From contig JBQMRQ010000100.1 in NCBI GenBank assembly GCA_052174535.1, positions 6,506 to 70,505 of the forward strand: 64,000 nucleotides of DNA, given 5' to 3'. Every line of letters starts with the position of its first letter. Positions within the stretch are counted from its first letter, which is position 1. This document shows positions 1-64,000 of this stretch, one piece after another. Both the position numbers and the translations under genes were made by a program. Origin of the DNA: Arsenophonus sp. NC-WZS1-MAG3. Lineage in GTDB: Bacteria > Pseudomonadota > Gammaproteobacteria > Enterobacterales > Enterobacteriaceae. The notes under the pieces were generated by a model. It did not search any database and was not told the DNA's origin. It saw nothing but the letters and a program-made list of their open reading frames with translations.

Positions 1-733
1 AAATCAAGAAGATGGATAGTAGATATTTTATTAGCAACATTTTATATGTCTAGCACAAGATTTTGCGCTAACATACTTGACAAATAAAGTACTTAAAGAA
101 AGGATAGAAATCTATTGCTCAATTACCTGTTTTTGAGCAGTAACAGAAAAATCACTTTCATCTCATTAGTCTTCATTATCATAATATTTTTATCATCTAT
201 ATCATTCACAGTAGCCATTTCGCTATAAATAGGGCGGTGCGCGACAAGTATTTATATAATGATCTTGGACAAAACAGCTATGATTATAAAGATTTCTAAT
301 GCATCTCTAATTCTTTTACTATTATTTAATAATTATTGTTAATGATCCATCAAAATAGATAATTAAATCATCAGTAAACTAATTATTCTCTTTGATTTAT
401 AGTAAATACAAAAGTATTAATCAATCTTTCCATGATCAGATAATAGTTTTCATTGTTTCATAATGCTATGACATTTAATAAATTTTATTGGTATAATTTA
501 TGAAAAATAGTAAAATAGTGAGGTAAGGTTATGGATACCAATTTTAATTATGGTTTATGTACTGCGATTGTTGTTGTATTATTAATAATGTATTCTTTCT
601 TTTATTTTCTGAGTATTATATTATCTTAACTGTCTCTTTTTATTGTTGTAACAATTTTAGTTAACTAAAATAATGCACAGCAGGCTTGGGAGAACTCCAT
701 TCCTTCTACTGCAGCCTATATAATAAATAGGAA

Positions 734-2464
734 TTACATTCTTTCTACTGTTTCAATTCCTAATGTGTCTAAACCAATTTTTAAGGTTTTTTGCGTCAAT
801 AATGCCAGTTTTAATCGGCTTTCTTTTAAATTGTTATTTTCTATATCTAAAACTGAACAATGTTCATAAAAACTAGAAAATAATTTAGCTAAATTATATA
901 AATAAGCGCACATAATATGTGGTAAACCTTCACGAGCAACGATTAATATCGTCTCTTCAAATTGTAATAAACGTATCGCTAGGGCTTGTTCATACTTATT
1001 TGTTAAAATGATTGAATCGCCTAGTACACTTGGATCAATATTAGCCCGCTTAAAAATAGAAATAACACGGGCATAGGCATATTGTATATAAGGCGCGGTA
1101 TTGCCATTAAAAGTTAACATATTGTTCCAGTCAAAAATATAATCAGTTGTACGATTTTTTGATAGATCAGCATATTTTACTGCAGCAATACCAACTACCT
1201 GACTAATCGATTGCAACTCCTTTTCTAGGATAGCTGGATTTTTTTTTCGGATAAGATCACTCGCCCGCTCAATTGCTTCATCAAGTAATTCGATAAGCCG
1301 GATCGTCCCGCCAGCTCGAGTTTTAAACGGCTTACCATCTTTACCTAGCATCATACCAGACATGTGGTGCTCTAATGACATTGTGTCGGGAATATAGCCA
1401 GCTTTACGTACAATTGCCCATGCTTGCATGAGATGTTGATGTTGGCGTGAATCTATATAGTATAATACTCGGTCAGCATGTAATATTTCATGACGATATT
1501 TTGCACAGGCAATATCTGTTGTCATATAAAGAAAGCCACCATCTTTTTTCTTGATGATAATCCCCATGGCATCACCATCTTTATTCTTAAATTCATCCAA
1601 ATATACTACCATCGCACCATCATTTTCAACGGCTAACCCTTTATCTGTTAAATCAGCAACAATATCAGGTAGCATATTATTATATAAACTTTCACCCATC
1701 ACATCGTTTTCTGTTAAAGTAACATTCAAACGATGATAAATTTGTTGATTTTTTACCATGGTAATATCAATCAATTTGCGCCACATTTTACGACAATATT
1801 CATCACCAGATTGTAGTTTAATTACATAATTACGCGCAATTTCAGCAAAGTTTTCATCTTCATCATAATGTTTTTTAGCTTCACGATAAAAAGTTTCTAG
1901 ATCAGCTAAAGCCATATTATTAGCATTTTCTTGTTGAATTTTTTCTAGATATGCAATCAGCATACCAAACTGGGTCCCCCAATCGCCTATATGATTAGCA
2001 CGTATTACTTTATGACCTAAAAACTCTAATGTACGAGCAACTGCATCACCAATAATAGTGGAACGTAAATGACCAACATGCATCTGTTTTGCTACATTTG
2101 GAGCTGAATAATCAATAATTACGGTTTGTGGTTTAACAATGCTAATTGCTAATTTTTCATGTTGCAAAGTAAGTTCAATTTGTTCAGCTATCCATTGTTT
2201 ATCAAGAAAAATATTAATAAAACCTGATTCTGTTATTTCAACTTTGCTGGCAATATTTTCCAGGTTTAGTAGTGGCAGAATTTTTTCAGCTAATTGACGT
2301 GGAGGAATGCCGATTTTTTTAGCTACAGATATAATACCATTAGCTTGGTAATCACCAAATTTGGATTTTGTTGAATGGCGGATACATGCCTCACTACCTT
2401 TAGGAGCCCCTACGGCAATTAATGCATTATTAATTTTTTTTGAAAGAATAGCCTGAATATTCAT
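734..2464 (-). CDS. argS: Arginine--tRNA ligase
   Basis: 576 aa [14 protein letters not shown]...FGDYQANG N-terminus, HIGH-type [20 protein letters not shown] and C-terminal LGIETVERM, as in enterobacterial ArgS. Confidence 0.98.
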
Positions 2465-2592
2465 CTGATTACCTTAATGATGAAATAGTGGTCGTGTTGA
2501 ACTTAATAAGATATATAGCTATAAGAATCATGATAAAATAGTTGGCTTTATACTAAAATTAATTATTCTCTTTCTAGTATCAAGAATTATTA

Positions 2593-4047
2593 AATTATTA
2601 GCAAAATCTAGTTTGTAGCAATCACGCTACGTTTCACTTTAATGCTTCTTGTATCTGTTCTTGATCCTTAAAATTTAATATTGTTTAGCACTAGGATTTC
2701 AACAAGGTTAACTCTCTTAGATGGTTATAGCTTTTCTGAGCAAATAAAAGCAACTTTAATACCATTCAAATGGTTGCTTTTCTTAAACCACAGTGCTTCT
2801 AATATTAGTTTTATAGCGCACACTATCACGAAAAATTAATTTAATTAAATTTTTCATTCTTATTGACGCCCCATAGTGCACTGACGAGAAACATCGAATG
2901 CTTAACCATTCTTCTCAATCTTTCTCCAACTTCTTCATCGCTGTAGGATACGCTAAAAACCTTGACAATAAAATATCAAAAAACTTTATTAACGATATTT
3001 GTGGCCTTCTACTATCCAGGAGGAGAGCTCTGGAATTAACCTTAACTTTCGATTGTATGACTTTAAGAAGTGAAAGGGAGCATATTAGCTATTTTGTGTA
3101 ACTAATGGCGTTAATGCTGTATGCCAAAGAATATCTTTACTATTACATTCTAAAAAACTAATGACACCGGAACTGTGTGATGGGGTTATAACTGGCCGCC
3201 CCACAGCAAGCCTGAAAATACAATTAAGTCAAGATGTTTCGCAAGGCACATTGAGAGGTTTAACCTAACTCGTCTCTGACTTTTAGTAAGCATATTTGAG
3301 CGCAATACGCTCCTTATATCCATTCACAGCACCGCCAATTATAATCAGCAGGCAAGGACGATCAGCCTCTCCCTGACAGAACCGACAGATGCTTTTCGAC
3401 AAGAAATAAACGTTAGACGTATTGCTTAAAATCACGTAGATATAATTCTCTATGCTTTTCAAGCATTACCCCTATTTCAGTCTGATGACAACACTTTTAG
3501 AAAGAAACCATATCGTTTTCACCAAAAAACGCTAAGAAAGCTTCATGAAAATCACCGGTGGAATATCTGTAGAACAGCCATACTAACAATCATTCGCTTC
3601 TTTTTCACGCTTCAGACAAAGAAAGGGTAGAAATGAGCTATTGAAGTATATTCTATTCCAGTTGCGACCTCCTCCATTAATCTTAAGTACTTTAATCTAA
3701 ACATCGACAATATCAATCTGTATGGTTATCTGTAGTAAATAATCGTTATGAACGACCATATGAACCTGGTTGATAAAGCGGCGTTGTGAAGCATGTTGTT
3801 GCAGTATAATAGCTTCGAGCTCAGGTTCAATAGCGGTACACTATTAGTTTCTTGTAACACTATTACGGATGGATTCATGGAAGGGATAAGATAATATCTA
3901 GCTTCTCGGATATTTGTAGAGGTAAACCTTATTCATGATATATTATCTCTCTGTTATTGAAATCATCCATGAAACCAATCAGAAAGGAGAGGGATTATAT
4001 CCCGCTGCTATTTCCAAAAGCTCATACATCAAAAATGAGTATAATTC
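2593..4047 (-). mobile_element. IS256-family relic (copy 1), transposase destroyed
   Basis: Degenerate terminal IRs (aaattattagcaaaatctag at ~2593; catacatcaaaaatgagtataattc ending 4047). Minus strand reads KYPTAMKKLEK-like (rc of cttcatcgctgtaggatacg, ~2935). Colinear with the other copies. Confidence 0.85.
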
Positions 4048-4049
4048 AT

Positions 4050-4318
4050 ACTATATGTTATTATTTTGTTAAAAAATAATAGAAGATTTTGATTTATCTA
4101 ACTTTTAAAATTACACTTCTGTAAAATTGTAATTTTTATTAGAAATTTTAATTTTAAAATAAGCTATATTAAGTTTCTTTAGTTTCTATATAAAAATTTA
4201 TCTTTAAGGAATAGAAAGTTCAAATATATTGAAATTTATTAGCAACAGTTAATGCTTTTTTATAAAAATTATTCTTTTCCATTAAAATTAATTAATCATT
4301 TCAATTAATCGTTGAAAA
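4050..4318 (+). pseudogene. yecM: Probable yecM remnant
   Basis: Plus-strand reading LLKLH...ISYIKFL*F...KYIEI resembles YecM LFKLH...SIVELPWP...EHIEI. Position between argS and cutC matches enterobacterial synteny. Very decayed. Confidence 0.4.
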
Positions 4319-6781
4319 GGCTATATTGCAAAGGTTGTTAGTAAAAATCTCTTAATACTGCAAGAAGAATTTTCGCTACAGCGATTCCCATAAAATAAAC
4401 AGTTATTATAGATTAAAGAGATATTTTCTCGCTCTCTGCCAACATAAAGCTGCATTTAATTAGTGTTTAGGTCGGTGAATAATCTATTATATTATCTAGA
4501 TTCTCATATATTTAAAACTTATTTCACTTTATCATGCTCATATTATCACAGTGAAGATGTTATCCGTTCTTGCATTCATTAGTGTTACAGCATATCGTTT
4601 TAAAATTCACGATTATAAGAAAACATTTAATAATCTTACTGGAAGTTCTCTGGTGAAATTAATCACAAGGATAAATGGTTTAGTTATTTCCAATGTATAT
4701 TGAATAGATTGACTTTACAGGGAGAGAGTCATCATAGCGAAAGAAAGAGATATTAATTTAAAATCAGCATTTAAATAGCAGAACTGCTTCCTTATTTCAT
4801 CGGTAATACCCAATAAATCCCTAACTGATATTATTGAAGTCAATAAAATATTTTCTCTGAATCCTTTAAATGGAGGCATTATATTTCACATGGAAAAGTG
4901 AAAATACGGGAAGGGAAATAAAAAGAAGGAATTGCGATTTTAATAGGAAAAAATCGACAGGAGTTATTGTAATCGATGAGATCTTAAAAAGATTAATACA
5001 GAATGTATTAGGCGTTTTCTTGAGCTTATCATAAATAAGAGTCCATTCTTTACTCAGATAGTACCTCTAAAATAGTATGAAATTTTGCTAGTTAATATGA
5101 AATTAATTAGCATCGCCTAATAAAGTTGGTAACCAGATAGTTATTGGTAAAATGAATTCTAGATTCAAACTATGAATAGTTATATCAGTAAACTAAAAGA
5201 ATGGTGAGTTATGATAATTTCTGGTATATGGAGCTTTGGAGATGATGACGTGTATCCTGCCTAATTAATTTTATAGTTGATTCCAATCATATTGATATGA
5301 TATCAAATATTGATATGATAAGATATGAAGTTACCCCCATAGATTTCACGAGATTAGATATTACCTATAATCCTTTGTATTAACTTATCTGTATCCTAAT
5401 ACGGTAGCTCTGGATAGCCACTTGTTGCTTAGATAGAATCGAATCCATGATGCAACCAAGATGCTGAATACTAATTTTATCAACGGAACATCACATGCCA
5501 TCGTTTATAACAATTATTTGCTATAGCATATTATAACAGATCAGTATTAGCAATATTGAGATTAAAGTGCCTAATATTACAGGGATCACAACGGCAACGG
5601 AATATCCTTTAACAGCTTGTTGCTATCGTTTAACCTAAAATAGGTAAAAGTAATGAAGAGTTACTACTATTGCCTATATATGCGACAAGGCATATTTATC
5701 GATAATTTCGAACATACTGAGATATTTCTCGGTGAGAAATACATAATCATTCTCGCTAGAGAAACATCAGAAGATTAAAATAGCAATGACTTTAAAATAA
5801 AAGTAATAGGGTTCCTGCGTGATTTAAGCAATACACGATACCTACTATACTTTTATTTTTTGAGAGATGGCATATATCTAGCACTATCAAGCAAGATAGT
5901 GCCCTCTTTTTTCTGCTGGTCATTATTAGCGGCCTTACATGAATGTAAGGAAATTCATTGCAATCGAAGATGTTTATCAAGAATCAGTAGCGAACTTTAA
6001 CATAACTTTTCAATGACTGATGAGCGCATTGCTTAAGCATATTTTCAGGATTTCTAAGGAAGACTCTGCCATTAGTTTTAAACACAATATCAAAGAGATT
6101 CCTGGACATCTAGCATTAATGCTATTGGGTACTATAAAACAGCTAATGTGACGCCTTCATTCCTAAAGGAATCTAATCGAAAGTTTAATGGTGAGCTATG
6201 GAGAGGTCTGCCTAACAAGAAAGGTGCGCTATACTGTTGATAAAGTTTTTGATGTTTTCTTAGTAAAGTTTTCAGTGTACTTTTCAGCGATGAAAAGTTG
6301 AAGAAACACCGAAAAGAACGCTGACATTCTACGACTTCCTGTTAGTACACTGATGTCAGTAAAAACGACAAATCCGATTGAATTGGTTTTTGCGATAGTG
6401 AATAAGACTATAAAGGCGATACGTAAAAAAGTGTAGTTAGAAGAAAACAGCCCTTTATGATATTTAAGTTATCCGCCATCTGTTCAAAAACTAGAACCAG
6501 AAAAAGAAATTTCGATCTATGATCATACTATTAAACAGCGTCAAATCTAAAGATGACTAATAGATTCATAAGGTTCTAGCTCCAGATGTGGAAGTAGCCT
6601 GATCATCATACACCAGATTTACTAATAACTCAAGGATAGCTAAGTAGCTTCCATGGTCTAGGGTCTTTTATTTATTGAATTATCTGATCTAGAGAAGATT
6701 TTTAAAACTAGAATAATTAAAAATAGAGAGGTGGCTACAATTTGCTCTGCGAGCAAAGCAGCAACCTTTGCTAATATAAAT
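4319..6781 (+). mobile_element. IS1595-family relic (copy 1), interrupted by IS256 at 5206-6631
   Basis: Left IR ggctatattgcaaag at 4319 and right IR ctttgctaatata at ~6766-6781. Body is colinear with copies at 31557, 57354 and 62561 (caaactatgaatagttatatcag = QTVNSYIS). Net length after removing the IS256 and one TSD is 1028 bp. Confidence 0.85.
5206..6631 (+). mobile_element. IS256-family relic (copy 2), nested in IS1595
   Basis: IRs gagttatgataatttctggtatatgg / catacaccagatttactaataactc. Relic motifs IEIKVP..RD..GNGISFNS (~5560-5610) and TTNPIE (acgacaaatccgattgaa, ~6365). Flanks aagaatggt / aaggatagc. Confidence 0.9.
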
Positions 6782-6873
6782 TTAAAATAAGTATTTTACT
6801 TGCAATATAGTATGTTTATTAATTGATAATTAAAAATAGAAATAACAATAATTAATTGGAGGTCTGTAGTATT

Positions 6874-7632
6874 ATGATAACCTTAGAAATTTGTTGCTAT
6901 GGAGCTGAATGCGCTCTAATTGCACAAAAATTTGGCGCAGATCGTATTGAACTTTGTTCTAGTTCAGCTGAAGGTGGATTAACGCCTAGTTATGGTTGTT
7001 TAAAGCAAGCTATAGATACATTAAATATTTCCGTTCATCCAATTGTACGTCCAAGAGGAGGTGATTTTTATTACAGTGATAGTGAATTTGAAACCATTAA
7101 ACATGATATTAAATTTATCAGACAGTTAGGTTTTCTTGGTGTAGTATATGGCATATTAAATCGAGATGGGCACATTGATATACCGCGCATGCGTATTTTA
7201 AAGGCATTATCTGGTGATATGGCCGTTACGTTTCATCGTGCTTTTGATATGTGCATTACCCCAAAACAGGCCTATACACAGCTGACAGAGCTAGGTATTG
7301 CACGTATATTAACTTCAGGGCAGAAGCAGAATGCAGAATTAGGTTTACCGTTATTAAAAGAATTAAATGTATTATCTAAAAAAATTCCAAATGGTCCCAT
7401 AATTATGGCAGGTGGTGGGGTAAAATTATCAAATATCCAGAAATTTATTGATGCAGGTTTACCGGAAGTACATTCATCTGCTGGAAAAATAATACCATCG
7501 ACTATGAACTACCGCAAAGCAGGAATAACGATGATCTCCAATATGGAGATGGATGAATCTACCCATTATTGCGTAGATGGTAATGTTGTGAAAGCTATAA
7601 AAAATTTATTAGCTATTGCCAATAATGACTAA
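6874..7632 (+). CDS. cutC: CutC family protein
   Basis: LEICC...GADRIELCS...GGLTPSYG...VRPRGGDF...TFHRAFD...RILTSGQ motifs. ATG at 6874 after a GGAGG RBS preferred over the track start at 6856. Confidence 0.95.
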
Positions 7633-7677
7633 TAATAACTTTAGAGTAAAATGGGATGGTATTGGATATTGTTCTGT

Positions 7678-8652
7678 TTAGCTTTTCTTGGCAATTAAAG
7701 TAACTCGTAAGGGAGAGGGATAACCTTCAACTGTCAAATTTATATTATATGGATCAAGAAAATTCGCTAATGATTCAGTTTGCATCCAGGCAGTTTTTCG
7801 TTGCTCCTGTATGGTTGTTACAGTTTGATCAACAATATGCACATTACAAAAGCCACATCTTTCTAGCCAAATTTTAAGCATTTTTGCTGAGGGAATAAAA
7901 TATATATTACGCATTTTCGCATAACGCTTGTTAGGTATTAAACATTGATTTTCATCACCCTTAATAACTAAACTTTCAAGTACTAGCTCACCACCGGAAA
8001 CTAATTGATTTTTTAGTTGATAGAGATGATCTAACGGTGAACGTCGATGATAAATTACACCCATTGAAAATACAGTATCAAAGGCCGGTAGCGTTGATAG
8101 TTGCTCGATACTTAGAGGCAATAGATGCGCTCGTTGATTATTACCAATTAATTTACGTATGGCTTCAAATTGACATAAAAAGAGTTGACTAGGATCAATA
8201 CCGATAACAATTTTTGCCCCTTCACCAACCATTCTCCACATGTAATAACCATTACCACAGCCGATATCAAGTACCCGTTTATCTATTAATGGTGAAAGAT
8301 AAGGCAAAATACGTTGCCACTTCCAGTCCGAACGCCATTCGGAATCAATGTTAATATTGTATAAGGAAAATGGGCCTTTACGCCATGGCATCAAACTTTT
8401 TAACAAAAAAGTAATTCGTTTCTTATCTTCTAAACAAAGCAGAAACTCATTTTTAGCTATCACTGCAGTTTTTAGATCTAAGTAAGTTGGGGTCATATTA
8501 GGAAGACTTTGCACTATTTTTTTCCAAGTGTTGAATTGCCCATGTTGAGTAGTTTTTTTCCATTTTTCAATTTGGTATAGTAGTGTTTCTAGCCACTTGC
8601 TAAGGGGTTCGATTGCGATTTGTTGATAAACATAATCAAAATCTATCATCAA
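7678..8652 (-). CDS. cmoB: tRNA U34 carboxymethyltransferase
   Basis: 324 aa. [40 protein letters not shown]. Confidence 0.97.
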
Positions 8653-8654
8653 AC

Positions 8655-9416
<762 letters not shown>

Positions 9417-9444
9417 TTAATTCAGAAATAGCAAATAGTGGTTA

Positions 9445-9474
9445 ATTCTAACAGATTTTATCCTTATCTGTCAC
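9445..9474 (-). promoter_or_regulatory. Candidate sigma70 promoter for cmoAB (-35 GTGACA / 18 bp / TGn-TAGAAT)
   Basis: Minus strand reads gtgaca gataaggataaaatctgt tagaat, 40 bp upstream of the cmoA ATG. The -35 hexamer is the last 6 bp of the IS481 relic. Confidence 0.45.
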
Positions 9475-11961
9475 TTCTCTAGAACAGTAGTATAGTCTTA
9501 TTTTTTAAATAATTTATTTTTAACTTTGAACTAATCTTTCATAGATTGCAATAGAATTTTACTATCTAATGCTGATTAGAGTTAATTTCTGATTGTATAA
9601 ACAATCATATTAATACAGGGTCATCTGCAAGCTCTTAAGCAGAATTAAAATGATGTCTTTGAATCCCATCTTTCATGGCTCATTAAATTGCTAGGCCATA
9701 CTATTTGTTTAAAATACATAGGTAGGATAAATCTCTGTTCTATATAAATCTCTACACATAAACAATTGAATTCATACTTTCCAGTAGTTGAATATTTTAA
9801 TAGATCAAAAAGGCGATCTGTAAATTTTTTTTTATTATCTGTAAATACCCAATAGATAATATCTATTTGGGATATACTCGATTAAAATCACGTAATTAAG
9901 CGTCGAGCATTAGCTGCGGTCCTTGATCTTGTAAAAGCAAATAAACCCATTGAATAATGTGATCTATATTTATAAAAATATAACGTTATAAAATTTCGTC
10001 TTCCATTTATGGAAGACATTTAAGATTAAGTATAAATAATCATGCTCGTAGCTTTTAAACGCTTTATAGTTTTCGACTTCGGGTTTTTGCTTCGCTTCAT
10101 TTCAAGTAAATTCTTCGTATAAGCCTGCATAAACAATAATCCAGGCCAGATAGGAAATACCTTTTGAGTTCAGAAAATTTGCGTACAACGCTGCCAGCAG
10201 ATCAGCGAACAAGAAATATTTTTTGAAAGAAAAACGACTGCAGCTTATCTAAGCAGATAACAGCGTTATCAGAAAATGTGGAATAGAATGTTAACTGTGA
10301 TCATCAACATCATCTCGTTTTTACCATTTAATAAACAGGTAAGTTTAATATACTAAAACGCTTAACTAAAGTAAATACAGCTTCTTTTCTAGCCTCTGAA
10401 TAGTAGTTCTAATTTTAGATGTTGTAGTTACTGATAATGAAGTCTCATCATCATATTTTACTCTAAACTATATCCATAAGTAGCCATCATCTTGCCATGA
10501 ACATGGCAGTGCGATGAGTTAACCAGACAATCTAGTATATCACAAATCGGAATACTACACTCTAATGCTTCGTAAATTTATTCTCCATTCTTAAGTAAAA
10601 TGTTGTTTACCAGGATGGTTAGTAGATTAACCCTTTAAGGCGATTCCAGCTTTTCTGAATAGACGAGGAGCACCTTAAATACCATTGAAGAGTTGTTTTC
10701 TTAAGCTACACTGCTTCGCGCGTTACCTTCATAGGCTTTCACCTATCACAAAACTAGATTTAATTTGATTTGTCGTTTTTATTGACATCATAATGAACTA
10801 ACGGGAAGCCATAGAATGCCCAGCCATTCTTTTAACTCTTTTTTTCAGCTTCTTCATCGCTGTAGGATACGTTAAAACCTTACTAATAAAGCATAAAAAG
10901 TTTTATTAGCAGCGTTACGACCCCCCCTCTACTAACCTGAGCTCCTAAGAAGAATTTAGCTTTAACTTTTAGTTGAATGCCTTTTAAGATTAAAACCAGA
11001 ACATCAGCTATACGTAACCAAAAACATTGATGCTGCGCGCTCATAAATATTTTTCCATTGTATTAAAAAAACTAAAAGCATCATCTTCGTAGCAAGCATG
11101 AAGATATAGTTAAACCCCGTTTACAGGGAATTAGAATTTAAGTGCAGTTCGCTTCTGACTATCGATAACCATTTTTGAGCACAATTGGTCTCCTTACATC
11201 CATGGATAGTAAGGTTGATTTAACTAGCAGATAAAGGAATTAGCTTATCTGACAGGACCAATATATATCCATAGATCAAGAAATAAATATAGCGCGTATC
11301 GCTTTAATCACGTAACCGCCATTGTCTATGCTCTTTAAGGCATTACTGCTTCAGTCTCCTGATGGCACTTGAGAAGATATCATATGATTTTCATCGAAAA
11401 ATCTTTACAGGGGTTCATGAAAATCACCGGTAGAATTCCTTACAGTGAGGTCATTGCAGTTACGGGTAGTAAAATCTTTCAACGCTTTTTAGATGTTTTA
11501 AATGCTTTAAATAAAAGGTAGCAACGAGTTGCTGACCATCTTATTCCATTGTGGCTAAGAGATTTCCCCCTTGACTTTAAGCACTTTAATCTTAATATCG
11601 CCAATAGTAGTTTACTATAGTTCATTACGGTAAATAATTGTTACCGATAACGGTATTTAATACTCCTTCATAAAGGCAACGCCACAGCATATTGTACTAG
11701 CATGGCTTCTAATTCCATCTCAACAGCAGTGCCTATCAACTGGCTTTCAGCATTACGGATAAATTCATGCAATGGATCACAGGTAATATCTAGTTTTGCT
11801 AATATCTATAAGGTAGATTTTATGGCATATCATCTCTATATTATTGAAATCATTCAATAAATTAATCAACAAAATATACGCTAGCATATCCAAAACTACA
11901 TATACCAGAAATGGATATAACTCCTGTACGACGAAGGTCTATATAATACCGGGATCAAACA
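9469..11961 (-). mobile_element. IS481-family relic (copy 1), interrupted by IS256 at 10516-11923
   Basis: TGT...ACA ends (tgtcac at 9469; ccgggatcaaaca ending 11961). Minus strand gives YNQKL.QSALDSK...MKD*FK and a MIIAL-like start. Colinear with the copy at 53237. Net length about 1076 bp. Confidence 0.85.
10516..11923 (-). mobile_element. IS256-family relic (copy 3), nested in IS481
   Basis: IRs gagttaaccagacaatctag / catataccagaaatggatataactc. Flanks cagtgcgat / ctgtacgac (6/9 identical, degenerate TSD). Confidence 0.9.
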
Positions 11962-12037
11962 GTTAGTAAGTAAAATAAATCTTATTAATACGGCAAAAGA
12001 ATATAAGTATAACTATGTTAATAAAATTAATTTTGAC

Positions 12038-12436
12038 TTAAAGATCAAATGAGAAAATTTGTATCCAAGGCAAATAATAAATATTAACTAATATCATTAA
12101 AATCATAGAACTAAAAGTAGTTATTTGGCCAAAATAACTCCAAGTAAGTTCTCTTTGTTTTAGACCAAAGTAATGAAAAATTCTAGCGATAATAAAAATT
12201 AACCCACAAAAATGAATGGCCCAAACAGGTGCACCGTTCATCTCCATCATTAATAATGATAGCATAGAAATAGGAATATACTCAATCGCATTACCATGAA
12301 CGCGTATTGCTGTTTGTAACTCATAAAATCCACCATCACCGTAAGTAACTTGATACTGAGTTCTAAGTTTAATGACTTCCAAAGATAACTTAAACAATAT
12401 TAAAGCACTAAATACAATATATAGAGCACTAACCAT
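12038..12436 (-). CDS. yecN: MAPEG-family inner membrane protein
   Basis: 132 aa. MVSALY...YGDGGFYELQTAIRVHGNAIEYIP matches YecN. Syntenic between aspS and cmoA. Confidence 0.92.
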   Translation of the reverse strand: MVSALYIVFSALILFKLSLEVIKLRTQYQVTYGDGGFYELQTAIRVHGNAIEYIPISMLSLLMMEMNGAPVWAIHFCGLIFIIARIFHYFGLKQRELTWSYFGQITTFSSMILMILVNIYYLPWIQIFSFDL

Positions 12437-12703
12437 TTTCTCTCCAATTTTTTAGACTAAAACAATAAAATAATGATACATCTAAAAACTTTTACAGTTA
12501 CTATAAATATAGTATTTAAATTAATAAAATCTTTAAGATTACGAATATGATAAAAGTTATCTAGCTATATGGATAAAGCATTCTTATTTCTCAATAGAAA
12601 TTTCTGTAAAATAACGGTATTTTAATGCTATTAAATTAATAGCAGTAAGCGACTAGTATAAGCGACTCTGTAAATTGAGTATGATAAGTAAAAGGTTATC
12701 ATT

Positions 12704-14467
12704 ATGCGGACAAATTATTGTGGGCAATTAGGTATTGCTCACGTTGGACAAAAAGTGACTCTCTGTGGGTGGGTTAACCGCCAGCGTAATTTAGGTAAAT
12801 TAATTTTTATCGATATGAGAGATCGCGAAGGTTTAATTCAAATTATTTTTATACAGGAAAATGATGCCGAACTTTTTATCCAAGCGTCACAGTTACGCAA
12901 CGAATTTTGTACCCAGATAACAGGTATAGTGCGAAAACGTAAACAAATCAATAAAAAAATACCAACCGGTGAGATTGAAATTGTTGCACAAACATTGACG
13001 ATTATTAATCGTTCTGAACCATTACCGATAGATAGGAATAAACAAAATTCCGAGGAAATTAGATTAAAATATCGTTATCTTGATTTACGGAAACCGCAAA
13101 TAGCGATGCGCTTGAGAGAGCGAGCTAAAATTACTAGTTTTGTGCGTCGTTTTATGGATGCGGAAGGTTTTATTGATATTGAAACACCTATTCTGACCAA
13201 AGCAACACCAGAAGGTGCGCGTGATTATCTTGTTCCAAGCCGTGTTCATAAAGGTGAGTTTTATGCTTTGCCGCAATCACCGCAACTTTTTAAACAATTA
13301 TTGATGATGTCTGGCTTTGATCGCTATTATCAAATAGTAAAATGCTTTCGTGATGAAGATTTGCGTGCTGATCGCCAACCTGAATTTACTCAGATCGACA
13401 TAGAAACCTCTTTTATGACTGCTGAGGAAGTTCGTGAAGTGATGGAGCGTTTTATTCGTCAATTATGGGAGGAAAACAAAGGTATTGAATTAGGCACTTT
13501 TCCGGTAATGACTTTTACTGAAGCCATGCAACGTTATGGTTCAGATAAACCAGACTTACGGAATCCTTTAGAATTGGTTGATATTGGTGATTTGGTTAAT
13601 ACAGTTGAATTTAAAGTATTTTCTGACGCTGCCAATGATTCAAAAGGTCGTGTAGCTGCACTTTGCGTTCCAGGTGGAGCATTATTAACACGCAAACAAC
13701 TTGATGATTATACTGAATTTGTTGCTATTTATGGCGCTAAAGGATTACCCTGGATGAAGATCAATTCATTAACTGAAGATCAGGTAGATATTCAAAGTCC
13801 TATAGCTAAGTTTTTATCACAATCAGTGATTAACAATCTATTAGCACGCACTCAAGCTAAAGCAAATGATATTTTGTTATTTGGCGCGGGTAAAAAAAAT
13901 GTTGTCAATGATGTAATGGGAGAATTACGGTTGAAAGTAGGACGTGATTTAGCAATCACACAAAATAATACCTGGAAACCGTTATGGATTATTGATTTTC
14001 CAATGTTTGAAAAAGATGAAAACGATGAACTTAATGCTATGCATCATCCTTTTACTGCACCGAAAGATTTTACCCCACAACAATTGCAAACTAATCCATT
14101 AGCAGCCGTTGCTAATGCCTATGATATGGTTATTAATGGTTATGAAGTTGGTAGCGGCTCAGTGCGTATTCACCATAATAAGATGCAACAAGCTGTTTTT
14201 GAAATTCTTAATATTAGTCAATCAGATCAGCAAAATAAATTTGGTTTCTTGCTTGAGGCATTACAATATGGAACCCCTCCGCATGCTGGTTTAGCATTTG
14301 GTTTAGATAGACTGGTTATGTTATTAACGGGAACAGAAAATATTCGTGATGTCATTGCATTTCCAAAAACAACCGCAGCAGCTTGTTTAATGACCGATGC
14401 CCCAAGCATAGCTAATCCAGTCGCATTAGCAGAATTAGCAATAACAGTTACCCAACATACTAAATAA
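12704..14467 (+). CDS. aspS: Aspartate--tRNA ligase
   Basis: 587 aa. [51 protein letters not shown]. Confidence 0.98.
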
Positions 14468-14473
14468 ATATTT

Positions 14474-14902
14474 ATGAAAATAAACGACAGGAATCAATAT
14501 TAATTCTAGCTTATGTCCAAGCAAGTCGCCAAATACTGATACTACAGCAGTGTTTTAATCTTAATTTTTAACAATTAGTTACCGATAGTTTTAAGAATAA
14601 TAAAATCTCAAGAGAGATGGAATTATATGAAGTTAAAGAAGAGATAGGGGCGCATTGATATTATCAAACAGAATTTGGCCTTAATTAATCAGAATTTTAA
14701 TAATTTATTTACAATGGTACACCGAATTTAATTAAATGTAAAGAGTATTAATTTGCTTTATGGGAGAGCCTTACCGCAAGAGCAGGATATTTTATTGAAA
14801 AAAATATTTGGATTTTTGTTAATTCCCTGCTACTCAGTTAGAAAGCATTAACTAAATCATGGAGTAATTGTCAGGCGATTAAAGAATTTTGTTCTAAAAT
14901 GA
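14474..14902 (+). pseudogene. nudB: Dihydroneopterin triphosphate diphosphatase pseudogene
   Basis: Broken frames read KRQESILIL...F*QLVTDS...YEVKEEIG and ALTKSWSNCQAIKEF. Syntenic aspS-nudB-yebC. Multiple stops and frameshifts. Confidence 0.85.
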
Positions 14903-14932
14903 TTTTTATTAAAGTATTTTTGGAGATATTTC

Positions 14933-15676
14933 ATGGCAGGTCATAGTAAATGGGCTAATACCAAACACCGTAAAATTGCGCAAGATACAAAACGAGGTAA
15001 AATTTTTACTAAAATTATTCGTGAACTGGTAACAGCGGCTCGTTTAGGTGGCAGTGATGCTACATCAAATCCACGATTGCGGACGGCAATTGATAAGGCG
15101 TTATCTAACAATATGATGCGAGATACATTAAATAGAGCAATTATACGTGGTGTAGGTAGTAATGAAAATGATAATATGGAAGCAATCATTTATGAAGGTT
15201 ATGGCCCAGGCGGTACAGCTATTATGGTTGAATGCTTAAGTGATAATCGTAATCATACAGTTTCTGATGTACGCCACGCCTTTACTAAATGCGGTGGTAA
15301 TTTAAGTACCGATGGTTGTGCTGCTTATTTATTTACTAAACGTGGCGTGATTTCATATTCGGCAGGCATTGATGAAGATAATTTAATAGAAGCGGCATTA
15401 GAAGCAGGTGCAGATGATCTCAAATCTTATAATAATGGAGCAATCGATATTTATACTACCCTGGAAAATTTTGGTCATGTAAAAGATACTTTAGATAAAG
15501 CTGGTTTTAAAGCTGAAATTGCCGAAATAACAATGATCTCGTTAACTAAAGTAACTTTAGATATTTACACTGCACCTAAACTTTTGCGTTTAATTGATAT
15601 CCTGGAAGATTTTGATGATGTACAAGAAGTGTATCACAATGGGGAAATTTCAGCTGAAATTGCAGTTCAACTATAA
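14933..15676 (+). CDS. yebC: YebC/PmpR family protein
   Basis: 247 aa. [31 protein letters not shown]. Confidence 0.97.
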
Positions 15677-15767
15677 TTAAATTATCTTTTTATATTAAAA
15701 GATAGCGATGTTGATTATCAATATGCCTTTTCTTTGCATATTTAACCATATTCAATAAATCGCAAAT

Positions 15768-16275
15768 ATAGTAATTATTCTTAGAATTAATCCTGATTCT
15801 TGAATTACCGGTTATAATGTTATCCGTCAACAAGGTTGTTAGTTGATTATTTAGATAGGGTCACATATATTATTCAGGTAGAAAATCCGCTAACACGTTT
15901 ACAATGTATTTATGCAGGTGTCATTAAAATGACTACTAAGTATCGACCGAATAGTTATTGGTGTTGAGCAAGATATTTATAGCAAAAATATTGATTTTGC
16001 TTTAAAATTAAACAAGCAAGAGGGATTGGTGATTTTAACTATAATTAATAATCAATTAACGTTTTTGACTATGGTAGCACAATAAATAAAATAATCTGTT
16101 ATTAGAATTATAAGCAGTAAAAAATAAGTTCAGCATATAATTTTAATCTCTCAGTATTAAAACTATTATTGCATCTCCAAGCTAATACTAATTTAGTCAT
16201 TGCGATCACGGATTATCATTTTAATTAAAATTTGATTCGAATAGAGGTAGTAAGAGGGGGGACAGTGGCTTTTTT
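15768..16275 (+). pseudogene. ruvC: Holliday junction resolvase pseudogene
   Basis: IILRINPDS*ITGYNVIRQQG...TRLQCIYAGV...VEQ.FIAKNIDFALKL matches RuvC. Catalytic IDPG is now INPD, the start is lost and there are several stops. Follows yebC as expected. Confidence 0.88.
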
Positions 16276-17124
16276 AGCTAAAAACGCTTGCGTTAATAAC
16301 TGGATATAACTGCTATGTTAGCAGTAATTATTGCTTTTCGAGAAAATCTCAATAGCCTTTGCTAAGACAGCCCCTTTTCTCCTAAAGTTGCGTTAAAAAC
16401 CGCATCATTATGCTTATGCTTGGATGCGGGATTTCTATTCAATTTCGATTTTAATTATGCCGATAGGGCTCCGCTCTCTCCCACACGACCAATTATTACC
16501 GGCATTACCTTAATAAGGTAATAATAAAACTGATCTTATGCATCATTATTCTAACATTTCTATTAAGAAATGTTTAGCTATGTATTGGTTAAAACAATTT
16601 AAATATAAAGTTAATAATCTATTCATTAATTAATAAAATTAATTAATAATATCTACTTATTGTTAAGTAACGCTTATATTATTAAGAGAATAGATTTTAC
16701 TTTAAGTAAAAATATATTTAAAATAATAAATAAGAATTTTTAAATATTTTAATAGCAATGCTTGTATTTTTCAAATAAATAATAAAAAATTAAGATTTTT
16801 ATTTTCATAAAAATTACATTATGCCTATTTTAATAAAAACAAAAATTTTTATGAGATATAAACCATATAATTTAAGTAAAAATCTTTATAAGAGCTTTAT
16901 TTTATTTTGATGCGTATCAATAGAATTTATTTTAAGTAGTAAATTTCTTTTAGAATAGTAAAAATTATTTTTATAAATAATTAAATTATATAAATATAAT
17001 GATATTGATATTCGTTAATCTTTTATTTTTATTAAAAAATAAAAAATAGAGAAAGAATCCTGTTAAAAAATTTAGTATGCAAATTCTAGTAATTTATATT
17101 GTATAGAGCTAGAAGGTAGCAAAT

Positions 17125-17832
17125 ATGCAAGCTCCCACATATTTGATTATTGAAGACGAGATTATTACACACAATAACTTAAAAATATTTTCTAAGCAAA
17201 AGACTATTTCTGTAGATAAAGCTATTAATAAGTATCGAAAAGTACAATATATTATCTAATAATAATATTATCCATTATCATAATGGATAATAATTTGCCA
17301 GGAAAAATTGTTCACTCCTTACCTATGAATTCACCTAATCAACCTTATATTGCACTAATGTTTCTTATCGGGAAGTTAACAAGATATTAGGATTAGAAAT
17401 TTAGGATGATGATTATATAACTAAGACTTTTAACCCTCATAAATTAATAATTTGTGCAGAAATTTACTTTCACTCATAATAAATCTTTGGTAAATTAGTA
17501 AAAAATGCTACTAGCTTAAAAAGCATAATTTTATACTTGGAAACTGGATATTAATAGTCATTCTTTAACCAATCCGATTGGTGATCAAATACAAATTACC
17601 ATGTAGTAAATTTAAAGTAATCTTATATTCTTTTTAAGATCTAATTAAAATTCAAATACTTATAGAATTATTGAAAAAATAATTTGGTATGAACTAAAGT
17701 CATAGGATAGAATTATTGATATAACTATCCGCCGTATTCTTAAATATTTTAATTGATGATCTATAAATACCAGAAATTATTAGAACCATCCATAGTAAAA
17801 GTTATCGATTCTGTAGTAACATTGAAAATAAG
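17125..17832 (+). pseudogene. arcA: Response regulator ArcA pseudogene
   Basis: MQAPTYLIIEDEII..., MDNNLPGK, ALMFL, KILGLEI..DDYITK.FNP, and C-terminal PEIIRTIHSKSYRFCS. Many frameshifts. Confidence 0.88.
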
Positions 17833-17884
17833 CATAAAAATTAAACTTATTTTTATTTTGTAATGGAGTTTATTAACTATATCA

Positions 17885-18350
17885 ATTAATTCTATGACAT
17901 AATTTGCAGAAATTTAATAGCATTTTAAGCCACATGTCACTTATTTTATATAAATAAGTTAAATAACAAATGCATTCAGTTATTTATCATAAAAACGTAC
18001 TACTTGTTAATTTTTAAAAATTAATAAAATAGGTTTTTGAAAAATAACTTGCCTATTTTTATTATTTAATTTTCTTATCTATAATTCTTAACTCAACCTC
18101 TGTTGACAACAATTGCAAATCAGCTGTATACTCTACTATAAAGAGACTTCTTTAATACCATCTTTTTTCTTGACTCAGATAACAAAATTATATTGTTAAT
18201 ATCTATATCATCAAATCTTTCAATAACAATTTTATTATCAGAATTAAAAAGTTTAAATATCGTATCAACTGAACTGATTTTTCTGCCAAGAATTGCAACT
18301 GATGTAAAATATTATTATTATCTATAATAATAATTTTAATAAATTCGCAT
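17885..18350 (-). pseudogene. creA: CreA pseudogene
   Basis: Minus strand reads KISSVDTIFKLFNSDNKIVIERFDD, matching CreA IGSVDTVFK.IGPDHKIVVEAFDD, plus QVVRFYD. Convergent with arcA. Confidence 0.8.
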
Positions 18351-18431
18351 GATTTTAATTTTCCTTAAAAATATTAATTTAATGAAAAATCATTTTTGCG
18401 TTTTTAACATCTATAAAATAACTATATAAAG

Positions 18432-19831
18432 GAATCATTAGAAAATCTAGTGTATGCTGATCAGGGCTATAGTCTGCTTTTATGCTTTATAAATCTGCTC
18501 TCTATCCTAAAATTGGATCTTTTACTAGCAGAGTCGCAGCAGGTTAAATTCTCTTAGTCGGTTCCAGCTTTTCTGAGTAGATAGAAGCAACTTAAATAGC
18601 ATTAAAGGTTATTTTTCGAATCACAGTGCTTCTAAATTCGCCTTCATAGCCTCAACTCTCATAAAAACTAATTCAATCCAAATTTGTTGTTTTTATTGAT
18701 GTCCAGTGCGCTAACGGGAAGGCATGGAATGCTAGGATGTTCTTCTCGCTCTTTATCCAACTTCTTTATTGCTGCATGAATACTTATCCCGATAACTTTT
18801 TTAACAAAAACATCAAGGGCTTTATTAATGATATTGCTGCTCTCTGTTAGCCATGACCTTTTCCACCGCAACTCAGCCTTAACTTTTTTGCCTGTATCTC
18901 CCCTCTTGGAAGTAAAGAAAACAGATTACCTATTTTGTATAGGTGTGTAATTGCGTTAATACTGCATATTCTGGAATATCTTTCCATTAGATTCCTAAAA
19001 ATCAAGAGTAGATCTCTCTTCCTATAGGAAGTTTGTAGATGGAGTTAAACCACGTGCTCGCGCCAATCCAGAGGTTAGCTCAGTGCACTTCTGACTCTTG
19101 ATAAGCATCTTCAACTGTAATGAGCTCCTTACGTTTATGTGCAATAACGTCGATAATAAGAAGCAGCTAAAAGCAATTAGTTTGCCTGACAGGACGATAA
19201 ATATGTCACCAGAACAGAAATAAACGTAGCGTCGTATATCATTTAAATCATACAGCTAGCCATTGCTTATGTTCTTCAGGCATCAATATTTCACAGTCTA
19301 CTGATAGTGTGCTGATAAAGAAAACCATGTGCTTTCATCGAAAAGCTCTATGGCTTTCGTTAAATCACCGGTAAATAATACCTTATTTCTTATAGGTGCA
19401 GGCATGGTAGAAATTCTTCGATCTTTTTATACGCTTCAGATAAGGCCGTAGCAATGAGTTATTGAAGTATATTTCGTTATCGCTGTAACTCTTCTGATTT
19501 TAAGATCTTTAAATATAAATATCGTGAATAGCAGTCTATAATATTGGTTCGCGGTGGTAAATAACTGCTATACCGTAAGATAAGAAGGCATTCAGTATCT
19601 TCTAACAATATAACATTGAGACCACCTCAACAATAGTGCTATTAGCTACCTAGAGGATAATTACGGATGAGTTAATGCAAAGGATAAAAGTAATATCTGA
19701 TTTTGGCAGATATCTGTAGGATAGATTTTTCATGAGATCTCATTTCTATATTGTTGAAATAATTCACAAAATCAATCGCAGAAGACACGGTAGAATTTTA
19801 AAAACTCCATACACTAGAATAAATCTCTCTC
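18432..19831 (-). mobile_element. IS256-family relic (copy 4)
   Basis: Ends gaatcattagaaaatctagtgtatg / ctccatacactagaataaatctctctc. Body colinear with the other copies. Sits at the creA/mrdB junction. Confidence 0.85.
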
Positions 19832-19939
19832 TTATTAGAGATATATTAGTATTTTGTTTAGTTGAGAAATACAGCCAGTTACAATTTCTATTGTAATGCT
19901 AAGTATAAAGCTAGTAATAATACATTACAGTCATCATAG

Positions 19940-21043
19940 TTATAAACTTTTTGATAGAAATTTTCTGTGGGTATGAATTGACATGATAATACCAAATCCA
20001 GCCATTAAAACAATCAATGCCGATCCGCCATAACTAAGTAATGGTAAAGGAACCCCCACTATCGGTAAAATCCCGCTAACCATACCAATGTTGACAAATA
20101 GATAGACGAAAAAAATTAACATTAGTCCACCAACCATAACTCTGCCAAAGGTATTTTGTGCATTAGTTGCAATTATTAATCCACGCATAATTAGTAGTAG
20201 ATATAATATGAGTAAAATAAGCACTCCAATTAACCCAAACTCTTCAGCTAATACGGCAAAAATAAAATCAGTGTGACGTTCTGGTATAAATTCTAATTGG
20301 GATTGCGTGCCATGTAGCCAGCCTTTACCAAATAATCCTCCTGAACCAATAGCAATTTTAGATTGGATGATATGATAACCAGCACCGAGTGGATCTGTTT
20401 CTGGATCAAGTAACATCATAACGCGATCTCGTTGATAATCATGCATTAACATGAACCATAAAATAGGAATAAAGGAAGCGATACCCGTAATCGCAATGAG
20501 AATCAATTTCCAATTCATACCGACTAAGAAAAGGATAAACAAACCGGAGGCAGCAACTAAAATAGATGTACCAAGATCAGGTTGAGCAGCAACTAATAGT
20601 GTGGGAAGAAATATAATCATCAATGCCAGTAGGATATTTTTTAATGAGGGCGGACAAATATCGCGATTAACAAAACGTGCAACCATCAATGGAACCGCAA
20701 TTTTAGCGATTTCAGATGGTTGAAAACGAATAAAACCAATATCTAACCATCGTTGCGCACCTTTACTAATTTGTCCAAATGCATCGACAAAAAATAAGAG
20801 TATTAGGCAAAAGATATATAGATAAGGAGCCAAATTTTCATAGATACGCGGTGAAATTTGCGCCATCATAATCATGACAATAAATCCAATCACAATTTGT
20901 ATCAGCTTTCGCCTCATCATATCAACATCTTGTCCACTAGCACTCCACATGATCATAATACTGTATATTGTTAAGAGAAGAATAATCAGCAACATTGTAA
21001 TATCAATATGTAAATGCGTCCAAATAGATGATTTATTGGTCAT
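19940..21043 (-). CDS. mrdB: Rod shape-determining protein RodA
   Basis: 367 aa. [50 protein letters not shown]. Confidence 0.98.
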
Positions 21044-21046
21044 ATA

Positions 21047-22978
21047 TTACTGATCTTCTTCTGAAGATATATTGATGTCTAATGTTTGTGATTTTATTTT
21101 TTTACCAAGCAATACATAATCAAAAATATTGCGGACAAGATCACCAATCTCTAGTCCAAAACCACCATTTTCAAGAACAATGGCTACGGAAATAGTTGGG
21201 TTTTGATAAGGCGCAAATCCAATCATTAATTTATGATCACGTAAATGCTCAACCAATTTACTTGCATTATATGTTTCATAGCTGAATACCTGTGCCGTAC
21301 CTGATTTAACTGCAGCTTTATAATAATGCGTGTTGACAAAACTTCTAAGTGCTGTACCGTTTGATGCATTAGCGACACCATACATACCCTCTTTAGCTAA
21401 TTTCCAAAATTCTGAATTAATATCGCCAATTTGAATATAATCTTTCTGTTCATAGGGTAGCATAGCATTACCTAATTTAGTGCCGTAAAGCAGATGAGGA
21501 ATTTTAACAGTTCCCTCATTAATTAATGTCACTAATGCTTTTGCCATTTGTATCGGCGTTGTAGTCCAATAACCTTGTCCAATACCTACTGGAATTGTAT
21601 CTCCTTGATACCAAGATTTTTTGTAACGTTTTTCTTTCCATTTCCGTGTTGGCATAATACCTAAACGTTCTTCAGCAAGATCAATACCAGTATACTGACC
21701 ATAGCCAAATTTTTGCATCCAATCAGAGATACGATCTATACCCATATCATAAGCAACCTGGTAAAAAAAGGTGTCAGCTGATTCAATAATGGCTCTAACA
21801 ACATTTAATCTACCATGCCCCCATTTTTTCCAATCTCGGTAATGTTTTTCTGAGTTTGGTAATTGCCACCATCCTGGATCAAAAATAGTTGAATTGACAG
21901 TGATAATATTTTCACTTAATGCTGCGACAGCCATAAATGGTTTAATGGTTGAAGCGGGCGGATATAATCCCTGTATAGTTCTATTAATTAATGGGCGATT
22001 AGGATTATCTAATAAAGCTTGGTAATCTTTATTAGATATACCATTAATAAAGAGATTAGGATTATAGCTTGGGGTAGATACCAATGCTAGTAGTTCTCCA
22101 TTACGTGGATCAGTTACAATTACAGCAGATCGGCTGTTGGTTAATAGCTTTTCAATCTCAATTTGTAAATTGAGATCAATAGTAAGGTAAATGTCATTAC
22201 CTGCCTGCAATTGTTCTTCATGAAGTTGACGTATAATTTTCCCATGACTATTAATTTCAACCTCTTCATAACCTGTTTTGCCATGTAAAATATTTTCGTA
22301 ATACCGTTCTATACCTAATTTACCGATATCATCGGTAGCAGTGTAATTTTTTATTAAACCATCATTTTGTAGACGTTCTATATCTTTATTATTAATTTTG
22401 GCTACATAACCGATAACATGTGTTAACGTTGAACCATACGGATAATAACGGCGTTGGTAACTTTTAACTTCAATTCCGGGAAATCGGTATTGATTAACGG
22501 CAAAACGTGCAATTTGTACTTCATTGAGAGAGGTTTTTAACGGTATAGAGGTAAAGCATCGTGAACGTTTACGCTCCTTTTTAAAATTTACAATGTCATC
22601 ATCAGTAAGATCAACTACATCACGCAATTGTGTCAATAGTTCTGTTAAATTAGATATTTTTTCAGGAATAATTTCTAATTGATAAAATGGTCGGTTTAAC
22701 GCGAGAGGAATACCATTCCTGTCATAAATAATACCTCTATTTGGTGGGATAGGAACCAATTTTATTCGATTATCATTGGAACGAGTTTGGTAGTCTTCAT
22801 GGCGAACTATTTGTAAATGATAAAGATTAGCAATTAAAATACTTACTAAGATCACAATGATAATGAAAGCTATCAAAGTTCGACGAATAAATATAGTATA
22901 TTCTGCTGCATAATCACGAAAATGAGTACGTTTCTTTTTTTTTATTTCTTTCTTTAAATTCACACTAATAACCTGCAT
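21047..22978 (-). CDS. mrdA: Penicillin-binding protein 2
   Basis: 643 aa. FRDY, RGIIYDRNG, YPPASTIKP (SxxK), ESADTFFY, KSGTAQV. The true start may be a few codons downstream. Confidence 0.97.
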   Translation of the reverse strand: MQVISVNLKKEIKKKKRTHFRDYAAEYTIFIRRTLIAFIIIVILVSILIANLYHLQIVRHEDYQTRSNDNRIKLVPIPPNRGIIYDRNGIPLALNRPFYQLEIIPEKISNLTELLTQLRDVVDLTDDDIVNFKKERKRSRCFTSIPLKTSLNEVQIARFAVNQYRFPGIEVKSYQRRYYPYGSTLTHVIGYVAKINNKDIERLQNDGLIKNYTATDDIGKLGIERYYENILHGKTGYEEVEINSHGKIIRQLHEEQLQAGNDIYLTIDLNLQIEIEKLLTNSRSAVIVTDPRNGELLALVSTPSYNPNLFINGISNKDYQALLDNPNRPLINRTIQGLYPPASTIKPFMAVAALSENIITVNSTIFDPGWWQLPNSEKHYRDWKKWGHGRLNVVRAIIESADTFFYQVAYDMGIDRISDWMQKFGYGQYTGIDLAEERLGIMPTRKWKEKRYKKSWYQGDTIPVGIGQGYWTTTPIQMAKALVTLINEGTVKIPHLLYGTKLGNAMLPYEQKDYIQIGDINSEFWKLAKEGMYGVANASNGTALRSFVNTHYYKAAVKSGTAQVFSYETYNASKLVEHLRDHKLMIGFAPYQNPTISVAIVLENGGFGLEIGDLVRNIFDYVLLGKKIKSQTLDINISSEEDQ

Positions 22979-22984
22979 AAATAT

Positions 22985-23451
22985 CTTCCGATGGTAAGGA
23001 TAATTTATTGTAATGCTCTATACCAGATAAAGGCTTTCTACAAGAAATCTTCGAGGTAGAAGATAAAGCATTGTTAATATTAACATTAACTAACTTTGCT
23101 CTGCTCCTATTTTATAGACAGAGGATAAATCTTCTAGATCAACAATTAGAAAGCTAATATTACTTCTGTTCTGTTTTCATTAACTTAATTATTTATCAAG
23201 TTATCGAGTTGTTCAGCTTGCGCTGGTATATTCAGAGTAATTATGGGGTTACCTTTACTAATCTGCATCCAGTATCTTTTCTCCTTCTTTCTTGATAATA
23301 CAATTTAGATCAGTACTTTTCCCGCGTTTTCCCATCAGGATATCAATGAATTTTAAAGTCATATCTTTTAGAAAACAATGGAGATAATCTTGAAAACTAG
23401 TTTGCATTCAATCAACTACTTTACTAGCAACGGCAATCGGTTGTATTCCAA
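22985..23451 (-). pseudogene. rlmH: 23S rRNA m3Psi1915 methyltransferase pseudogene
   Basis: QPIAVASKVVD*MQTSFQDY...GKRGKSTDL...KEGEKIL and C-terminal ESL...SITINYPYHR. Syntenic just upstream of mrdA. Confidence 0.85.
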
Positions 23452-23453
23452 AT

Positions 23454-23790
23454 TAAACTCCATAGTTTTTCAAATTCATACATTCAATAACTATCTTCTT
23501 GCATGATATAAAGAAACGTATCGCCTAAATCCAAACGATCCGATCAGAAAACATCTTTATTTTTAATAATAAAAGGAATTATTCCTATTTTACAATATGC
23601 TTCAATTAATTTATCTGAAACTGATGTCAGGTAGCAATTAGAGGTTTCGTTACAAATTATCATGCAATCACTAATTCTTGGTTTTCTACGTAAACCAATA
23701 GTAACAATATCTTGCGTTTTTATATCAACAAGACAAGCTGAGCAATAATAAATTATTTAGAATTTATTTTCTTAGAAAGATTCACCTTTA
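23454..23790 (-). pseudogene. rsfS: Ribosome silencing factor pseudogene
   Basis: DIKTQDIVTI...ISDCMIIC.ETSN...DLGDT...IMQED...YEFEKLWS matches RsfS (YbeB), with frameshifts. Confidence 0.85.
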
Positions 23791-23809
23791 ATTTTAAATT
23801 AAATAAAAA

Positions 23810-25203
23810 GAGTTATTAGCAAATCTAGTATATGGATAATCAAGCTACCTTCCACTCTGATGCTTCATGAATCTGCTCTTCACTCTTAACTTGTACCTTT
23901 TTATCTTATCACCAGAGTTATCAGGTTAAATTCTCTCAGTCTGTTCCAGCTTTCTGAACAGAGGGGAGCAACTTAAATATCATTTAAAGGATTTTTTGTG
24001 AATTACAGTCCTTTCTCGCATCCAGATTCATAGCTTTACTATCACAAAATCTAATTCAATCAGATTCATCGTTTTATTAACAACCAGTGCGCTGACGGGA
24101 AGGTGTACAGAATGCAAGCCGTTCTTCTAAATCTTTTCCAGTTTCTTCATCGCTGCAGGATACGCTGAAGACCTTTTCAACAAAGAATTAAAGGCTTTAT
24201 TAGCGGTATCGCAACTTTTTGCTAGATATACCTCTGAATTTCATCCTTAACTTTCAGTGTTAAATGCCTTTGAAGAATGAAGATAACATATTAGTTATTT
24301 TGCGTACTCAACAGGATTGATGCTGCGCACCCAGGAATATCTTTGCCATTCCATTTCAAAAACCAAAATCACCGCCTCTCGTAGGAAGCATAAAAATGCG
24401 ATTAAAAGTCCCCAAGGCTTACAGAAAATTAGAAGTTAAGTCCAATTCGCTTCTAACTCTTAATAAGCATTTTCGATGATAATTGTTTTTTACATCTATA
24501 CTGAGTGATATCAATAATGAGCAGCAGGCGATGGCGTTAGGCCTACCTGACAGGCGGTTATCTTATCGACACAGAAATAAATATAAGTGTATCGCTTAAA
24601 TCATACAGCTACCCATTACCTATGTTCTTGAAGCCATTACTGTTTTAGTCTTCTGATGAATGCTGGCAAAGAGATCATGTGCTTTTCATCGAGAAAAGCA
24701 CCCATTAGGACTTCATGAAATCACCTGTGAATATAGCTCTTTGTCTCGCAAGTACAGGCATGATGATAAAACCTCTTTGCTACTTTTCACGCTTTAAATA
24801 AGGCAGTAACAATGAGCTGTTAAGTATATCCTGTTACTACTAAAGTCCACCTGATACTTAGGAATTTTAATCTCAACATAGCCAATAATCATCGGTTAGT
24901 TGTGGCAAATAACCGTTATAGATGACGCGTTAAAGGCTATCGACACAAGGCAGCGATTGACCATGTTGTTGTAAAATAGCTTTGAGCTTCATCTTAATAA
25001 CGACACCTATCAACTGCCTGTCAGTATTATAGATAAATTCATAGAATGAATTAAAGGTAATATCTAGTATAGCGTCCACCTGCAGAGTAAACTTCTTCAT
25101 GGCATATTATCTCTCTGTTGTTAAAATCACTCATGAAATCAATCAACAGAATAATTCGCCTACCATCACAGAGAATTCCATACATCAGAATTGAGCATAA
25201 CTC
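23810..25203 (-). mobile_element. IS256-family relic (copy 5)
   Basis: Best-preserved IRs: gagttattagcaaatctagtatatgg at 23810 and ccatacatcagaattgagcataactc ending 25203. 1394 bp. Confidence 0.9.
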
Positions 25204-25453
25204 AATAAGAGTATCAAGTTATATTTCAATCAGTTAAAACTTCTGTTAAAAGAAATAAGCATAAGATAATTTATCTTTAGAACTAATTTTAGTAAAACTA
25301 ATTGAACAATTATAATTAATTTCAGAATGATTTATCGAAAATTATGCTTTATTCATCACTAATCATCTAAAAATCGCTAAATAGATACCCAATCACCTTA
25401 TATACTCATAATAGTTTATGTATGTTTTATAAATTTTTATATTTGTTAATTAG

Positions 25454-26134
25454 CTATGAACAATTCTGATAAAGATGATGTTTATTAACATAGCGCAAAA
25501 CGGCAGGTGGCAATATATTTTTGCAACTTTTTCTATCATGTTTTCGTTTACGAATTTCAGTTGCAGAAATATTTAATAAGGGAGTATTAGCGAGATATAT
25601 AGTACCACTTGGTTTATGACTGAATATTTCCGGCTTGTGTACTTGATGATGTATTAGCCATTCTTGCATTGAAGAAGTTAAAAAATAGGTGGCATAACCT
25701 GGACGTGCGCAAACTAATAAATGACAAAGATCTAAAATTTTCTCCCAATTAAACCAGGTATCAATCGATAGTAGCGAATCTTGTCCGATAATAAAAGCTA
25801 ATGGCTTTTGCCAACTGATTTGTTTCCGAAAAGAGAGTAGCGTTTCAACGGTATAGGAGGGAGTTGTACGTTTAAGTTCACGTGTATCAATACTAAATAA
25901 TGGATTATTTTTGATAGCTAATTTTATCATTGCTAGTCTTTGTTGAACAGTTGCTTCAGGTTGTGGGCGGTGAGGTGCTACATGATTAGGAAGTAAAACA
26001 ACCTGCTGTAAGCCGACTAGCTTAGCTAGGACTTCAACAGGAAGTAAGTGACCATAGTGAATAGGATCAAAAGTACCACCAAATAGTGCTTGAATAGATG
26101 GAAAAATAGCTCTTTTCTTAGTTTGTTTACTCAT
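25454..26134 (-). CDS. nadD: Nicotinate-nucleotide adenylyltransferase
   Basis: [18 protein letters not shown]-like [25 protein letters not shown]. Confidence 0.96.
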
Positions 26135-27158
26135 TAATAAAACTCTCTGACAGTGATTTACCGCACAATAGCATAGATAAAGTTTCTAACTTTGGCCAAA
26201 TTGAATGTCTATAATCTTGTTTTAAATGTAATTCAGCATGGGTAATCAACTGTATTGCCAGATGTAGTTCTCGAAGTGATAAGCGTTGTAGTGCAGCGCT
26301 AATAAGCTGGCGGCGAGATTTCCAAATTTTATACTGATCAAATAATTTTTTTAAATCTTCATCGTTATTTTGTTGTGCTAATGTCAAAAGCAATATGAGT
26401 TCACGTTGAATTATACGTAATAAAATTACTACTTCATAATCTTCGCGTTGTAATTGCTGTAGAATATGCCAGACACGTTTAATTTTACCTTCAAGTAGTG
26501 CATCAACCCAATGATAAGGTGTAAAATTAACGGTATTATTTATCGCCTCTTTAACAGAAGGTAATGTAAGATTTCCATCAGGAAATAATAGTAATAAATC
26601 TTTAAGAACTTGGTTAAGAGCTAGTAAATTACCTTCATAACAGTAACAAAGAAGCTGTTTAGCTTGCCTATCTAAGGTAATAGACATTGCTTTTGCTCGT
26701 TGAGTTATCCATTGAGGCAATCTGGATTGTTCCGGTGTCAGACAATTTATATAGACCCCATCTTTGGCCATTTTTTTGCACCAGGCACTATTCTCTTGTG
26801 CTTTAGTTAATTTGCTTCCACATAATATGAGTAATAAATCAGGATGTAATAATTCAGCCAACTTAAATAGTTTTTCTCCTATAACAGCTGTAGAGCCACT
26901 TTTAGGAAAAATTAAAATAAGAATTTGTTGGCTAGCAAATAGGCTAAATGATTGACTAAGATGATAAATAGTGCTCCAGTCTAAGGCTTCATCTAGCGAA
27001 TAAGTATGGCATTCAGAAAAACCGTGCTGTTTGGCAACTTGACAAATTTTATCCATACTTTCTTGTAATAAAAGGGGATCATTGCCAAAAATCAGGTAAC
27101 AGGTTCGCAACTTATCAAGAAGCTGTGAAATTAACTGCTCTGGATAAATACGGATCAT
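26127..27158 (-). CDS. holA: DNA polymerase III subunit delta
   Basis: 343 aa. [39 protein letters not shown]. Confidence 0.96.
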
Positions 27159-27166
27159 TCTGAGTC

Positions 27167-27703
27167 TTAAAGCGCTTTCTCGGCAATCACTGATCCTTTA
27201 GGCTCATTATGAATAGTGATGTGCATGATTAGTAATTTCCGAATTAACTGACGAGCCACTTGTTCACGCATTTCTTGCTTAATAAGTTCGTTTTCGGCAT
27301 CTTTAGCTAATATTTCTAATGGATTTTCAAAGAAAGCGCGTTTGACATGAATTTTGATAGGATAAACTGTGCCGTTAGAGAGGATAATTTGCGCGCTGAC
27401 CCAGAAATTTAATTGTTTTTCTATACTTTTTCCGTCTTGATAGATTGAAACGGTTTTGATGTTTTCATATGAATCCACTATTTTTAATATAGGCACATTC
27501 TGAAGATTTTCATCAATTAAATTAATATTGTTTAAGCGCAATTGCTGTCTAATTGCACGTTCCAATGGGCCATAGGGATCAGCGCTACTTAATTTTAATG
27601 TTTTTAATTCTTCAGTTATCTTTGGCATGCTTTGTAAGCAAAATTTACAACTAGCCGTGATTAATACGGCTAAGTATAGAAATAATCTAATTAAATAACG
27701 CAC
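27167..27703 (-). CDS. lptE: LPS assembly lipoprotein LptE
   Basis: GTG start after an AAGGAG RBS gives MRYLIRLFLYLAVLITAS-C (lipobox), then DPYGPLERAIR. Lies between leuS and holA. Confidence 0.93.
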   Translation of the reverse strand: MRYLIRLFLYLAVLITASCKFCLQSMPKITEELKTLKLSSADPYGPLERAIRQQLRLNNINLIDENLQNVPILKIVDSYENIKTVSIYQDGKSIEKQLNFWVSAQIILSNGTVYPIKIHVKRAFFENPLEILAKDAENELIKQEMREQVARQLIRKLLIMHITIHNEPKGSVIAEKAL

Positions 27704-27722
27704 ATCATATCTCCTTATTATG

Positions 27723-30308
27723 TTAACCGACAATAAGGTTTAACAGCTTACCTGAAGCATAAATTACCTTATGAATGCTCATACCTTTAAGATATTTTGC
27801 CACACCATATTCTTGCATTGCTATAGCTAAAACAGCACCTTCTGATGCATTTATATCGATAGTAATACGCCCACGAACTTTACCATTAACTTGAATAATA
27901 ACTAATTTAGTATTATCTATTTTTATTTGTTCATCAGCAACTGGCCAAGGTGCATTATCAATATCTTCCTGGTGACCAAGTGCTTTCCACATGACAAAGC
28001 AAGCATGAGGGATAATAGGCGACAGCATCCGCACAATAACTTCTAAAGATTCTTGCATTAACGCCCGATCTTGTTCGCTATAATGAGAGGAGACTCGCGT
28101 CAGTTTATTCATAAATTCCATAATAGTAGCAATTGCAGTATTAAATGCATAATGCCGACCGATATCATCAGTTACTTTAGGAATAATTTTATGTAGATCA
28201 CGCCGTAAATTTTTCTGATCTGGCGTAAGGTTTCCTCTATCTAATAGAGATGTTTTACCTTTTTGCGTATGTTCAAAAACGGTGCGCCAAAGACGACGAA
28301 TAAAACGATTTGCACCTTCTACACTTGATTCTTGCCATTCCAAAGTGAGCTCTGGTGGAGCAGCAAACATCATAAATAAACGAACTGTATCTGCCCCATA
28401 TTTTTTTACCATTAATTGTGGATCGATACCGTTATTTTTCGATTTAGACATTTTACTCTTCCCAGAATAGAAGAGTTCATGCCCATCCTGATCAGTTGCT
28501 TTAACAATTTTACCTTTTTTATCTCGTTCAATCGTAACATGAACAGGTGACACCCAAACTCGTTGTCCATTTTTATCTAAGTAATAAAAAGAATCAGCTA
28601 ATACCATTCCTTGACATAACAAGCGTTTAGCTGGCTCATCAGAATTTACTAAGCCGGCATCACGCATCAATTTATGGAAAAAACGGAAATATAATAAATG
28701 CATAATGGCATGTTCAATACCACCAATATATTGATCAATCGGCAACCAATAATTAGATGCATTCGGATCTAGCATTCCTTGCTCATAATTAGGACAGGTA
28801 TAACGAGCATAATACCAGGATGACTCCATAAAAGTATCAAAGGTATCCGTTTCACGTAATGCTGCATAACCATTAATCTTGGTTTTAGCCCATTCTGGAT
28901 TGGCTTTAATAGGACTAGTGATCCCACTCATTACCACATTTTCTGGTAAGATGACGGGTAGTTGTTCTTCTGGTACTGCTCTGATAGAGCCGTCCCCCAT
29001 TATTAACATTGGAATAGGTACTCCCCAATAACGTTGCCGAGAAACACCCCAATCACGTAAACGATAATTAACTTTACGTTGAGCTGAACCTTGTGAAACT
29101 AGTTTATCAGTAATTGCATCAGCTCCTGTTTCGTTATTCATGCCAATTAATTTGCCTGAATTAATTAACGTATTTTTATCAGTTAACGAACCGGTTTTTA
29201 GATCGGGGATTTGGCCTTCATTATCAGTAATGATAGCCTTGATCGGTAAATGATATTTGCTTGCGAATTCCCAGTCACGCCGATCATGCTCTGGAACCGC
29301 CATTACTGCCTCTGTACCATATTCCATTAATACAAAATTAGCTACCCAGATCGGGATTTTTTTATTAGTTAGCGGGTGAATTGCAAATAAATTGGTGGCA
29401 ATACCTTTTTTCTCCATGGTTGCTATTTCTGCTTCAGCAACTTTGCTATTACAACTTTTATTAATAAAATCCCTAAGCTTAGCATTTTTTTCTGCCGCAC
29501 TTTTTGCTAACGGATGAGTTGCTGCAATAACGAGATAAGTCACTCCCATAAAAGTATCAGGTCGAGTAGTATAAACGGTTATTTTATCATCTTTATCTGC
29601 TAATTTAAAGGTAACTTCAACCCCTTCTGAGCGGCCGATCCAGTTACGCTGCATAGTTTTAATTTTCTCTGGCCAGCCATCAAGTTTATCTAAATTATTA
29701 AGTAACTCTTCAGCATAAGCAGTAATTTTTATAAACCATTGAGGAATTTCTTTACGCTCAATTGGAGTATCACAACGCCAGCAACAACCATCAATAACTT
29801 GCTCGTTAGCTAAGACTGTTAAATCATTTGGGCACCAGTTGACAGCAGAGTTTTTTTTATAAACTAAACCTTTTTCATAAAGCTTAATAAAAAACCATTG
29901 CTCCCAACGATAATATTCCGGTGTACAAGTTGTGACTTCTCGACTCCAGTCATAACCAAATCCGAGCATTTTTAATTGATTTTTCATACAATTAATATTG
30001 GTATAAGTCCAAGTAGCTGGAGCAGTATTATTTTTTACTGCTACACCTTCAGCCGGTAAACCAAAAGCATCCCAGCCGATAGGTTGCAGCACATTTTTGC
30101 CTAGCATGCGTTGATAACGTGAAATAACATCACCAATAGTATAGTTTCGAACATGCCCCATATGTAGCTTACCAGATGGGTAAGGTAACATTGATAGACA
30201 ATAGTATTTTTCTTTTTTATTATCTTCTATTACTTTAAATGTTTGTTTTTCTTCCCAATGACGTTGTACGTATTTCTCTATCTCTTCTGGTCGATATTCT
30301 TCTTTCAT
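27723..30308 (-). CDS. leuS: Leucine--tRNA ligase
   Basis: [35 protein letters not shown] at 30308 ([11 protein letters not shown]) preferred over the track start at 30350. Confidence 0.98.
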
Positions 30309-30574
30309 GCATGACACCGATATTCCTCCACTATGCTGATAATGTGGCATAAGTTGCGAACGATATAGCAGATTTAGATCTGCATAGAATAGCGAATAAA
30401 TACCTCTAATAACAAGTATTGATAACTATTTAACCGTGGAGTTAAATTAACTTTATTAATGCAAATGATGTATAGATTTAGATAGTAAAATTTTAGATAG
30501 TAGCCTATCCTGCTTTAGGCGCTATTTTAATATTATTATTTAATCGATTGGCAACTACTTTTATCATTCAATAA

Positions 30575-31050
30575 TGAATATTGATTTATATATGATCTTA
30601 ACAATAAATTTTTAGCATATTTTGCTATTAATAGCGCCGTAAAGAAATCATATTTATTGTTATTTTTAATAATTTCTTTCATCCAATAAAAATAATTCAA
30701 TGATAAACTTTTTAATAAATCCCATTTTGTTTGGTACCTATTATCATGGTTATTCCTTCATTAGCAAGTTTTACTGATCAGATAAACGTAGCTCATTATG
30801 AAATGAGCAGCTAAGCTACGCTACTTCTGGGATATTCATGAACAGAGTGTTCTTTTATACTCTGGGATATGTTAATTTTTTAGTAATTTAGCAAATGGTT
30901 CAAAATAAATATCCTTTAAAAGGATAAATTAGATAAATCAAGAAGACAATACACGAGAACTTTACATGTTTACTTCGTTTATTTATTTTAAGCATTTATG
31001 ATCTCCTTACCGGAATTGATTATGACAGACCAGCTTAATTTTTTATGATA
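30575..31050 (-). pseudogene. gltL: Glutamate/aspartate ABC transporter ATPase remnant
   Basis: Minus strand reads VKLANEGITMII...MGFIKK...LLDE, matching GltL VELANEGMTMMVV..EMGFARK...FMDE. Expected position next to leuS. 5' boundary uncertain. Confidence 0.6.
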
Positions 31051-31369
31051 CCAAAAGAGGCTATACAGAAATGCAGTGACCATGAATCAACGGTTCTTAT
31101 TTTTTCTTAACATGCAGTATCATCTGCCTCTATAGTCACGATTATCCTGGGTTTTTATCAATAACCCAAGTCATCGTTGTAACACTGAAACAACTACATT
31201 GAAGGTAGACTAAAGTCTATTTGCTGATAAATTCATCACTTATAGAGAATAGTGATAATCCCTGTTTCATTTCCCCCTAATGAAACAAATATAAAGATAA
31301 CTGGGCTGATAGTAACATAATGAATATGGGATAGGATAATGATTTTTATTTTCTTTGGTAGAGAGACCC

Positions 31370-33510
31370 TAGATGTTTTATTCACGCGCCCAAATAAATT
31401 ATTTTTTACTATTTAACGAAGGCTGGAATAAATTTCTTGAAAAACACCGTAAAAATCTCAACTCGGAAACACATTTGTCTGTTAAGCGAAACTTGCCTGC
31501 AGTACCTTGCGCCAAGGTATTCGTTAACACTGTTGTGAATTCTCCTGAATCTTCCCAGTTATATTGGCAAAGATTATTTATAGAAATCCCTTATACTGTA
31601 TGAAGAATTTTCGCTACAGAGGTTAGAATGAAAAAGCAAGCAGCCATAAAGATCAAAGAGACTATTTCCTGACTCCATAGTAACATAAATTGCATCTTAT
31701 TAATTAAGATCAGTGATATTATGTTGAATTATATTCAATAATACATTGAAGAAAGTTATTCTACTTTATTTTTCCTATGTTATGATAGTTAACATATTCT
31801 CCGTTCAGGAGATTCATTATAGTTACGATATCACTTTAAAATCCTTGATTGCAAGAAAACATTTATCAATATTACTACAAGTCAGTCATATGGCAAAACT
31901 ACATCAGAAGGATAAAAAGTTTAGTTATCTACTATGTACGTTGAATAACTTGACTATAGAGGATCCAGCAAAACAAATAGGAATTAATTTGAAACAGCGC
32001 TTAGAATTAGCGTCATTGCTTTTTATTTTAGCGGAGACAGCCAACATAAGCGCATTAAATAGCATTATTGACGTGAAAAATATTTTTCCCTGAATCCTTT
32101 AAAAGGAAGCGTTATATTTCCATATGGGAAAGGTAGAAAATGCGGAAGAGTAGGAGATAAAAGGAAAAATAAATTCCGGACTTAATCACCAGAAATTAAT
32201 AGAATCATTGTGAGTGATGAAATTATTGAATAGTTTGATGCGTAGTATATTAGCTGTATCTTAAGCCAATTATCGATAAAAACTTCATCCTTTAATTAGA
32301 TGGAGTTAAATATTATGAAACCTTTGTTAGCGAGTACGAAATTAATTACTATCACTTAACAAGGTCGGATAACTAGATAATTATTAATAAGAAATTACAC
32401 ATTCAAAATATGAACAGTTATATCAGGCGATCATTAAAGATGGGTAAGTAGATTCTGCAGTGAATAGTCGTTTTATTTACTGAATTAGCTGATCTTAATA
32501 AGATTCTTTGAATTACAAAAATTGAAATATAAATATGCTATAAATTGTGCTGCGAGCAAAGCAGCAACTTTTGCTAACATAGGTAAATTCCCACCGCCGT
32601 TTTTTCTGCTATTTCTCTAAATCAAAATCCTATAGCTCATGCTGCATCAAAACTAACGAGCAAGTAGTTAGCAGCGCAGGTTTATATTTTCCTGACTGCA
32701 ACTAGCAATACATTATTTAACTATTATTTCATTTTCTTTATCCTTTTTAACAATAATTGGCTACCACTCAATCCTCTGTTTCTCGCCACTGCTGGGTTAT
32801 ACTACAGTAAGCACGCAAACAGGGTATTGAAATTGCTATCTTCATATACCTTTTATACTTATGGTTGACAATTCAATCAACATCTTCATGTTCACCTCTC
32901 CGTTAGTCTGTAGAAGCCTGAACATTAAGAATATTACATGGCATAAGCTACTCTTAAAAAAATAGAGGGCAAAAAATTTAGCAAGGCGTTGTTGGTATCC
33001 GGCTAATAGCCGTACAGTAATAACTTAATAAATCCTAGTGTTTCCTGATCTTGAGAATATCTGCGTCAGGAAGCAACGACAAGGTTATACCTGAAGGCAT
33101 AATTCGAATGTTACTGGAAAATACACACTTCATAAAAAGATAAAAAGGGTATGACATAGTATAAATACTTCGTACACTACTTTTAAATTACCCTCAGTAT
33201 CCGCGTAAAAACTGCGGCATTGCTGATTGGGGCGGGTTGTGCTTCATTACTATGAAGCACTTCGGACTAAAGCAGTACTAGCAGAAGTCCTTAACGCAGG
33301 AATAAATGATCAGTCGCCCTATTATAGGCATAATTCGGTAAGGCCTGCTAAGATGGTACGTTATTATGATTTATAATTGAATCGTAAACAAGGGTATATG
33401 GCTATTACCAAAATATTTAAGACCTTATAAAGAGGCCTTAAAAGATAACACAGTTTTTAAAAAAACAGAAAACCGAGGTTTTCTGTTCTGATAAAAGGAT
33501 TTTCTGCGCG
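31370..33510 (+). mobile_element. IS91-family (HUH rolling-circle) relic, interrupted by IS1595 and truncated by IS256
   Basis: NEGWNKFLEKH...LSVKR.LAC (31410-31500), RFFC...KSK (32600), FFNNNW (32745), YTYG*QFNQHLHVHLSV (HUH, ~32855-32905), KYFVHYFKLPSVSA (Y2 motif, ~33165-33205), KMVRYY (~33355), RGFSVLIKGF (~33475-33505). Confidence 0.85.
31557..32584 (+). mobile_element. IS1595-family relic (copy 2), nested in IS91
   Basis: IRs agttatattggcaaag / cttttgctaacataggt. Flanks atcttccc / aaattccc (6/8 TSD). 1028 bp. AKLHQKDKKFSYL in the track ORF 31746-32093. Confidence 0.88.
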
Positions 33511-34708
33511 TTAATGCGCAGCTCTAAGCCATAACTGGACAATATGCTAAACGTGTCTTCTCGACAGGCGTTACGTCATCATCCGTAATAGTGTTTGCTA
33601 CAACAAGTCACACAGACTACCATTGCAATTTTAAAATTAAAGTGACTAAAATGGGTTAAGGTGCCATTCTTGCAACGGCAACAAAAATATGCTTTAAAAA
33701 GTAATTATCATTGTCTTATCTGAAGCTTACAAAAGCAAAGCAAAATGCTAGCGCATAGGCTTATATCTGCAAGGCAGATTCATCGGTGATTTTTACGAAT
33801 CTCTGTGGAGCTTTTTAATAAAAAGCACGTGATTTCTCTGCAAGGTAGTTATACCATACCAGAAGACTGAAATAGAAATGTCTTGAAGAGCAAAAGCAAT
33901 GGCAGCTACCTAATTTAAGCGATACGCGTTACATTTCTTTTCTGAAGATATACGCCGGCATGTTTAGGCAGCTAGGTGATCGCTTTTACTTGCTGATTAC
34001 TATTAGCGTCACTACACATTGACGTAAGAAGGGGAATTCATTGCGGTCAAAAGATAGTTATTAAAAATTAAAGGGGGAACTGGGGCGAACTTCTGGATTG
34101 ACACAAGCGCGCAGTTTAACTGCATCTCTAGGTTTACTATAGGAGACGGTGCTTTTGGTTTTTATAATGCAATGGCAAATATTCCTAAGTACGCAGTACC
34201 AATGTTGGTGATATATAAAATAGCTAATGCACTAGTTTCGTTTCCTAATGGTATACAAATAAAAGTTAAGAGTGAGGCTACTGGAGTTTTGGCTAACAAA
34301 AAGCTGTGATGCCTGCAATAAAATCTTTAATATTTTATTGGAAATAGGTTTCAGCGAATATCTTGTGGGGATGAAGAATCTGGAGAAAAAGCAAGAAGAA
34401 TGGCTGGCATATTATGATATCCTGTTGCCACTGTGCATCAATAAGAATGACGAATTCGATTGAATCAGCTTTTGCAAAAATTAGGTTATGAAACTGATGC
34501 TTGAAATACTATAGTTCGAGAAAATAATCCTTTCAATGGTATTAAAGCTATTCCCATCTTCTCAAAAAAATTGAAAACTGGCTAAATAGGGGTTTAAGTT
34601 TTTAAAAATGATAGCAACAACATCAAATTTTAAAAATCGAAAATAGATTCACAAAGCATCAAAGTATAAGATAGCATAAACACTATACATCAGATTTGCT
34701 AATAACTA
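33511..34708 (+). mobile_element. IS256-family relic (copy 6), left ~220 bp missing
   Basis: IGDGAFGFYNAMAN (~34140), NDEFD*ISF (TTNPIESAF-like, ~34445), right IR catcagatttgctaataact. Confidence 0.85.
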
Positions 34709-34760
34709 TAAATTAGGGGCAACTCCAGTATTTATTTTTCTGTCATAACTGCAAAAATAA
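34709..34760 (+). pseudogene. mutM: MutM (Fpg) zinc-finger C-terminal remnant
   Basis: aaattaggggcaactccagtatttatttttctgtcataactgcaaaaataa resembles KLGQRSTFFCxNCQK*. Convergent with coaD as in enterobacteria. Confidence 0.65.
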
Positions 34761-34781
34761 ACTTAAATATAACTCATTTTA

Positions 34782-35261
34782 TTATTTAATTTTCTGTAAC
34801 ATTGTTTTCGCTATTAGTTCTGGTAAAAAAGATGAAACATCGCCGCCATAGCGAGCAACTTCTTTAATTAAAGAAGAGGAAACAAACGATAATTTTAGAG
34901 AAGGTAATAAAAAAATGGTTTCCAAACCAACCATTAGTTGGCTATTCATATTAGCCAACTGACATTCATATTCAAAATCTGACACAGATCGTATACATCT
35001 AATCAAAATATTTGCCTTATGTTTTTTCGCAAAATTTGCCGTAAGCTCACAAAAGCTAGTTACTTCAACATTAGTTATATGTTTTGTTTGTTCTTTAGCA
35101 AAAGAAATACGTTCACTTATGGTAAACATAAGATTTTTATGCGAGCTATCAGAAATAGCCAATATTATCTGTTCAAATATTAATGAAGCACGTTCTATAA
35201 TATCTAAATGACCATAAGTTATGGGATCAAAAGTACCAGGATAAATTGCTTTTTTTTTCAT
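34782..35261 (-). CDS. coaD: Phosphopantetheine adenylyltransferase
   Basis: 159 aa. [41 protein letters not shown]. Confidence 0.97.
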
Positions 35262-35465
35262 AAAGTTATTTTCACTAATTATCGTCTTATTTAAGCATAT
35301 TAAATAATAATACTGATAAACTAAATATTATTATTCACAATAATATCTATCATTTATTTTCTATTAAAATAAATGATAATTACTATTGTATTTTTAGTTA
35401 ATTATTAATTTAACTTTAACTAGTAAATAAAATATAAAAAATTTTTTTCTTTAATAATAGTTATT

Positions 35466-35714
35466 AACTTATGCTTATTTTATATAAGAGTTTTCGGAAA
35501 TGGGTGGTATCGTATCCTCTGATCATTGATTTCATAAATGATCTCAACAATTAAAGATGAGATGATATGTTATGAAAAGTCTACTTTACAGAAATCTATA
35601 AATAAAAGATTATTCTGATCCTTTTCATGAACTCTCTTCCGTTAATGTTCATAAGACAGCTAATAAGCACCGCGTGTTAAGGGTGATCTTGAAATCATAA
35701 TGCTGCAACAATAT
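35466..35714 (+). mobile_element. IS256-family left-end fragment (copy 7)
   Basis: Left IR-like aacttatgcttattttatataagag, start atgaaaagtctactttacag, DYSDP.HEL. Stops abruptly where copy 8 begins. Confidence 0.8.
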
Positions 35715-36989
35715 GAGTTATTAGTAAATAGTGTATAGATAGTCAGGGCTCTCTCTCACCTCACTCTGAGATTTTGTAAATCTTCTCTTCGCCCTTTTAA
35801 TATTGGATATTGTTTAGCGCCATTGTCAGTAAGTTAATTCCTTTAGTCTGCTCTAGCTATCCTGAGCAGACGGAAGCAGTTTCAATACCATTAAAAAGAT
35901 TGTTTTCTTGAACTACAGCCGATTTATAGGTCACTATCGCAAAATCCGATTAAATCGAATTTGTTGTTTTTATTGATGCCACAGTGCGATAACGGAAAAT
36001 TATAGAATTCCAGCCATTCTTCTCGCTCTTTCTCCAACTTCTTCATCACTAGATGAAGCTGAAAATCTTGCTAACAAAATATCAAGGGCTTTATTAACTG
36101 CATCTCTCTACTAATATAGCTGTATAGATCTCCCGCAATCACCATTAACTTTCGGTGTTGCATGCCTTTAGTGGGCGAAGATAATACATTAGCTACATTA
36201 TGTATCTAATAACATTAGTTCTACATATCTAGGAATATCTTTTCTATTACATTCCAAAAGCCAATGGCACCAGCTCTCCATAGCAAGCTTAAAGATACGG
36301 TTAAGTCCCCCGACATTACAGGGTAATAAAAGTTATATCCAAGTGCATTTCAATTTTTGATAATCATTTTTGACTACAATGATCTCCCACTTTATATCCA
36401 TATATCCATGCAGTGATATCGATAAATTAAAGCAGCAGGTAAAAGCGATCACCTGCCTAACAACATAGTATAACATTTGCCAACAAATATAAACGTAGCG
36501 ATATCACTTATAATCAAACAAAACAGCATTCCCTATGCCCTTTTCAAGGTATTTCCGTTTCACTATGTTGATGGGTCTTCTCTTCGGGAGAAGACATCCA
36601 TACGATTTTTACAAAGAAGCTCTTATTGGAGCTTTATAAAAATTACTGGTAGAGAAACTATTTAATGTTTTTTGCATACTTCAGATAAGGCGACGCAAGA
36701 AGTTTTAGAACGTATTCCATTGCCGTTTTAATTCTAACCTTAGGCGATTTAATTTCAACATTGCCAATACCAGTCTATATTGTTAATTGTGACAAATATC
36801 CCCCTAGAAATGAGTTCATGCAAGAGATAAGAATAATATCTGATTTTTGCGGATAACTGGGATAACTGTAGTAAAGTAGACTTTTTATGGTATATAACCT
36901 CTCTATTATTAACATTATTCACGAAATTAATTAATATAATAGAGAACAGCATCTTACAAAACTTGATACACCAGAAATAAGCATAACTC
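35715..36989 (-). mobile_element. IS256-family relic (copy 8), with internal deletion
   Basis: IRs gagttattagtaaatagtgtat / atacaccagaaataagcataactc. 1275 bp. Confidence 0.85.
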
Positions 36990-37051
36990 CTTTTATTATT
37001 CACTATTACAATTTTAAATAAAAATAACCAGTAAAATAGATTCTACTTTCA

Positions 37052-38893
37052 TTAAAGTAATCGTTCAATTAAACCACTACGACGTTCTGTAGACGTCATT
37101 AATGCTTTAGTAAAAATATGACGCTCAGCATAAATCGTCAGTTGACTTTTTGCTCTAGTAATTGCAGTATAAATAAGCTCTCTACTAATAATAGGGGTAA
37201 AAATTGGTGCTAAAATCAATGCGACATGTTTAAATTCTGATCCTTGAGATTTATGTACCGTCATAACAAAAGCAGTTTCATGCTGAGGTAAACGACTAGG
37301 TTGTATTCTTTTTATTACTCCATTAGGTAATTGAAAATAAGCTTTTAAACCTTGTTGACCATCCTGTAACATAATACCAATATCACCATTAAATAAACCA
37401 ATCGGACGATTATTTTTGGTAATCATAATTGGGCGACCTTCATAGTTTTTACTCCAATTATAGGCTGGCCGTTGAATACTTCCTTGACTATATAAAAGCT
37501 GTTCTAATTTATCATTTAACCCTATAACTCCGTATGGTCCTTCCCTTAAAGCAGCTAATAAGCGATATTGATTAAAACTATTCAGGATCTCTTCAGGATC
37601 TCGACCACTTTTTATCATATCCAAATAGCAACGGTAGTATTCAGCAGTATCAAAAAGCAATTGAGTATATTTTTCAGGCGAATTAATTGAATTAAAAGTA
37701 ATATCAGTATTTTGTTGTGTTAATAATTTCTCAACATTTCTAATATTACCCTGATTACTTGCAGTAGCAAGTAGGCCTATTTCTGATTTGGAATCAAAAC
37801 GGTAATTCTTACGTAATAAGCAAAGACTATCTTTTATCTTTGGCCCATCATTCGAGATAAAATCAGATAAGTCACAACCTGTGATTTTAGTCAGTTGCGC
37901 CGCTCTTTCTCGACTATATCCTAATTCTAAAAAACGACAAAGATCCCCAAAGACAGCACCCGGTTCAACGGAAGCTAATTGATCTTTATCACCTAGCAAA
38001 ATAAGACGCGCATGCTCAGGTAGAGCTTCAATTAATCTTGCCATCATGGGCAGATCAATCATAGATGCCTCATCAATTATTAAAACATCTAACAAGAGTA
38101 GATTATATTTATGATAACGGAATAACTGGCTATTGAGTTGAGCACCTAATAACCGATGCAAAGTCTGTGCTTGTTCTGGCATAATTGCATACTCATCGGC
38201 AGATAAATTTAGTTTTAATAATGCATTACTTAACGATTCTGTTAATCTAGCCGCCGCTTTTCCTGTTGGTGCAGCTAGTTGAATAATTAATTTTTTATCA
38301 CTTAATTGGACTAAAGTAGCTAATAAATATGTTATCGTCGTGGTTTTACCTGTACCCGGTCCACCAGAAATAACAGCAATCCGACTGGTTACTGCAACTG
38401 CAACAGCTATTTTTTGCCAATCTTGCCTTTTCGAAGATGTAAAAAAACGCGTTAAAATAATCGCTAAACGCTTTTCATCAACAGTTTCTAATAAATTACG
38501 AGAAAAAAAGTCAGCCACTAACCCTTCATCAGCCCACATTCTCTGAAAATAAAGTTTGTTATCTGATAACACTAATGGTTTTGCTACAGTTTGCGATGCA
38601 TCACAAACTGCATTACATTGTTTAAGCTCAATATAAATCCTGCTATTATCCGGTGCTCCAACTTTTTTCCAAAGCATAAAAACTATCTCAGCCTGTCTAC
38701 CTTCAAATAAATAACCTAGTTGAAGCTTATCAATAAATAAGCAAACATGCCCTGCTTGAGTTTCAGCACTCAATATTGCGAATATTAATAATAATAATGG
38801 GTTTTTATCATCGACTAACCGAATAGCAAGTTGTATATCTAAATAACTAAACAAATTAAGCTTAACAGCTTGTTTTAGTAAAGTTATCATCAT
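37052..38893 (-). CDS. recD: Exodeoxyribonuclease V alpha subunit (RecD helicase)
   Basis: 613 aa uninterrupted. SGGPGTGKTTT, APTGKAAARL, DEASMID, GDKDQLASVE, TVHKSQGSEF, RELIYTAITRAK. Confidence 0.97.
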   Translation of the reverse strand: MMITLLKQAVKLNLFSYLDIQLAIRLVDDKNPLLLLIFAILSAETQAGHVCLFIDKLQLGYLFEGRQAEIVFMLWKKVGAPDNSRIYIELKQCNAVCDASQTVAKPLVLSDNKLYFQRMWADEGLVADFFSRNLLETVDEKRLAIILTRFFTSSKRQDWQKIAVAVAVTSRIAVISGGPGTGKTTTITYLLATLVQLSDKKLIIQLAAPTGKAAARLTESLSNALLKLNLSADEYAIMPEQAQTLHRLLGAQLNSQLFRYHKYNLLLLDVLIIDEASMIDLPMMARLIEALPEHARLILLGDKDQLASVEPGAVFGDLCRFLELGYSRERAAQLTKITGCDLSDFISNDGPKIKDSLCLLRKNYRFDSKSEIGLLATASNQGNIRNVEKLLTQQNTDITFNSINSPEKYTQLLFDTAEYYRCYLDMIKSGRDPEEILNSFNQYRLLAALREGPYGVIGLNDKLEQLLYSQGSIQRPAYNWSKNYEGRPIMITKNNRPIGLFNGDIGIMLQDGQQGLKAYFQLPNGVIKRIQPSRLPQHETAFVMTVHKSQGSEFKHVALILAPIFTPIISRELIYTAITRAKSQLTIYAERHIFTKALMTSTERRSGLIERLL

Positions 38894-39790
38894 TCCTCAT
38901 CTTAATTAGTTACCTTAATTAGTTACATTGAATAATTCATCTATGCTATTACTAAACCTATAAGGTGGAATAGTATTTTGCAAAAAAAATACCATAACTA
39001 AGATTGCTTGTATACAAACCCACAACGTAAAAATATAGATAATACCACTAAAATATTTTTGTAATCATCATTAAGGCAAATAATTTTGTAAAAAATATGG
39101 ATAGCTAATATATAAAGCTAATACTGTAAATCATATGCATGATCAATCATGGCATTCTGTATTACCTTCATTCCTAATCAGACCTTTTTCCTCTAACTAA
39201 CTTAATTTATAATCAAGCAAATAAATTTATTTTGCCAGAAAAAACTAAATCAATTTAATTTTTTAAAATGCCATTACTGGCACAAAACTAAGTGATTGGG
39301 AACGCTTAAGATAAAGCATCATATATTGATTGTCTGCATTGTCTAATGCAGATTGCAAGAATTTTTCTATTAAAAAATTTTTTATTTAATTGATATTCAG
39401 ATCTATTCTTTGACAAGTTAAACTATCTTTAAGTAAATTAGTATCAAAATATTTATTAGCCACATTTTAAGCACCGGGGAATCTAATCATCAGAAAAACC
39501 AAATTATTTTAATCTTCAGCTATCTAAGACTCTTATGGATATTGATTAAATACGAGTAATTCTAACAGGAAATATAAAAAAGTTTCTACTGGTAGCACCC
39601 CTTAAGAAAAATATGAACACCTCCTATTTTAGTCTTTTACCTTAAAGCAATAAGTTATAATTTGCACATTAGCATCTATTTTAGATATTAAAGATTGTAT
39701 AATAATATCAATATTTATATCACTAGCACTGAACACTTATTAAATAATGAATTCATATTATAAATATGATAATCCTGAATACCTAGGTTA
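38894..39790 (-). pseudogene. recB: RecB C-terminal (nuclease domain) remnant
   Basis: HIFLKGAT..FLYFLLELL.FNQ, IDLVF...YLLDYKLS*L and NAMIDHAYDLQY*LYILAIH match RecB FPRG..PGTFLH, FIDLVF..YYLLDYKSNWL and AMQAHRYDLQYQLY. Many stops. The 5' three quarters of the gene is absent. Confidence 0.85.
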
Positions 39791-39988
39791 ACCCTCCAGG
39801 TATTTTAGATCTACCTATAAAATTTCAAGTTAATAAGTTCACAACTTTACTCTACTTAATGTACAAAAGAAATAAAATATTATTAATAATAACATTTAAA
39901 TATTATGAGATCATATCTCATTCAATAAATAAAATAGTGATACCTAAATTAAACATCACTATTTTATTGTATAATTTCTCTGACGTAT

Positions 39989-41479
39989 CTATATAAGTTT
40001 TAATAAAATCCAGTAAAACAAACCAGAAAGTATAATAGAAATAGGTAATGTAAATAACCAAACTAGTAATATACTTTTAATTGTTTTAGCTTGTACACCA
40101 CCACCATCAACAACCATTGTTCCTGCTACAGCAGAAGATAAAACTTGCATTGTTGATACAGGCATACCAGTATAACTTGCAACACCAATGGAAACTGCAG
40201 CAGTAACTTGAGCAGAAACACCTTGTGCATAAGTCATACATTTTTTACCAATTTTTTCACCTATTGTTATAGAAATACGTTTCCAACCAATCATAGTCCC
40301 TACAGAAAGCGCTAAAGCAACAGCAATAATAATCCACAGTGGTGCATATTCCACTGTATTAAGTAAATCATTACTCAAGTTACGCAGAAAACGTGCATCC
40401 GAAGAGGATGTTTCTGATAGTTTAGCTACATCTAATGCTGTATCAGATAAACACATTAATAATCGACGCATTTGATTACGCTCCTCAGGTTTTAATGCGG
40501 AATAACTTTGAATATTTGCTAACATCAGTGATGTCTGTCTTAATACAGTAATAGGACGTGAATTATCACAATGAAATTTCTCATCTAAAATTTTCAATTC
40601 TGACTTATATCGTGACGACATATTAACAATATATTTTACCGCTGACTTATGCTCTTCATAATAATGTTGTAAATGCACCATTGCGTCATAGGTACGCGTT
40701 ATATTATAACCATTAGCATTCATATTAAGCACAAATCCAGCAGGTGTTACTCCGATTAACACCAGCATAATAAGACCAATACCCTTCTGACCATCATTAG
40801 CACCATGGGAAAAACTGACGCCAACGGCAGATAAAATTAATGTAGTACGTGTCCAGAAAGGGGGTTTCTTTTTACCATTTTTCTTCTCTCGCTCATCTGG
40901 TGTTAAATGAACACGACGACGTTTTTTCGTACCACTCCAATAACGGCGTAAAAAGAAAATTAACAATCCAGCTATAATAAAACCAATAGCAGGAGAAAGA
41001 ATGAGAGAAAGAAAAATTTCAATAACTTTTGGAATGTTTAATGCATCTACTACAGAGGAGTTGGTCACTAATGCATTGGTTAAACCAACACCAATAATAG
41101 CGCCTATTAATGTATGTGAGCTAGAAGCTGGTAATCCTAAATACCAAGTACCCAAATTCCAAATAATAGCCGCTAACAGCATAGAAAAAACCATTGCCAG
41201 GCCATGAGCAGAACTTACGTTAAGCAGAAGATCTGTTGGCAATAAATGCACAATAGCATAAGCAACACTCAAGCCACCTAAAATAACGCCAAAAAAGTTA
41301 AAACCGCCAGCCATAACAACTGCAAATTGAGCTCGCATAGCTCGAGTGTAAATAACCGTTGCTACTGCATTTGCGGTATCATGAAAACCATTAATTGCTT
41401 CATAAAATAGCACAAATAATAGCGCTAGCGTTAATAAGAGACCGGTATAAAAATCCAATCCAGTAAATAAATGTAGCAT
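39989..41479 (-). CDS. pitA: Low-affinity inorganic phosphate transporter
   Basis: 496 aa. [53 protein letters not shown]. Confidence 0.96.
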
Positions 41480-41645
41480 AAACCTTAAGCCAATTTGTTG
41501 AATATGAATTCAATATATTATCAGTGATAAACGTTATCGGTGGAAGCAAAATCTACATCTTTTTTGACTTTAATTGACAAAAAAATAAATAAAAAATATT
41601 CTTTACTTTCATTAAGTTAATAAAATTAAAATATATGGATTTCTT

Positions 41646-41913
41646 GTAATATGCTTGCAAAGATTGTTGCTTTGTTCTCATAGAGATTTATAAGCACGTC
41701 TATATTTCAATTGTTGTGGTTTTAAATAATCTATTTTAGGCTAGATAATTCGGTAAATAAAATAACCCTATACTATGGATCAAGCTTATGTATCCTTTTA
41801 ATTAGCTAATATAACTATTTACATTTTGAATGTGGAATTTATTTCCAATAACTCTCTGATTATTAAGGCTTATTATATGATAATAACTAATTTCATGCTT
41901 GTTAAGAAAGGGT
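41646..41913 (-). mobile_element. IS1595-family 3' fragment (copy 3), cut by IS256
   Basis: Aligns by eye with 57354-57620 (tcctttaattagctaatataactatttacattttgaatgtgg = rc of HIQNVNSYIS.LKG). Ends at the IS256 left IR. Confidence 0.8.
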
Positions 41914-43265
41914 GAATTATGTTAATTCTGATATATAGGTTTTTGAAAATAGCGATGAGGTATTCTACTAATTGATTTCATGAATGATTTTAATCAGAGA
42001 GATGATATGTTATGAACAGTCTAGCTTACAGGGATCTGTGAAATGAGATATCATTCTAATTCCTTCCATGAACACATCCATAATAATAAGTTCCAGATAG
42101 CTGATAACAACACCGTTGAAGGTAAGCTCTAAAGCATGCTGCAATAACATCCTGAACGAGACTTTATCGGCAGCTCATGCCGTTATCTGTAACAGTTATT
42201 TGCTACAGAAAATCATATAAACTGCTATCTCCAATGTTAAAATTAAAGTACCTAAGGTAGAAAGGGATCATCACGCATCATCGACAGCAAGCATGGTTCA
42301 AGAGCTTATTGCTATCGTATTATCTAAGCGTGCAAAAAGCGGCGAATAGTTGTTACCATAGCTATACTTCCAAGGCAATTTACCGATCTACTGGTGATTT
42401 TCATAAAATCATGATGTCGTTTTCCTTAGCAAAAAATACATGGTCTCTCTGTCAGCAGCATTGCAGATCGCAGATATAAATAGCTTGAAAACATAGGCAA
42501 TGGGTAGCTGTGTGATTTAAGGGATACTCGTTACGTTTATTTTTAGCCAATGGCATAACCACTTTATCAGGTAAGCTGATTGCCTTTACCTACTGCTCAT
42601 TATCGGCATAATCTTCATGGACATAAGGAGCTCATTTCGCTCGAAGAGAGTTATTGAAAGTTAGAAGCAAACTGGGATAAACTTTTTAATGGCTGGTAAG
42701 CGCGTTGCTTAACCGTATTTCCTAATCTTGTTACAGAGATGTACCCCTTGGTTTTTGGAATGCAATGGTAAAGATATTCGTGGACATGTAGAACTAACGT
42801 TACTGGATACATAAAATAGGTAATGCACTACCTTTACTCCCAAAAGGTAGCCAATTGAAAATTAAAGTTAAACTGCAGGATAAGAGTTATGGCTAGCAAA
42901 GAGTCGCGATGCTACTAAAGGCTTTGATACTTTTTTGATGATCTTTTCAGTCAAATATCCTGCAAGCGATGAAGAAGCTGCAGAAAGATGGAGAACAATG
43001 ATTATCACTCTATAACTTCTCTTCAGCGCACTTGGCATCAATAAGAACAACAAATCCGATTGAATTCGCTTTTGTGATAATGATCCTATGAAGCTGATGA
43101 CAAGGACTGTGACTCAAGAAACAACCCCCTTTTTCAATGGTATTAAATCTTCTCCCGTCTTCTCAAAAAATAACTGAAGATAAAGAGATTTAAGCTGTTT
43201 ACCCTTTTGATAAACAGCACAAAGATGACATAAGTAAACGGTAAAAGAGCAATCTAAGTAATCTC
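41914..43265 (+). mobile_element. IS256-family relic (copy 9), right end eroded
   Basis: Left IR gaattatgttaattctgatatatagg, KVPKV..RD, and TTNPIEFAF (aacaacaaatccgattgaattcgc, ~43050). Confidence 0.85.
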
Positions 43266-43293
43266 TCCGCTTTCTTCTGATCTTAGAAAGGTT

Positions 43294-44699
43294 GAATTAT
43301 GCTCATTTTCTGTGTAAGGTTTTCAAATATACTGACGTATCTTACTAATTAGTTTCGTAAATAATTTTCTCAATAGAGAGATGATCTTCCATGAAAAGTC
43401 TACCATACAAATGTCACGAAATAAAATTACTTTATTCCCCTTATATTAACTCATATGTAATGTCCACTAGAAAATGGATAGCACCGTTATTCAGGCGAAA
43501 TTCAAGTCATGCTGGAATAACATGCTGAACTCCCTTATCGGAAGGGGCCCCGGCCTGCTACACCAATGTTTATAACAATTATTTACCATAGCGAACCCCC
43601 ATATATAATAGTATTAGTGATGTTGAGATTACAATGCTTAAGACCAGAGGGGGTCGCAGTGGCAACAGAATATACTTCAACAGCTTCTTGCTGCCGCTTA
43701 TCTAAAGCGTGCAAAAGCACCGAAAAGTTATTATCATGCCCTGTATATGCGCAGATATTATCTTACCGATTATTTTACAAAGCCATGATGGCGTGCTTAT
43801 CCCTGAAAAGTACATAATCTCTTTAGTAGTACCTATTAACAGACCGAAACAGTAATGCCCTGAAGAGAATTCACAATATGGGTACCTTACGTGATTTAGC
43901 GATACGCCTAACGTTTATTTCTTAGCTGAAAACATATGTTATTCTGTAATACAAGCTAATTACCTCCTTCTGCTAATTATATTGGCAGTGCTGCGCATGG
44001 ATGCAAGGAGGCTTCCTTGCGGTAGAAGATGATTATTGAGAATCAGAATCAACCTAGAGAGGTAACTTTCAATGACTAATAAGCACGGATCTTAATCGTA
44101 TTTCTCAAATTTGCTACGGGAGACGGTGTTTGGTTTTGTGGAATGCAATAGTAAAGATATTCCCGAGCATTTAATGCCAACACTGTTGGATACATAAAAT
44201 AGCTAATGGTACCGCCTTCACTCCCTAAAAGCATTCAATATAAAGTTAAAATATGAAGTGAGCTGCAAAAAATTTAGCTAGCAGAAAGAGAGTCACGATT
44301 CCTATAATAAAGCCTTTAATGCTTTGTTGGTAAGATTTTCAGGATATCATTCAGGGATGAAGATCCTAGAAAAGAGCGAGAAGACCTGTTGACATTCCTA
44401 TGACTTCCGTAAATACACTGGGAATCAATAAGAATAAAAAATTTGATTGAATCAACTTCTTCAGCAGTGATTCTATAGCTGATGCGTGAAGCGTAAAGCA
44501 ACTGTGGCTAAAGAAAATAACCATTTCAATGATATTTAACTTGCTTTCGTTTACTAAAAATAGCTGGAACCGAGCTAAAGAATTTAATTTGCTGACACTG
44601 GTGGTAAACAAGATCCAATTTAAGGATGGATAATAGATTCATGAAGGATCAGCATGGAATGTAGTCTGACCATCATAGATCAGATTTATCATTCTTCTC
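43294..44699 (+). mobile_element. IS256-family relic (copy 10), tandem with copy 9
   Basis: Left IR gaattatgctcattttctgtgtaagg, FATGDG (tttgctacgggagacggt, ~44110), right IR catagatcagatttatcattcttctc. Confidence 0.85.
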
Positions 44700-45169
44700 T
44701 AATTGAAGAATGATGTAATAGTTCGAAATATTAAAATATTAATACTTACTTTTAAGCGCAGTATTTAGCTAAATTTATAATTTAGCATTAACATGAATAT
44801 TATTCAATATATATTTCACTGATTTTAATTGATTCAGAAACATTAATGTTTTTTATTAATGATGTTGATTTACTTGAATTTTAGAATCACTATAGATGGT
44901 GATAACCTACTCTCTTTGAGATCTATCGAACAATTAGCAAGCACATGGAAATTGTTCCATACTATTTAGAAACTTTTTAAAATTATTAATAGTTCTTATT
45001 TAAAAAAAAAAGCTAACAACATAATCTATATAAATTAATATAAGTTTATTTTTAAAATATAAATTTTATAAAAAATATCATTAACTAAATTTTATGATGA
45101 ATATCAATAAACAAGATAAAACCATATAATCGGCGGTTAAAAACATGATAATAATTAATATATGCTAAA

Positions 45170-46699
45170 TTAATTGGTTTTTTTTCTTAAAAATATCAAT
45201 ATGATAAATAGAGCAACTAATCCCCACATAGGCCAGTTACTCCAACGTGCATAAGGTGTAAGACCAGATGTCGGTGTTACCTCAGCGCTTAATACTGAGC
45301 GAGTAAATTGAGGAAGCTCTGCCTGAATATCTCCATTAGGTGTAATCACTGCGGTAACACCATTATTAGTAGCACGCAATAATGGCCGACCAAGTTCAAG
45401 TGCACGCATGCGCGCCATTTGAAAGTGTTGCCATGGGCCAATAGAATGCCCAAACCATGCATCATTTGAAACTGTCAATAAAAAATCGGTATCTGATTTA
45501 AAGTTATCTCTAACTTGGGTGCCTAAAATAATTTCATAGCAGATAGCGGCAGTCAGATTAATATTTCCAGCAGTTAACTGCTGTTGCTTATAATTACCAC
45601 GACTAAAACCTGACATTGGTAAATTAAATAAAGGGGCAATTGGCCGAAGAATATTTTTTAATGGCACAAATTCACCAAAAGGTACCAAGTGGTGCTTCTG
45701 ATAACGATTGCTAGTTGGATATTGATAAGGTTTATTTTCTCCTAACACAATAATACTATTAAAAAAATTGCTCACTCCCCGTGTACTTACTTTAGCATCA
45801 ATAATCCCAGTAATTAAGTGAGTATTTTGTGAGCGTAGCAGATTATCTAATGAGGTCAGCCAAGCCTTATTATCTGATTCGATTGAGGGAATAGCGGACT
45901 CAGGCCAGATAACGATTTTAGCGTTACCAAAATAAGGTTTAGAGAGATCGAGATAGATAGTTATAGTTTGTTCTAGAAATCCTGGTTGCCATTTTAAATT
46001 TTGCAGAATGTTACCTTGAACTAAAACAATTTGTGTTTTTTTTTCTGTAACTGAAGTAAACCATTGATAATTTTTAATTATTAAAGGTAAAAATAATAAA
46101 ATAATTGCTGAAATTAGAGGAACAACTCGGCGCTTTAGGCAAGCAAAAACTAAGCAGCTACTAATAATAATCAGTAGAAATGTTATCATCTCAACACCAA
46201 ATATTGGTGCGATGGCTTTTAGTGGCCCATCGATTTGACTATAACCAAATTGTAACCAAGGAAAACCAGTTAGTATACAACCACGTAAATATTCAGTTAT
46301 TTGCCATATTACTGGCGCTGCAAAAATAAAACGAGTAATATTAATCCGTGAAAAAAAATGATTGAGTAGATAAGCAAATAATGCAGGATAAAGTGATAAA
46401 TACCCTGCTAGGAATATCACTAAAAAGACATTAACCACCAATGGCATACCACCAAAATCAGCGATACTGACATAAATCCAGTTAATATCACTACCAAATA
46501 AACTAATTCCCCAACAAAATGCTATTAAACTTGCTTGTTTGCTTGAACGATTAACAATTAGCAATTGTAACCCAAAAAGAGAGAAAAGACCGGCCAACCA
46601 AATATCAAAAGGTGAAAAAGCCAATGTTCCACAAAGCCCGAAGATTGAGGCAAATAAGACTCTTAACCTCTGACGTTGATAGAGTGGAGTTTTATTCAT
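45170..46699 (-). CDS. lnt: Apolipoprotein N-acyltransferase
   Basis: 509 aa. [48 protein letters not shown]. Confidence 0.97.
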
Positions 46700-46704
46700 T
46701 AAAA

Positions 46705-47583
46705 CTATTCTTTTGCAAGATTTGGGATTGGTCCTTCATCAGGAATTTTTACCTGAACTTGAATAATTTTACGGCTATCAGCAATACTAATTTTAAAAAT
46801 ATAACCATTAATAGTTATAATTTCTCCTCGAGCAGGCAAATGTCCGAATGCTTGCATCACCAAACCACCAATGGTATCAATTTCTTCATCGTTAAAGTGC
46901 GTCCCAAATGCTTTGTTGAAATAATCAATTTGGGTTAATGCACGAATAGAATAAGCATGTTTACTTAATTGACGAATATCAATATCTTCATCATCATCAT
47001 ATTCGTCTTCAATTTCACCAACAATTAATTCAAGAATGTCTTCGATTGTCACTAAACCGGAAACACCACCAAATTCATCAATGACAATCGCCATATGATA
47101 ACGTTGTAAACGAAATTCTTTTAATAACAAATCAACTCGTTTACTTTCAGGAACAACAACAGCGGGACGCAATACTTTATCGATATTGAAAGGTTCAGCA
47201 TCAGTACGCATAAATGGCAGCAAATCTTTAGCCATCAATAAACCTTCAATATGATCTTTATCTTCACTAATTACTGGAAAACGAGAATGTGCTGAGTCGA
47301 TAATCACATCAAGGCAATCATCTAATAATTGATTTCGTTTTAAAGTTACTATCTGAGAGCGTGGGATCATAATATCCCGAACACGCTCATCAGAAATATT
47401 CATTACTCCTTCAAGCATTTCTCTAGTATCAGGATCAATAACATCTTTTTGCTCTGAATCACGAATTAGCTCAACTAAATCATCACGATTTTTAAGTTCA
47501 CCGTGAAATAATTGATTGAGACGCTCGAAAAAACTCTTTTTCGATTGATTATTATCATTGTTTGCAGGATTCTCGTCGCTCAT
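46705..47583 (-). CDS. corC: Magnesium/cobalt efflux CBS-domain protein
   Basis: 292 aa. [36 protein letters not shown]. Confidence 0.96.
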
Positions 47584-47665
47584 AGCGTTTTATTAAAATT
47601 TCTCTAAGTAGTTTATTGTATTAATTATTTAACATAAAAATACCATTATATTTGCGCCTTTCATG

Positions 47666-48118
47666 CTAATAAGGATCAGGATAACCTAATTTTTGCATAA
47701 TTTCAGTTTCTATTATTTCCATTTTTTCTGCCTCAAAGTTATTTTGATGCTCATAACCCAATAGATGAAGACAACCATGTATTACCATATGCGCCCAATA
47801 AGCATCAGGTTTTTTTTGTTGTTCAATCGCTTCTTTTTCAACAACTTTACGACAAATAATCAAATCACCGAGTAAGGGTAATTTAATATTGTCTAGGGCT
47901 TTAAATGGAAAGGATAACACATTTGTTGGTTTATCTTTTCCTCGATATATTCTATTTAAATGTTGACTTTCTGCTATATCAACAATACGAATTGTAATTT
48001 CACTTTCAGATTGAAATTGTGGCAGAAAAACCTCAAGCCAATGTTGAAATGTTGTTTTACTGGGTAATCCATTATGATTGCTGCAGGCCAGCTGGAGATC
48101 AAGAATAACTGATTGCAA
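47666..48118 (-). CDS. ybeY: rRNA maturation endoribonuclease
   Basis: [37 protein letters not shown] few C-terminal residues shorter than the E. coli protein. Confidence 0.96.
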
Positions 48119-48119
48119 G

Positions 48120-49185
48120 TAAATATTTCCTTTTCTATAAGGCGCCTCTCTATGAGGGCTCTTTTATTAACAAAATAACTGTTTTATTTCTTATTCTTTT
48201 TCCTAGTTTTAGTAAACAATAACCACTTTATCACTACAGGATGCACTACATCATCACTATGAAAAAATAAAAACTAAGTTTTTTAATTTCAGAAAACACT
48301 TCAATTGCCTAGAATAAACCTGATTTATAGGCACTAATCAGATCAATTTTAGTTACATCATCTGGTGTTTCATGATCACGATTTTAGAGTTAAAATCAAT
48401 AGACGCATCAGAAATATTTTATCTATTTAATTGTGGTATTCTGATTTTTATTAAGAATGAAAATCTAATTAAAGATGCAACTTTGCATATATGACTAATG
48501 GTGGGTGCTACTTCAATTACATTTCGCGTTCAATCAATTTTTTTACTTTTTCAAAATCCAGCATTTCAAATAAGGCTCTCTTTATATCAAGGAAGCTATA
48601 AATAAAGATTAACTTTTTTGACTGAAATCATCTAGCAAAAAACTGAGTTTTTGCCGACCTTGACAACGGGGCAAAGTTAGTAGACTACAACTATTTATTT
48701 ACGTTCTAAAGCATAAATTGCAACAACTACAAAATAGATTTTATCTAGTTCTTTAGAACCAATTTCGAAAAAAAATATCATGCTCTATATATTAGCAATA
48801 TATTAAGGCTGATTACCGCATATACTGTTGATAACATACCGTTTGATTTTAATATTTTCAAATTTGTCATAACTACCAAACATTTTAACAAATTGCTCAA
48901 GAAATTAATTTTCTATTATAAATAAGTGGATTTATTCAAGGATAATGCCACATACAAGAGCTATATTAACATATAGTCAGCATAAAATGCTGCTAACTGC
49001 GTTAATATTAAGTGGTTTATCAATAAATTTATCTCAGTTATTTTAAGATTGATTTGAATACCTAGCCTGTCTGTGCTTAAACTACTTTATATTATTATTG
49101 AATAGCCTAAGAAAGACTAATTAACTGTTGATTATCGACTAGCTCTAAAAATATTTCGCTGCTGAGAATTTATAGATTATTTTTT
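48120..49185 (-). pseudogene. ybeZ: PhoH-family ATPase pseudogene
   Basis: EIFLELVDNQQLISL and ALFEMLDFEKVKKLIER..IEVAP match YbeZ. Full-length footprint with many stops. Confidence 0.85.
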
Positions 49186-49224
49186 GGAGTTATTGAATCT
49201 CAATATTAATATTAAGTTTAGTAA

Positions 49225-51270
49225 TTTATTACACCAAGATCCTCTTATTTGCATATATAGGAAATAACTGATTCAAGTGATTCCAGGCTTCTTAATACCA
49301 TACTATCTCCTATTTTAACTACTGCATCGCGTAAATAATTAGCATAGAGATAGATAATTTCGAGATCAACAAACTTTCCGATCATATTTTGCGTATCTTC
49401 GAAATTTACTATTAAATTATTTCGGCACAGCCGAAAAATTTCCGTAATATTTTTATAAAAAAGTCTTTCTTAACTAAGATACATTGAATAACTACTTAAC
49501 GAGTTATACTCATTATATGGTATATGGAGTTTTAAAAAAAATAGCGTATCCTGCTGATTAATTTTGCGGATGATTTCAACATCAGAAAAGATGATATGCT
49601 ATGAAAAGCTTACTCTCTATAGTATCCGCGAAACCAGATATTACCCTGATCTCATTGCATGAACCTATTTGTAATGCTACCAGGAGCTTATAGCATCGCT
49701 GTTAAAGGTGAGTTCTAAGGCAATGTTGCAAATAAACCTGCTCAACGCGCTTTGTTGACGTGAGGGTCTAATGCCGTCGTCCGTAACAATTATTTGCCAC
49801 CGTAAATCTACAAGACTGATATTGTAAATATTGAGATTAATGGCCTAAGATTAAAATGGGATAGCAACGGTAATAGAATATCCTTTAACAGCTCATTGTT
49901 ATCGCCTTATCTAAATCGTGCAAGAAGAAGGTAAGAGTTGCTACTATAACTTTACCTGCTAAGAATGCATCTTTCCAACGATGATTTTTATGAAGCTCTA
50001 TAAGCACTTATTAGTAAGAAAGCAAATGATCTTCCTGCTAGCTGGCATCAAGAGATTAAAACAGTAATGACTTGAAGAGAATTGACAATGCCTAGCTACG
50101 TAATTTACGTGATACACCCTCTACGTTTATTTTGGTACTGATAGTATATGCAATGGCCTATTTAGGTATACTGATCGTCTTTGCCTGCTTGATTATATCC
50201 AACGAGAAACCTACTGTATATGGGATATTAAGGAGCTAGATTTCGGTAGAAGATGCTTATCGAGAGTCAGAAGCGAACTAACTAAACTTCTCAATAACTT
50301 GTAAGCGCGCATGGTTTAACTGTATCTCCCAGGGCTTGGTACGGAGGACGCAGTACTTAGTTTTTTAGAATGTAATGGAAAAGATATTTCCGAATATGCA
50401 ACAACGCTGCTAGTACATAAAATAGCTAATGTACTAGGTTTCACTTCCTAAAAGCATGAAGCACTGAAAGTTAAGGGTAACCTGCTAGAGTCTGGTTAGC
50501 AGATAGTCGTAATGCCATTAATAAAGCCTAATATTTTTGGTAAAATTTTAGCAAAAAACTATACTAATTCTATGAAGAAGCTGAAGAGATATTGAAAATA
50601 ATAGCTAGCATTCTATGATTTTCCATCAGTGCATTGGACGTCAATAAGAATGACGAATCCAATTGAATTAACTTTTTTTTGCAAAAATAAGACTATGAAT
50701 CGAAGTGTAAAAATTGTGGTTTAAGAAAAAAATCCTTTTAATAGTATTTTAGCTACTTCTGCATGCTCATAAGGGCTGTAACTAATTAAAGGGAAATTTT
50801 GACCTGTTGATCATTCTGGTAAAGAATATCTAATTTAAAGATGGAGAACAGATTTAGAAAATTTCAGAATTGAAATATGCTTATCTTTAACTTCACATCA
50901 TCTCTAGTAGATGATGTGAAGTTCGTAGATCAAAAAATAATACTCACACTGCATGGCCTAGCGGACCTAACACGTTGATAAATGAATTACTTTCTTATGA
51001 ATCGACACAACCACCTCACCCCAATACCAATAATAATATTAATTAATATCTTTTTATCTTTTTTAATGTCCTAATTAATAAAATACCTTTTTACGTTTTT
51101 CACGAATTTAGCAGATATCTATAAGCAGTAGAATATCAAAATCTTAAGCAATCTCTATTAATTAATATACATAGCCTTGTTGAGCAAAGATAGCCTTTTT
51201 AATAAATCATATTCATTCATCTGGCGACAGAGCCCACCCATAGATTTTAATCTATAGTTTTATTTCTAAA
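49225..51270 (-). pseudogene. miaB: tRNA-2-methylthio-N6-dimethylallyladenosine synthase pseudogene, split by IS256
   Basis: N-terminal part RQMNEYD...IGV...SIIFD.RT.HHL (51270-50905). C-terminal part VNFEDTQNMIGKFVDLEI...ESVI...DLGV (49500-49225). The central radical-SAM core is missing. Confidence 0.88.
49501..50905 (+). mobile_element. IS256-family relic (copy 11), inside miaB
   Basis: Left IR gagttatactcattatatggtatatggag at 49501. RITTNPIE-like (~50645). Right IR truncated into a palindrome. Confidence 0.87.
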
Positions 51271-51464
51271 TATTTTGTATATCCAAAGTTTCAGTAATAA
51301 AATTTGTTATACTTAGAATATTTCTATTAAGTTAGAAACTTTTGATATGGTATTATATTCATTTGGAGCTTGCTAATCCCAGAATGGTGAATAGATTATT
51401 AGTAAATAACACAAGAAAAACTAGACCTACTATTAGATTAATGACTATTGATAGTTAAGTTTAT

Positions 51465-52646
51465 ATGAATAGAATAGATGAAAATTATGATATTGTAGTC
51501 GTTGGTGCAGGTATGATAGGTGCAGCAATGGCAATTGGGTTGGCAAAAGAAGGTTGGCGCATCCTGTTACTTGAACATATTAAACCTGCACCTTTTAATT
51601 CGTTAGAGAAACCTGATTTACGCGTTTCAGCGTTAAACTGTACTTCAGTATATCTACTTAAACAACTTGGTGTCTGGGATAGTGTTTTAAACATGCGCGT
51701 TGCTCCTTATCGAAGATTAGAAATTTGGGAAGAAGAAAACTCACACGTAATGTTGGAAGCAAGCAGCCTTAATTTATCTGAACTAGGTTATATAGTTGAA
51801 AACCGTATTTTGCAATTGGGCTTATGGCAACATTTTTTTCAATATCCAAATCTTACCTTGTTATGCCCGGCTAAGTTAGTGACAATGCAACGTCAAAACC
51901 AACAATGGGAAATAACTTTAAGCGATAGTCAGAAACTATCGGCAAAGTTAATTATTGCTGCTGATGGCTCCTATTCACAGCTTCGATCTTTAGCTGGAAT
52001 TGGTAGCAACGGTTGGCAATATACTCAATCATGTCTGCTTATTACAGTTAAGATGAAACAATCACAAGAGGATATTACTTGGCAACAATTTTTTCCTTCT
52101 GGTCCGCGAGCATTTTTACCATTATTTGATTATTGGGCTTGTTTGGTTTGGTATGATAAATCTGCGCGAATTAGACAGCTACAAGCTATGTCCTTAGAGC
52201 AGCTCAGGGAAGAAATTATTTTAGCTTTCCCTATTCGACTTGGCTCATTACAAATTGTTGCTAAGGGGAGTTTTCCACTGAACCGTCATCATGCTAATCG
52301 TTATGTTAAAGAGGGATTAGCGTTGATTGGTGATTCTGCTCATACAATCAATCCACTAGGCGGTCAGGGCGTTAATCTTGGTTATCGTGATGTAAATAGT
52401 TTACTAAAAGTACTAATTAATTCCAATACACATTTATTACCTTTTTATACACGACAAACTTTACTAAGTTATCAACACGACAGAATGCCAGATAATAAAT
52501 TAATGCAGGCATGTATGGATGCTATTTATATACTGTTTAGTTCCCAGTTATATGGTATAAAATCTAGCAGAAATTTAGCATTAATGTTAGTGCAACGACT
52601 AAATATAGTTAAGAAAAAAATACTTAAATATTTTTTAGGTTTATAA
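51465..52646 (+). CDS. ubiF: 2-octaprenyl-3-methyl-6-methoxy-1,4-benzoquinol hydroxylase
   Basis: 393 aa. VVGAGMIGAA, PDLRVSAL, WQQFFPSGPRAFLPL, GDSAHTINPLGGQGVNLG. Divergent from miaB. Confidence 0.95.
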   Translation: MNRIDENYDIVVVGAGMIGAAMAIGLAKEGWRILLLEHIKPAPFNSLEKPDLRVSALNCTSVYLLKQLGVWDSVLNMRVAPYRRLEIWEEENSHVMLEASSLNLSELGYIVENRILQLGLWQHFFQYPNLTLLCPAKLVTMQRQNQQWEITLSDSQKLSAKLIIAADGSYSQLRSLAGIGSNGWQYTQSCLLITVKMKQSQEDITWQQFFPSGPRAFLPLFDYWACLVWYDKSARIRQLQAMSLEQLREEIILAFPIRLGSLQIVAKGSFPLNRHHANRYVKEGLALIGDSAHTINPLGGQGVNLGYRDVNSLLKVLINSNTHLLPFYTRQTLLSYQHDRMPDNKLMQACMDAIYILFSSQLYGIKSSRNLALMLVQRLNIVKKKILKYFLGL

Positions 52647-53236
52647 CATAAAATTAGTTATGATATTTTTTCTATTGTGTTTGAAAACCCTGTTCTTCAG
52701 ATTGAAAATCTATAAAAATTAATTAATTTATTCAATTGATTAAAAAAATCTATTTTTATTATTTTTATTTGTTAATAAATAAAGTTTTATCGTTTTTATT
52801 ATTTAATAGTCATGGGGGCCACTTGGCATATGTTTTTCATATTTCTATCATGTTACTGTGATATCAATAGCTATATTTGATATTGCATACTTTACACACT
52901 TCAAGTTAAAATTAGATCGCTACTATTTTTTAACGGCGTTATTAATTACTTATCTAAATTTACCTTTTTTATTATTTTCATATTGCTTAATATTATTTAT
53001 TTCACTTCCAGCTCAGCTGCTTAGCTGTAAAATAATTTACTAACAAATATAGGATTATAATAATTAATAATAAAAAATAATTATAATTATCTTGAAAAGA
53101 AAGTTATATTTTAAATAAAAATTAGCAAATAATTTTAATCTAAATTTCTATATTTTCAGTTATCCCTCCCAAAAACTCTCAACTTTTAAAAATTTTTTTT
53201 AGTTATCTTTTACTAAAATGCTAAATATGCTAGGGA

Positions 53237-54302
53237 TTACACATCCCAGTAAATAATTTTTTTAAAAAATTTAAGTTTAGTTTTAAATCAATCTTTCATA
53301 GACCGCAATGAAGTTTACTACCTAATACTACTTAGGTAATTCCTGATTGTACAGATAAATATATTGATATTCAATCATCTCAAACTCTTCATTAGAATTA
53401 AAATGATAGCTTTGCAGCCCATCTTTTAATACGTCCATTAAATTGTTCAACCATATTATTTATGAAGATAACTCGCCAAGATAAGTTGGTCTTCTATAAT
53501 CAAGCTCTGTACACAAATACTTGAATTCCTATTTTCTGGTGGCTGAACCTTTTGCAGAGAAAACAGCGATCTATAAATTCTTTTCCATTATCTGTAAGTA
53601 CCTAATTGAATAGGCATAAGAGCCATGCTTAGTTAAGCTCACATAAGAAAGGTCGTGCATTGAACGCAGTCTTTATTCTTCTAAAGATGAATAAAAACCG
53701 ATTTAATAGACAGGAGCCGATCTATACCTATGAAAAGATAATATCATGAAGTTTCATTTTGTATTCTTGCAAAAGATATTTACATCTACGTGCAGGATAA
53801 CCTAGCTCGTAGATTTTAAACGCTTTATGCTTTTTGGCTTTGGTGGTTTTCCTGTCTTTATTTCACGCAAATTCCTTACTTATGCCTGTATAAACAGTGA
53901 TTCAGGCAAGATTTAGATACTAAGAGATTTAAGAATTTGTGTACAATTGCTAGCAGATAGGCTAGAGGAAGAAAATATTTTTACAGGAAAACGACTATGG
54001 CTTATTGAACTGCTGCTAGAGTTCTTCGTCAACAAACAATGAGGAATATGGCTATAATCATCAATATCATCTCGTATTATGCTATATAATAGTAAGTTCA
54101 GAGATTCTCTAATACTTAACTAAAGTAAATCCCAGGCTCTTTTCTTAACTTGAAAAGCAGCTTTGATTTTAGATTCTATAATTTCTTAACGATGGAGGCT
54201 AATCATCATAATATTTATCTGAACTATATTCTTCATAGTTCTATTGCCAATGAATAGAACTGTGCAATGATGATCATTTATATAATGATCCGAGATCAAA
54301 GA
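53237..54302 (-). mobile_element. IS481-family relic (copy 2)
   Basis: Minus strand reads VLTDNGKEF (53576-53601) and NMVEQFNGRI (~53430-53460). IR-like ends ttacacatcccagt / tataatgatccgagatcaaaga. 1066 bp. Confidence 0.9.
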
Positions 54303-54398
54303 GCTACTAAAATCACTATTAATAAAAAATAGTTTTTACATATAACTTATTTTTTAATCCCACTCATGATTTTTAATTTATATGATTATTGAAATCAT

Positions 54399-54473
54399 TG
54401 GCTGGGGTACCAGGATTCGAACCTGGGAATGCCAGGATCAAAACCTGGTGCCTTACCGCTTGGCTATACCCCA
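54399..54473 (-). tRNA. glnU: tRNA-Gln(UUG)
   Basis: rc: tggggtatagccaagcggtaaggcaccaggttttgatcctggcattcccaggttcgaatcctggtaccccagcca. Anticodon TTG, CCA encoded. Confidence 0.97.
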
Positions 54474-54502
54474 AAGAGAATATAAATAATCTTTATAAAG
54501 AA

Positions 54503-54587
54503 TGGTGCGGGAGGCGAGACTTGAACTCGCACACCTTACAGTACCAGAGCCTAAATCTGGTGCGTCTACCAATTTCGCCACTCCCGC
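54503..54587 (-). tRNA. leuW: tRNA-Leu(UAG)
   Basis: 85 nt with long variable arm. Anticodon arm ccaga-tttaggc-tctgg, CCA encoded. Confidence 0.97.
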
Positions 54588-54594
54588 AAAATTA

Positions 54595-54671
54595 TGGTGG
54601 CTACGACGGGAATTGAACCTGTGACTCCAGCGTTATGAGTGCTGTGCTCTAACCATCTGAGCTACGTAGCC
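54595..54671 (-). tRNA. metT: tRNA-Met(CAU), elongator
   Basis: rc: ggctacgtagctcagatggttagagcacagcactcataacgctggagtcacaggttcaattcccgtcgtagccacca. G1-C72 paired, so elongator type. Confidence 0.96.
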
Positions 54672-54709
54672 ATCTTTGTGGTCAACCTTTATCGGTGTTG
54701 AGGGTCGCA

Positions 54710-54738
54710 ATTATCCGTACATGGAGCTGAATCGTCAA
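54710..54738 (-). promoter_or_regulatory. Stable-RNA sigma70 promoter of the tRNA cluster
   Basis: Minus strand TTGACG / 17 bp / GATAAT followed by GC-rich discriminator tgcgacc, ~40 bp upstream of tRNA-Met. Confidence 0.85.
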
Positions 54739-55591
54739 CTGATTTTTATGATTTTTACAGAAAAGTATCTATTTTTTAGATTGTTGATTATTCTATCGAT
54801 AAATCAACAAAAAATAATATCGTTTTATAAAATATATAATAACTTTATATGTTAAATATTAAAGCTAATTAATTTAAGATATTCCTGATAATAAAACGAG
54901 TGATGCTTTTTATTTCAATGATATTGTTAATTTCTATTAACAATAGAAAGCATATTATTCGTTTAATCAAATAAATTATTAATAATAATCAAGTAATTTT
55001 CTTATTGAGCGAAAGTGAAATTAGCGCATAATATTATCTATACTGTTACATAACAGCGATTAATAATAGCTATTATCTATTAACCATATTTTATATAAAT
55101 ATAAATATTAATATCGACAATAAATTTTTTATACTTTAGCTAGTAAAAAGGATATATTAATCTATTACAATGCTATTATAATCGAATTAAATAGTACAAA
55201 AGCTCACCATTTAACATAGGACGTTTAATTAATAGAAAGTAGCAATAACTGAATTATGTCCTAACTGTAAAGTAATAATTGATAAATCATTACAGAAATT
55301 TTTTAACACTTTAGTTAGTTTTGATATAGTTTTGCAGGTGTGGCAAAAAACTTTTTCTATTACTATAATTTCTCTCCGCGATAACTACTTTTACGGATTA
55401 AATAGGTTAATGATAATGCCAATTGCACTACTAATACATGGACTGCGTATTTAATCACTTCAATGCTAATGATTATTTTTATTTACTATCTGGAAATTAG
55501 CTTTAATAGAATAATAATTTAATTTTAATTGCCTTGGGTAATTTTGTTCAAATTGTTGCCTAATTCTATTTTCAATAGTGCTATAGCTGTA

Positions 55592-56997
55592 GAGTTATGC
55601 TAATTTCTAGTGAATGAAATTTCAGAGATGATAAGAGTAACTCTACTGATTAATTTCATAGATTATTTTAATATCAAAGATATAACATCTCATAAAACAA
55701 TCTACCATATAGATATCTGCAAATCAGATATTATCCATGATTCATTACATGAACTACATGAACTCATCTATGAATAATGCCAGGGAGCTCTGATAACACT
55801 GTTGTTAAAGATGAGCAGAAGCCATAACTGTGACAAATATGAAAGACTGCCTTGTCGATGAGCACCAAGCTATTGCCAATAATAGTTATTTGCTACAAGC
55901 ATCTATAACAGATGGGTATTGGCGATGTTGAGATTAAAGTGCCTAAGATTAGGAACTTGTAGTAGCAACGAAATATGCTTTAACAGCTCCTTGCTTCCGT
56001 TTTATCTGAAGCGTGCAAAATATCAAAGATTTGTTCTTATGACTCTTTTTACAGATACACCAGTGATCTTCATGAATTCATAAGGGAAAGCTTCTTAGTG
56101 AGAAGCGCATGATCTCTCTCTGCTAGTACTATTAGCAAACTGAAATAGTAATGGCTTGAAGAGAATTAGGAATGTATTACTTATGTGATTTAGCGATACC
56201 CCTAACGTTTATTTCTTTATTGAAGGCATATATCATTCTGATAATCAAACTGATCATATTTGCCTGCTTAGTTATATTGTCGGAACTGTGCATAGACGTA
56301 ATGAGATTCGTTGTGGTTAAAAATGGTTATTAAGAGTCAGAAGCATACACTGGGGCGAACTTCTGGATGACCGCGCGAGCGGCGTGGCTTAAGAGTATCT
56401 CCTAGATTTGCTACGGGATAAGGTGTGATTAGTTTTGAGTGCAATGGTAAAAATATTCCCAGATATTTAGTACCAATCTCCTGTTGGGTATACAAAATAG
56501 CTGATGTGATGCATACCTTCTCCAAAGGTATGTAAGCGAAAATTAATGGTGATTCGTAGGAAGGAATGCCTAGCTAGAGAGGGTTGCATGCCGATCATAA
56601 CGATTATGATGTTTATTAACAAGATTTTTAGTTAATCTTACTCTATTGCAGCGATGAAAAAGCTAGAGAAAGAACGAGAGGAACTCTGTGGCATTCTACG
56701 ACTTCCTGTCAGTCAGTTATACTGGACACTAATTAAGAACGACGAATCCCAGATTAAATCGCCTTTTGTGATAGTGAAGCTACGAAGCTGATGCGAGAAG
56801 AAGTGTTTTTTAAAAAAAACCCTTTCAATGGTATTTAAGTTGCTATTTCCTGTTAAAAAGCTAGAGCTGCGCTAAAAGGATTTGATCTGCTGACTTTTTG
56901 TACTAATAACGTTCAATTTAAGGATGAAAAATAGATTTTCTGAAACATAAGAGTGGAGTGGAACTTGATCATCATGCATCAAATTTGCTAATAATTC
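55592..56997 (+). mobile_element. IS256-family relic (copy 12), inside nagC
   Basis: IRs gagttatgctaatttctag / catcaaatttgctaataattc. Flanks atagctgta / ttgactata. 1406 bp. Confidence 0.9.
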
Positions 56998-57353
56998 TTG
57001 ACTATAATTGTTTCGAGACAACTAAATTTACCGTAATGATGACTTTATTTTAATAAATCTATTTGTAGATGACCGATTTCACTCAGGTTATGACAGTTAT
57101 TCAATAAAATTTTACCGCCCATAATCATACCTAGCTTCAGCATCGCCGCCCACGATGAATGCGTACAAAAATTAAATTGACGAAATTTTATGTAATACCA
57201 AAATAATGCTCTGCCAACGTAAAACAACAAAATTTATGACTGATAAAAGAATTTAGAGAACTATGGTGTAAGCAGCGCAGTTATGCTGCTTTAGGATTTT
57301 CCTGATCTGAGTACTGTCTTATATCCTGCAATATACTAATTTTTATAATTTAG

Positions 57354-58379
57354 GGCTACCTTAGCAAAGGTTGTTACTTTGTTCGCAGAGCAATTTGTAA
57401 CTACGTGTTTATATTTTAATTGTTATAGTTTTTAACAATTTCTGCAGGCCAGCTATAATTTAGTAAATAAAAACCCCTCCTATAGCATGAAATCTACTCA
57501 GTCATCCTTTTAATTAGCTGATATAACTGTTCACAGTTTGAATGTGCAATTCCTTATCACAACTCTCTGATTATCAACCTTATTAGGCGATGCTGAGTAA
57601 TTTTATGCTTGCTAGCAAAGCTTTGTATCATTTACCTCTATCTGAAAAATAACTCTTTATCAATAATCGGATCAAGAAAAAAAGGATAACATGCTCTTTA
57701 TTAAACTCTTCAAGAATCTTATTGCTCACATAACCCTCGTAATCTTGAGCGATTAAGAGCACAATTCATTCTTTTCTTTTCTTTGTCCTTTTCCGAATTT
57801 TTTATCTTTCTTATCTGGAATATAACCCTTCCTTTTAAAAAATTCATGAAAAATGTTTCGTCAACTTCAACAACACCAATTAGTGCATTTATGTTATCTA
57901 TCGCTACTACTAAAACAAGAAACAGTGATATCTTCCATCTAAACCCTATTTTTAAATCAATATTTGTTTTTCTTACTTCCGTAAATTTAAGCTATTAAAC
58001 TACATTGAAGATAACTAAAGCATTTATCCTTCTGATGTAGTTTCGCCAAAAAACTTTCAGTATGATTGTTAAATGTTTTCCTGTAATAGGGAATTTTGCA
58101 ATGATATCGCTGCAATCCTAATAAGTGTCCTCAGCAGATAAACATGTTAACTCTGACATTATAGATGGGATAGAGTGGAATGAGTTGCTTTAATGTATGA
58201 ATCAATATCATCCGATAGATTGTTATCTAGGCAATTAATGAGATCCAGCTTTATGTTAGTAGAAAGCAAGAAAAATCTCTTTATCTGTATGACTGTTTAT
58301 TTTTATAGCAACTTTCTGTAGCTAAAAATTCTTTATGCTGTATAAAGAATTTATATAAATAACTTTTAACAATATAGCT
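57354..58379 (-). mobile_element. IS1595-family relic (copy 4), inside nagC
   Basis: IRs ggctaccttagcaaag / cttttaacaatatagct. Minus strand reads ALIGVVEVDETFF (57849-57890), LHIQTVNSYIS and a zinc-ribbon-like GLQRYHCK. 1026 bp. Confidence 0.9.
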
Positions 58380-58604
58380 AGAATTAACATATCGCAGTGT
58401 ATAAATATACTCTACTCATGAATATTTACGAAGCAGTATATCTGTTGCAGGGCTCATGCGTAACGTGCTAGGTTCTAGATTATCTAATATAGATAAAATA
58501 ATGAAATAGAAATCAAACTTGTAATTAGGAGGTTGATGTTATTAAGAAAAATTTTAATGGCTGAAATTAAATGATTTTTTATTTCTTATTGAACAATTTC
58601 TTAT

Positions 58605-59992
58605 AAGTTATTAGAAAATCTGATGCATGTTTGTTAGACTATGCTATACTCTGATGCTTCATAAATCTATTATCCATCCTTAAATTGGACCCTGTTTACC
58701 ATGAAGTTAGCAGATCAAATCCTCGTAGCCTGTCTAGATATTCTGAAAAAACTGTAGCAACTCAATACTGTATTTGAAAGTATTGATTTCTCGAAACACA
58801 GTTACTTTAGCAGATCAGCTTCATAGGTTCGCTCTTCCAAAAGTTGATTCAATTAAATTCGTTGCCCTTATTGACGCCTAGTGCTTTGACAAGACGTCAT
58901 AAAATGCCAGCATCCTTCTTCGCTCTTTCTTCAATTTCCTAATCCCTAGTAGGAAAGGGATACTTATACTAAAAATATTGAAAAACCTTGCTAACAAAAT
59001 ATCAATGGATTTATTAGCGGCATTACGGCTATCTGCTGGCCAAACTTCCGACAGTTCACCCTTACTTTCGGTTGCATGTCTTTGGTGAATGAAGCAGAAT
59101 ATCAGTTATTTATACACACAATAACATTACTACTGCGTGTCCTGTAATATCCTTGCCATTGCCATTCTAAAATCAAGAACACTACCTCTGTAGGAAGTAT
59201 GGGAGGTGCGGTTAAGTTCTCTGCACTTGCAGACCACCTAGAAGTTATGACAGTTTGCTTCTGACTTTTAATAATCCTTTTCACACGCAATGAGCTCATT
59301 ATGAGCATGCGCAATAACATTAATAATAACTAGTAAATAAAGTCATCAGCTTTCTTGACAGAACGGCATATTACTTTCGCCAAAATAAATGTAATACGTA
59401 TTGCTAAATCATGCAGGTAGCACTAATGTCTATACTCTTCAAGCCATTACTATTTAGTCTGCTGATGGTATGGCAGAGAGGGATCATGAGTTTCTCACTG
59501 AGAAACTCCCTCATGAACTCATGAGGATAACTGATATATCCGTAGAACAGGAATAGTGGAACTCTTCGATTCCCTTCACGTTTTATATAAGGTGGCGCAA
59601 TGAGCTTATAAAAGTATATTCCGTTGCCACTACGGATGCACCTTAATCTTAAGCAGTTTAATCTTAACACTATTAATAGGAATTTGTATACTTCGCTGAA
59701 GAAAATAATCGTTACAGATGGAGGTTGAGTCTACCAATTAAAGAGCGTTTCAGCATTTTGCTGGAGTTATGACTTTGATCTCTGCCTTAACGACGGTGTT
59801 ATCTATCAGCTTCCTAGTAGCATTACGAATTAGTTCATACAAGGGTTAAGGTAATATCTGGTTTCACAAATACCTCTGTGGTAGACTTTTATGGCATATT
59901 ATTTCTCTGTTGTTAAGATTATCTATAAAAACAATCAGAATAATACGCCATACCATCTCCGAATTTCTATACACTAGAAATAAACATAACTA
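58605..59992 (-). mobile_element. IS256-family relic (copy 13)
   Basis: Ends aagttattagaaaatctgatgcatg / ctatacactagaaataaacataact. 1388 bp. Ends 6 bp from the nagA stop codon. Confidence 0.87.
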
Positions 59993-59998
59993 GATTTA

Positions 59999-61173
59999 TT
60001 AATCTATATGTTCATTAAGTTCTATTTCACAGCCATTAACAATGGTTTTTCGAATGATGAAGTCGTGATTAAATACAATAAGATTTGCAACTTTATCTTT
60101 TTCTATGCTCCCAATATTTTTGTCAACACCAATAGCACGAGCTGGATAAAGCGTGGCCATTCGTAATGCTTCATCTAATGGAGTACCTGCATGTTCAACG
60201 ATATTTTTAACAGCCTTTATCATCGTTAAAGAGGAACCACTTAATGTACCATTTTTATCAACACATAATTCATTACGATGATATATGGTTTTACCTGCAA
60301 AGGTAAAACAATCTATTTGATTGCTATTAAGATCAAGTCCAGCAGGTGCTGTAGCATCTGTTACTAGAACTAGTTTATCGCCTTTTAATTGTTTACTATT
60401 GCGAATATTAGCCCAATGAACATGTAATCCATCAGCAATAATTCCTGCATATACATTAGGAGTATTATAAATAGCACCAACTAATCCAGGAGCACGACTT
60501 GAAATAGCAGGCATAGCATTGAAAAGATGAGTTGAAAATTTAATACCTGCCTTAAAACCATTCTGTGCTTCTTCATAACTTGCATTAGAATGACCAGCTG
60601 AAACAGCAATACCAGCATCAACTAATTGATGAATATATTTTTCTATAACTACTTCTGGTGCTAAGGTAATTTTAGCAATTATATCAGCATTTTGGCATAG
60701 ATATTTGATCATTTCGCCAGAAGGCTGACGAATATATTTATCATTATGGACACCTGTTTTAATTGGATTAATATAAGGTCCTTCAATATGAAGTCCTAAT
60801 GCCTGATTTTTATATTTAGCCAGATAATCACGCATTGTTTCTATTGCTGTTTTTATCAAAGCATCAGGGCTGCTGATCAATGTAGGTAGGAAGCTGGTAC
60901 AACCATTTCGTTCATTTGTCTTTTGCATAATTTCCAGCGTCTTAATTGAGATATCTTCTGGATTATCATTGAATTGTACACCACCGCAACCATTAACTTG
61001 TAAATCAATAAATCCTGGCGCTAGGATCGCATTTTGTAAATCATGAATTTCAATGTTTTCAGGTAATTCTGTAAATAGACAAACTTTTTTATCTGTTCTT
61101 TTTCAATAATAACTGCATGATTGTCCAATCGTTCATAACCTGTATAAATAATACAATTCGTTAATGCATACAT
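59999..61173 (-). pseudogene. nagA: N-acetylglucosamine-6-phosphate deacetylase with a single -1 frameshift
   Basis: ATG at 61173 gives [28 protein letters not shown]. After an A6 tract (61085-61090) the frame shifts to KVCLFTELP...[16 protein letters not shown], continuous with the 309 aa track ORF ([29 protein letters not shown]). Adding one A restores 391 aa. Confidence 0.9.
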
Positions 61174-61259
61174 GATATTTTACTCTTATTTTAATTAAAA
61201 TTAGGATAATCTATATAAATTATTTCTAATTTGATAAAATTAAATTTTAATATATTAAT

Positions 61260-62066
61260 TTAACTAGCAAATTGATTAATGATGTCAGATTCTAATTGAC
61301 AAAAATATTTTAAGGTCTTTACTTTTAGCTCAAGAGTTGCTGATTCATCACAAACTAAAGCTGATTTTTCATGCATTTGTAGACAGCTAATTGTCCACAT
61401 ATGATTAATAGAGCCTTCTACCGCAGCTTCAACAGCTAATGTTTTATTTTTACCAGTTGCCAGAACTAAAATTTCTTCCGAATCGAGCAGGGTTCCTACG
61501 CCAACAGTAACAGCATATTTAGGTACTCGATCAATATTATCATCAAAAAAACGAGAATTTGCCCGTCGAGTTTCTGGTGTTAGCGTCTTGATCCTAGTAC
61601 GAGAAGAAAGAGATGAAGCAGGTTCGTTGAAGGCAATATGGCCATCACTACCAACTCCTCCCATAAATAAATGTATTTTACCATAAAACTTAATTTTATC
61701 TTCGTAACGTTTACATTCAGCGTCGATATCTTTTGCATTACCATCAAGTAAATTAATATTGTTTTTCATGATATCGATATGATTAAAAAAATTATCATAC
61801 ATGAAAGTATGGTAGCTTTGTGGATGATTTTTAGGAATGCCGACATATTCATCCATATTAAAACTAACAACATGTTTAAAACTAATTTTCCCTGCTTTAA
61901 AGAGATTAACTAGCTCATGATAGGTAGCTAGTGATGTTCCGCCTGTTGGTAGTCCTAATAAGAATGGATGTGAAGCCGTTGGATTAAATTGATTAATTTT
62001 ATTTGCAATGTAATTGGCGGAAAAAAGACCGACATCCTTTGCTGTTGTTAGAGGAATAAGTCTCAT
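61260..62066 (-). CDS. nagB: Glucosamine-6-phosphate deaminase
   Basis: 268 aa. [43 protein letters not shown]. Confidence 0.97.
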
Positions 62067-62186
62067 TATTTTACCTCACTTAATTTTATTTTATATCAAC
62101 TATATTTTAATAATTTTATATCATTCTACTATTATTAATTGTTATTAATTAAGTTTTATAAAAACTTGAAATTGCCTATTTGTTAA

Positions 62187-62330
62187 TGTCTTATTATAGA
62201 AGGAATATATAGTTTTTAAAATAATTTAGGTTTAGTTTTGAACTAATCTTTTATAGACTGTAGACTGTAGACTACAATAGAATTTTACTACACTAATTGG
62301 GGTAATTGTTTAATTTCGATTATTATATAG
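62187..62330 (-). mobile_element. IS481-family right-end fragment
   Basis: ttttgaactaatcttttatagac...aatagaattttactac aligns with 9525-9570 and 53280-53325. Confidence 0.7.
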
Positions 62331-62365
62331 ACCCTTTCGTCCCACAGTAATATTCATAACAAGGA

Positions 62366-64000
62366 TGTCTACTGAGAAATTATAGTTAAAGATAATATTA
62401 TGATAATGAAACTTCATCGTCAGGCAAATATAATACCTAAAATTATATCCATTCTTCAGGTTTTAAGCCAGAAAAAACCTGCGTTTTTTAGCTAAAATGT
62501 TATGGAATTCTCTTGACTTACCGTTACTAAAGAATAAAATCAAGATGATATTGATGATTTGGCTACGTTGGTAAAGGTTGTTTTGCTTTTCTCAGGGAGC
62601 AATTATAGCTATGTTATATATTAATTCTTATTGTTTTAAACAATCTTCTCGAGGCAGATAATTCTGTATTTAAATAAATCTACACCTTAGATCTACTAAG
62701 AAATCTTTTTAATCGGCTGAGATAATTATCCATATTTTAAATGTGAAATTACTTATCAATAATTTTCTGATTATTTTATCTTTATTTAGATAAAAATGAT
62801 TAATTTCATACTATTTTGGCAAAGTTTCGTATCATTACCTCTATCTATCTCTATCTGAGATAATGATGAACTCTTTAATCCATAATCAGATCAAGAAAAG
62901 GAATAACATACTCTAGATTAAACTCTTCAAGAATCTCATTGCTTACATAACTATCTTAATTTTTTGCAATTAAAAGCGTAATTCGTTTTTTTCTTTATTC
63001 TTTTCTTTATTTTGTGTTATTTAGCTTTATAATGTTTGAATATAACGCTTCCCTTATAAACGCTTCCCTTATAAAGGATTCAGGGAAAATGTTTCATTGA
63101 TTTCAAGAATACCCTTGCTACATTTATATTGGCTATCACCGCTAAAACAAAAATGATGATGCAAAATATAAACGCTGTTTTCAAATTAATACCTGTTTAT
63201 TTTTCTGACTCTTGTAAAGTCAATTTTATTCAACATATATCCATAGATAACTAAATAATTTAGCCTTGTGATGTAGTTTTGCAAGAGGACTTTTAGTAAA
63301 ATTATTAAATGTTTTCTACAATCGGAGATTTTTTAATGATATTGCTGTAAGCACTATGGATCTCCCTAATAGATAACATGTTCACTTTAATAAAGTGACA
63401 GGATAAAGTGGAATAGGTTGTTTCAATGTATGAATTGATATTATTCGATAGATTATTATCTAAGCAACTAATAAGATGCAAATTTATATTGGTAGAGAGT
63501 AAGAAAAAGTATCTTTGATCTATATGACTAATGACTGCTTGCTTTTTATGACAATTTCTGTAGAAAAAATCCTTCATATAATATAAAGGATATTATCTAC
63601 CAATAACTGTTACAAACATAGCCTGATAATCACACTCCATATTTCCCATCATTTTCTGGACCCTATCGCCAGCAGCTTAGGGAGTATACTTATTTTCTTG
63701 CAAAAACAGTTTTCTTTCTTTTATTTTGATCTGTTACAGTCCTATACTAATTTCTGAATCTAACATTGTATCTTGATTTGATATGGATCGCTGTTTACGC
63801 AAGCGCTCATACGGGTAATTTATGTGAAATAAGATAGAAAATCCCTAAAGCTGAAGCATAAAACATTTAAAACTAGGAGTCTGGTTATTTATACATAGAT
63901 ATACATAGATATGAAATTTCTTCCGCAAATGTTAAATAAAGCTTCACGACGTTATCTTTTTGTAGGTATAGATCGCACACTTGATAAGTTTTATGCATCT
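62366..64000 (+). mobile_element. IS481-family relic (copy 3), interrupted by IS1595, runs off the window end
   Basis: MIMKLHRQA..IPKI (62400), resuming at 63624 with D.HTP, DRCLR, KHKTFK and IDMKFLPQM..KASRRYLFVGIDR (63900-63980). Confidence 0.88.
62561..63623 (-). mobile_element. IS1595-family relic (copy 5), nested in IS481
   Basis: IRs ggctacgttggtaaag / gttacaaacatagcc. Flanks tgatgatt(t) / tgataatc. Colinear with 57354-58379. Confidence 0.88.

What the first reader, a model, noticed from the sequence alone, without database searches (positions are those of the whole stretch)
2593..64000. About 40% of the window is a hidden graveyard of four IS families
The apparent intergenic voids are not random DNA. 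They hold 13 IS256, 5 IS1595, 3 IS481 (plus a fragment) and 1 IS91 relic, about 25 kb in total from my coordinates. None has an intact transposase, so ORF-based annotation would miss them. The copies decayed independently, so a consensus should resurrect each ancestral element.
Basis: partly seen in the sequence, partly recalled or inferred. Interest (0 to 1): 0.7.

Follow-up and report, generated by a model that had tools for sequence, protein, structure and literature searches.

The report
Fossil bloom of four dead IS families
About 40% of this window, and 35% of the whole 2.3-Mb insect-symbiont (Arsenophonus) genome, is the decayed wreckage of one ancient burst of four jumping-gene families; the wreckage is shared site for site by sister species, which makes it an unusually large bacterial "fossil record" of mobile DNA.

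Summary
The window holds 13 IS256, 5 IS1595, 3 IS481 and 1 IS91 relic plus two small fragments. Together they cover 25,760 bp, 40.2% of the window. None has a stop-free stretch above 121 aa.

Genome-wide, the four families give 1,050 nhmmer hits covering 814 kb (34.8%). All are dead; the longest stop-free stretch is 161 aa.

Copies are about 70-75% identical to a bias-aware consensus, with a spread of only about 2%. No paralogue pair in IS256 exceeds 74%. This fits one old burst followed by independent decay.

The reconstructed transposases pass NCBIfam cut-offs for all four families. They match living transposases over their full length at 74-87% identity.

New here: four sister Arsenophonus MAGs carry an IS256 graveyard of the same size (the other three families were not counted there). 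The window is colinear with two of them. Relics mutate at the same GC-to-AT rate as four-fold synonymous sites. recA is undetectable in the clade, and small indels show no deletion bias. DNA is lost only in rare kb-scale deletions.

The kind is known (IS fossils in Wolbachia), but the scale and age are exceptional. Three of the four consensus frames needed hand-joining.

The parts
2586..4053 (-). IS256-family relic, near full length
   Evidence: nhmmer model positions 14-1402 of 1415, E 1e-293; orthologue in G024 and G001
4316..5231 (+). IS1595-family relic, left part (split by the IS256 at 5201-6637)
   Evidence: nhmmer 43-955 of 1115
5201..6637 (+). IS256-family relic nested inside the IS1595 relic
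   Evidence: nhmmer 14-1401; flanks GCTATCCTT / ACCATTCTT match at 6 of 9 bases, a decayed 9-bp target duplication
6632..6781 (+). IS1595-family relic, right part of the split copy
   Evidence: nhmmer 924-1074, colinear with 4316-5231
9463..10518 (-). IS481-family relic, full length
   Evidence: nhmmer 3-1033 of 1033
10513..11930 (-). IS256-family relic
   Evidence: nhmmer 17-1403
18425..19827 (-). IS256-family relic
   Evidence: nhmmer 13-1392
23801..25212 (-). IS256-family relic between mrdA and nadD; orthologous in four sister genomes
   Evidence: nhmmer 11-1405; aligned end to end with G024, G019, G001 and G017 at 88.7, 88.8, 77.8 and 63.1%
30727..31533 (+). IS91-family relic, left part (split by the IS1595 at 31529-32610)
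   Evidence: nhmmer 10-811 of 1698
31529..32610 (+). IS1595-family relic nested in the IS91 relic
   Evidence: nhmmer 18-1100
32563..33508 (+). IS91-family relic, right part
   Evidence: nhmmer 779-1698
33509..34715 (+). IS256-family relic that lost its last ~200 bp in a later 0.76-kb deletion
   Evidence: nhmmer 13-1198; the G001 orthologue is full length, 13-1402
35463..35715 (+). IS256-family end fragment
   Evidence: nhmmer 1161-1399
35706..36995 (-). IS256-family relic with an internal ~110-bp deletion (two hits)
   Evidence: nhmmer 11-1114 and 1227-1402
41649..41913 (-). IS1595-family fragment
   Evidence: nhmmer 808-1072
41908..43219 (+). IS256-family relic
   Evidence: nhmmer 105-1402; weak PF00872 six-frame hit at window 42750-43064 with 6 stops
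43287..44688 (+). IS256-family relic
   Evidence: nhmmer 30-1403
49494..50877 (+). IS256-family relic
   Evidence: nhmmer 55-1403
53230..54270 (-). IS481-family relic, full length
   Evidence: nhmmer 4-1032
55586..57004 (+). IS256-family relic
   Evidence: nhmmer 13-1402
57240..57352 (+). IS91-family fragment
   Evidence: nhmmer 58-172, E 2e-18
57350..58383 (-). IS1595-family relic
   Evidence: nhmmer 42-1078
58598..59998 (-). IS256-family relic
   Evidence: nhmmer 13-1402
62204..62306 (-). IS481-family fragment
   Evidence: nhmmer E 2e-14
62337..62570 (+). IS481-family relic, one part (split by the IS1595 at 62549-63639)
   Evidence: nhmmer 807-1032
62549..63639 (-). IS1595-family relic nested in the IS481 relic
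   Evidence: nhmmer 30-1086
63641..64000 (+). IS481-family relic, other part; continues beyond the window end
   Evidence: the seed 63641-65437 (window coordinates) matches the other IS481 copies over its first ~800 positions

Best explanation
The window lies in an Arsenophonus genome assembled from an insect metagenome (2.34 Mb, 31.5% GC). Its 'intergenic voids' are mostly dead insertion sequences left by one ancient transposition bloom of four families. The bloom began with IS481, then IS1595. IS256 and IS91 followed with overlapping activity.

The bloom happened in the common ancestor of at least five present-day Arsenophonus species. All transposases then died. Each copy has since drifted neutrally under a strong GC-to-AT mutation bias. 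About half of all ancestral G and C positions have changed, while about 90% of A and T positions are unchanged.

Shown:
- the repeats, their families and the absence of any live copy;
- their share of the genome;
- site-for-site orthology in sister species;
- a GC-to-AT rate equal to that of synonymous sites;
- the mutation spectrum;
- no detectable recA;
- balanced small insertions and deletions;
- lineage-specific kb-scale deletions.

Inferred:
- The wreckage survived because ectopic recombination between about a thousand repeats is impossible without RecA.
- It also survived because small indels do not shrink DNA here, so DNA leaves only through rare kb-scale deletions.
- The ancestor resembled A. 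nasoniae, whose plasmids still carry an 84-86% identical IS91.
For: Repeats and counts.

Family identity: Pfam on raw consensus frames; NCBIfam above cut-off for all four. Living full-length relatives:
- IS256, 87% to Symbiopectobacterium sp. RP.
- IS91, 84-86% to multi-copy IS91 on A. nasoniae plasmids.
- IS481, 74%.
- IS1595, 75% and 68%, with the same 318-aa length.
- IS256 terminal inverted repeats of 25-26 bp were recovered from 174 copies.

All dead: the longest stop-free stretch among 1,050 hits is 161 aa. The top 150 matches in five genomes each carry 8 or more stops of mixed kinds.

One burst with independent decay:
- Identity to the consensus is 0.70-0.75 with sd 0.016-0.023.
- The highest IS256 paralogue pair is 0.744 among 17,766 pairs.
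- C and G retention is the same (0.51-0.54) in all four families.

Shared ancestry:
- Sisters G001, G017, G019 and G024 each have about 1,000 IS256 candidates.
- The window is colinear with G024 and G001, apart from a few kb-scale indels, and every relic tested has an orthologue in both.
- 46.8% of the window's derived bases are shared with both orthologues, against 8.7% for paralogue triples.
- Sharing with G017 is 24.2%, equal to the paralogue baseline of 24.8%.

Neutrality:
- Genes are 95.9% and 93.5% identical to G024 and G001; relics are 85.1% and 75.8%.
- The GC-to-AT rate per site and branch is 0.094 in relics and 0.099 at four-fold sites.

Preservation:
- recA is undetectable in all five genomes, while all 14 control genomes are positive.
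- Polarised small indels are 134 deletions (197 bp) against 171 insertions (341 bp).
- Blocks of 0.76-4.4 kb missing from the window still hold relics in G024 and G001.
Against: - Three of the four consensus reading frames (IS256, IS481, IS91) were joined by hand across frameshifts in my alignment. No occupancy threshold gave one open frame for them.
- The bias-aware consensus can over-call G and C. The outgroup-polarised spectrum gives a milder bias, with equilibrium GC near 24% rather than 14%.
- The target-site duplication signal for IS256 is weak, z about 3-3.8.
- The 1,050 hits include fragments and split copies, so insertions are fewer.
- All genomes are draft MAGs. Recently active identical IS copies could have collapsed at contig ends. 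One-base indels could be assembly errors.
- Orthology with G017 rests on three relics on short contigs.
- The causal role of recA loss is an inference.
Confidence: 0.92

Rival explanations
1. The copies were killed at once by a targeted hypermutation process, such as a cytosine deaminase or a RIP-like defence acting on repeats, rather than by slow neutral decay.
For: C-to-T and G-to-A make up most changes, about 33% of ancestral C and of G. All copies are equally diverged.
Against: - The decay is nested in the species tree. None of it is shared with G017, about 40% net is shared with G001, more is shared with G024, and 19% is private. It therefore accumulated over time.
- The same GC-to-AT rate is seen at four-fold sites of intact genes, 0.099 against 0.094.
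- ung is intact in all five genomes.
Confidence: 0.03
2. Each species was invaded separately by the same IS families, so the graveyards are parallel rather than inherited.
For: Related live elements exist in other insect symbionts: Symbiopectobacterium and A. nasoniae plasmids. The G017 orthologues share no excess derived bases with the window.
Against: - The window is colinear with G024 and G001, with relics at the same positions, orientations and nesting.
- Flanks on both sides of the mrdA-nadD relic align in all five genomes.
- 46.8% of derived bases are shared, against an 8.7% baseline.
Confidence: 0.02
3. The elements are still functional but are read with a different genetic code or programmed recoding, or the repeats are functional non-coding elements.
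For: None beyond their abundance.
Against: - TGA, TAG and TAA all occur many times inside every copy, along with frameshifts.
- Relics evolve about 3.6 times faster than genes, and at the synonymous GC-to-AT rate.
- No Rfam family matches them.
Confidence: 0.01
4. The repeats are an artefact of a chimeric MAG, for example insect transposon debris binned with bacterial contigs.
For: The source is an insect metagenome and the assembly has 142 contigs.
Against: - Relics sit between intact enterobacterial housekeeping genes in conserved order on the same contig.
- The same arrangement is seen in four independent assemblies.
- The families are bacterial IS families, with the closest relatives in bacteria.
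Confidence: 0.01

Closest known systems
IS 'genomic fossil record' of Wolbachia (Cerveau et al. 2011, PMC3205602)
   Same: A host-restricted bacterium that keeps many non-functional, degraded IS copies recording past bursts. That paper asks whether such fossils are an overlooked general feature of prokaryote genomes.
   Different: - Wolbachia has 52-171 IS copies covering at most 11% of the genome. More than 70% are non-functional, several groups are still expanding, and transfer between strains is frequent (abstract).
- Here there are 1,050 hits covering 34.8% of the genome, and 100% are dead.
- Copies are about 25-30% diverged from their ancestor.
- The record is inherited site for site by several species.
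IS blooms in recently host-restricted symbionts and pathogens, such as Sodalis pierantonius, Serratia symbiotica and Shigella (from my own knowledge of the literature; see also PMC3056288 and PMC5091035 listed)
   Same: The same first step of the standard genome-reduction model: IS proliferation after host restriction.
   Different: Those blooms are young, with near-identical and often intact copies. This is the same process seen long afterwards, when every copy has decayed but has not yet been deleted.
Mycobacterium leprae reductive genome (own knowledge: about half coding, many pseudogenes, degenerate dispersed repeats)
   Same: Long retention of dead DNA, low coding density, and loss of mobile-element activity.
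   Different: The junk here is dominated by four IS families. ORFs of 100 aa or more outside relics cover only 28% of the genome. Composition has drifted far towards A+T.
Living relatives of the four elements
   Same: Full-length matches to the reconstructed transposases:
- IS256 family transposase of Symbiopectobacterium sp. RP, 87%.
- IS91 family transposase on A. nasoniae plasmids, 84-86%.
- IS481 family transposase on a Thioclava plasmid, 74%.
- IS1595 family transposase, 75% to an unnamed protein and 68% to Klebsiella sp. WOUb02, all 318 aa.
   Different: The copies in this genome are only about 70-75% identical in DNA to the reconstructed ancestors and are full of stops. No ISfinder name could be assigned with these tools.

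Membership tests
IS256 family | DDE transposase of the Mutator/IS256 type | tested here: met
   - NF033543 scores 277.6 bits (cut-off 150) over model positions 3-335 of 338, on the frame-joined consensus.
- PF00872 hits two raw frames.
- 87% identity over 99% of the length to a living IS256 transposase.
- Individual copies retain only weak traces.
IS256 family | Element of about 1.3-1.5 kb with terminal inverted repeats of about 25-30 bp | tested here: met
   Conservation across 174 copies starts and stops at GAGTTATTAGTAAATCTGGTGTATG and its imperfect inverse GAGTTATGCTTATTTCTGGTATATGG. The element is about 1,377 bp.
IS256 family | 8-9 bp target-site duplication | tested here: inconclusive
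   Over 125 anchored copies, flank matching exceeds shuffled partners only weakly: k=9, 0.358 against 0.313 +/- 0.013; k=8 with shifts, z 3.8. It is readable in the nested copy at 5201-6637 (6 of 9 bases).
IS1595 family | N-terminal zinc-finger plus DDE_Tnp_IS1595 (ISXO2-like) transposase in a ~1 kb element | tested here: met
   - The consensus gives one open frame of 326 stop-free codons at all occupancy thresholds from 0.35 to 0.6.
- NF033547 scores 184.7 bits (cut-off 75) and NF050000 scores 53.4 bits.
- PF12762 hits at 1e-16.
- Living relatives have the same 318-aa length, at 68-75% identity.
IS1595 family | Terminal inverted repeats and 8-bp target duplication | not tested
   The ends were too poorly anchored in my model.
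IS481 family | IS481-type DDE (rve) transposase in a ~1 kb element | tested here: met
   - NF033577 scores 249.1 bits (cut-off 224) over positions 11-282 of 284, on the frame-joined consensus.
- The next best model, IS3, scores only 66 bits.
- 74% full-length identity to an annotated IS481 transposase.
- Raw frames gave only weak rve hits, below cut-off.
IS91 family | HUH / two-tyrosine (Y2) rolling-circle transposase with an N-terminal zinc-binding domain | tested here: met
   - NF033538 scores 288.8 bits (cut-off 125) over positions 6-353 of 356.
- PF04986 scores 79 bits and PF14319 scores 43 bits on a raw frame.
- HPHVH and YLWRY motifs are readable in the consensus.
- 84-86% identity to IS91 copies on A. 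nasoniae plasmids.
IS91 family | No inverted repeats and no target duplication; distinct ori and ter ends | not tested
   Not examined.
Bacterial IS fossil record (as in Wolbachia) | Most copies non-functional, and old enough to be shared by descent between related genomes | tested here: met
   None of 1,050 hits is intact. Orthologous relics occur in G024, G019, G001 and G017.

The most novel reading that the evidence does not exclude
This Arsenophonus clade may preserve the largest and oldest IS fossil record yet seen in a bacterium. Relics cover 35% of the genome and differ from their reconstructed ancestors at about 26-30% of sites. Open frames of 100 aa or more cover only about 28% of the genome.

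The proposed reason is that the clade escapes the usual bacterial deletion bias. Small indels are balanced or insertion-biased, recA is undetectable, and DNA leaves only in rare kb-scale deletions.

If so, it is a natural, dated experiment on neutral mutation and DNA loss in bacteria. It would also be an exception to the rule that dead DNA is removed quickly.
Probability: 0.4. Interest if true: 0.75.

Novelty: new member of a known kind. Interest (0 to 1): 0.6.

Why it matters
The standard model of symbiont genome reduction has an IS bloom early and a streamlined genome late. The stage in between is rarely caught. Here it is preserved in at least five related genomes.

- About a thousand neutral markers per genome, with orthologues across species, give the mutation spectrum directly.
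- They also give the tempo of AT drift, the order of IS invasions, and the size spectrum of DNA loss.

On the practical side, gene callers and profile searches miss these relics. About 35% of the genome would be reported as unexplained intergenic DNA. The four nucleotide profiles built here would annotate the whole clade.

Tried and rejected
- My first multi-copy seed alignments mixed strands and matched every site twice. I redid them from single seeds.
- The plain HMM or majority consensus has 9-37 stops in every frame. I replaced it with a star-phylogeny maximum-likelihood consensus.
- Scanning column-occupancy thresholds did not open the IS256, IS481 or IS91 frames.
- The first target-duplication scan only picked up conserved internal columns.
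- I looked for young or live IS families after masking the four.
  - The only 90-97% identical repeats are ORF-less 1.4-1.5 kb segments on small contigs.
  - There is also one 4.7-kb pair, which I did not characterise.
  - No intact multi-copy transposase was seen.
- Literature searches for this clade, its MAG names, or an Arsenophonus IS graveyard found nothing. No Arsenophonus genome in the table of PMC10654098 has this size and GC.
- I considered and rejected a different genetic code, RIP-like hypermutation, parallel invasions and a chimeric MAG. See the rival explanations.
Full report
**Context.** The window is G000:C100:6506-70505 of a 2,338,533-bp draft genome with 142 contigs, 31.5% GC and 100% estimated completeness.
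- It carries 22 intact housekeeping genes in enterobacterial order: argS, cutC, cmoBA, yecN, aspS, yebC, rodA-mrdA, nadD-holA-lptE-leuS, coaD, recD, pitA, lnt-corC-ybeY and others.
- LeuRS is 83% identical to an Arsenophonus MAG and 75% to Photorhabdus.
- The DNA is found in an insect-metagenome run.
- Sister assemblies are named Arsenophonus sp. NC-PE1-MAG3, EOPcoel-MAG3 and NC-TX2-MAG3.

**The observation.** Self-BLASTN shows 21.6 kb of the window in self-hits at only 64-76% identity, falling into a few families.
- nhmmer profiles iterated over the whole genome from single window seeds converge on four models of about 1,415, 1,115, 1,033 and 1,700 bp.
- In the window they give 13, 5, 3 and 1 insertions plus two small fragments.
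- Three nested insertions are seen: IS256 in IS1595 at 5201-6637, IS1595 in IS91 at 31529-32610, and IS1595 in IS481 at 62549-63639.
- The union is 25,760 bp, or 40.2% of the window. ORFs of 100 aa or more take 38.5%, and 21% is neither.

**Identity of the families.** The copies are too decayed for protein searches.
- A six-frame Pfam search of the genome finds only seven weak Transposase_mut matches, each with 4-10 stops.
- ORFs inside relics hit nothing.
- I aligned the copies that cover at least 90% of their model (189, 76, 34 and 36). I inferred the ancestor under a star phylogeny with an estimated, asymmetric substitution matrix.
- The matrix is nearly the same for all four families. Ancestral C or G is retained at 51-54% of positions, with about 33% C-to-T and G-to-A. 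Ancestral A or T is retained at 90-93%.
- The reconstructed ancestors have 46-55% GC, against 32.5% in the relics today.
- Raw frames of these consensuses hit PF00872, PF12762, PF04986 plus PF14319, and weakly rve.
- The IS1595 consensus is one open frame (326 stop-free codons; 318-aa ORF from its first Met) at every occupancy threshold from 0.35 to 0.6.
- For the other three families I joined frames by hand.
- All four then pass NCBIfam's curated cut-offs over essentially the whole model.

**Independent validation against living transposases.**
- The IS256 reconstruction is 87% identical over 99% of its length to an IS256 family transposase of Symbiopectobacterium sp. RP.
- IS91 is 84-86% identical to multi-copy IS91 on Arsenophonus nasoniae plasmids.
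- IS481 is 74% identical to an annotated IS481 transposase.
- IS1595 is 75% and 68% identical to transposases of exactly the same 318-aa length.
- IS256 terminal inverted repeats of 25-26 bp are recovered from 174 copies.
- The 8-9 bp target duplication is only weakly detectable.

**Genome scale and death.**
- The four families give 477, 216, 204 and 153 hits, covering 420, 151, 108 and 139 kb. Together that is 814 kb, or 34.8% of the genome.
- No hit has a stop-free stretch above 161 aa.
- ORFs of 100 aa or more outside relics number 689 and cover 28% of the genome. A further 37% is neither ORF nor relic.
- After masking, I found no young intact multi-copy element.

**One burst, independent decay.**
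- Identity to the reconstructed ancestor is 0.699, 0.746, 0.726 and 0.716, with standard deviations of only 0.016-0.023.
- Among 17,766 IS256 pairs the maximum is 0.744.
- Mean pairwise identity (0.62-0.68) is close to the star-tree expectation of 0.585-0.652.
- Genome-wide nesting gives an order. IS481 is never a guest. IS1595 is a guest in IS481 (11 times) and IS91 (2 times) but never in IS256. IS256 and IS91 are each found inside the other (3 and 4 times).

**Inheritance.**
- Four of 24 same-genus genomes (G001, G017, G019, G024; 2.3-2.4 Mb) have an IS256 graveyard of the same size, and all listed matches carry many stops. Most of the others have no match.
- The other three families were not searched genome-wide in the sisters. 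They were seen only within the syntenic span of G024 and G001.
- Nearly the whole window (from about position 170) is colinear with G024 at 88-91% identity. It is colinear with G001 at 81-86% as far as the fetched stretch reached, about 60.9 kb.
- All 20 relic segments tested have an orthologue at the expected place in G024. Nineteen do in G001. The twentieth, at 62549-63639, lies beyond the fetched G001 stretch.
- Genes are 95.9% and 93.5% identical to G024 and G001. Relics are 85.1% and 75.8%.
- Over 18,720 sites the window differs from the ancestor at 26.4%. Of these derived states, 46.8% are shared with both orthologues (paralogue baseline 8.7%), 16% with G024 only, and 19% are private.
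- With the earliest-branching G017, sharing is 24.2%, equal to the paralogue baseline of 24.8%.
- So the bloom preceded the split of all five species. G017 branched almost at once. Roughly 40% of the decay preceded the G001 split.

**Neutrality and spectrum.** These figures are polarised with G001.
- The GC-to-AT rate per site and branch is 0.094 in relics and 0.099 at 2,689 four-fold sites of 21 genes.
- Four-fold sites are at 24.5% GC. The relics, at 32.5%, are still relaxing.
- The apparent AT-to-GC rate is higher in relics (0.030 against 0.017). At least part of this is mis-polarisation by parallel C-to-T changes.

**Why the wreckage survives (inference).**
- recA is undetectable in all five genomes, though all 14 control genomes are positive.
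- ung, recC and recB are intact. mutS is intact only in G017.
- Polarised small indels in 19 relics are not deletion-biased. The window branch has 59 deletions (79 bp) against 101 insertions (216 bp). The G024 branch has 75 deletions (118 bp) against 70 insertions (125 bp).
- DNA loss is visible only as blocks. The window lacks 4.4 kb at about 39888, 2.9-4.4 kb at about 43215 and 0.8 kb at about 50870. With G024 it also lacks 0.76 kb at about 33508.
- Two of these blocks (at about 39888 and 43215) still hold whole further relics in the sisters. The 0.76-kb block holds the missing end of the IS256 at 33509-34715.

**Comparison with what is known.** The nearest precedent is the Wolbachia IS fossil record, with 52-171 copies, at most 11% of the genome, more than 70% non-functional and some groups still active (PMC3205602). 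The present case is the same kind of thing, but larger, older, completely extinct and inherited across species. I found no description of it in the searched library. None of the Arsenophonus genomes tabulated in PMC10654098 resembles it.

**Caveats.**
- All genomes are draft MAGs.
- Three reading frames were hand-joined.
- The bias-aware consensus may over-call G and C.
- Hit counts include fragments.
- One-base indels may include assembly errors.
- Orthology with G017 rests on three relics.

**Verdict.** It is a new and extreme member of a known kind. Interest 0.6.

Noticed in passing
window 38894-39888 (hit at 39025-39165); G000:C98:12039-15596: The DNA upstream of intact recD is a decayed recB remnant. 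An intact recB (1,201 aa, 1,195 bits on TIGR00609, cut-off 696) lies on another contig in this genome and in all four sisters, and recC is intact too. RecD is therefore not orphaned. The genome once had two recB copies, or the gene moved.
   Followed up: partly
whole genome and sisters G001, G017, G019, G024: recA is undetectable in all five genomes. mutS is missing in four and intact only in the earliest-branching G017. ung is intact in all.
   Followed up: partly
window ~33508, ~39888, ~43215, ~50870: There are kb-scale deletions relative to G024 and/or G001 of 0.76, 4.4, 2.9-4.4 and 0.8 kb. The blocks at about 39888 and 43215 still hold further IS relics in the sisters.
   Followed up: yes
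window 33509-35715 (around coaD): The truncated IS256 left of coaD is full length in G001 (model positions 13-1402). Its missing end was lost in a later 0.76-kb deletion. The two IS256 pieces flanking coaD are therefore not permuted halves of one element.
   Followed up: yes
19 relics of the window compared with G024 and G001: Small indels are not deletion-biased: 134 deletions (197 bp) against 171 insertions (341 bp) on the two terminal branches, most of them single bases.
   Followed up: partly
whole genome: Nesting order. IS481 is never a guest. IS1595 sits inside IS481 and IS91 but never inside IS256. IS256 and IS91 are each found inside the other. IS91 was therefore not only an early invader.
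   Followed up: yes
window 15677-18424: A 2.7-kb stretch at about 23% GC has no ORF of 60 aa or more, no repeat and no RNA family match. It is colinear with G001 at 79% identity. Its origin is unknown, probably an eroded gene or genes.
   Followed up: no
window 54399-54671 (-): A tRNA-Gln, tRNA-Leu and tRNA-Met cluster lies in an otherwise empty gap. That gap is the best conserved of the non-coding stretches, 91.8% identical to G024.
   Followed up: no
G000 e.g. C88:17092-17396, C102:10628-10929: An unclassified AT-rich family of about 300 bp has up to about 55 matches elsewhere in the genome. I did not look for it directly in the window.
   Followed up: no
G000 small contigs C10, C25, C66, C115, C96, C139; also C27/C61: ORF-less 1.4-1.5 kb segments (27% GC) are 90-97% identical to each other, and a 4.7-kb pair is 93% identical. 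They could be younger duplications or strain variants in the MAG.
   Followed up: no
relics of the window, + strand: G-to-A (0.087 per site and branch) exceeds C-to-T (0.066) on the + strand. This may be a replication- or transcription-strand asymmetry.
   Followed up: no

What the first reader, a model, noticed from the sequence alone, without database searches (positions are those of the whole stretch)
4319..64000. Nested insertions give a consistent invasion order: IS91 and IS481, then IS1595, then IS256
Seven nestings or truncations are readable: IS256 in IS1595 (5206 and 41914), IS256 in IS481 (10516), IS256 truncating IS91 (~33511), IS256 in IS256 (35715), IS1595 in IS91 (31557), and IS1595 in IS481 (62561). 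No reverse nesting was seen. This is a stratigraphic record of successive IS waves during the transition to symbiosis, with IS256 the last and largest.
Basis: partly seen in the sequence, partly recalled or inferred. Interest (0 to 1): 0.75.

Follow-up and report, generated by a model that had tools for sequence, protein, structure and literature searches.

The report
Nested dead insertion sequences, order partly right
A cicada-associated Arsenophonus genome is 36% fossil insertion sequences whose nesting does record an order (IS481-like, then IS1595, then IS256), but IS91 was not an early wave: it started early, jumped into all the others and was the last to stop.

Summary
The window belongs to a 2.34 Mb, 31.5% GC Arsenophonus genome. 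About 847 kb of it (36%) is about 1,050 dead fragments of four IS families: IS256, IS1595, IS481-like and IS91.

Six of the seven reported junctions are real and informative. The seventh, at ~33,511, is a later ~760 bp deletion. Two sister genomes keep both elements complete and ~220 bp apart.

Genome-wide, IS481-like, then IS1595, then IS256 is strongly supported (junction counts 52:4, 46:0, 62:0). The claim of no reverse nesting fails. IS91 sits inside IS256 (26 junctions, 3 clean two-sided nests), inside IS1595 (24) and inside IS481 (21). It does so at its canonical GTTC/CTTG target and without target duplication.

Comparison with a sister genome that split just after the burst supports the mean age ranking IS481 ≥ IS91 > IS1595 > IS256, with only the IS481 excess significant. 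It also shows IS91 has the most insertions made after the split.

IS91 therefore appears first in and last out. The whole episode took only a few percent (roughly 3-7%) of the time elapsed since.

This is a large example of a known phenomenon.

The parts
2581..4066 (-). IS256-family relic, complete ends (model 74-1473)
   Evidence: nhmmer; orthologous copy in G001
4315..6788 (-). IS1595 relic (4315-5209 and 6632-6788) split at model ~183-196 by a complete IS256(+) at 5184-6648; 9 bp target duplication
   Evidence: same nest in G001
9450..11975 (+). IS481-like relic (9450-10518, tail 11924-11975) split at model ~1059 by a complete IS256(-) at 10515-11933
18422..19823 (-). IS256 relic, solo
23799..25213 (-). 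IS256 relic, solo; clean empty site in A. nasoniae and in the tick symbiont
30775..33509 (+). IS91 relic (30775-31559 and 32587-33509), split at model ~812-820 by a complete IS1595(-) at 31533-32611 with an 8 bp duplication; its last ~300 bp are missing
   Evidence: nest shared with G001 and G017
33509..34715 (+). IS256 relic lacking its first ~205 bp; the junction with IS91 at 33509 is a ~760 bp lineage-specific deletion, not a nesting
   Evidence: G001 and G017 carry a complete IS91 end (model to 2001), a ~220-250 bp spacer and a complete IS256
35456..36998 (.). IS256(+) fragment 35456-35715 (model 74-316) cut by the intact 3' end of IS256(-) 35705-36998 (internal deletion at model 248-362)
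   Evidence: same structure in G001 and G017
41644..44691 (+). IS1595 fragment 41644-41912 (model 43-311) cut by IS256 41889-43219, then a second IS256 at 43284-44691; 4.4 kb present between them in G001 is deleted here
49488..50884 (+). IS256 relic, solo; absent at this site in A. nasoniae
53220..54326 (+). IS481-like relic, complete and uninterrupted
55579..57008 (+). IS256 relic, solo
57238..58387 (+).
58595..59998 (-). IS256 relic, solo
62291..64000 (-). IS481-like relic (62291-62558 and 63624-64000+) split at the genome-wide hot spot (model 842-850, TGATGATC) by a complete IS1595(+) at 62549-63667

Best explanation
The window is part of a fossil field of insertion sequences in a cicada-associated Arsenophonus. 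Four families multiplied in one short episode in the common ancestor of at least three sister lineages. All then died, and the copies have since decayed in place by about 0.3 substitutions per site.

Each nest records that the element with intact ends transposed into an element already present. IS256 and IS1595 did this by cut-or-copy DDE transposition, leaving 9 bp and 8 bp duplications. IS91 did it by rolling-circle insertion next to GTTC/CTTG, with no duplication.

Read genome-wide, the record gives overlapping rather than successive activity:
- The IS481-like family came first and had stopped before the others began to land in it.
- IS1595 followed. It has strong hot spots in IS481 (TGATGATC) and in IS91.
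- IS256 made the last and largest sharp burst, essentially at the moment the G017 lineage split off.
- IS91 appears to have begun early (this rests on small divergence differences and on IS1595 and IS256 copies inside IS91). It ran through the whole episode and made the most insertions after the split.

Shown here: the family identities, the nests and their asymmetry, the IS91 target use, the orthology of copies across genomes, and the post-split insertions.

Inferred: that asymmetry reflects time rather than target choice for IS481, and that the burst accompanied host restriction.
For: Scale and star phylogeny:
- 847 kb is masked by the four models.
- After merging fragments there are 411/199/194/144 elements for IS256/IS1595/IS481/IS91.
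- The family trees are star-like, with terminal branches of 0.27-0.33 substitutions per site and only ~6% of tree length internal.

Junction matrix, young (intact terminus) into old (internal break):
- IS256 into IS256/IS1595/IS481/IS91: 33/52/46/27
- IS1595 into the same: 4/0/62/23
- IS481 into the same: 0/0/2/2
- IS91 into the same: 26/24/21/3
- The whole sister genome G017 gives nearly the same matrix.

Strict two-sided nests:
- IS256 in IS1595 5, in IS481 4, in IS91 3, in IS256 2
- IS1595 in IS481 13, in IS91 3
- IS91 in IS256 3, in IS1595 5, in IS481 3
- IS481 in nothing

IS256 insertion points are spread along their hosts. Their density per kb of host falls in the order IS481 0.41 > IS1595 0.34 > IS91 0.16 > IS256 0.08.

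IS91 junctions lie at GTTC/CTTG/GAAC/CAAG in 68-72% of cases, against 14% for IS256 junctions (Fisher p=5e-14). IS91 nests show no duplication.

Independent clocks:
- Divergence from consensus at G/C sites is IS256 .404, IS1595 .408, IS481 .424, IS91 .428.
- Excess identity of positional orthologues (G000 vs G017) over paralogues is IS256 -0.0006±0.0010, IS1595 +0.0019±0.0016, IS481 +0.0077±0.0023, IS91 +0.0047±0.0030.

Post-split insertions, where the host element is continuous in the other genome:
- IS91 in IS256 at G000 C19:63145-66315 and at G017 C6:47782-50873
- IS91 at G000 C62:15666-17694
- IS1595 in IS481 at G000 C45:10053
- IS256 in IS256 at G000 C22

Outgroups (A. nasoniae and a tick symbiont) have empty sites.
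Against: - IS1595 and IS91 have strong hot spots, so their counts cannot be normalised by target length. Part of the asymmetry could therefore reflect target choice.
- The target preference of the IS481-like family was not determined.
- Many one-sided junctions differ between G000 and G017 because of later deletions. Some 'intact end next to internal break' junctions were thus made by deletion, not insertion.
- The divergence differences between families are small (about 5%) and confounded by base composition. At A/T sites IS1595 is less diverged than IS256.
- The early start of IS91 rests on a 1.6 sigma excess plus the G/C-site rank.
- Post-split events are few (about 8) and were classified by eye from hit tables.
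- The genomes are draft assemblies built from metagenomes.
Confidence: 0.72

Rival explanations
1. Strict succession. IS91 and IS481 invaded and stopped, then IS1595, then IS256, with no overlap.
For: All window nests fit this reading. Mean-age ranks from G/C-site divergence and from orthologue excess identity follow the same order: IS481, IS91 > IS1595 > IS256.
Against: - There are 26 IS91-into-IS256, 24 IS91-into-IS1595 and 21 IS91-into-IS481 junctions, including 11 strict two-sided nests. They sit at canonical IS91 targets.
- IS256-into-IS91 and IS91-into-IS256 are symmetric at 27:26.
- IS91 has the most insertions after the split.
- IS1595 occurs inside IS256 at A position ~583.
- One IS1595 insertion is younger than a shared IS256 in the same IS481 copy.
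Confidence: 0.04
2. The asymmetry reflects target-site choice, not time. Each transposase lands only in certain sequences, so who sits in whom says little about order.
For: - IS1595 hits one 8 bp site in IS481 in about 28 of about 87 copies, and one site in IS91.
- IS91 uses GTTC/CTTG.
- The IS481 target is unknown.
Against: - IS256 insertions are spread along all hosts in both orientations, yet they show the graded density IS481 > IS1595 > IS91 > IS256.
- IS256, at 46% GC, offers as many or more IS91 target motifs than the other families (background 0.21).
- Clocks that do not use nesting give the same rank for IS481 (oldest) and IS256 (youngest).
- No IS481 insertion is lineage-specific.
Confidence: 0.1
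3. Counts are inflated because composite units multiplied as wholes. For example, an IS481 already carrying IS1595, or an IS1595 carrying IS91, could have transposed as a unit. A few nesting events would then be counted many times, and IS481 would have been active after IS1595.
For: Nests are repeated at identical positions: IS1595 at IS481 842-850, and IS91 at IS1595 450-464, always in one orientation.
Against: - IS1595 sits in the IS481 hot spot in both orientations in roughly equal numbers.
- The family trees are star-like with no clade of more than 4 tips.
- The single orientation of IS91 in IS1595 is expected from its oriented tetranucleotide target.
- One hot-spot IS1595 insertion is demonstrably a separate, post-split event.
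Confidence: 0.08
4. Most junctions are products of deletion and homologous recombination between relics rather than of insertion, so they carry no direction.
For: - The window junction at 33509 is such a deletion.
- Many junctions differ between G000 and G017 by deletions.
- Chimeric flanks such as IS256-583 | IS1595 | IS481-845 show recombination between copies.
Against: - Deletions at end-to-end neighbours would be symmetric between families. They cannot produce 52:4, 46:0 or 62:0.
- Strict two-sided nests with target duplications of the right length give the same picture.
Confidence: 0.06

Closest known systems
IS fossil record in Wolbachia (Cerveau et al. 2011, PMC3205602)
   Same: An intracellular symbiont whose genome keeps many non-functional IS copies. 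These were read as a record of successive periods of transposition.
   Different: In Wolbachia, IS cover up to 11% of the genome (wRi), many groups are still active, and IS are exchanged between strains. Here 36% of the genome is IS and no copy is less than 17% diverged from its consensus. The burst was a single short episode shared by three species. Nesting is dense enough (about 350 directional junctions) to order the families.
Chronology of eukaryotic transposons from nested insertions (interruption matrices, as used for maize retrotransposons and mammalian repeats; from my own knowledge)
   Same: The same logic applies: the interrupting element is younger than the interrupted one, and an antisymmetric matrix orders the families.
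   Different: It is applied here to bacterial IS, where relics are normally deleted quickly. One family (IS91) breaks the linear order, and hot-spot targeting has to be allowed for.
IS proliferation in recently host-restricted symbionts and pathogens (e.g. Sodalis pierantonius/SOPE, Shigella, Orientia; from my own knowledge)
   Same: Massive expansion of a few IS families in a lineage that became host-restricted. Free-living or less reduced relatives lack the insertions.
   Different: Those expansions are recent, with near-identical copies. Here the copies are about 25% diverged from consensus yet keep nearly full unit length. The stage after the burst has been preserved rather than erased.
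IS91 family rolling-circle elements (target GAAC/CAAG, no duplication; from my own knowledge of the IS91 literature)
   Same: It has a Y2 transposase with a zinc-binding N-terminus. It inserts next to GTTC/CTTG and their complements. Nests show no target duplication.
   Different: It is dead, about 1.96 kb long, and present in about 140 fragments on a symbiont chromosome. It is often found inside other IS.

Membership tests
IS256 family | Mutator-type DDE transposase (Pfam Transposase_mut) | tested here: met
   Consensus translation gives PF00872 at E=1.1e-23, 84 bits. The consensus aligns end to end with annotated IS256-family elements.
IS256 family | About 1.3-1.5 kb with terminal inverted repeats and an 8-9 bp target duplication | tested here: met
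   The consensus is 1382 bp with ends GAGTTAT...TCTGGTGTATG on both sides. A 9 bp duplication is seen at window 5198-5206/6632-6640. Host overlap in nests is 9-14 bp.
IS256 family | Intact transposase reading frame in at least one copy | tested here: not met
   No ORF of 100 aa or more lies inside any window copy. The minimum divergence from consensus is 0.21. All copies are relics.
IS1595 family | DDE_Tnp_IS1595 domain | tested here: met
   PF12762 at 35.5 bits, cut-off 27.
IS1595 family | About 1 kb, inverted repeats, 8 bp duplication | tested here: met
   The consensus is 1029 bp with a 17 bp perfect inverted repeat GGCTATGTTAGCAAAGG. 8 bp duplications are seen at window 31557 and 62561.
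IS481 family | rve-type DDE integrase core | tested here: met
   rve_3 at 43.2 bits (cut-off 26.5). rve at 26.7 bits, below its cut-off of 32.6.
IS481 family | Single un-frameshifted ORF in a ~1 kb element, as opposed to the two-ORF IS3 family; characteristic target duplication | tested here: inconclusive
   The 1062 bp length fits IS481 rather than IS3. The consensus still holds frame breaks, and the duplication and target were not determined.
IS91 family | Y2 (HUH-type) transposase with an N-terminal zinc-binding domain | tested here: met
   PF04986 at 73.5 bits (cut-off 20.9). PF14319 at 23.5 bits, just under its cut-off of 26.3.
IS91 family | Insertion next to GTTC/CTTG (GAAC/CAAG) without target duplication | tested here: met
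   68-72% of IS91 junctions have the motif within ±8 bp of the break in the host consensus, against 14% for IS256 junctions (p=5e-14). Host coordinates are contiguous across nests, with d between -5 and +5.
Linear nesting chronology (strictly successive waves) | Antisymmetric interruption matrix for every pair of families | tested here: not met
   It is met for IS481/IS1595/IS256 (62:0, 46:0, 52:4). It is not met for IS91 against IS256 (26:27) or against IS1595 (24:23).

The most novel reading that the evidence does not exclude
The four-family invasion was one very brief event, lasting about 3% or less of the time elapsed since. It ended at the very moment the symbiont lineage split between cicada hosts: IS256 copies show zero shared decay before the split. 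After that, both transposition and large-scale deletion almost ceased. About 850 kb of dead IS has therefore been carried, unit length nearly intact, through ~0.3 substitutions per site in three species. If so, this clade is a natural 'frozen' bacterial genome. It would be a calibrated system for measuring neutral mutation spectra and deletion rates in symbionts, and the burst may be causally tied to host capture or lineage splitting.
Probability: 0.3. Interest if true: 0.75.

Novelty: new member of a known kind. Interest (0 to 1): 0.55.

Why it matters
Bacterial IS relics are normally erased quickly, so the order and tempo of IS invasions during host restriction are usually inferred rather than read. 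Here about 1,000 fragments and about 350 directional junctions, replicated in a sister genome that split right after the burst, allow three things to be read directly.
- The families were not simple successive waves.
- The rolling-circle IS91 outlasted the cut-and-paste families.
- The whole episode was very short compared with the long quiet decay that followed.

The relics also give hundreds of independently decaying copies of known ancestral sequence. That makes them a resource for measuring the mutation spectrum and deletion bias of an insect symbiont.

Tried and rejected
- Pfam searches of the raw genome found only a handful of weak transposase hits, because the copies are too decayed. 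Consensus reconstruction was needed.
- My first IS91 model was truncated because the window copy is truncated. It was extended by 278 bp.
- A candidate fifth repeat at window 16550-17050 gave only one nhmmer hit and was dropped.
- A ~1.4 kb repeat on small contigs looked like a possible younger IS or rRNA. It has no Rfam hit and matches a serine hydrolase gene on an A. nasoniae plasmid, so it is not an IS.
- A putative IS481-in-IS256 nest (C48:32851-37973) has 2.7 kb of unrelated DNA around the IS481. It was not counted.
- A first sample of one third of G017 suggested that IS256 never entered IS91 there (0 junctions). The whole genome gave 15, so that was a sampling fluke.
- Automatic 'empty site' calls (31 junctions) were mostly deletion differences when inspected. 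Only about 8 stood.
- Crude identity of positional orthologues between G000 and G017 could not be told from paralogues. The column-wise comparison with 349 pairs was needed.
- Flank logos did not reveal target motifs for IS256, IS1595 or IS481.


Full report
**What the window is**

The window is C100:6506-70505 of a 2.34 Mb, 142-contig, 31.5% GC assembly. A conserved protein places it in Arsenophonus. The nearest records are MAGs EOPcoel-MAG3 (96% aa), NC-TX2-MAG3 and NC-PE1-MAG3. A 2025 paper deposited cicada Arsenophonus genomes under accessions that include these prefixes. It describes Arsenophonus as vertically transmitted in the cicada tribe Platypleurini and does not mention IS (PMC12627099).

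A sensitive self-comparison shows that the stretches between genes match 60-290 other places in the genome at about 70-75% identity.

**Families**

I built four families de novo with nhmmer, seeded from window copies. Their consensus translations hit Pfam as follows.
- Transposase_mut: IS256, 1382 bp.
- DDE_Tnp_IS1595: IS1595, 1029 bp, with a perfect 17 bp inverted repeat.
- rve_3 and rve: IS481-like, about 1062 bp.
- Y2_Tnp and Zn_Tnp_IS91: IS91, about 1.96 kb.

The IS256 consensus aligns end to end with annotated IS256-family elements, and at 80-90% identity with Arsenophonus plasmids.

Together the four models mask 847 kb, or 36% of the genome. No other IS-like repeat family remains after masking.

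All copies are dead. Divergence from consensus is 0.22-0.26, the minimum is 0.17, and the spread between copies is only 0.017-0.022. The trees are star-like, with terminal branches of 0.27-0.33 substitutions per site and about 6% of tree length internal.

**The seven junctions**

Six are real and directional.
- Four are clean two-sided nests, at 5206, 10516, 31557 and 62561. They carry target duplications of the expected length: 9 bp for IS256 and 8 bp for IS1595.
- Two are one-sided, at 35715 and 41914. There an intact terminus abuts an internal break.

The junction at ~33,511 is different because both partners are truncated. The syntenic regions of two sister genomes align with the window straight through the relics. 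In both, the IS91 copy is complete to model position ~2001. A spacer of about 220-250 bp and a complete IS256 follow it. The window junction is therefore a later ~760 bp deletion and says nothing about order. This also removes the idea that coaD is flanked by two halves of one IS256.

One more nest was overlooked: IS1595 in an IS91 fragment at 57346.

**Genome-wide catalogue**

I scored every place where two family hits abut. The partner with an intact terminus was called young, and the partner broken internally was called old.

Junction counts, young family (rows) into old family (columns):

| young \ old | IS256 | IS1595 | IS481 | IS91 |
|---|---|---|---|---|
| IS256 | 33 | 52 | 46 | 27 |
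| IS1595 | 4 | 0 | 62 | 23 |
| IS481 | 0 | 0 | 2 | 2 |
| IS91 | 26 | 24 | 21 | 3 |

Strict two-sided nests give the same picture.
- IS256 lies in IS1595 5 times, in IS481 4, in IS91 3 and in IS256 2.
- IS1595 lies in IS481 13 times and in IS91 3.
- IS91 lies in IS256 3 times, in IS1595 5 and in IS481 3.
- IS481 lies in nothing.

After allowing for element length, the asymmetries are as follows.
- IS256/IS1595 is 52:4 (p=2.5e-15).
- IS256/IS481 is 46:0.
- IS1595/IS481 is 62:0.
- IS91/IS481 is 21:2 (p=3e-8).
- IS256/IS91 is 27:26 (not significant).
- IS91/IS1595 is 24:23 (p=0.02, leaning to IS91 later).

The order IS481-like, then IS1595, then IS256 therefore holds. The statement that IS91 came first and was finished does not.

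**Are the IS91 junctions real insertions?**

Yes, on three grounds.
- IS91 nests show no duplication of host sequence.
- The host consensus carries GTTC, CTTG or their complements within 8 bp of the break in 68-72% of IS91 junctions. The figure is 14% for IS256 junctions, and background is 11-21% (examples).
- This is the classical IS91 target behaviour, as I know it from the IS91 literature.

**Hot spots and other caveats**

- IS256 breakpoints are spread along their hosts in both orientations. IS256 can therefore serve as a rough clock. Its insertion density per kb of host is 0.41 in IS481, 0.34 in IS1595, 0.16 in IS91 and 0.08 in IS256.
- IS1595 is strongly site-specific. About 28 of about 87 IS481 copies carry it at model 842-850 (TGATGATC), in both orientations. 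It also has a site at IS91 ~130-140.
- The star trees and the balanced orientations argue for independent hits rather than amplification of composites. Amplification is not excluded.
- IS1595 also entered IS256 at position ~583 at least once (C31, C45). One of these copies has a chimeric flank (IS256-583 | IS1595 | IS481-845), which shows recombination between copies.

**Sister genomes as an independent clock**

A. nasoniae and a tick symbiont do not, and they show clean empty sites.

Orthologous relics are 78% identical between G000 and G001. Between G000 and G017 they are no more alike than paralogues.

I fetched all 2.30 Mb of G017. Its junction matrix is nearly the same as that of G000.

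Using 349 positional orthologue pairs in 199 syntenic intervals, I measured the excess identity of orthologues over cross-genome paralogues.

| Family | Excess identity | Share of elapsed time before the split |
|---|---|---|
| IS256 | -0.0006±0.0010 | 0 |
| IS1595 | +0.0019±0.0016 | 0.008 |
| IS481 | +0.0077±0.0023 | 0.030 |
| IS91 | +0.0047±0.0030 | 0.018 |

Divergence from consensus at G/C sites ranks the same way, at .404.408.424 and .428.

- Mean ages are therefore IS481 ≥ IS91 > IS1595 > IS256. Only the IS481 excess is significant.
- By the orthologue measure the spread is about 3% of the elapsed time. By G/C-site divergence it is about 7%.
- The G017 lineage split off essentially at the IS256 burst.

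**Insertions made after the split**

Shared junctions are 50 for IS256, 33 for IS1595, 1 for IS481 and 21 for IS91. Candidates with the host element continuous in the other genome are 8+4 for IS256, 3+1 for IS1595, 0 for IS481 and 8+6 for IS91. Inspection showed that most are deletion differences.

Those that stand are listed here.
- IS91 in IS256 at G000 C19:63145-66315, where the G017 copy is uninterrupted.
- Two head-to-head IS91 copies in an IS256 at G017 C6:47782-50873, where the G000 copy is uninterrupted.
- An IS91 at G000 C62:15666-17694.
- Probable IS91 insertions at G000 C60 and C76.
- An IS1595 in the IS481 hot spot at G000 C45. The same IS481 in G017 is continuous, yet it already carries the shared IS256.
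- A probable IS1595 in IS91 at G000 C22.
- One IS256 in IS256 at G000 C22.

IS91 therefore has the most late activity, although it is the smallest family by element count.

**Synthesis**

IS481-like came first and stopped. IS1595 followed. IS256 was the last big, sharp burst. IS91 appears to have begun early and certainly kept going longest.

It is wrong as a model of non-overlapping waves and wrong about the absence of reverse nesting.

The link to host restriction is plausible because the outgroups lack the insertions. It is inferred, not shown.

**Limits**

- The assemblies are drafts built from metagenomes.
- One-sided junctions can be made by deletion.
- Hot spots prevent clean normalisation for IS1595 and IS91.
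- The IS481 target is unknown.
- The dating differences are small and confounded by composition.
- Post-split events are few.

Noticed in passing
genome-wide; window example 35456-36998: IS256 copies nested in IS256 are almost always in opposite orientation: 33 of 33 junctions in G000 and 25 of 26 in G017 (p=2e-10). IS256 in other families is about half and half. Same-orientation nests were probably collapsed by homologous recombination while the copies were still alike.
   Followed up: partly
window 62549-63667; genome-wide at IS481 model 842-850: IS1595 has an extreme hot spot. About 28 of about 87 IS481 copies carry it at the same 8 bp (TGATGATC), in both orientations. A second hot spot lies at IS91 model ~130-140, and a weak one at IS256 ~583.
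   Followed up: partly
window 33509-35715 (around coaD): The 'two permuted halves of one IS256' around coaD are two separate copies. In G001 and G017 the left copy is complete. The window lost ~760 bp spanning the IS91 end, a spacer and the IS256 start.
   Followed up: yes
window ~39830-39891, ~43215 and ~50865: Compared with G001, the window lacks 4.4 kb, 4.4 kb and 0.84 kb at these points. The second gap removed an IS481 fragment, an IS256 and the distal part of the IS1595 whose start is at 41644.
   Followed up: partly
window 30798-44682: This 14 kb block (IS91/IS1595 nest, coaD, recD and more) is absent at this position in A. nasoniae and in the tick symbiont. There the flanks are ~220 bp apart.
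   Followed up: no
G000 C45:21211-23642 and C31:11527-13638: One IS1595 copy has IS256 position 583 on one side and IS481 position 845 on the other. Another has the same IS256 position on both sides but in mirrored orientation. These are signs of homologous recombination and inversion between IS copies after nesting.
   Followed up: partly
G000 C26:69029-71659 vs G017 C69:22251-26771; G000 C68:172810-182702 vs G017 C43: Some 'intact end next to internal break' junctions arose after the split, by deletions that stop at an IS terminus. For example, IS91 is reduced to model 29-144 right up to an IS256 5' end, where G017 keeps the whole IS91. These may be transposase-mediated adjacent deletions.
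   Followed up: no
G000 small contigs C10:4592-5957, C25, C66, C114, C115, C139, C96, C90: About eight copies of a ~1.4 kb repeat, 80-92% alike and without open frames. It matches a serine hydrolase gene on an A. nasoniae plasmid at 75%. It is neither an IS nor rRNA.
   Followed up: partly
G002 (A. nasoniae) C270:850-1055; Arsenophonus plasmids: The reconstructed IS256 consensus matches A. nasoniae at 88% and Arsenophonus plasmids at 80-90%. Less decayed relatives of the invader therefore persist in less reduced members of the genus.
   Followed up: no

Follow-up and report, generated by a model that had tools for sequence, protein, structure and literature searches.

The gltL gene of Arsenophonus sp. 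NC-WZS1-MAG3 is split by a block of native chromosomal segments and insertion sequence (IS) relics, and this block is probably the fossil of an IS256-mediated duplicative relocation with reciprocal loss on the stem of one Arsenophonus clade. The process is of a known kind, and this locus represents one further case. The block lies within a window of 64,000 nucleotides (the whole stretch of DNA that was analyzed); its structure, its target duplication, the duplicates, a shared IS junction, the distribution across the clade, and the purifying selection on the cargo are all seen directly.

An orphan gltL gene split by an IS-bounded block

Both flanks of the block retain the enterobacterial gene order, with mrdBA-rlmH-rsfS-nadD-holA-lptE-leuS on the left and lnt-corC-ybeY-ybeZ-miaB-ubiF-tRNAs-nag on the right (ybeZ and miaB are pseudogenes, as are nagC and gltL). 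The gene map confirms the first-pass annotation on this point and, together with the IS consensus sequences, on the contents of the block, i.e., coaD with a mutM tail, recD with a recB tail, and pitA amid IS91, IS1595, and exactly five IS256 relics (Table 1). The block had also been placed between gltL and lnt, in place of gltKJI. The leuS-to-lnt interval holds, but the block interrupts gltL itself, with the 3′ relic of that gene on one side and the 5′ relic on the other, and gltKJI is already absent from the lnt-gltL-leuS locus across Arsenophonus. The insertion target was an orphan gltL, which the block splits, rather than gltKJI, which it does not replace. In alignments with the A. triatominarum locus, nucleotide identity is 75% for the gltL 3′ relic and 76.6% over 504 bp for the 5′ relic with its spacer; tblastn also matches the 3′ relic to GltL amino acids 187–216 (E = 3e-4). 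The genes leuS, coaD, recD, pitA, and lnt and the gltL and recB relics are all on the minus strand.

Table 1. Features of the block and its immediate flanks, in window coordinates (Strand:., no orientation; C98, a contig of the focal genome; G002–G005, relatives)
Feature	Position	Strand	Remarks
leuS	27723–30350	−	Intact; ancestral left flank; 875-aa ORF, 71% identity to full-length E. coli LeuS
gltL 3′ relic (codons ~180–241; ~30586–30773) and ~63 bp of native downstream sequence	30523–30773	−	
IS91-family relic, two pieces (30803–31505 and 32588–33509)	30803–33509	+	Consensus mapping
IS1595-family relic nested in the IS91 relic	31560–32589	+	Consensus mapping
IS256 relic, left block boundary	33510–34707	+	5′ end truncated (consensus 259–1449)
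mutM 3′ tail (last ~13 codons) and mutM–coaD spacer	34708–34781	+	Alignment with A. triatominarum mutM–coaD
coaD	34782–35261	−	Intact; only genome copy; 159 aa, 55% identity to E. coli CoaD
Native coaD upstream sequence	35262–35431	.	Part of the coaD–waaA spacer
IS256 5′ fragment	35432–35715	+	Consensus 18–295; kept in G002–G005
IS256 relic	35762–37023	−	Consensus 30–1406, internal deletion; left end 28 bp past recD stop
recD	37052–38893	−	Intact; only full genome copy; 613 aa
recB pseudogene, 3′ ~1 kb	38912–39888	−	Decayed duplicate of intact recB on C98
Native sequence downstream of pitA	39889–39988	.	
pitA	39989–41479	−	Intact; only genome copy; 496 aa
Native pitA upstream sequence	41480–41642	.	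89% nucleotide identity to A. nasoniae pitA locus, continuing through the stretch
IS1595 fragment	41650–41911	−	Consensus 835–1096; kept in all clade members
IS256 relic	41968–43219	+	Orthologous to G002 copy "a" (86%) and G003 copy "a" (79%)
IS256 relic, right block boundary	43293–44687	+	Right end abuts gltL 5′ relic
gltL 5′ relic (codons 1–97)	44695–44984	−	Followed by native gltL–lnt spacer to 45169
lnt	45170–46699	−	Intact; ancestral right flank; 509 aa, 59% identity to E. coli Lnt

The boundaries are clearest in the best-preserved relative, G005, where gltL 90–181 is followed by a full-length plus-strand IS256, the interval from coaD to pitA, a second full-length plus-strand IS256, and gltL 4–94. 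The same IS family is thus found at both ends of the block, in direct orientation in this genome. The left gltL flank ends in ...CAATAATTG(T) and the right flank begins with TAATTGATAG, while intact gltL holds CAATAATTGATAG once only. TAATTG(A) or ATAATTGA is present on both gltL flanks and is single in intact gltL, with one substitution in each copy. A 7–8 bp target-site duplication flanks the whole block; the target-site duplication of IS256 is 8–9 bp. The whole block occupies a single site, and empty sites are found in outgroup species only.

The IS families were profiled via majority consensus sequences built from decayed copies. The IS256 consensus matches Pfam Transposase_mut (E = 3e-18), that of IS91 matches Y2_Tnp (Pfam, E = 1.4e-16) and also Zn_Tnp_IS91, and that of IS1595 matches NCBIfam NF033547 (E = 1.2e-19) and an IS1/IS1595 zinc domain (E = 5.6e-11), all in line with the families assigned in the first pass. 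Among 205 near-full-length IS256 relics there is no intact element or functional transposase, the longest ORF being 143 aa. Pairwise identities between IS256 copies are saturated at 62–77% and do not resolve sister copies, including the two that bound the block.

The left-boundary IS256 was truncated by a deletion that also took gltL codons ~98–179 and is common to the focal genome and G002, while its orthologue in G003, G004, and G005 is full length and abuts gltL 90–181. On these grounds we rejected a configuration in which coaD sits between two complementary halves of one IS256, the truncation being a later deletion. The IS91 relic is split by the nested IS1595 and lost its 3′ end to a later deletion; it is full length in G005 and G003. 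One-ended rolling-circle capture by an IS91/ISCR element was rejected, given that gltL codons 90–181 and a full IS256 separate IS91 from coaD in both of these genomes, and the IS91 is a separate, independent insertion in gltL. A genomic island, ICE, or integron was also considered and rejected: the ORFs of the block are limited to coaD, recD, pitA, and IS relics, and the cargo has its orthologues among native Arsenophonus genes. The GC content of the block is like that of the rest of the window, and there is no tRNA gene at the block boundaries.

Duplicated cargo and the fate of each copy

The cargo genes coaD, recD, and pitA each occur once in the genome and evolve under purifying selection; their dN/dS values are 0.25–0.31, 0.24–0.30, and 0.12–0.22, respectively, and those of lnt and leuS are similar. 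RecD is 49% identical to its E. coli counterpart and 80% to that of A. nasoniae; for PitA the values are 68% and 92%. A promoter scan returned fewer sites than were found in shuffled sequence and is uninformative on expression.

Old neighbors came along with the cargo. The mutM tail beside coaD, already recognized in the first pass, consists of the last 13 mutM codons, located past the coaD stop and bounded on the far side by the IS256 that ends at 34707, and in all clade members the IS256 right end meets mutM ~40 bp before the mutM stop. Queries from E. coli missed this tail and any argA, uspA, or uspB relics; finding the mutM and uspB tails required Arsenophonus queries and nucleotide alignments. 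On the other side of coaD, the last ~65 bp of the upstream stretch also occurs next to waaA, on contig C35. Both copies of the coaD–waaA spacer carry a derived ~10-bp insertion, which is lacking in A. triatominarum.

The clearest duplicate is recB. The relic in the block has 74% nucleotide identity to C98:14636-15606 and a 35% match to A. nasoniae RecB amino acids 928–1202; it is nearly full length in G005, and relative G001 retains recB amino acids 13–749. The intact recB on C98 adjoins a deleted recD. All clade members combine a stop-riddled recB next to recD with an intact recB at another location, while outgroups have one recB-recD. In both recB copies the IS256 right end meets ptrA at the same nucleotide, within the 3′ end of that gene and ~345 bp upstream of recB, such that a recB subunit with IS256 at an identical junction is found at two sites. 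RecD has not outlived RecB in the focal genome, because an intact recB is present elsewhere.

The moves were duplicative, because the intact recB on C98 lies beside a deleted recD and the coaD–waaA spacer is found at both loci. By analogy, those of pitA and mutM were presumably duplicative as well; no duplicate remnant of either was found. Conservative scrambling, in which dispersed IS copies recombine homologously, the resulting inversions and translocations bring segments to gltL, and deletions then strip their neighbors, might be expected where relics of three IS families (~820 pieces) make up about 30% of the genome. Genes of the recC/ptrA/recB/recD/amiC locus are today scattered across several contigs, with recBCD on three, and IS-mediated inversions are common in young symbionts. 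However, scrambling predicts no duplicates, whereas recB exists as an intact copy and a full-length relic with an identical IS256 junction, and the coaD–waaA spacer persists at both loci. Directly oriented bounding IS256 copies and a retained target duplication would also be unexpected after inversions, and this explanation is very unlikely.

For the preferred reading of duplicative relocation, we infer the steps, their order, and the molecular route, whether transposition or recombination, as follows. The setting would be a burst of IS256, IS1595, and IS91 on the stem lineage of the clade. An IS256 would first have entered the orphan gltL, producing an 8-bp target duplication, and other copies would have entered dispensable neighbors of useful genes (mutM, ptrA, and uspB). 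The IS256-bounded segments (mutM′–coaD–spacer, ptrA′–recB–recD, and uspB′–pitA) could then have been copied to the gltL site, either by composite transposition or by homologous integration of excised IS256-bearing circles, and both routes would leave direct IS256 copies at both ends inside one target duplication. In a cell that was now diploid for the copied segments, random inactivation and IS-mediated deletion would have eliminated one copy of each gene, with coaD, recD, and pitA surviving in the block and recB and waaA at the donor loci. All of the transposases would have died later, and further deletions would have trimmed the block differently in each descendant.

A plasmid or cointegrate route, with the segments first captured on an IS256-rich plasmid that then integrated by recombination with the IS256 in gltL, would also give direct IS256 copies inside one target duplication and would explain why three unlinked segments were duplicated and came to cluster. 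This route is nevertheless very unlikely. The G005 block is fully accounted for by IS relics and three chromosomal segments, leaving no space for genes of replication, partition, or transfer, and in G003 the unexplained stretches are without an ORF >83 aa, with no backbone relics found.

The first-pass annotation proposed that useful single genes were relocated as IS-bounded cassettes into a dispensable operon. IS-driven relocation into a dispensable gene is upheld, but the target was the orphan gltL rather than an operon, and the units were not single genes: recB and recD were accompanied in their move by a ptrA tail, coaD by a mutM tail and some of the waaA spacer, and pitA by a uspB tail. 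The present single-gene look stems from later erosion. A focal-specific deletion, with its junction at 39888, took out the 5′ portion of recB together with an IS256 and the uspB tail; G002 and G003 retain the IS256 and the uspB tail next to pitA.

An adaptive rescue, in which single useful genes moved as tight IS-bounded cassettes and were gathered in a dispensable operon for advantage, would fit with the IS relics found within 28–75 bp of retained ORFs, the co-orientation of all three cargo genes with the flanks, and the fact that coaD is essential in E. coli. It is very unlikely given that the units initially comprised more than a single gene or tail, that the tightness comes from later deletions that differ between relatives, and that the islands between IS relics are typically short throughout the genome. 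The surviving copy also looks arbitrary (recD in the block and recB at the donor; dut in a copy and dfp at the donor), and chance co-orientation of three units has a probability of ~1/8. Nothing shows that relocation itself was selected.

Age of the block and its relatives

The block is spanned whole in five assemblies, namely on the focal contig (76 kb) and on relatives' contigs of 275–317 kb, and two further assemblies carry it in pieces. The seven block-carrying genomes (the focal genome and six relatives) form one clade with support of 100/99, while nine outgroup Arsenophonus have lnt-gltL-leuS or lnt-leuS. The coaD, recB-recD, and pitA segments lie apart in outgroups, which bears out the earlier proposal that the cargo came from three separate loci. 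In A. nasoniae, recC-ptrA-recB-recD-argA and uspA-uspB-pitA are on different contigs, and in A. triatominarum, mutM-coaD-waaA is 47 kb from gltL. A literature search found no paper on this Arsenophonus clade or on IS256 in Arsenophonus.

The block is an old, real event formed on the stem of the clade, not a misassembly, because six relatives share it as one clade and outgroups keep the ancestral order. A shared order in relatives had been named in the first pass as grounds for abandoning relocation; the six closest relatives do share it, but this only dates the event to the clade stem. The genome is a repeat-rich draft in 142 contigs, where an assembly or binning artifact at repeats might be suspected. 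The chance of one is close to negligible (the first pass, too, had judged misassembly unlikely): the repeats are 62–86% identical, too diverged for collapse, and four independent relatives' assemblies have the same order on their long contigs, with lineage-specific erosion.

Comparison with known systems and genome decay

The block resembles composite transposons such as the IS256-flanked Tn4001 and IS10-flanked Tn10. Direct IS256 copies bracket its cargo within a 7–8 bp duplication, and the subunits IS256–coaD–IS256 and IS256–recD–recB–IS256 repeat this layout. In contrast to those elements, the cargo comprises core housekeeping genes rather than accessory or resistance genes, and donor copies were lost such that the "transposon" copy is the sole functional one. 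The transposases of the block are all dead and the block is at one site, fixed in the whole clade; the composite-transposon-like structure is a fossil only. The block also resembles IS26-type translocatable units, where direct IS repeats flank DNA at a site with a prior IS and the original duplication is kept. The route here would differ, relying on RecA-type recombination, which the sequence does not separate from composite transposition, and to our knowledge IS256 does not use the conservative route of IS26.

Bacteria that became host-restricted only recently, among them Sodalis pierantonius SOPE, Serratia symbiotica, Shigella, and Bordetella pertussis, are established cases of IS expansion and of rearrangements, duplications, and deletions mediated by IS copies; they share with this genome a massive IS load, many pseudogenes, broken synteny, and IS at breakpoints. 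The Arsenophonus burst differs in being long over, yet its fossils record single duplicative moves with reciprocal loss. Complementary decay of redundant copies that splits neighbors (recB vs. recD, dfp vs. dut) is also known from the yeast whole-genome duplication and from Hodgkinia lineage splitting, but here both copies were in one bacterial chromosome and came from IS-bounded segmental copies.

The wider genome of this insect symbiont (2.34 Mb, GC 31.5%) fits the IS-driven degradation of a host-restricted symbiont in its IS load, pseudogenes, low GC, and loss of synteny. All 348 near-full-length IS relics are dead, with ~72% identity to consensus, and the median size of the islands of unique sequence that separate IS relics is 2 kb. 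A decayed duplicate accompanies at least seven other housekeeping genes; atpA, feoB, frdB, aceF, def, and ftsX each have one decayed second copy, and dfp/dut, with dut on contig C107, shows the same reciprocal pattern as recB and recD. The block may tentatively be taken to exemplify a genome-wide "copy, then decay" phase, in which many IS-bounded core segments were duplicated during the IS256 burst, the chromosome was partly diploid, and random complementary loss, more than inversion or translocation, was a main reason why synteny was scrambled and operons were split in this clade. Dead, IS-filled pseudogenes like gltL might then have been safe harbors in which redundant copies built up, and this argument is the sole account of why three unrelated segments were gathered side by side.

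Early genome decay in symbionts is usually described in terms of IS bursts, inversions, and deletions, and single steps are rarely recoverable. Here, one relocation is readable base by base, through a target duplication, a shared IS junction, the tails of old neighbors, and a decayed copy that lies next to a functional partner gene. Two misreadings are also corrected, that RecD outlived RecB and that the block replaced gltKJI. Core and even essential genes can change address duplicatively with reciprocal loss, and this route splits operons (recB-recD and dfp-dut) without an intermediate loss of function. If duplication and decay prove general, this would alter how synteny breaks in young symbionts are interpreted and how pseudogene counts are read. 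The block shows one way in which gene order becomes scrambled during the decay of a symbiont genome.

Gene order and the interrupted gltL

The focal genome (2.34 Mb in 142 contigs, GC 31.5%; the window is C100:6506-70505) belongs to a degenerate insect symbiont of the genus Arsenophonus, as judged from its Lnt protein, which shares 96% identity with that of 'Arsenophonus sp. NC-TX2-MAG3' and 85-87% with the proteins of A. nasoniae, A. triatominarum and A. nilaparvatae. Genes were mapped by tblastn with E. coli K-12 protein queries from the four relevant loci. Together with nucleotide alignment, this bore out down to details the genes, flanking order and mutM and recB tails (leftover ends of ancestral neighbor genes) described in the first-pass annotation. 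Weak but specific tblastn matches located the recB tail, immediately upstream of recD, and pieces of gltL at either end of the interval; the last 13 codons of mutM fall between the coaD stop and an IS256 end at 34707. In the flanks, the products of rlmH and rsfS share just 37-38% identity with their E. coli counterparts, and both genes are broken up in relatives.

Features of the window and of other contigs (C numbers) of the focal genome
Feature	Position	Strand	Basis
mrdB, mrdA, rlmH, rsfS	19943-25204 region	minus	tblastn
rlmH, rsfS	22985-23726
nadD, holA, lptE	25454-27733	minus	tblastn
leuS	27723-30350	minus	tblastn
gltL codons ~180-241 and downstream sequence	30523-30773		nucleotide alignment, A. 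triatominarum
coaD	34782-35261	minus	tblastn
recD	37052-38893	minus	tblastn
pitA	39989-41479	minus	tblastn
gltL codons 1-97 and gltL-lnt spacer	44695-45185		nucleotide alignment, A. triatominarum
lnt	45170-46699	minus	tblastn
corC, ybeY, ybeZ and miaB (both pseudogenes), ubiF, three tRNAs, nag genes	after 46699	minus	tblastn
ybeZ (phoH-like) and miaB, pseudogene fragments	48226-49454
nagC, fragmented	55235-57247
recB, intact (1201-aa open frame)	C98:12009-15605
recC, intact	C28:22036-25413
dfp, intact, next to dead dut	C2:71025-72552
dut, intact, with dfp 3' tail	C107:1-671
atpA duplicates	C39:37791-42096 and C39:51202-55535
feoB duplicates	C72 and C57:34504-37469
frdB/sdhB duplicates	C40 and C86:6280-9180
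aceF duplicates	C102 and C69:26495-29150
def duplicates	C48 and C68:152066-153153
ftsX duplicates	C19 and C2:51884-52601

The cargo had been read as standing in place of gltKJI. In nine other Arsenophonus genomes the gene directly after lnt is a lone gltL, with leuS next; in two reduced Arsenophonus lineages it is leuS, and gltI, gltJ and gltK adjoin gltL in Providencia only. The block therefore interrupts gltL itself and did not replace gltKJI. At several Arsenophonus lnt loci (L010, L012-L016 and L025) the orphan gltL is intact, ~200 bp downstream of lnt and with gltIJK absent; its product, an ABC ATPase, is 79-84% identical to the E. coli protein. In the relative NEOnobi, the cargo unit sits in gltL near codon 92, bracketed by two direct IS256 copies. 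On the left, the gltL flank ends in CAATAATTG(T), and on the right it starts with TAATTGATAG, while CAATAATTGATAG occurs only once in the intact gene. The repeated flank sequence is a 7-8 bp target duplication, typical of IS256.

The block is common to six related assemblies (NC-TX2, EOPcoel, NC-CH8, NC-PE1, NEOnobi and AFZbadi), four of which hold it on single contigs of 275-317 kb. In a tree built from Lnt, CorC, YbeY and UbiF, all seven genomes with the block fall into a single clade (support 100/99) whose sister is the A. triatominarum/A. nilaparvatae group. This excludes mis-assembly, which had been raised as a possible refutation, and dates the event to the stem of the clade.

The best-preserved copy, in NEOnobi, reads leuS, gltL (201-241), IS91 with IS1595 inside, gltL (90-181), a full IS256(+), mutM tail and coaD; then an IS256 fragment (+), IS256(-), recD, a recB pseudogene (aa 67-1146), ptrA tail and IS256(-); and finally pitA, an IS1595 fragment, a full IS256(+), gltL (4-94) and lnt. 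The IS91 thus entered gltL separately. The present structure in the focal genome results from later deletions. In one of them, which EOPcoel has as well, gltL codons 98-179 were lost along with the IS91 3' end and 258 nt from the start of the left IS256. The other, specific to the focal genome (38912-39988), took out an IS256 and the uspB tail, leaving recB codon ~860 joined to sequence that lies 100 bp downstream of pitA. Complementary IS256 halves seemed to surround coaD (33510-34707 and 35432-35715); this reading was rejected since the left copy is full length in three relatives (G003, G004 and NEOnobi), and the appearance comes from the shared deletion. Compared with NEOnobi, EOPcoel, NC-CH8 and NC-PE1 (L039/L041/L042) carry ~5.8 kb extra between pitA and the gltL 5' relic, where a pair of direct IS256(+) copies encloses an IS256(-), a piece of IS1595 and further decayed DNA. 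This site seems to have been used again, and most of the extra DNA has been lost from the focal genome.

Duplicate remnants and the origin of the cargo

The ancestral neighborhoods persist in other species. In A. nasoniae, one contig carries tcdA-amiC-argA-recD-recB-ptrA and a second one uspA-uspB-pitA; in A. triatominarum, recC-ptrA-recB-recD-argA lie together on a contig, and mutM-coaD-waaA is found at a distance of 47 kb from gltL. Each cargo segment kept a tail of an old neighbor (mutM, ptrA or uspB), cut by an IS256 end.

The moves were duplicative, as remnants show for recB and the coaD-waaA spacer; for pitA and mutM this is probable by analogy. Every clade member has an intact recB elsewhere in addition to a stop-riddled recB next to recD; the outgroups have a single recB-recD pair. 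In the focal genome the two recB copies share 74% nucleotide identity, and in both the right end of an IS256 meets the same ptrA 3'-end nucleotide, ~345 bp before the recB start. The IS256 insertion is therefore older than the duplication, and an IS-bounded unit was copied. At the donor recB locus, IS256 pieces replace recD, beginning ~8 bp past the recB stop. Likewise, ~65 bp of the coaD-waaA spacer occur both in the block and beside waaA on C35, with a 10-bp insertion in both copies that A. triatominarum lacks. At the donor locus the spacer continues without a break past the position at which the block copy runs into its IS256. More DNA was thus copied than is left in the block, and the two loci were trimmed independently. 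The DNA replacing coaD at this donor locus (C35:1717-2557) belongs to a fourth repeat family of ~110 copies. No second-copy remnants of pitA, mutM, argA or uspAB were found in the focal genome. Purely conservative inversions or translocations would also bring distant genes together, but the duplicates contradict them.

A second case of duplication with reciprocal loss is dfp/dut (C2 and C107, also C126 and C130), where intact dfp remains next to a dead dut at the old locus and an intact dut with a dfp 3' tail (73% nucleotide identity) lies on a small contig. For atpA, feoB, frdB/sdhB, aceF, def and ftsX, a decayed second copy at 65-78% nucleotide identity exists beside the intact one. Once IS sequences were masked, a total of 88 duplicate segments of low copy number was left, some of them rRNA, tuf or possibly phage or plasmid genes.

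Decayed IS elements and constrained cargo

The intergenic DNA of the block is repetitive, with 30 to >200 further copies in the genome at identities of only 66-75%. Families were assigned from majority consensuses of decayed copies, which were then mapped back: IS91 (Pfam Y2_Tnp, 1.4e-16, and Zn_Tnp_IS91), IS256 (Transposase_mut, 3e-18) and IS1595 (NCBIfam NF033547, 1.2e-19; zinc domain, 5.6e-11). The mapping places five IS256 relics in the block, along with an IS91 interrupted by an IS1595 and another IS1595 fragment, in agreement with the earlier listing. Relics of the three families (458 IS256, 211 IS1595 and 152 IS91 pieces) make up 30% of the genome. Unique stretches between them have a median of 2 kb, with 59% below 2.5 kb, so short islands between IS relics are the rule in this genome and no special property of the block. 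Selection for relocation, which would favor the new arrangement itself, is not needed and finds no support.

No ORF longer than 161 aa was found in 348 near-full-length IS relics, and identity between a relic and its consensus does not exceed 86%. Divergence among the IS256 copies is saturated to a degree that makes a tree of them uninformative. Among orthologous relics in EOPcoel, G003 and NEOnobi, those of IS256 diverge more than the recB relic (72-79% against 86% identity between the focal genome and G003). This may reflect faster GC-to-AT decay of an IS that was formerly richer in GC (40% GC in the IS256 consensus, 34.5% on average in the relics), or alternatively gene conversion or alignment error.

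The relocated coaD, recD and pitA are predicted to be functional from their coding constraint: they are single copy and intact in all seven genomes, with dN/dS of 0.12-0.31, and lnt and leuS behave alike. With recB, recC and recD all intact, RecBCD is complete, its genes now scattered over three contigs and each lying between IS relics. That RecD outlived RecB and works alone is unsupported given the intact recB and recC elsewhere. About 165-170 bp of native upstream DNA were kept by coaD and pitA. Owing to its specific deletion, the focal genome has recD on the same strand as pitA and only 1.1 kb further downstream, with no terminator-like site between them, so the two may form a new transcription unit.

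Probable duplicative relocation by IS256

Taken together, the block was quite probably formed by IS256-mediated duplicative relocation into an IS256 that a dispensable gene already contained; reciprocal loss and erosion would have come afterwards. The IS256 resident in gltL would have received the cargo as IS256-bounded segments were copied into its site, after which redundant copies would have been lost reciprocally and the remainder eroded. The first-pass annotation proposed that single genes were relocated as IS-bounded cassettes; the IS-mediated move into a dispensable gene is supported, but what was copied were larger segments that eroded later. Composite transposition and recombinational integration of IS256-bearing circles are two routes for this relocation, and both would leave the same structure behind. 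A plasmid intermediate is possible, though no relic of a plasmid backbone was found.

IS-driven rearrangement in decaying symbionts is a known kind of process, and the block provides a clear example that can be dated. Its informative twist is duplicative transfer with reciprocal loss.
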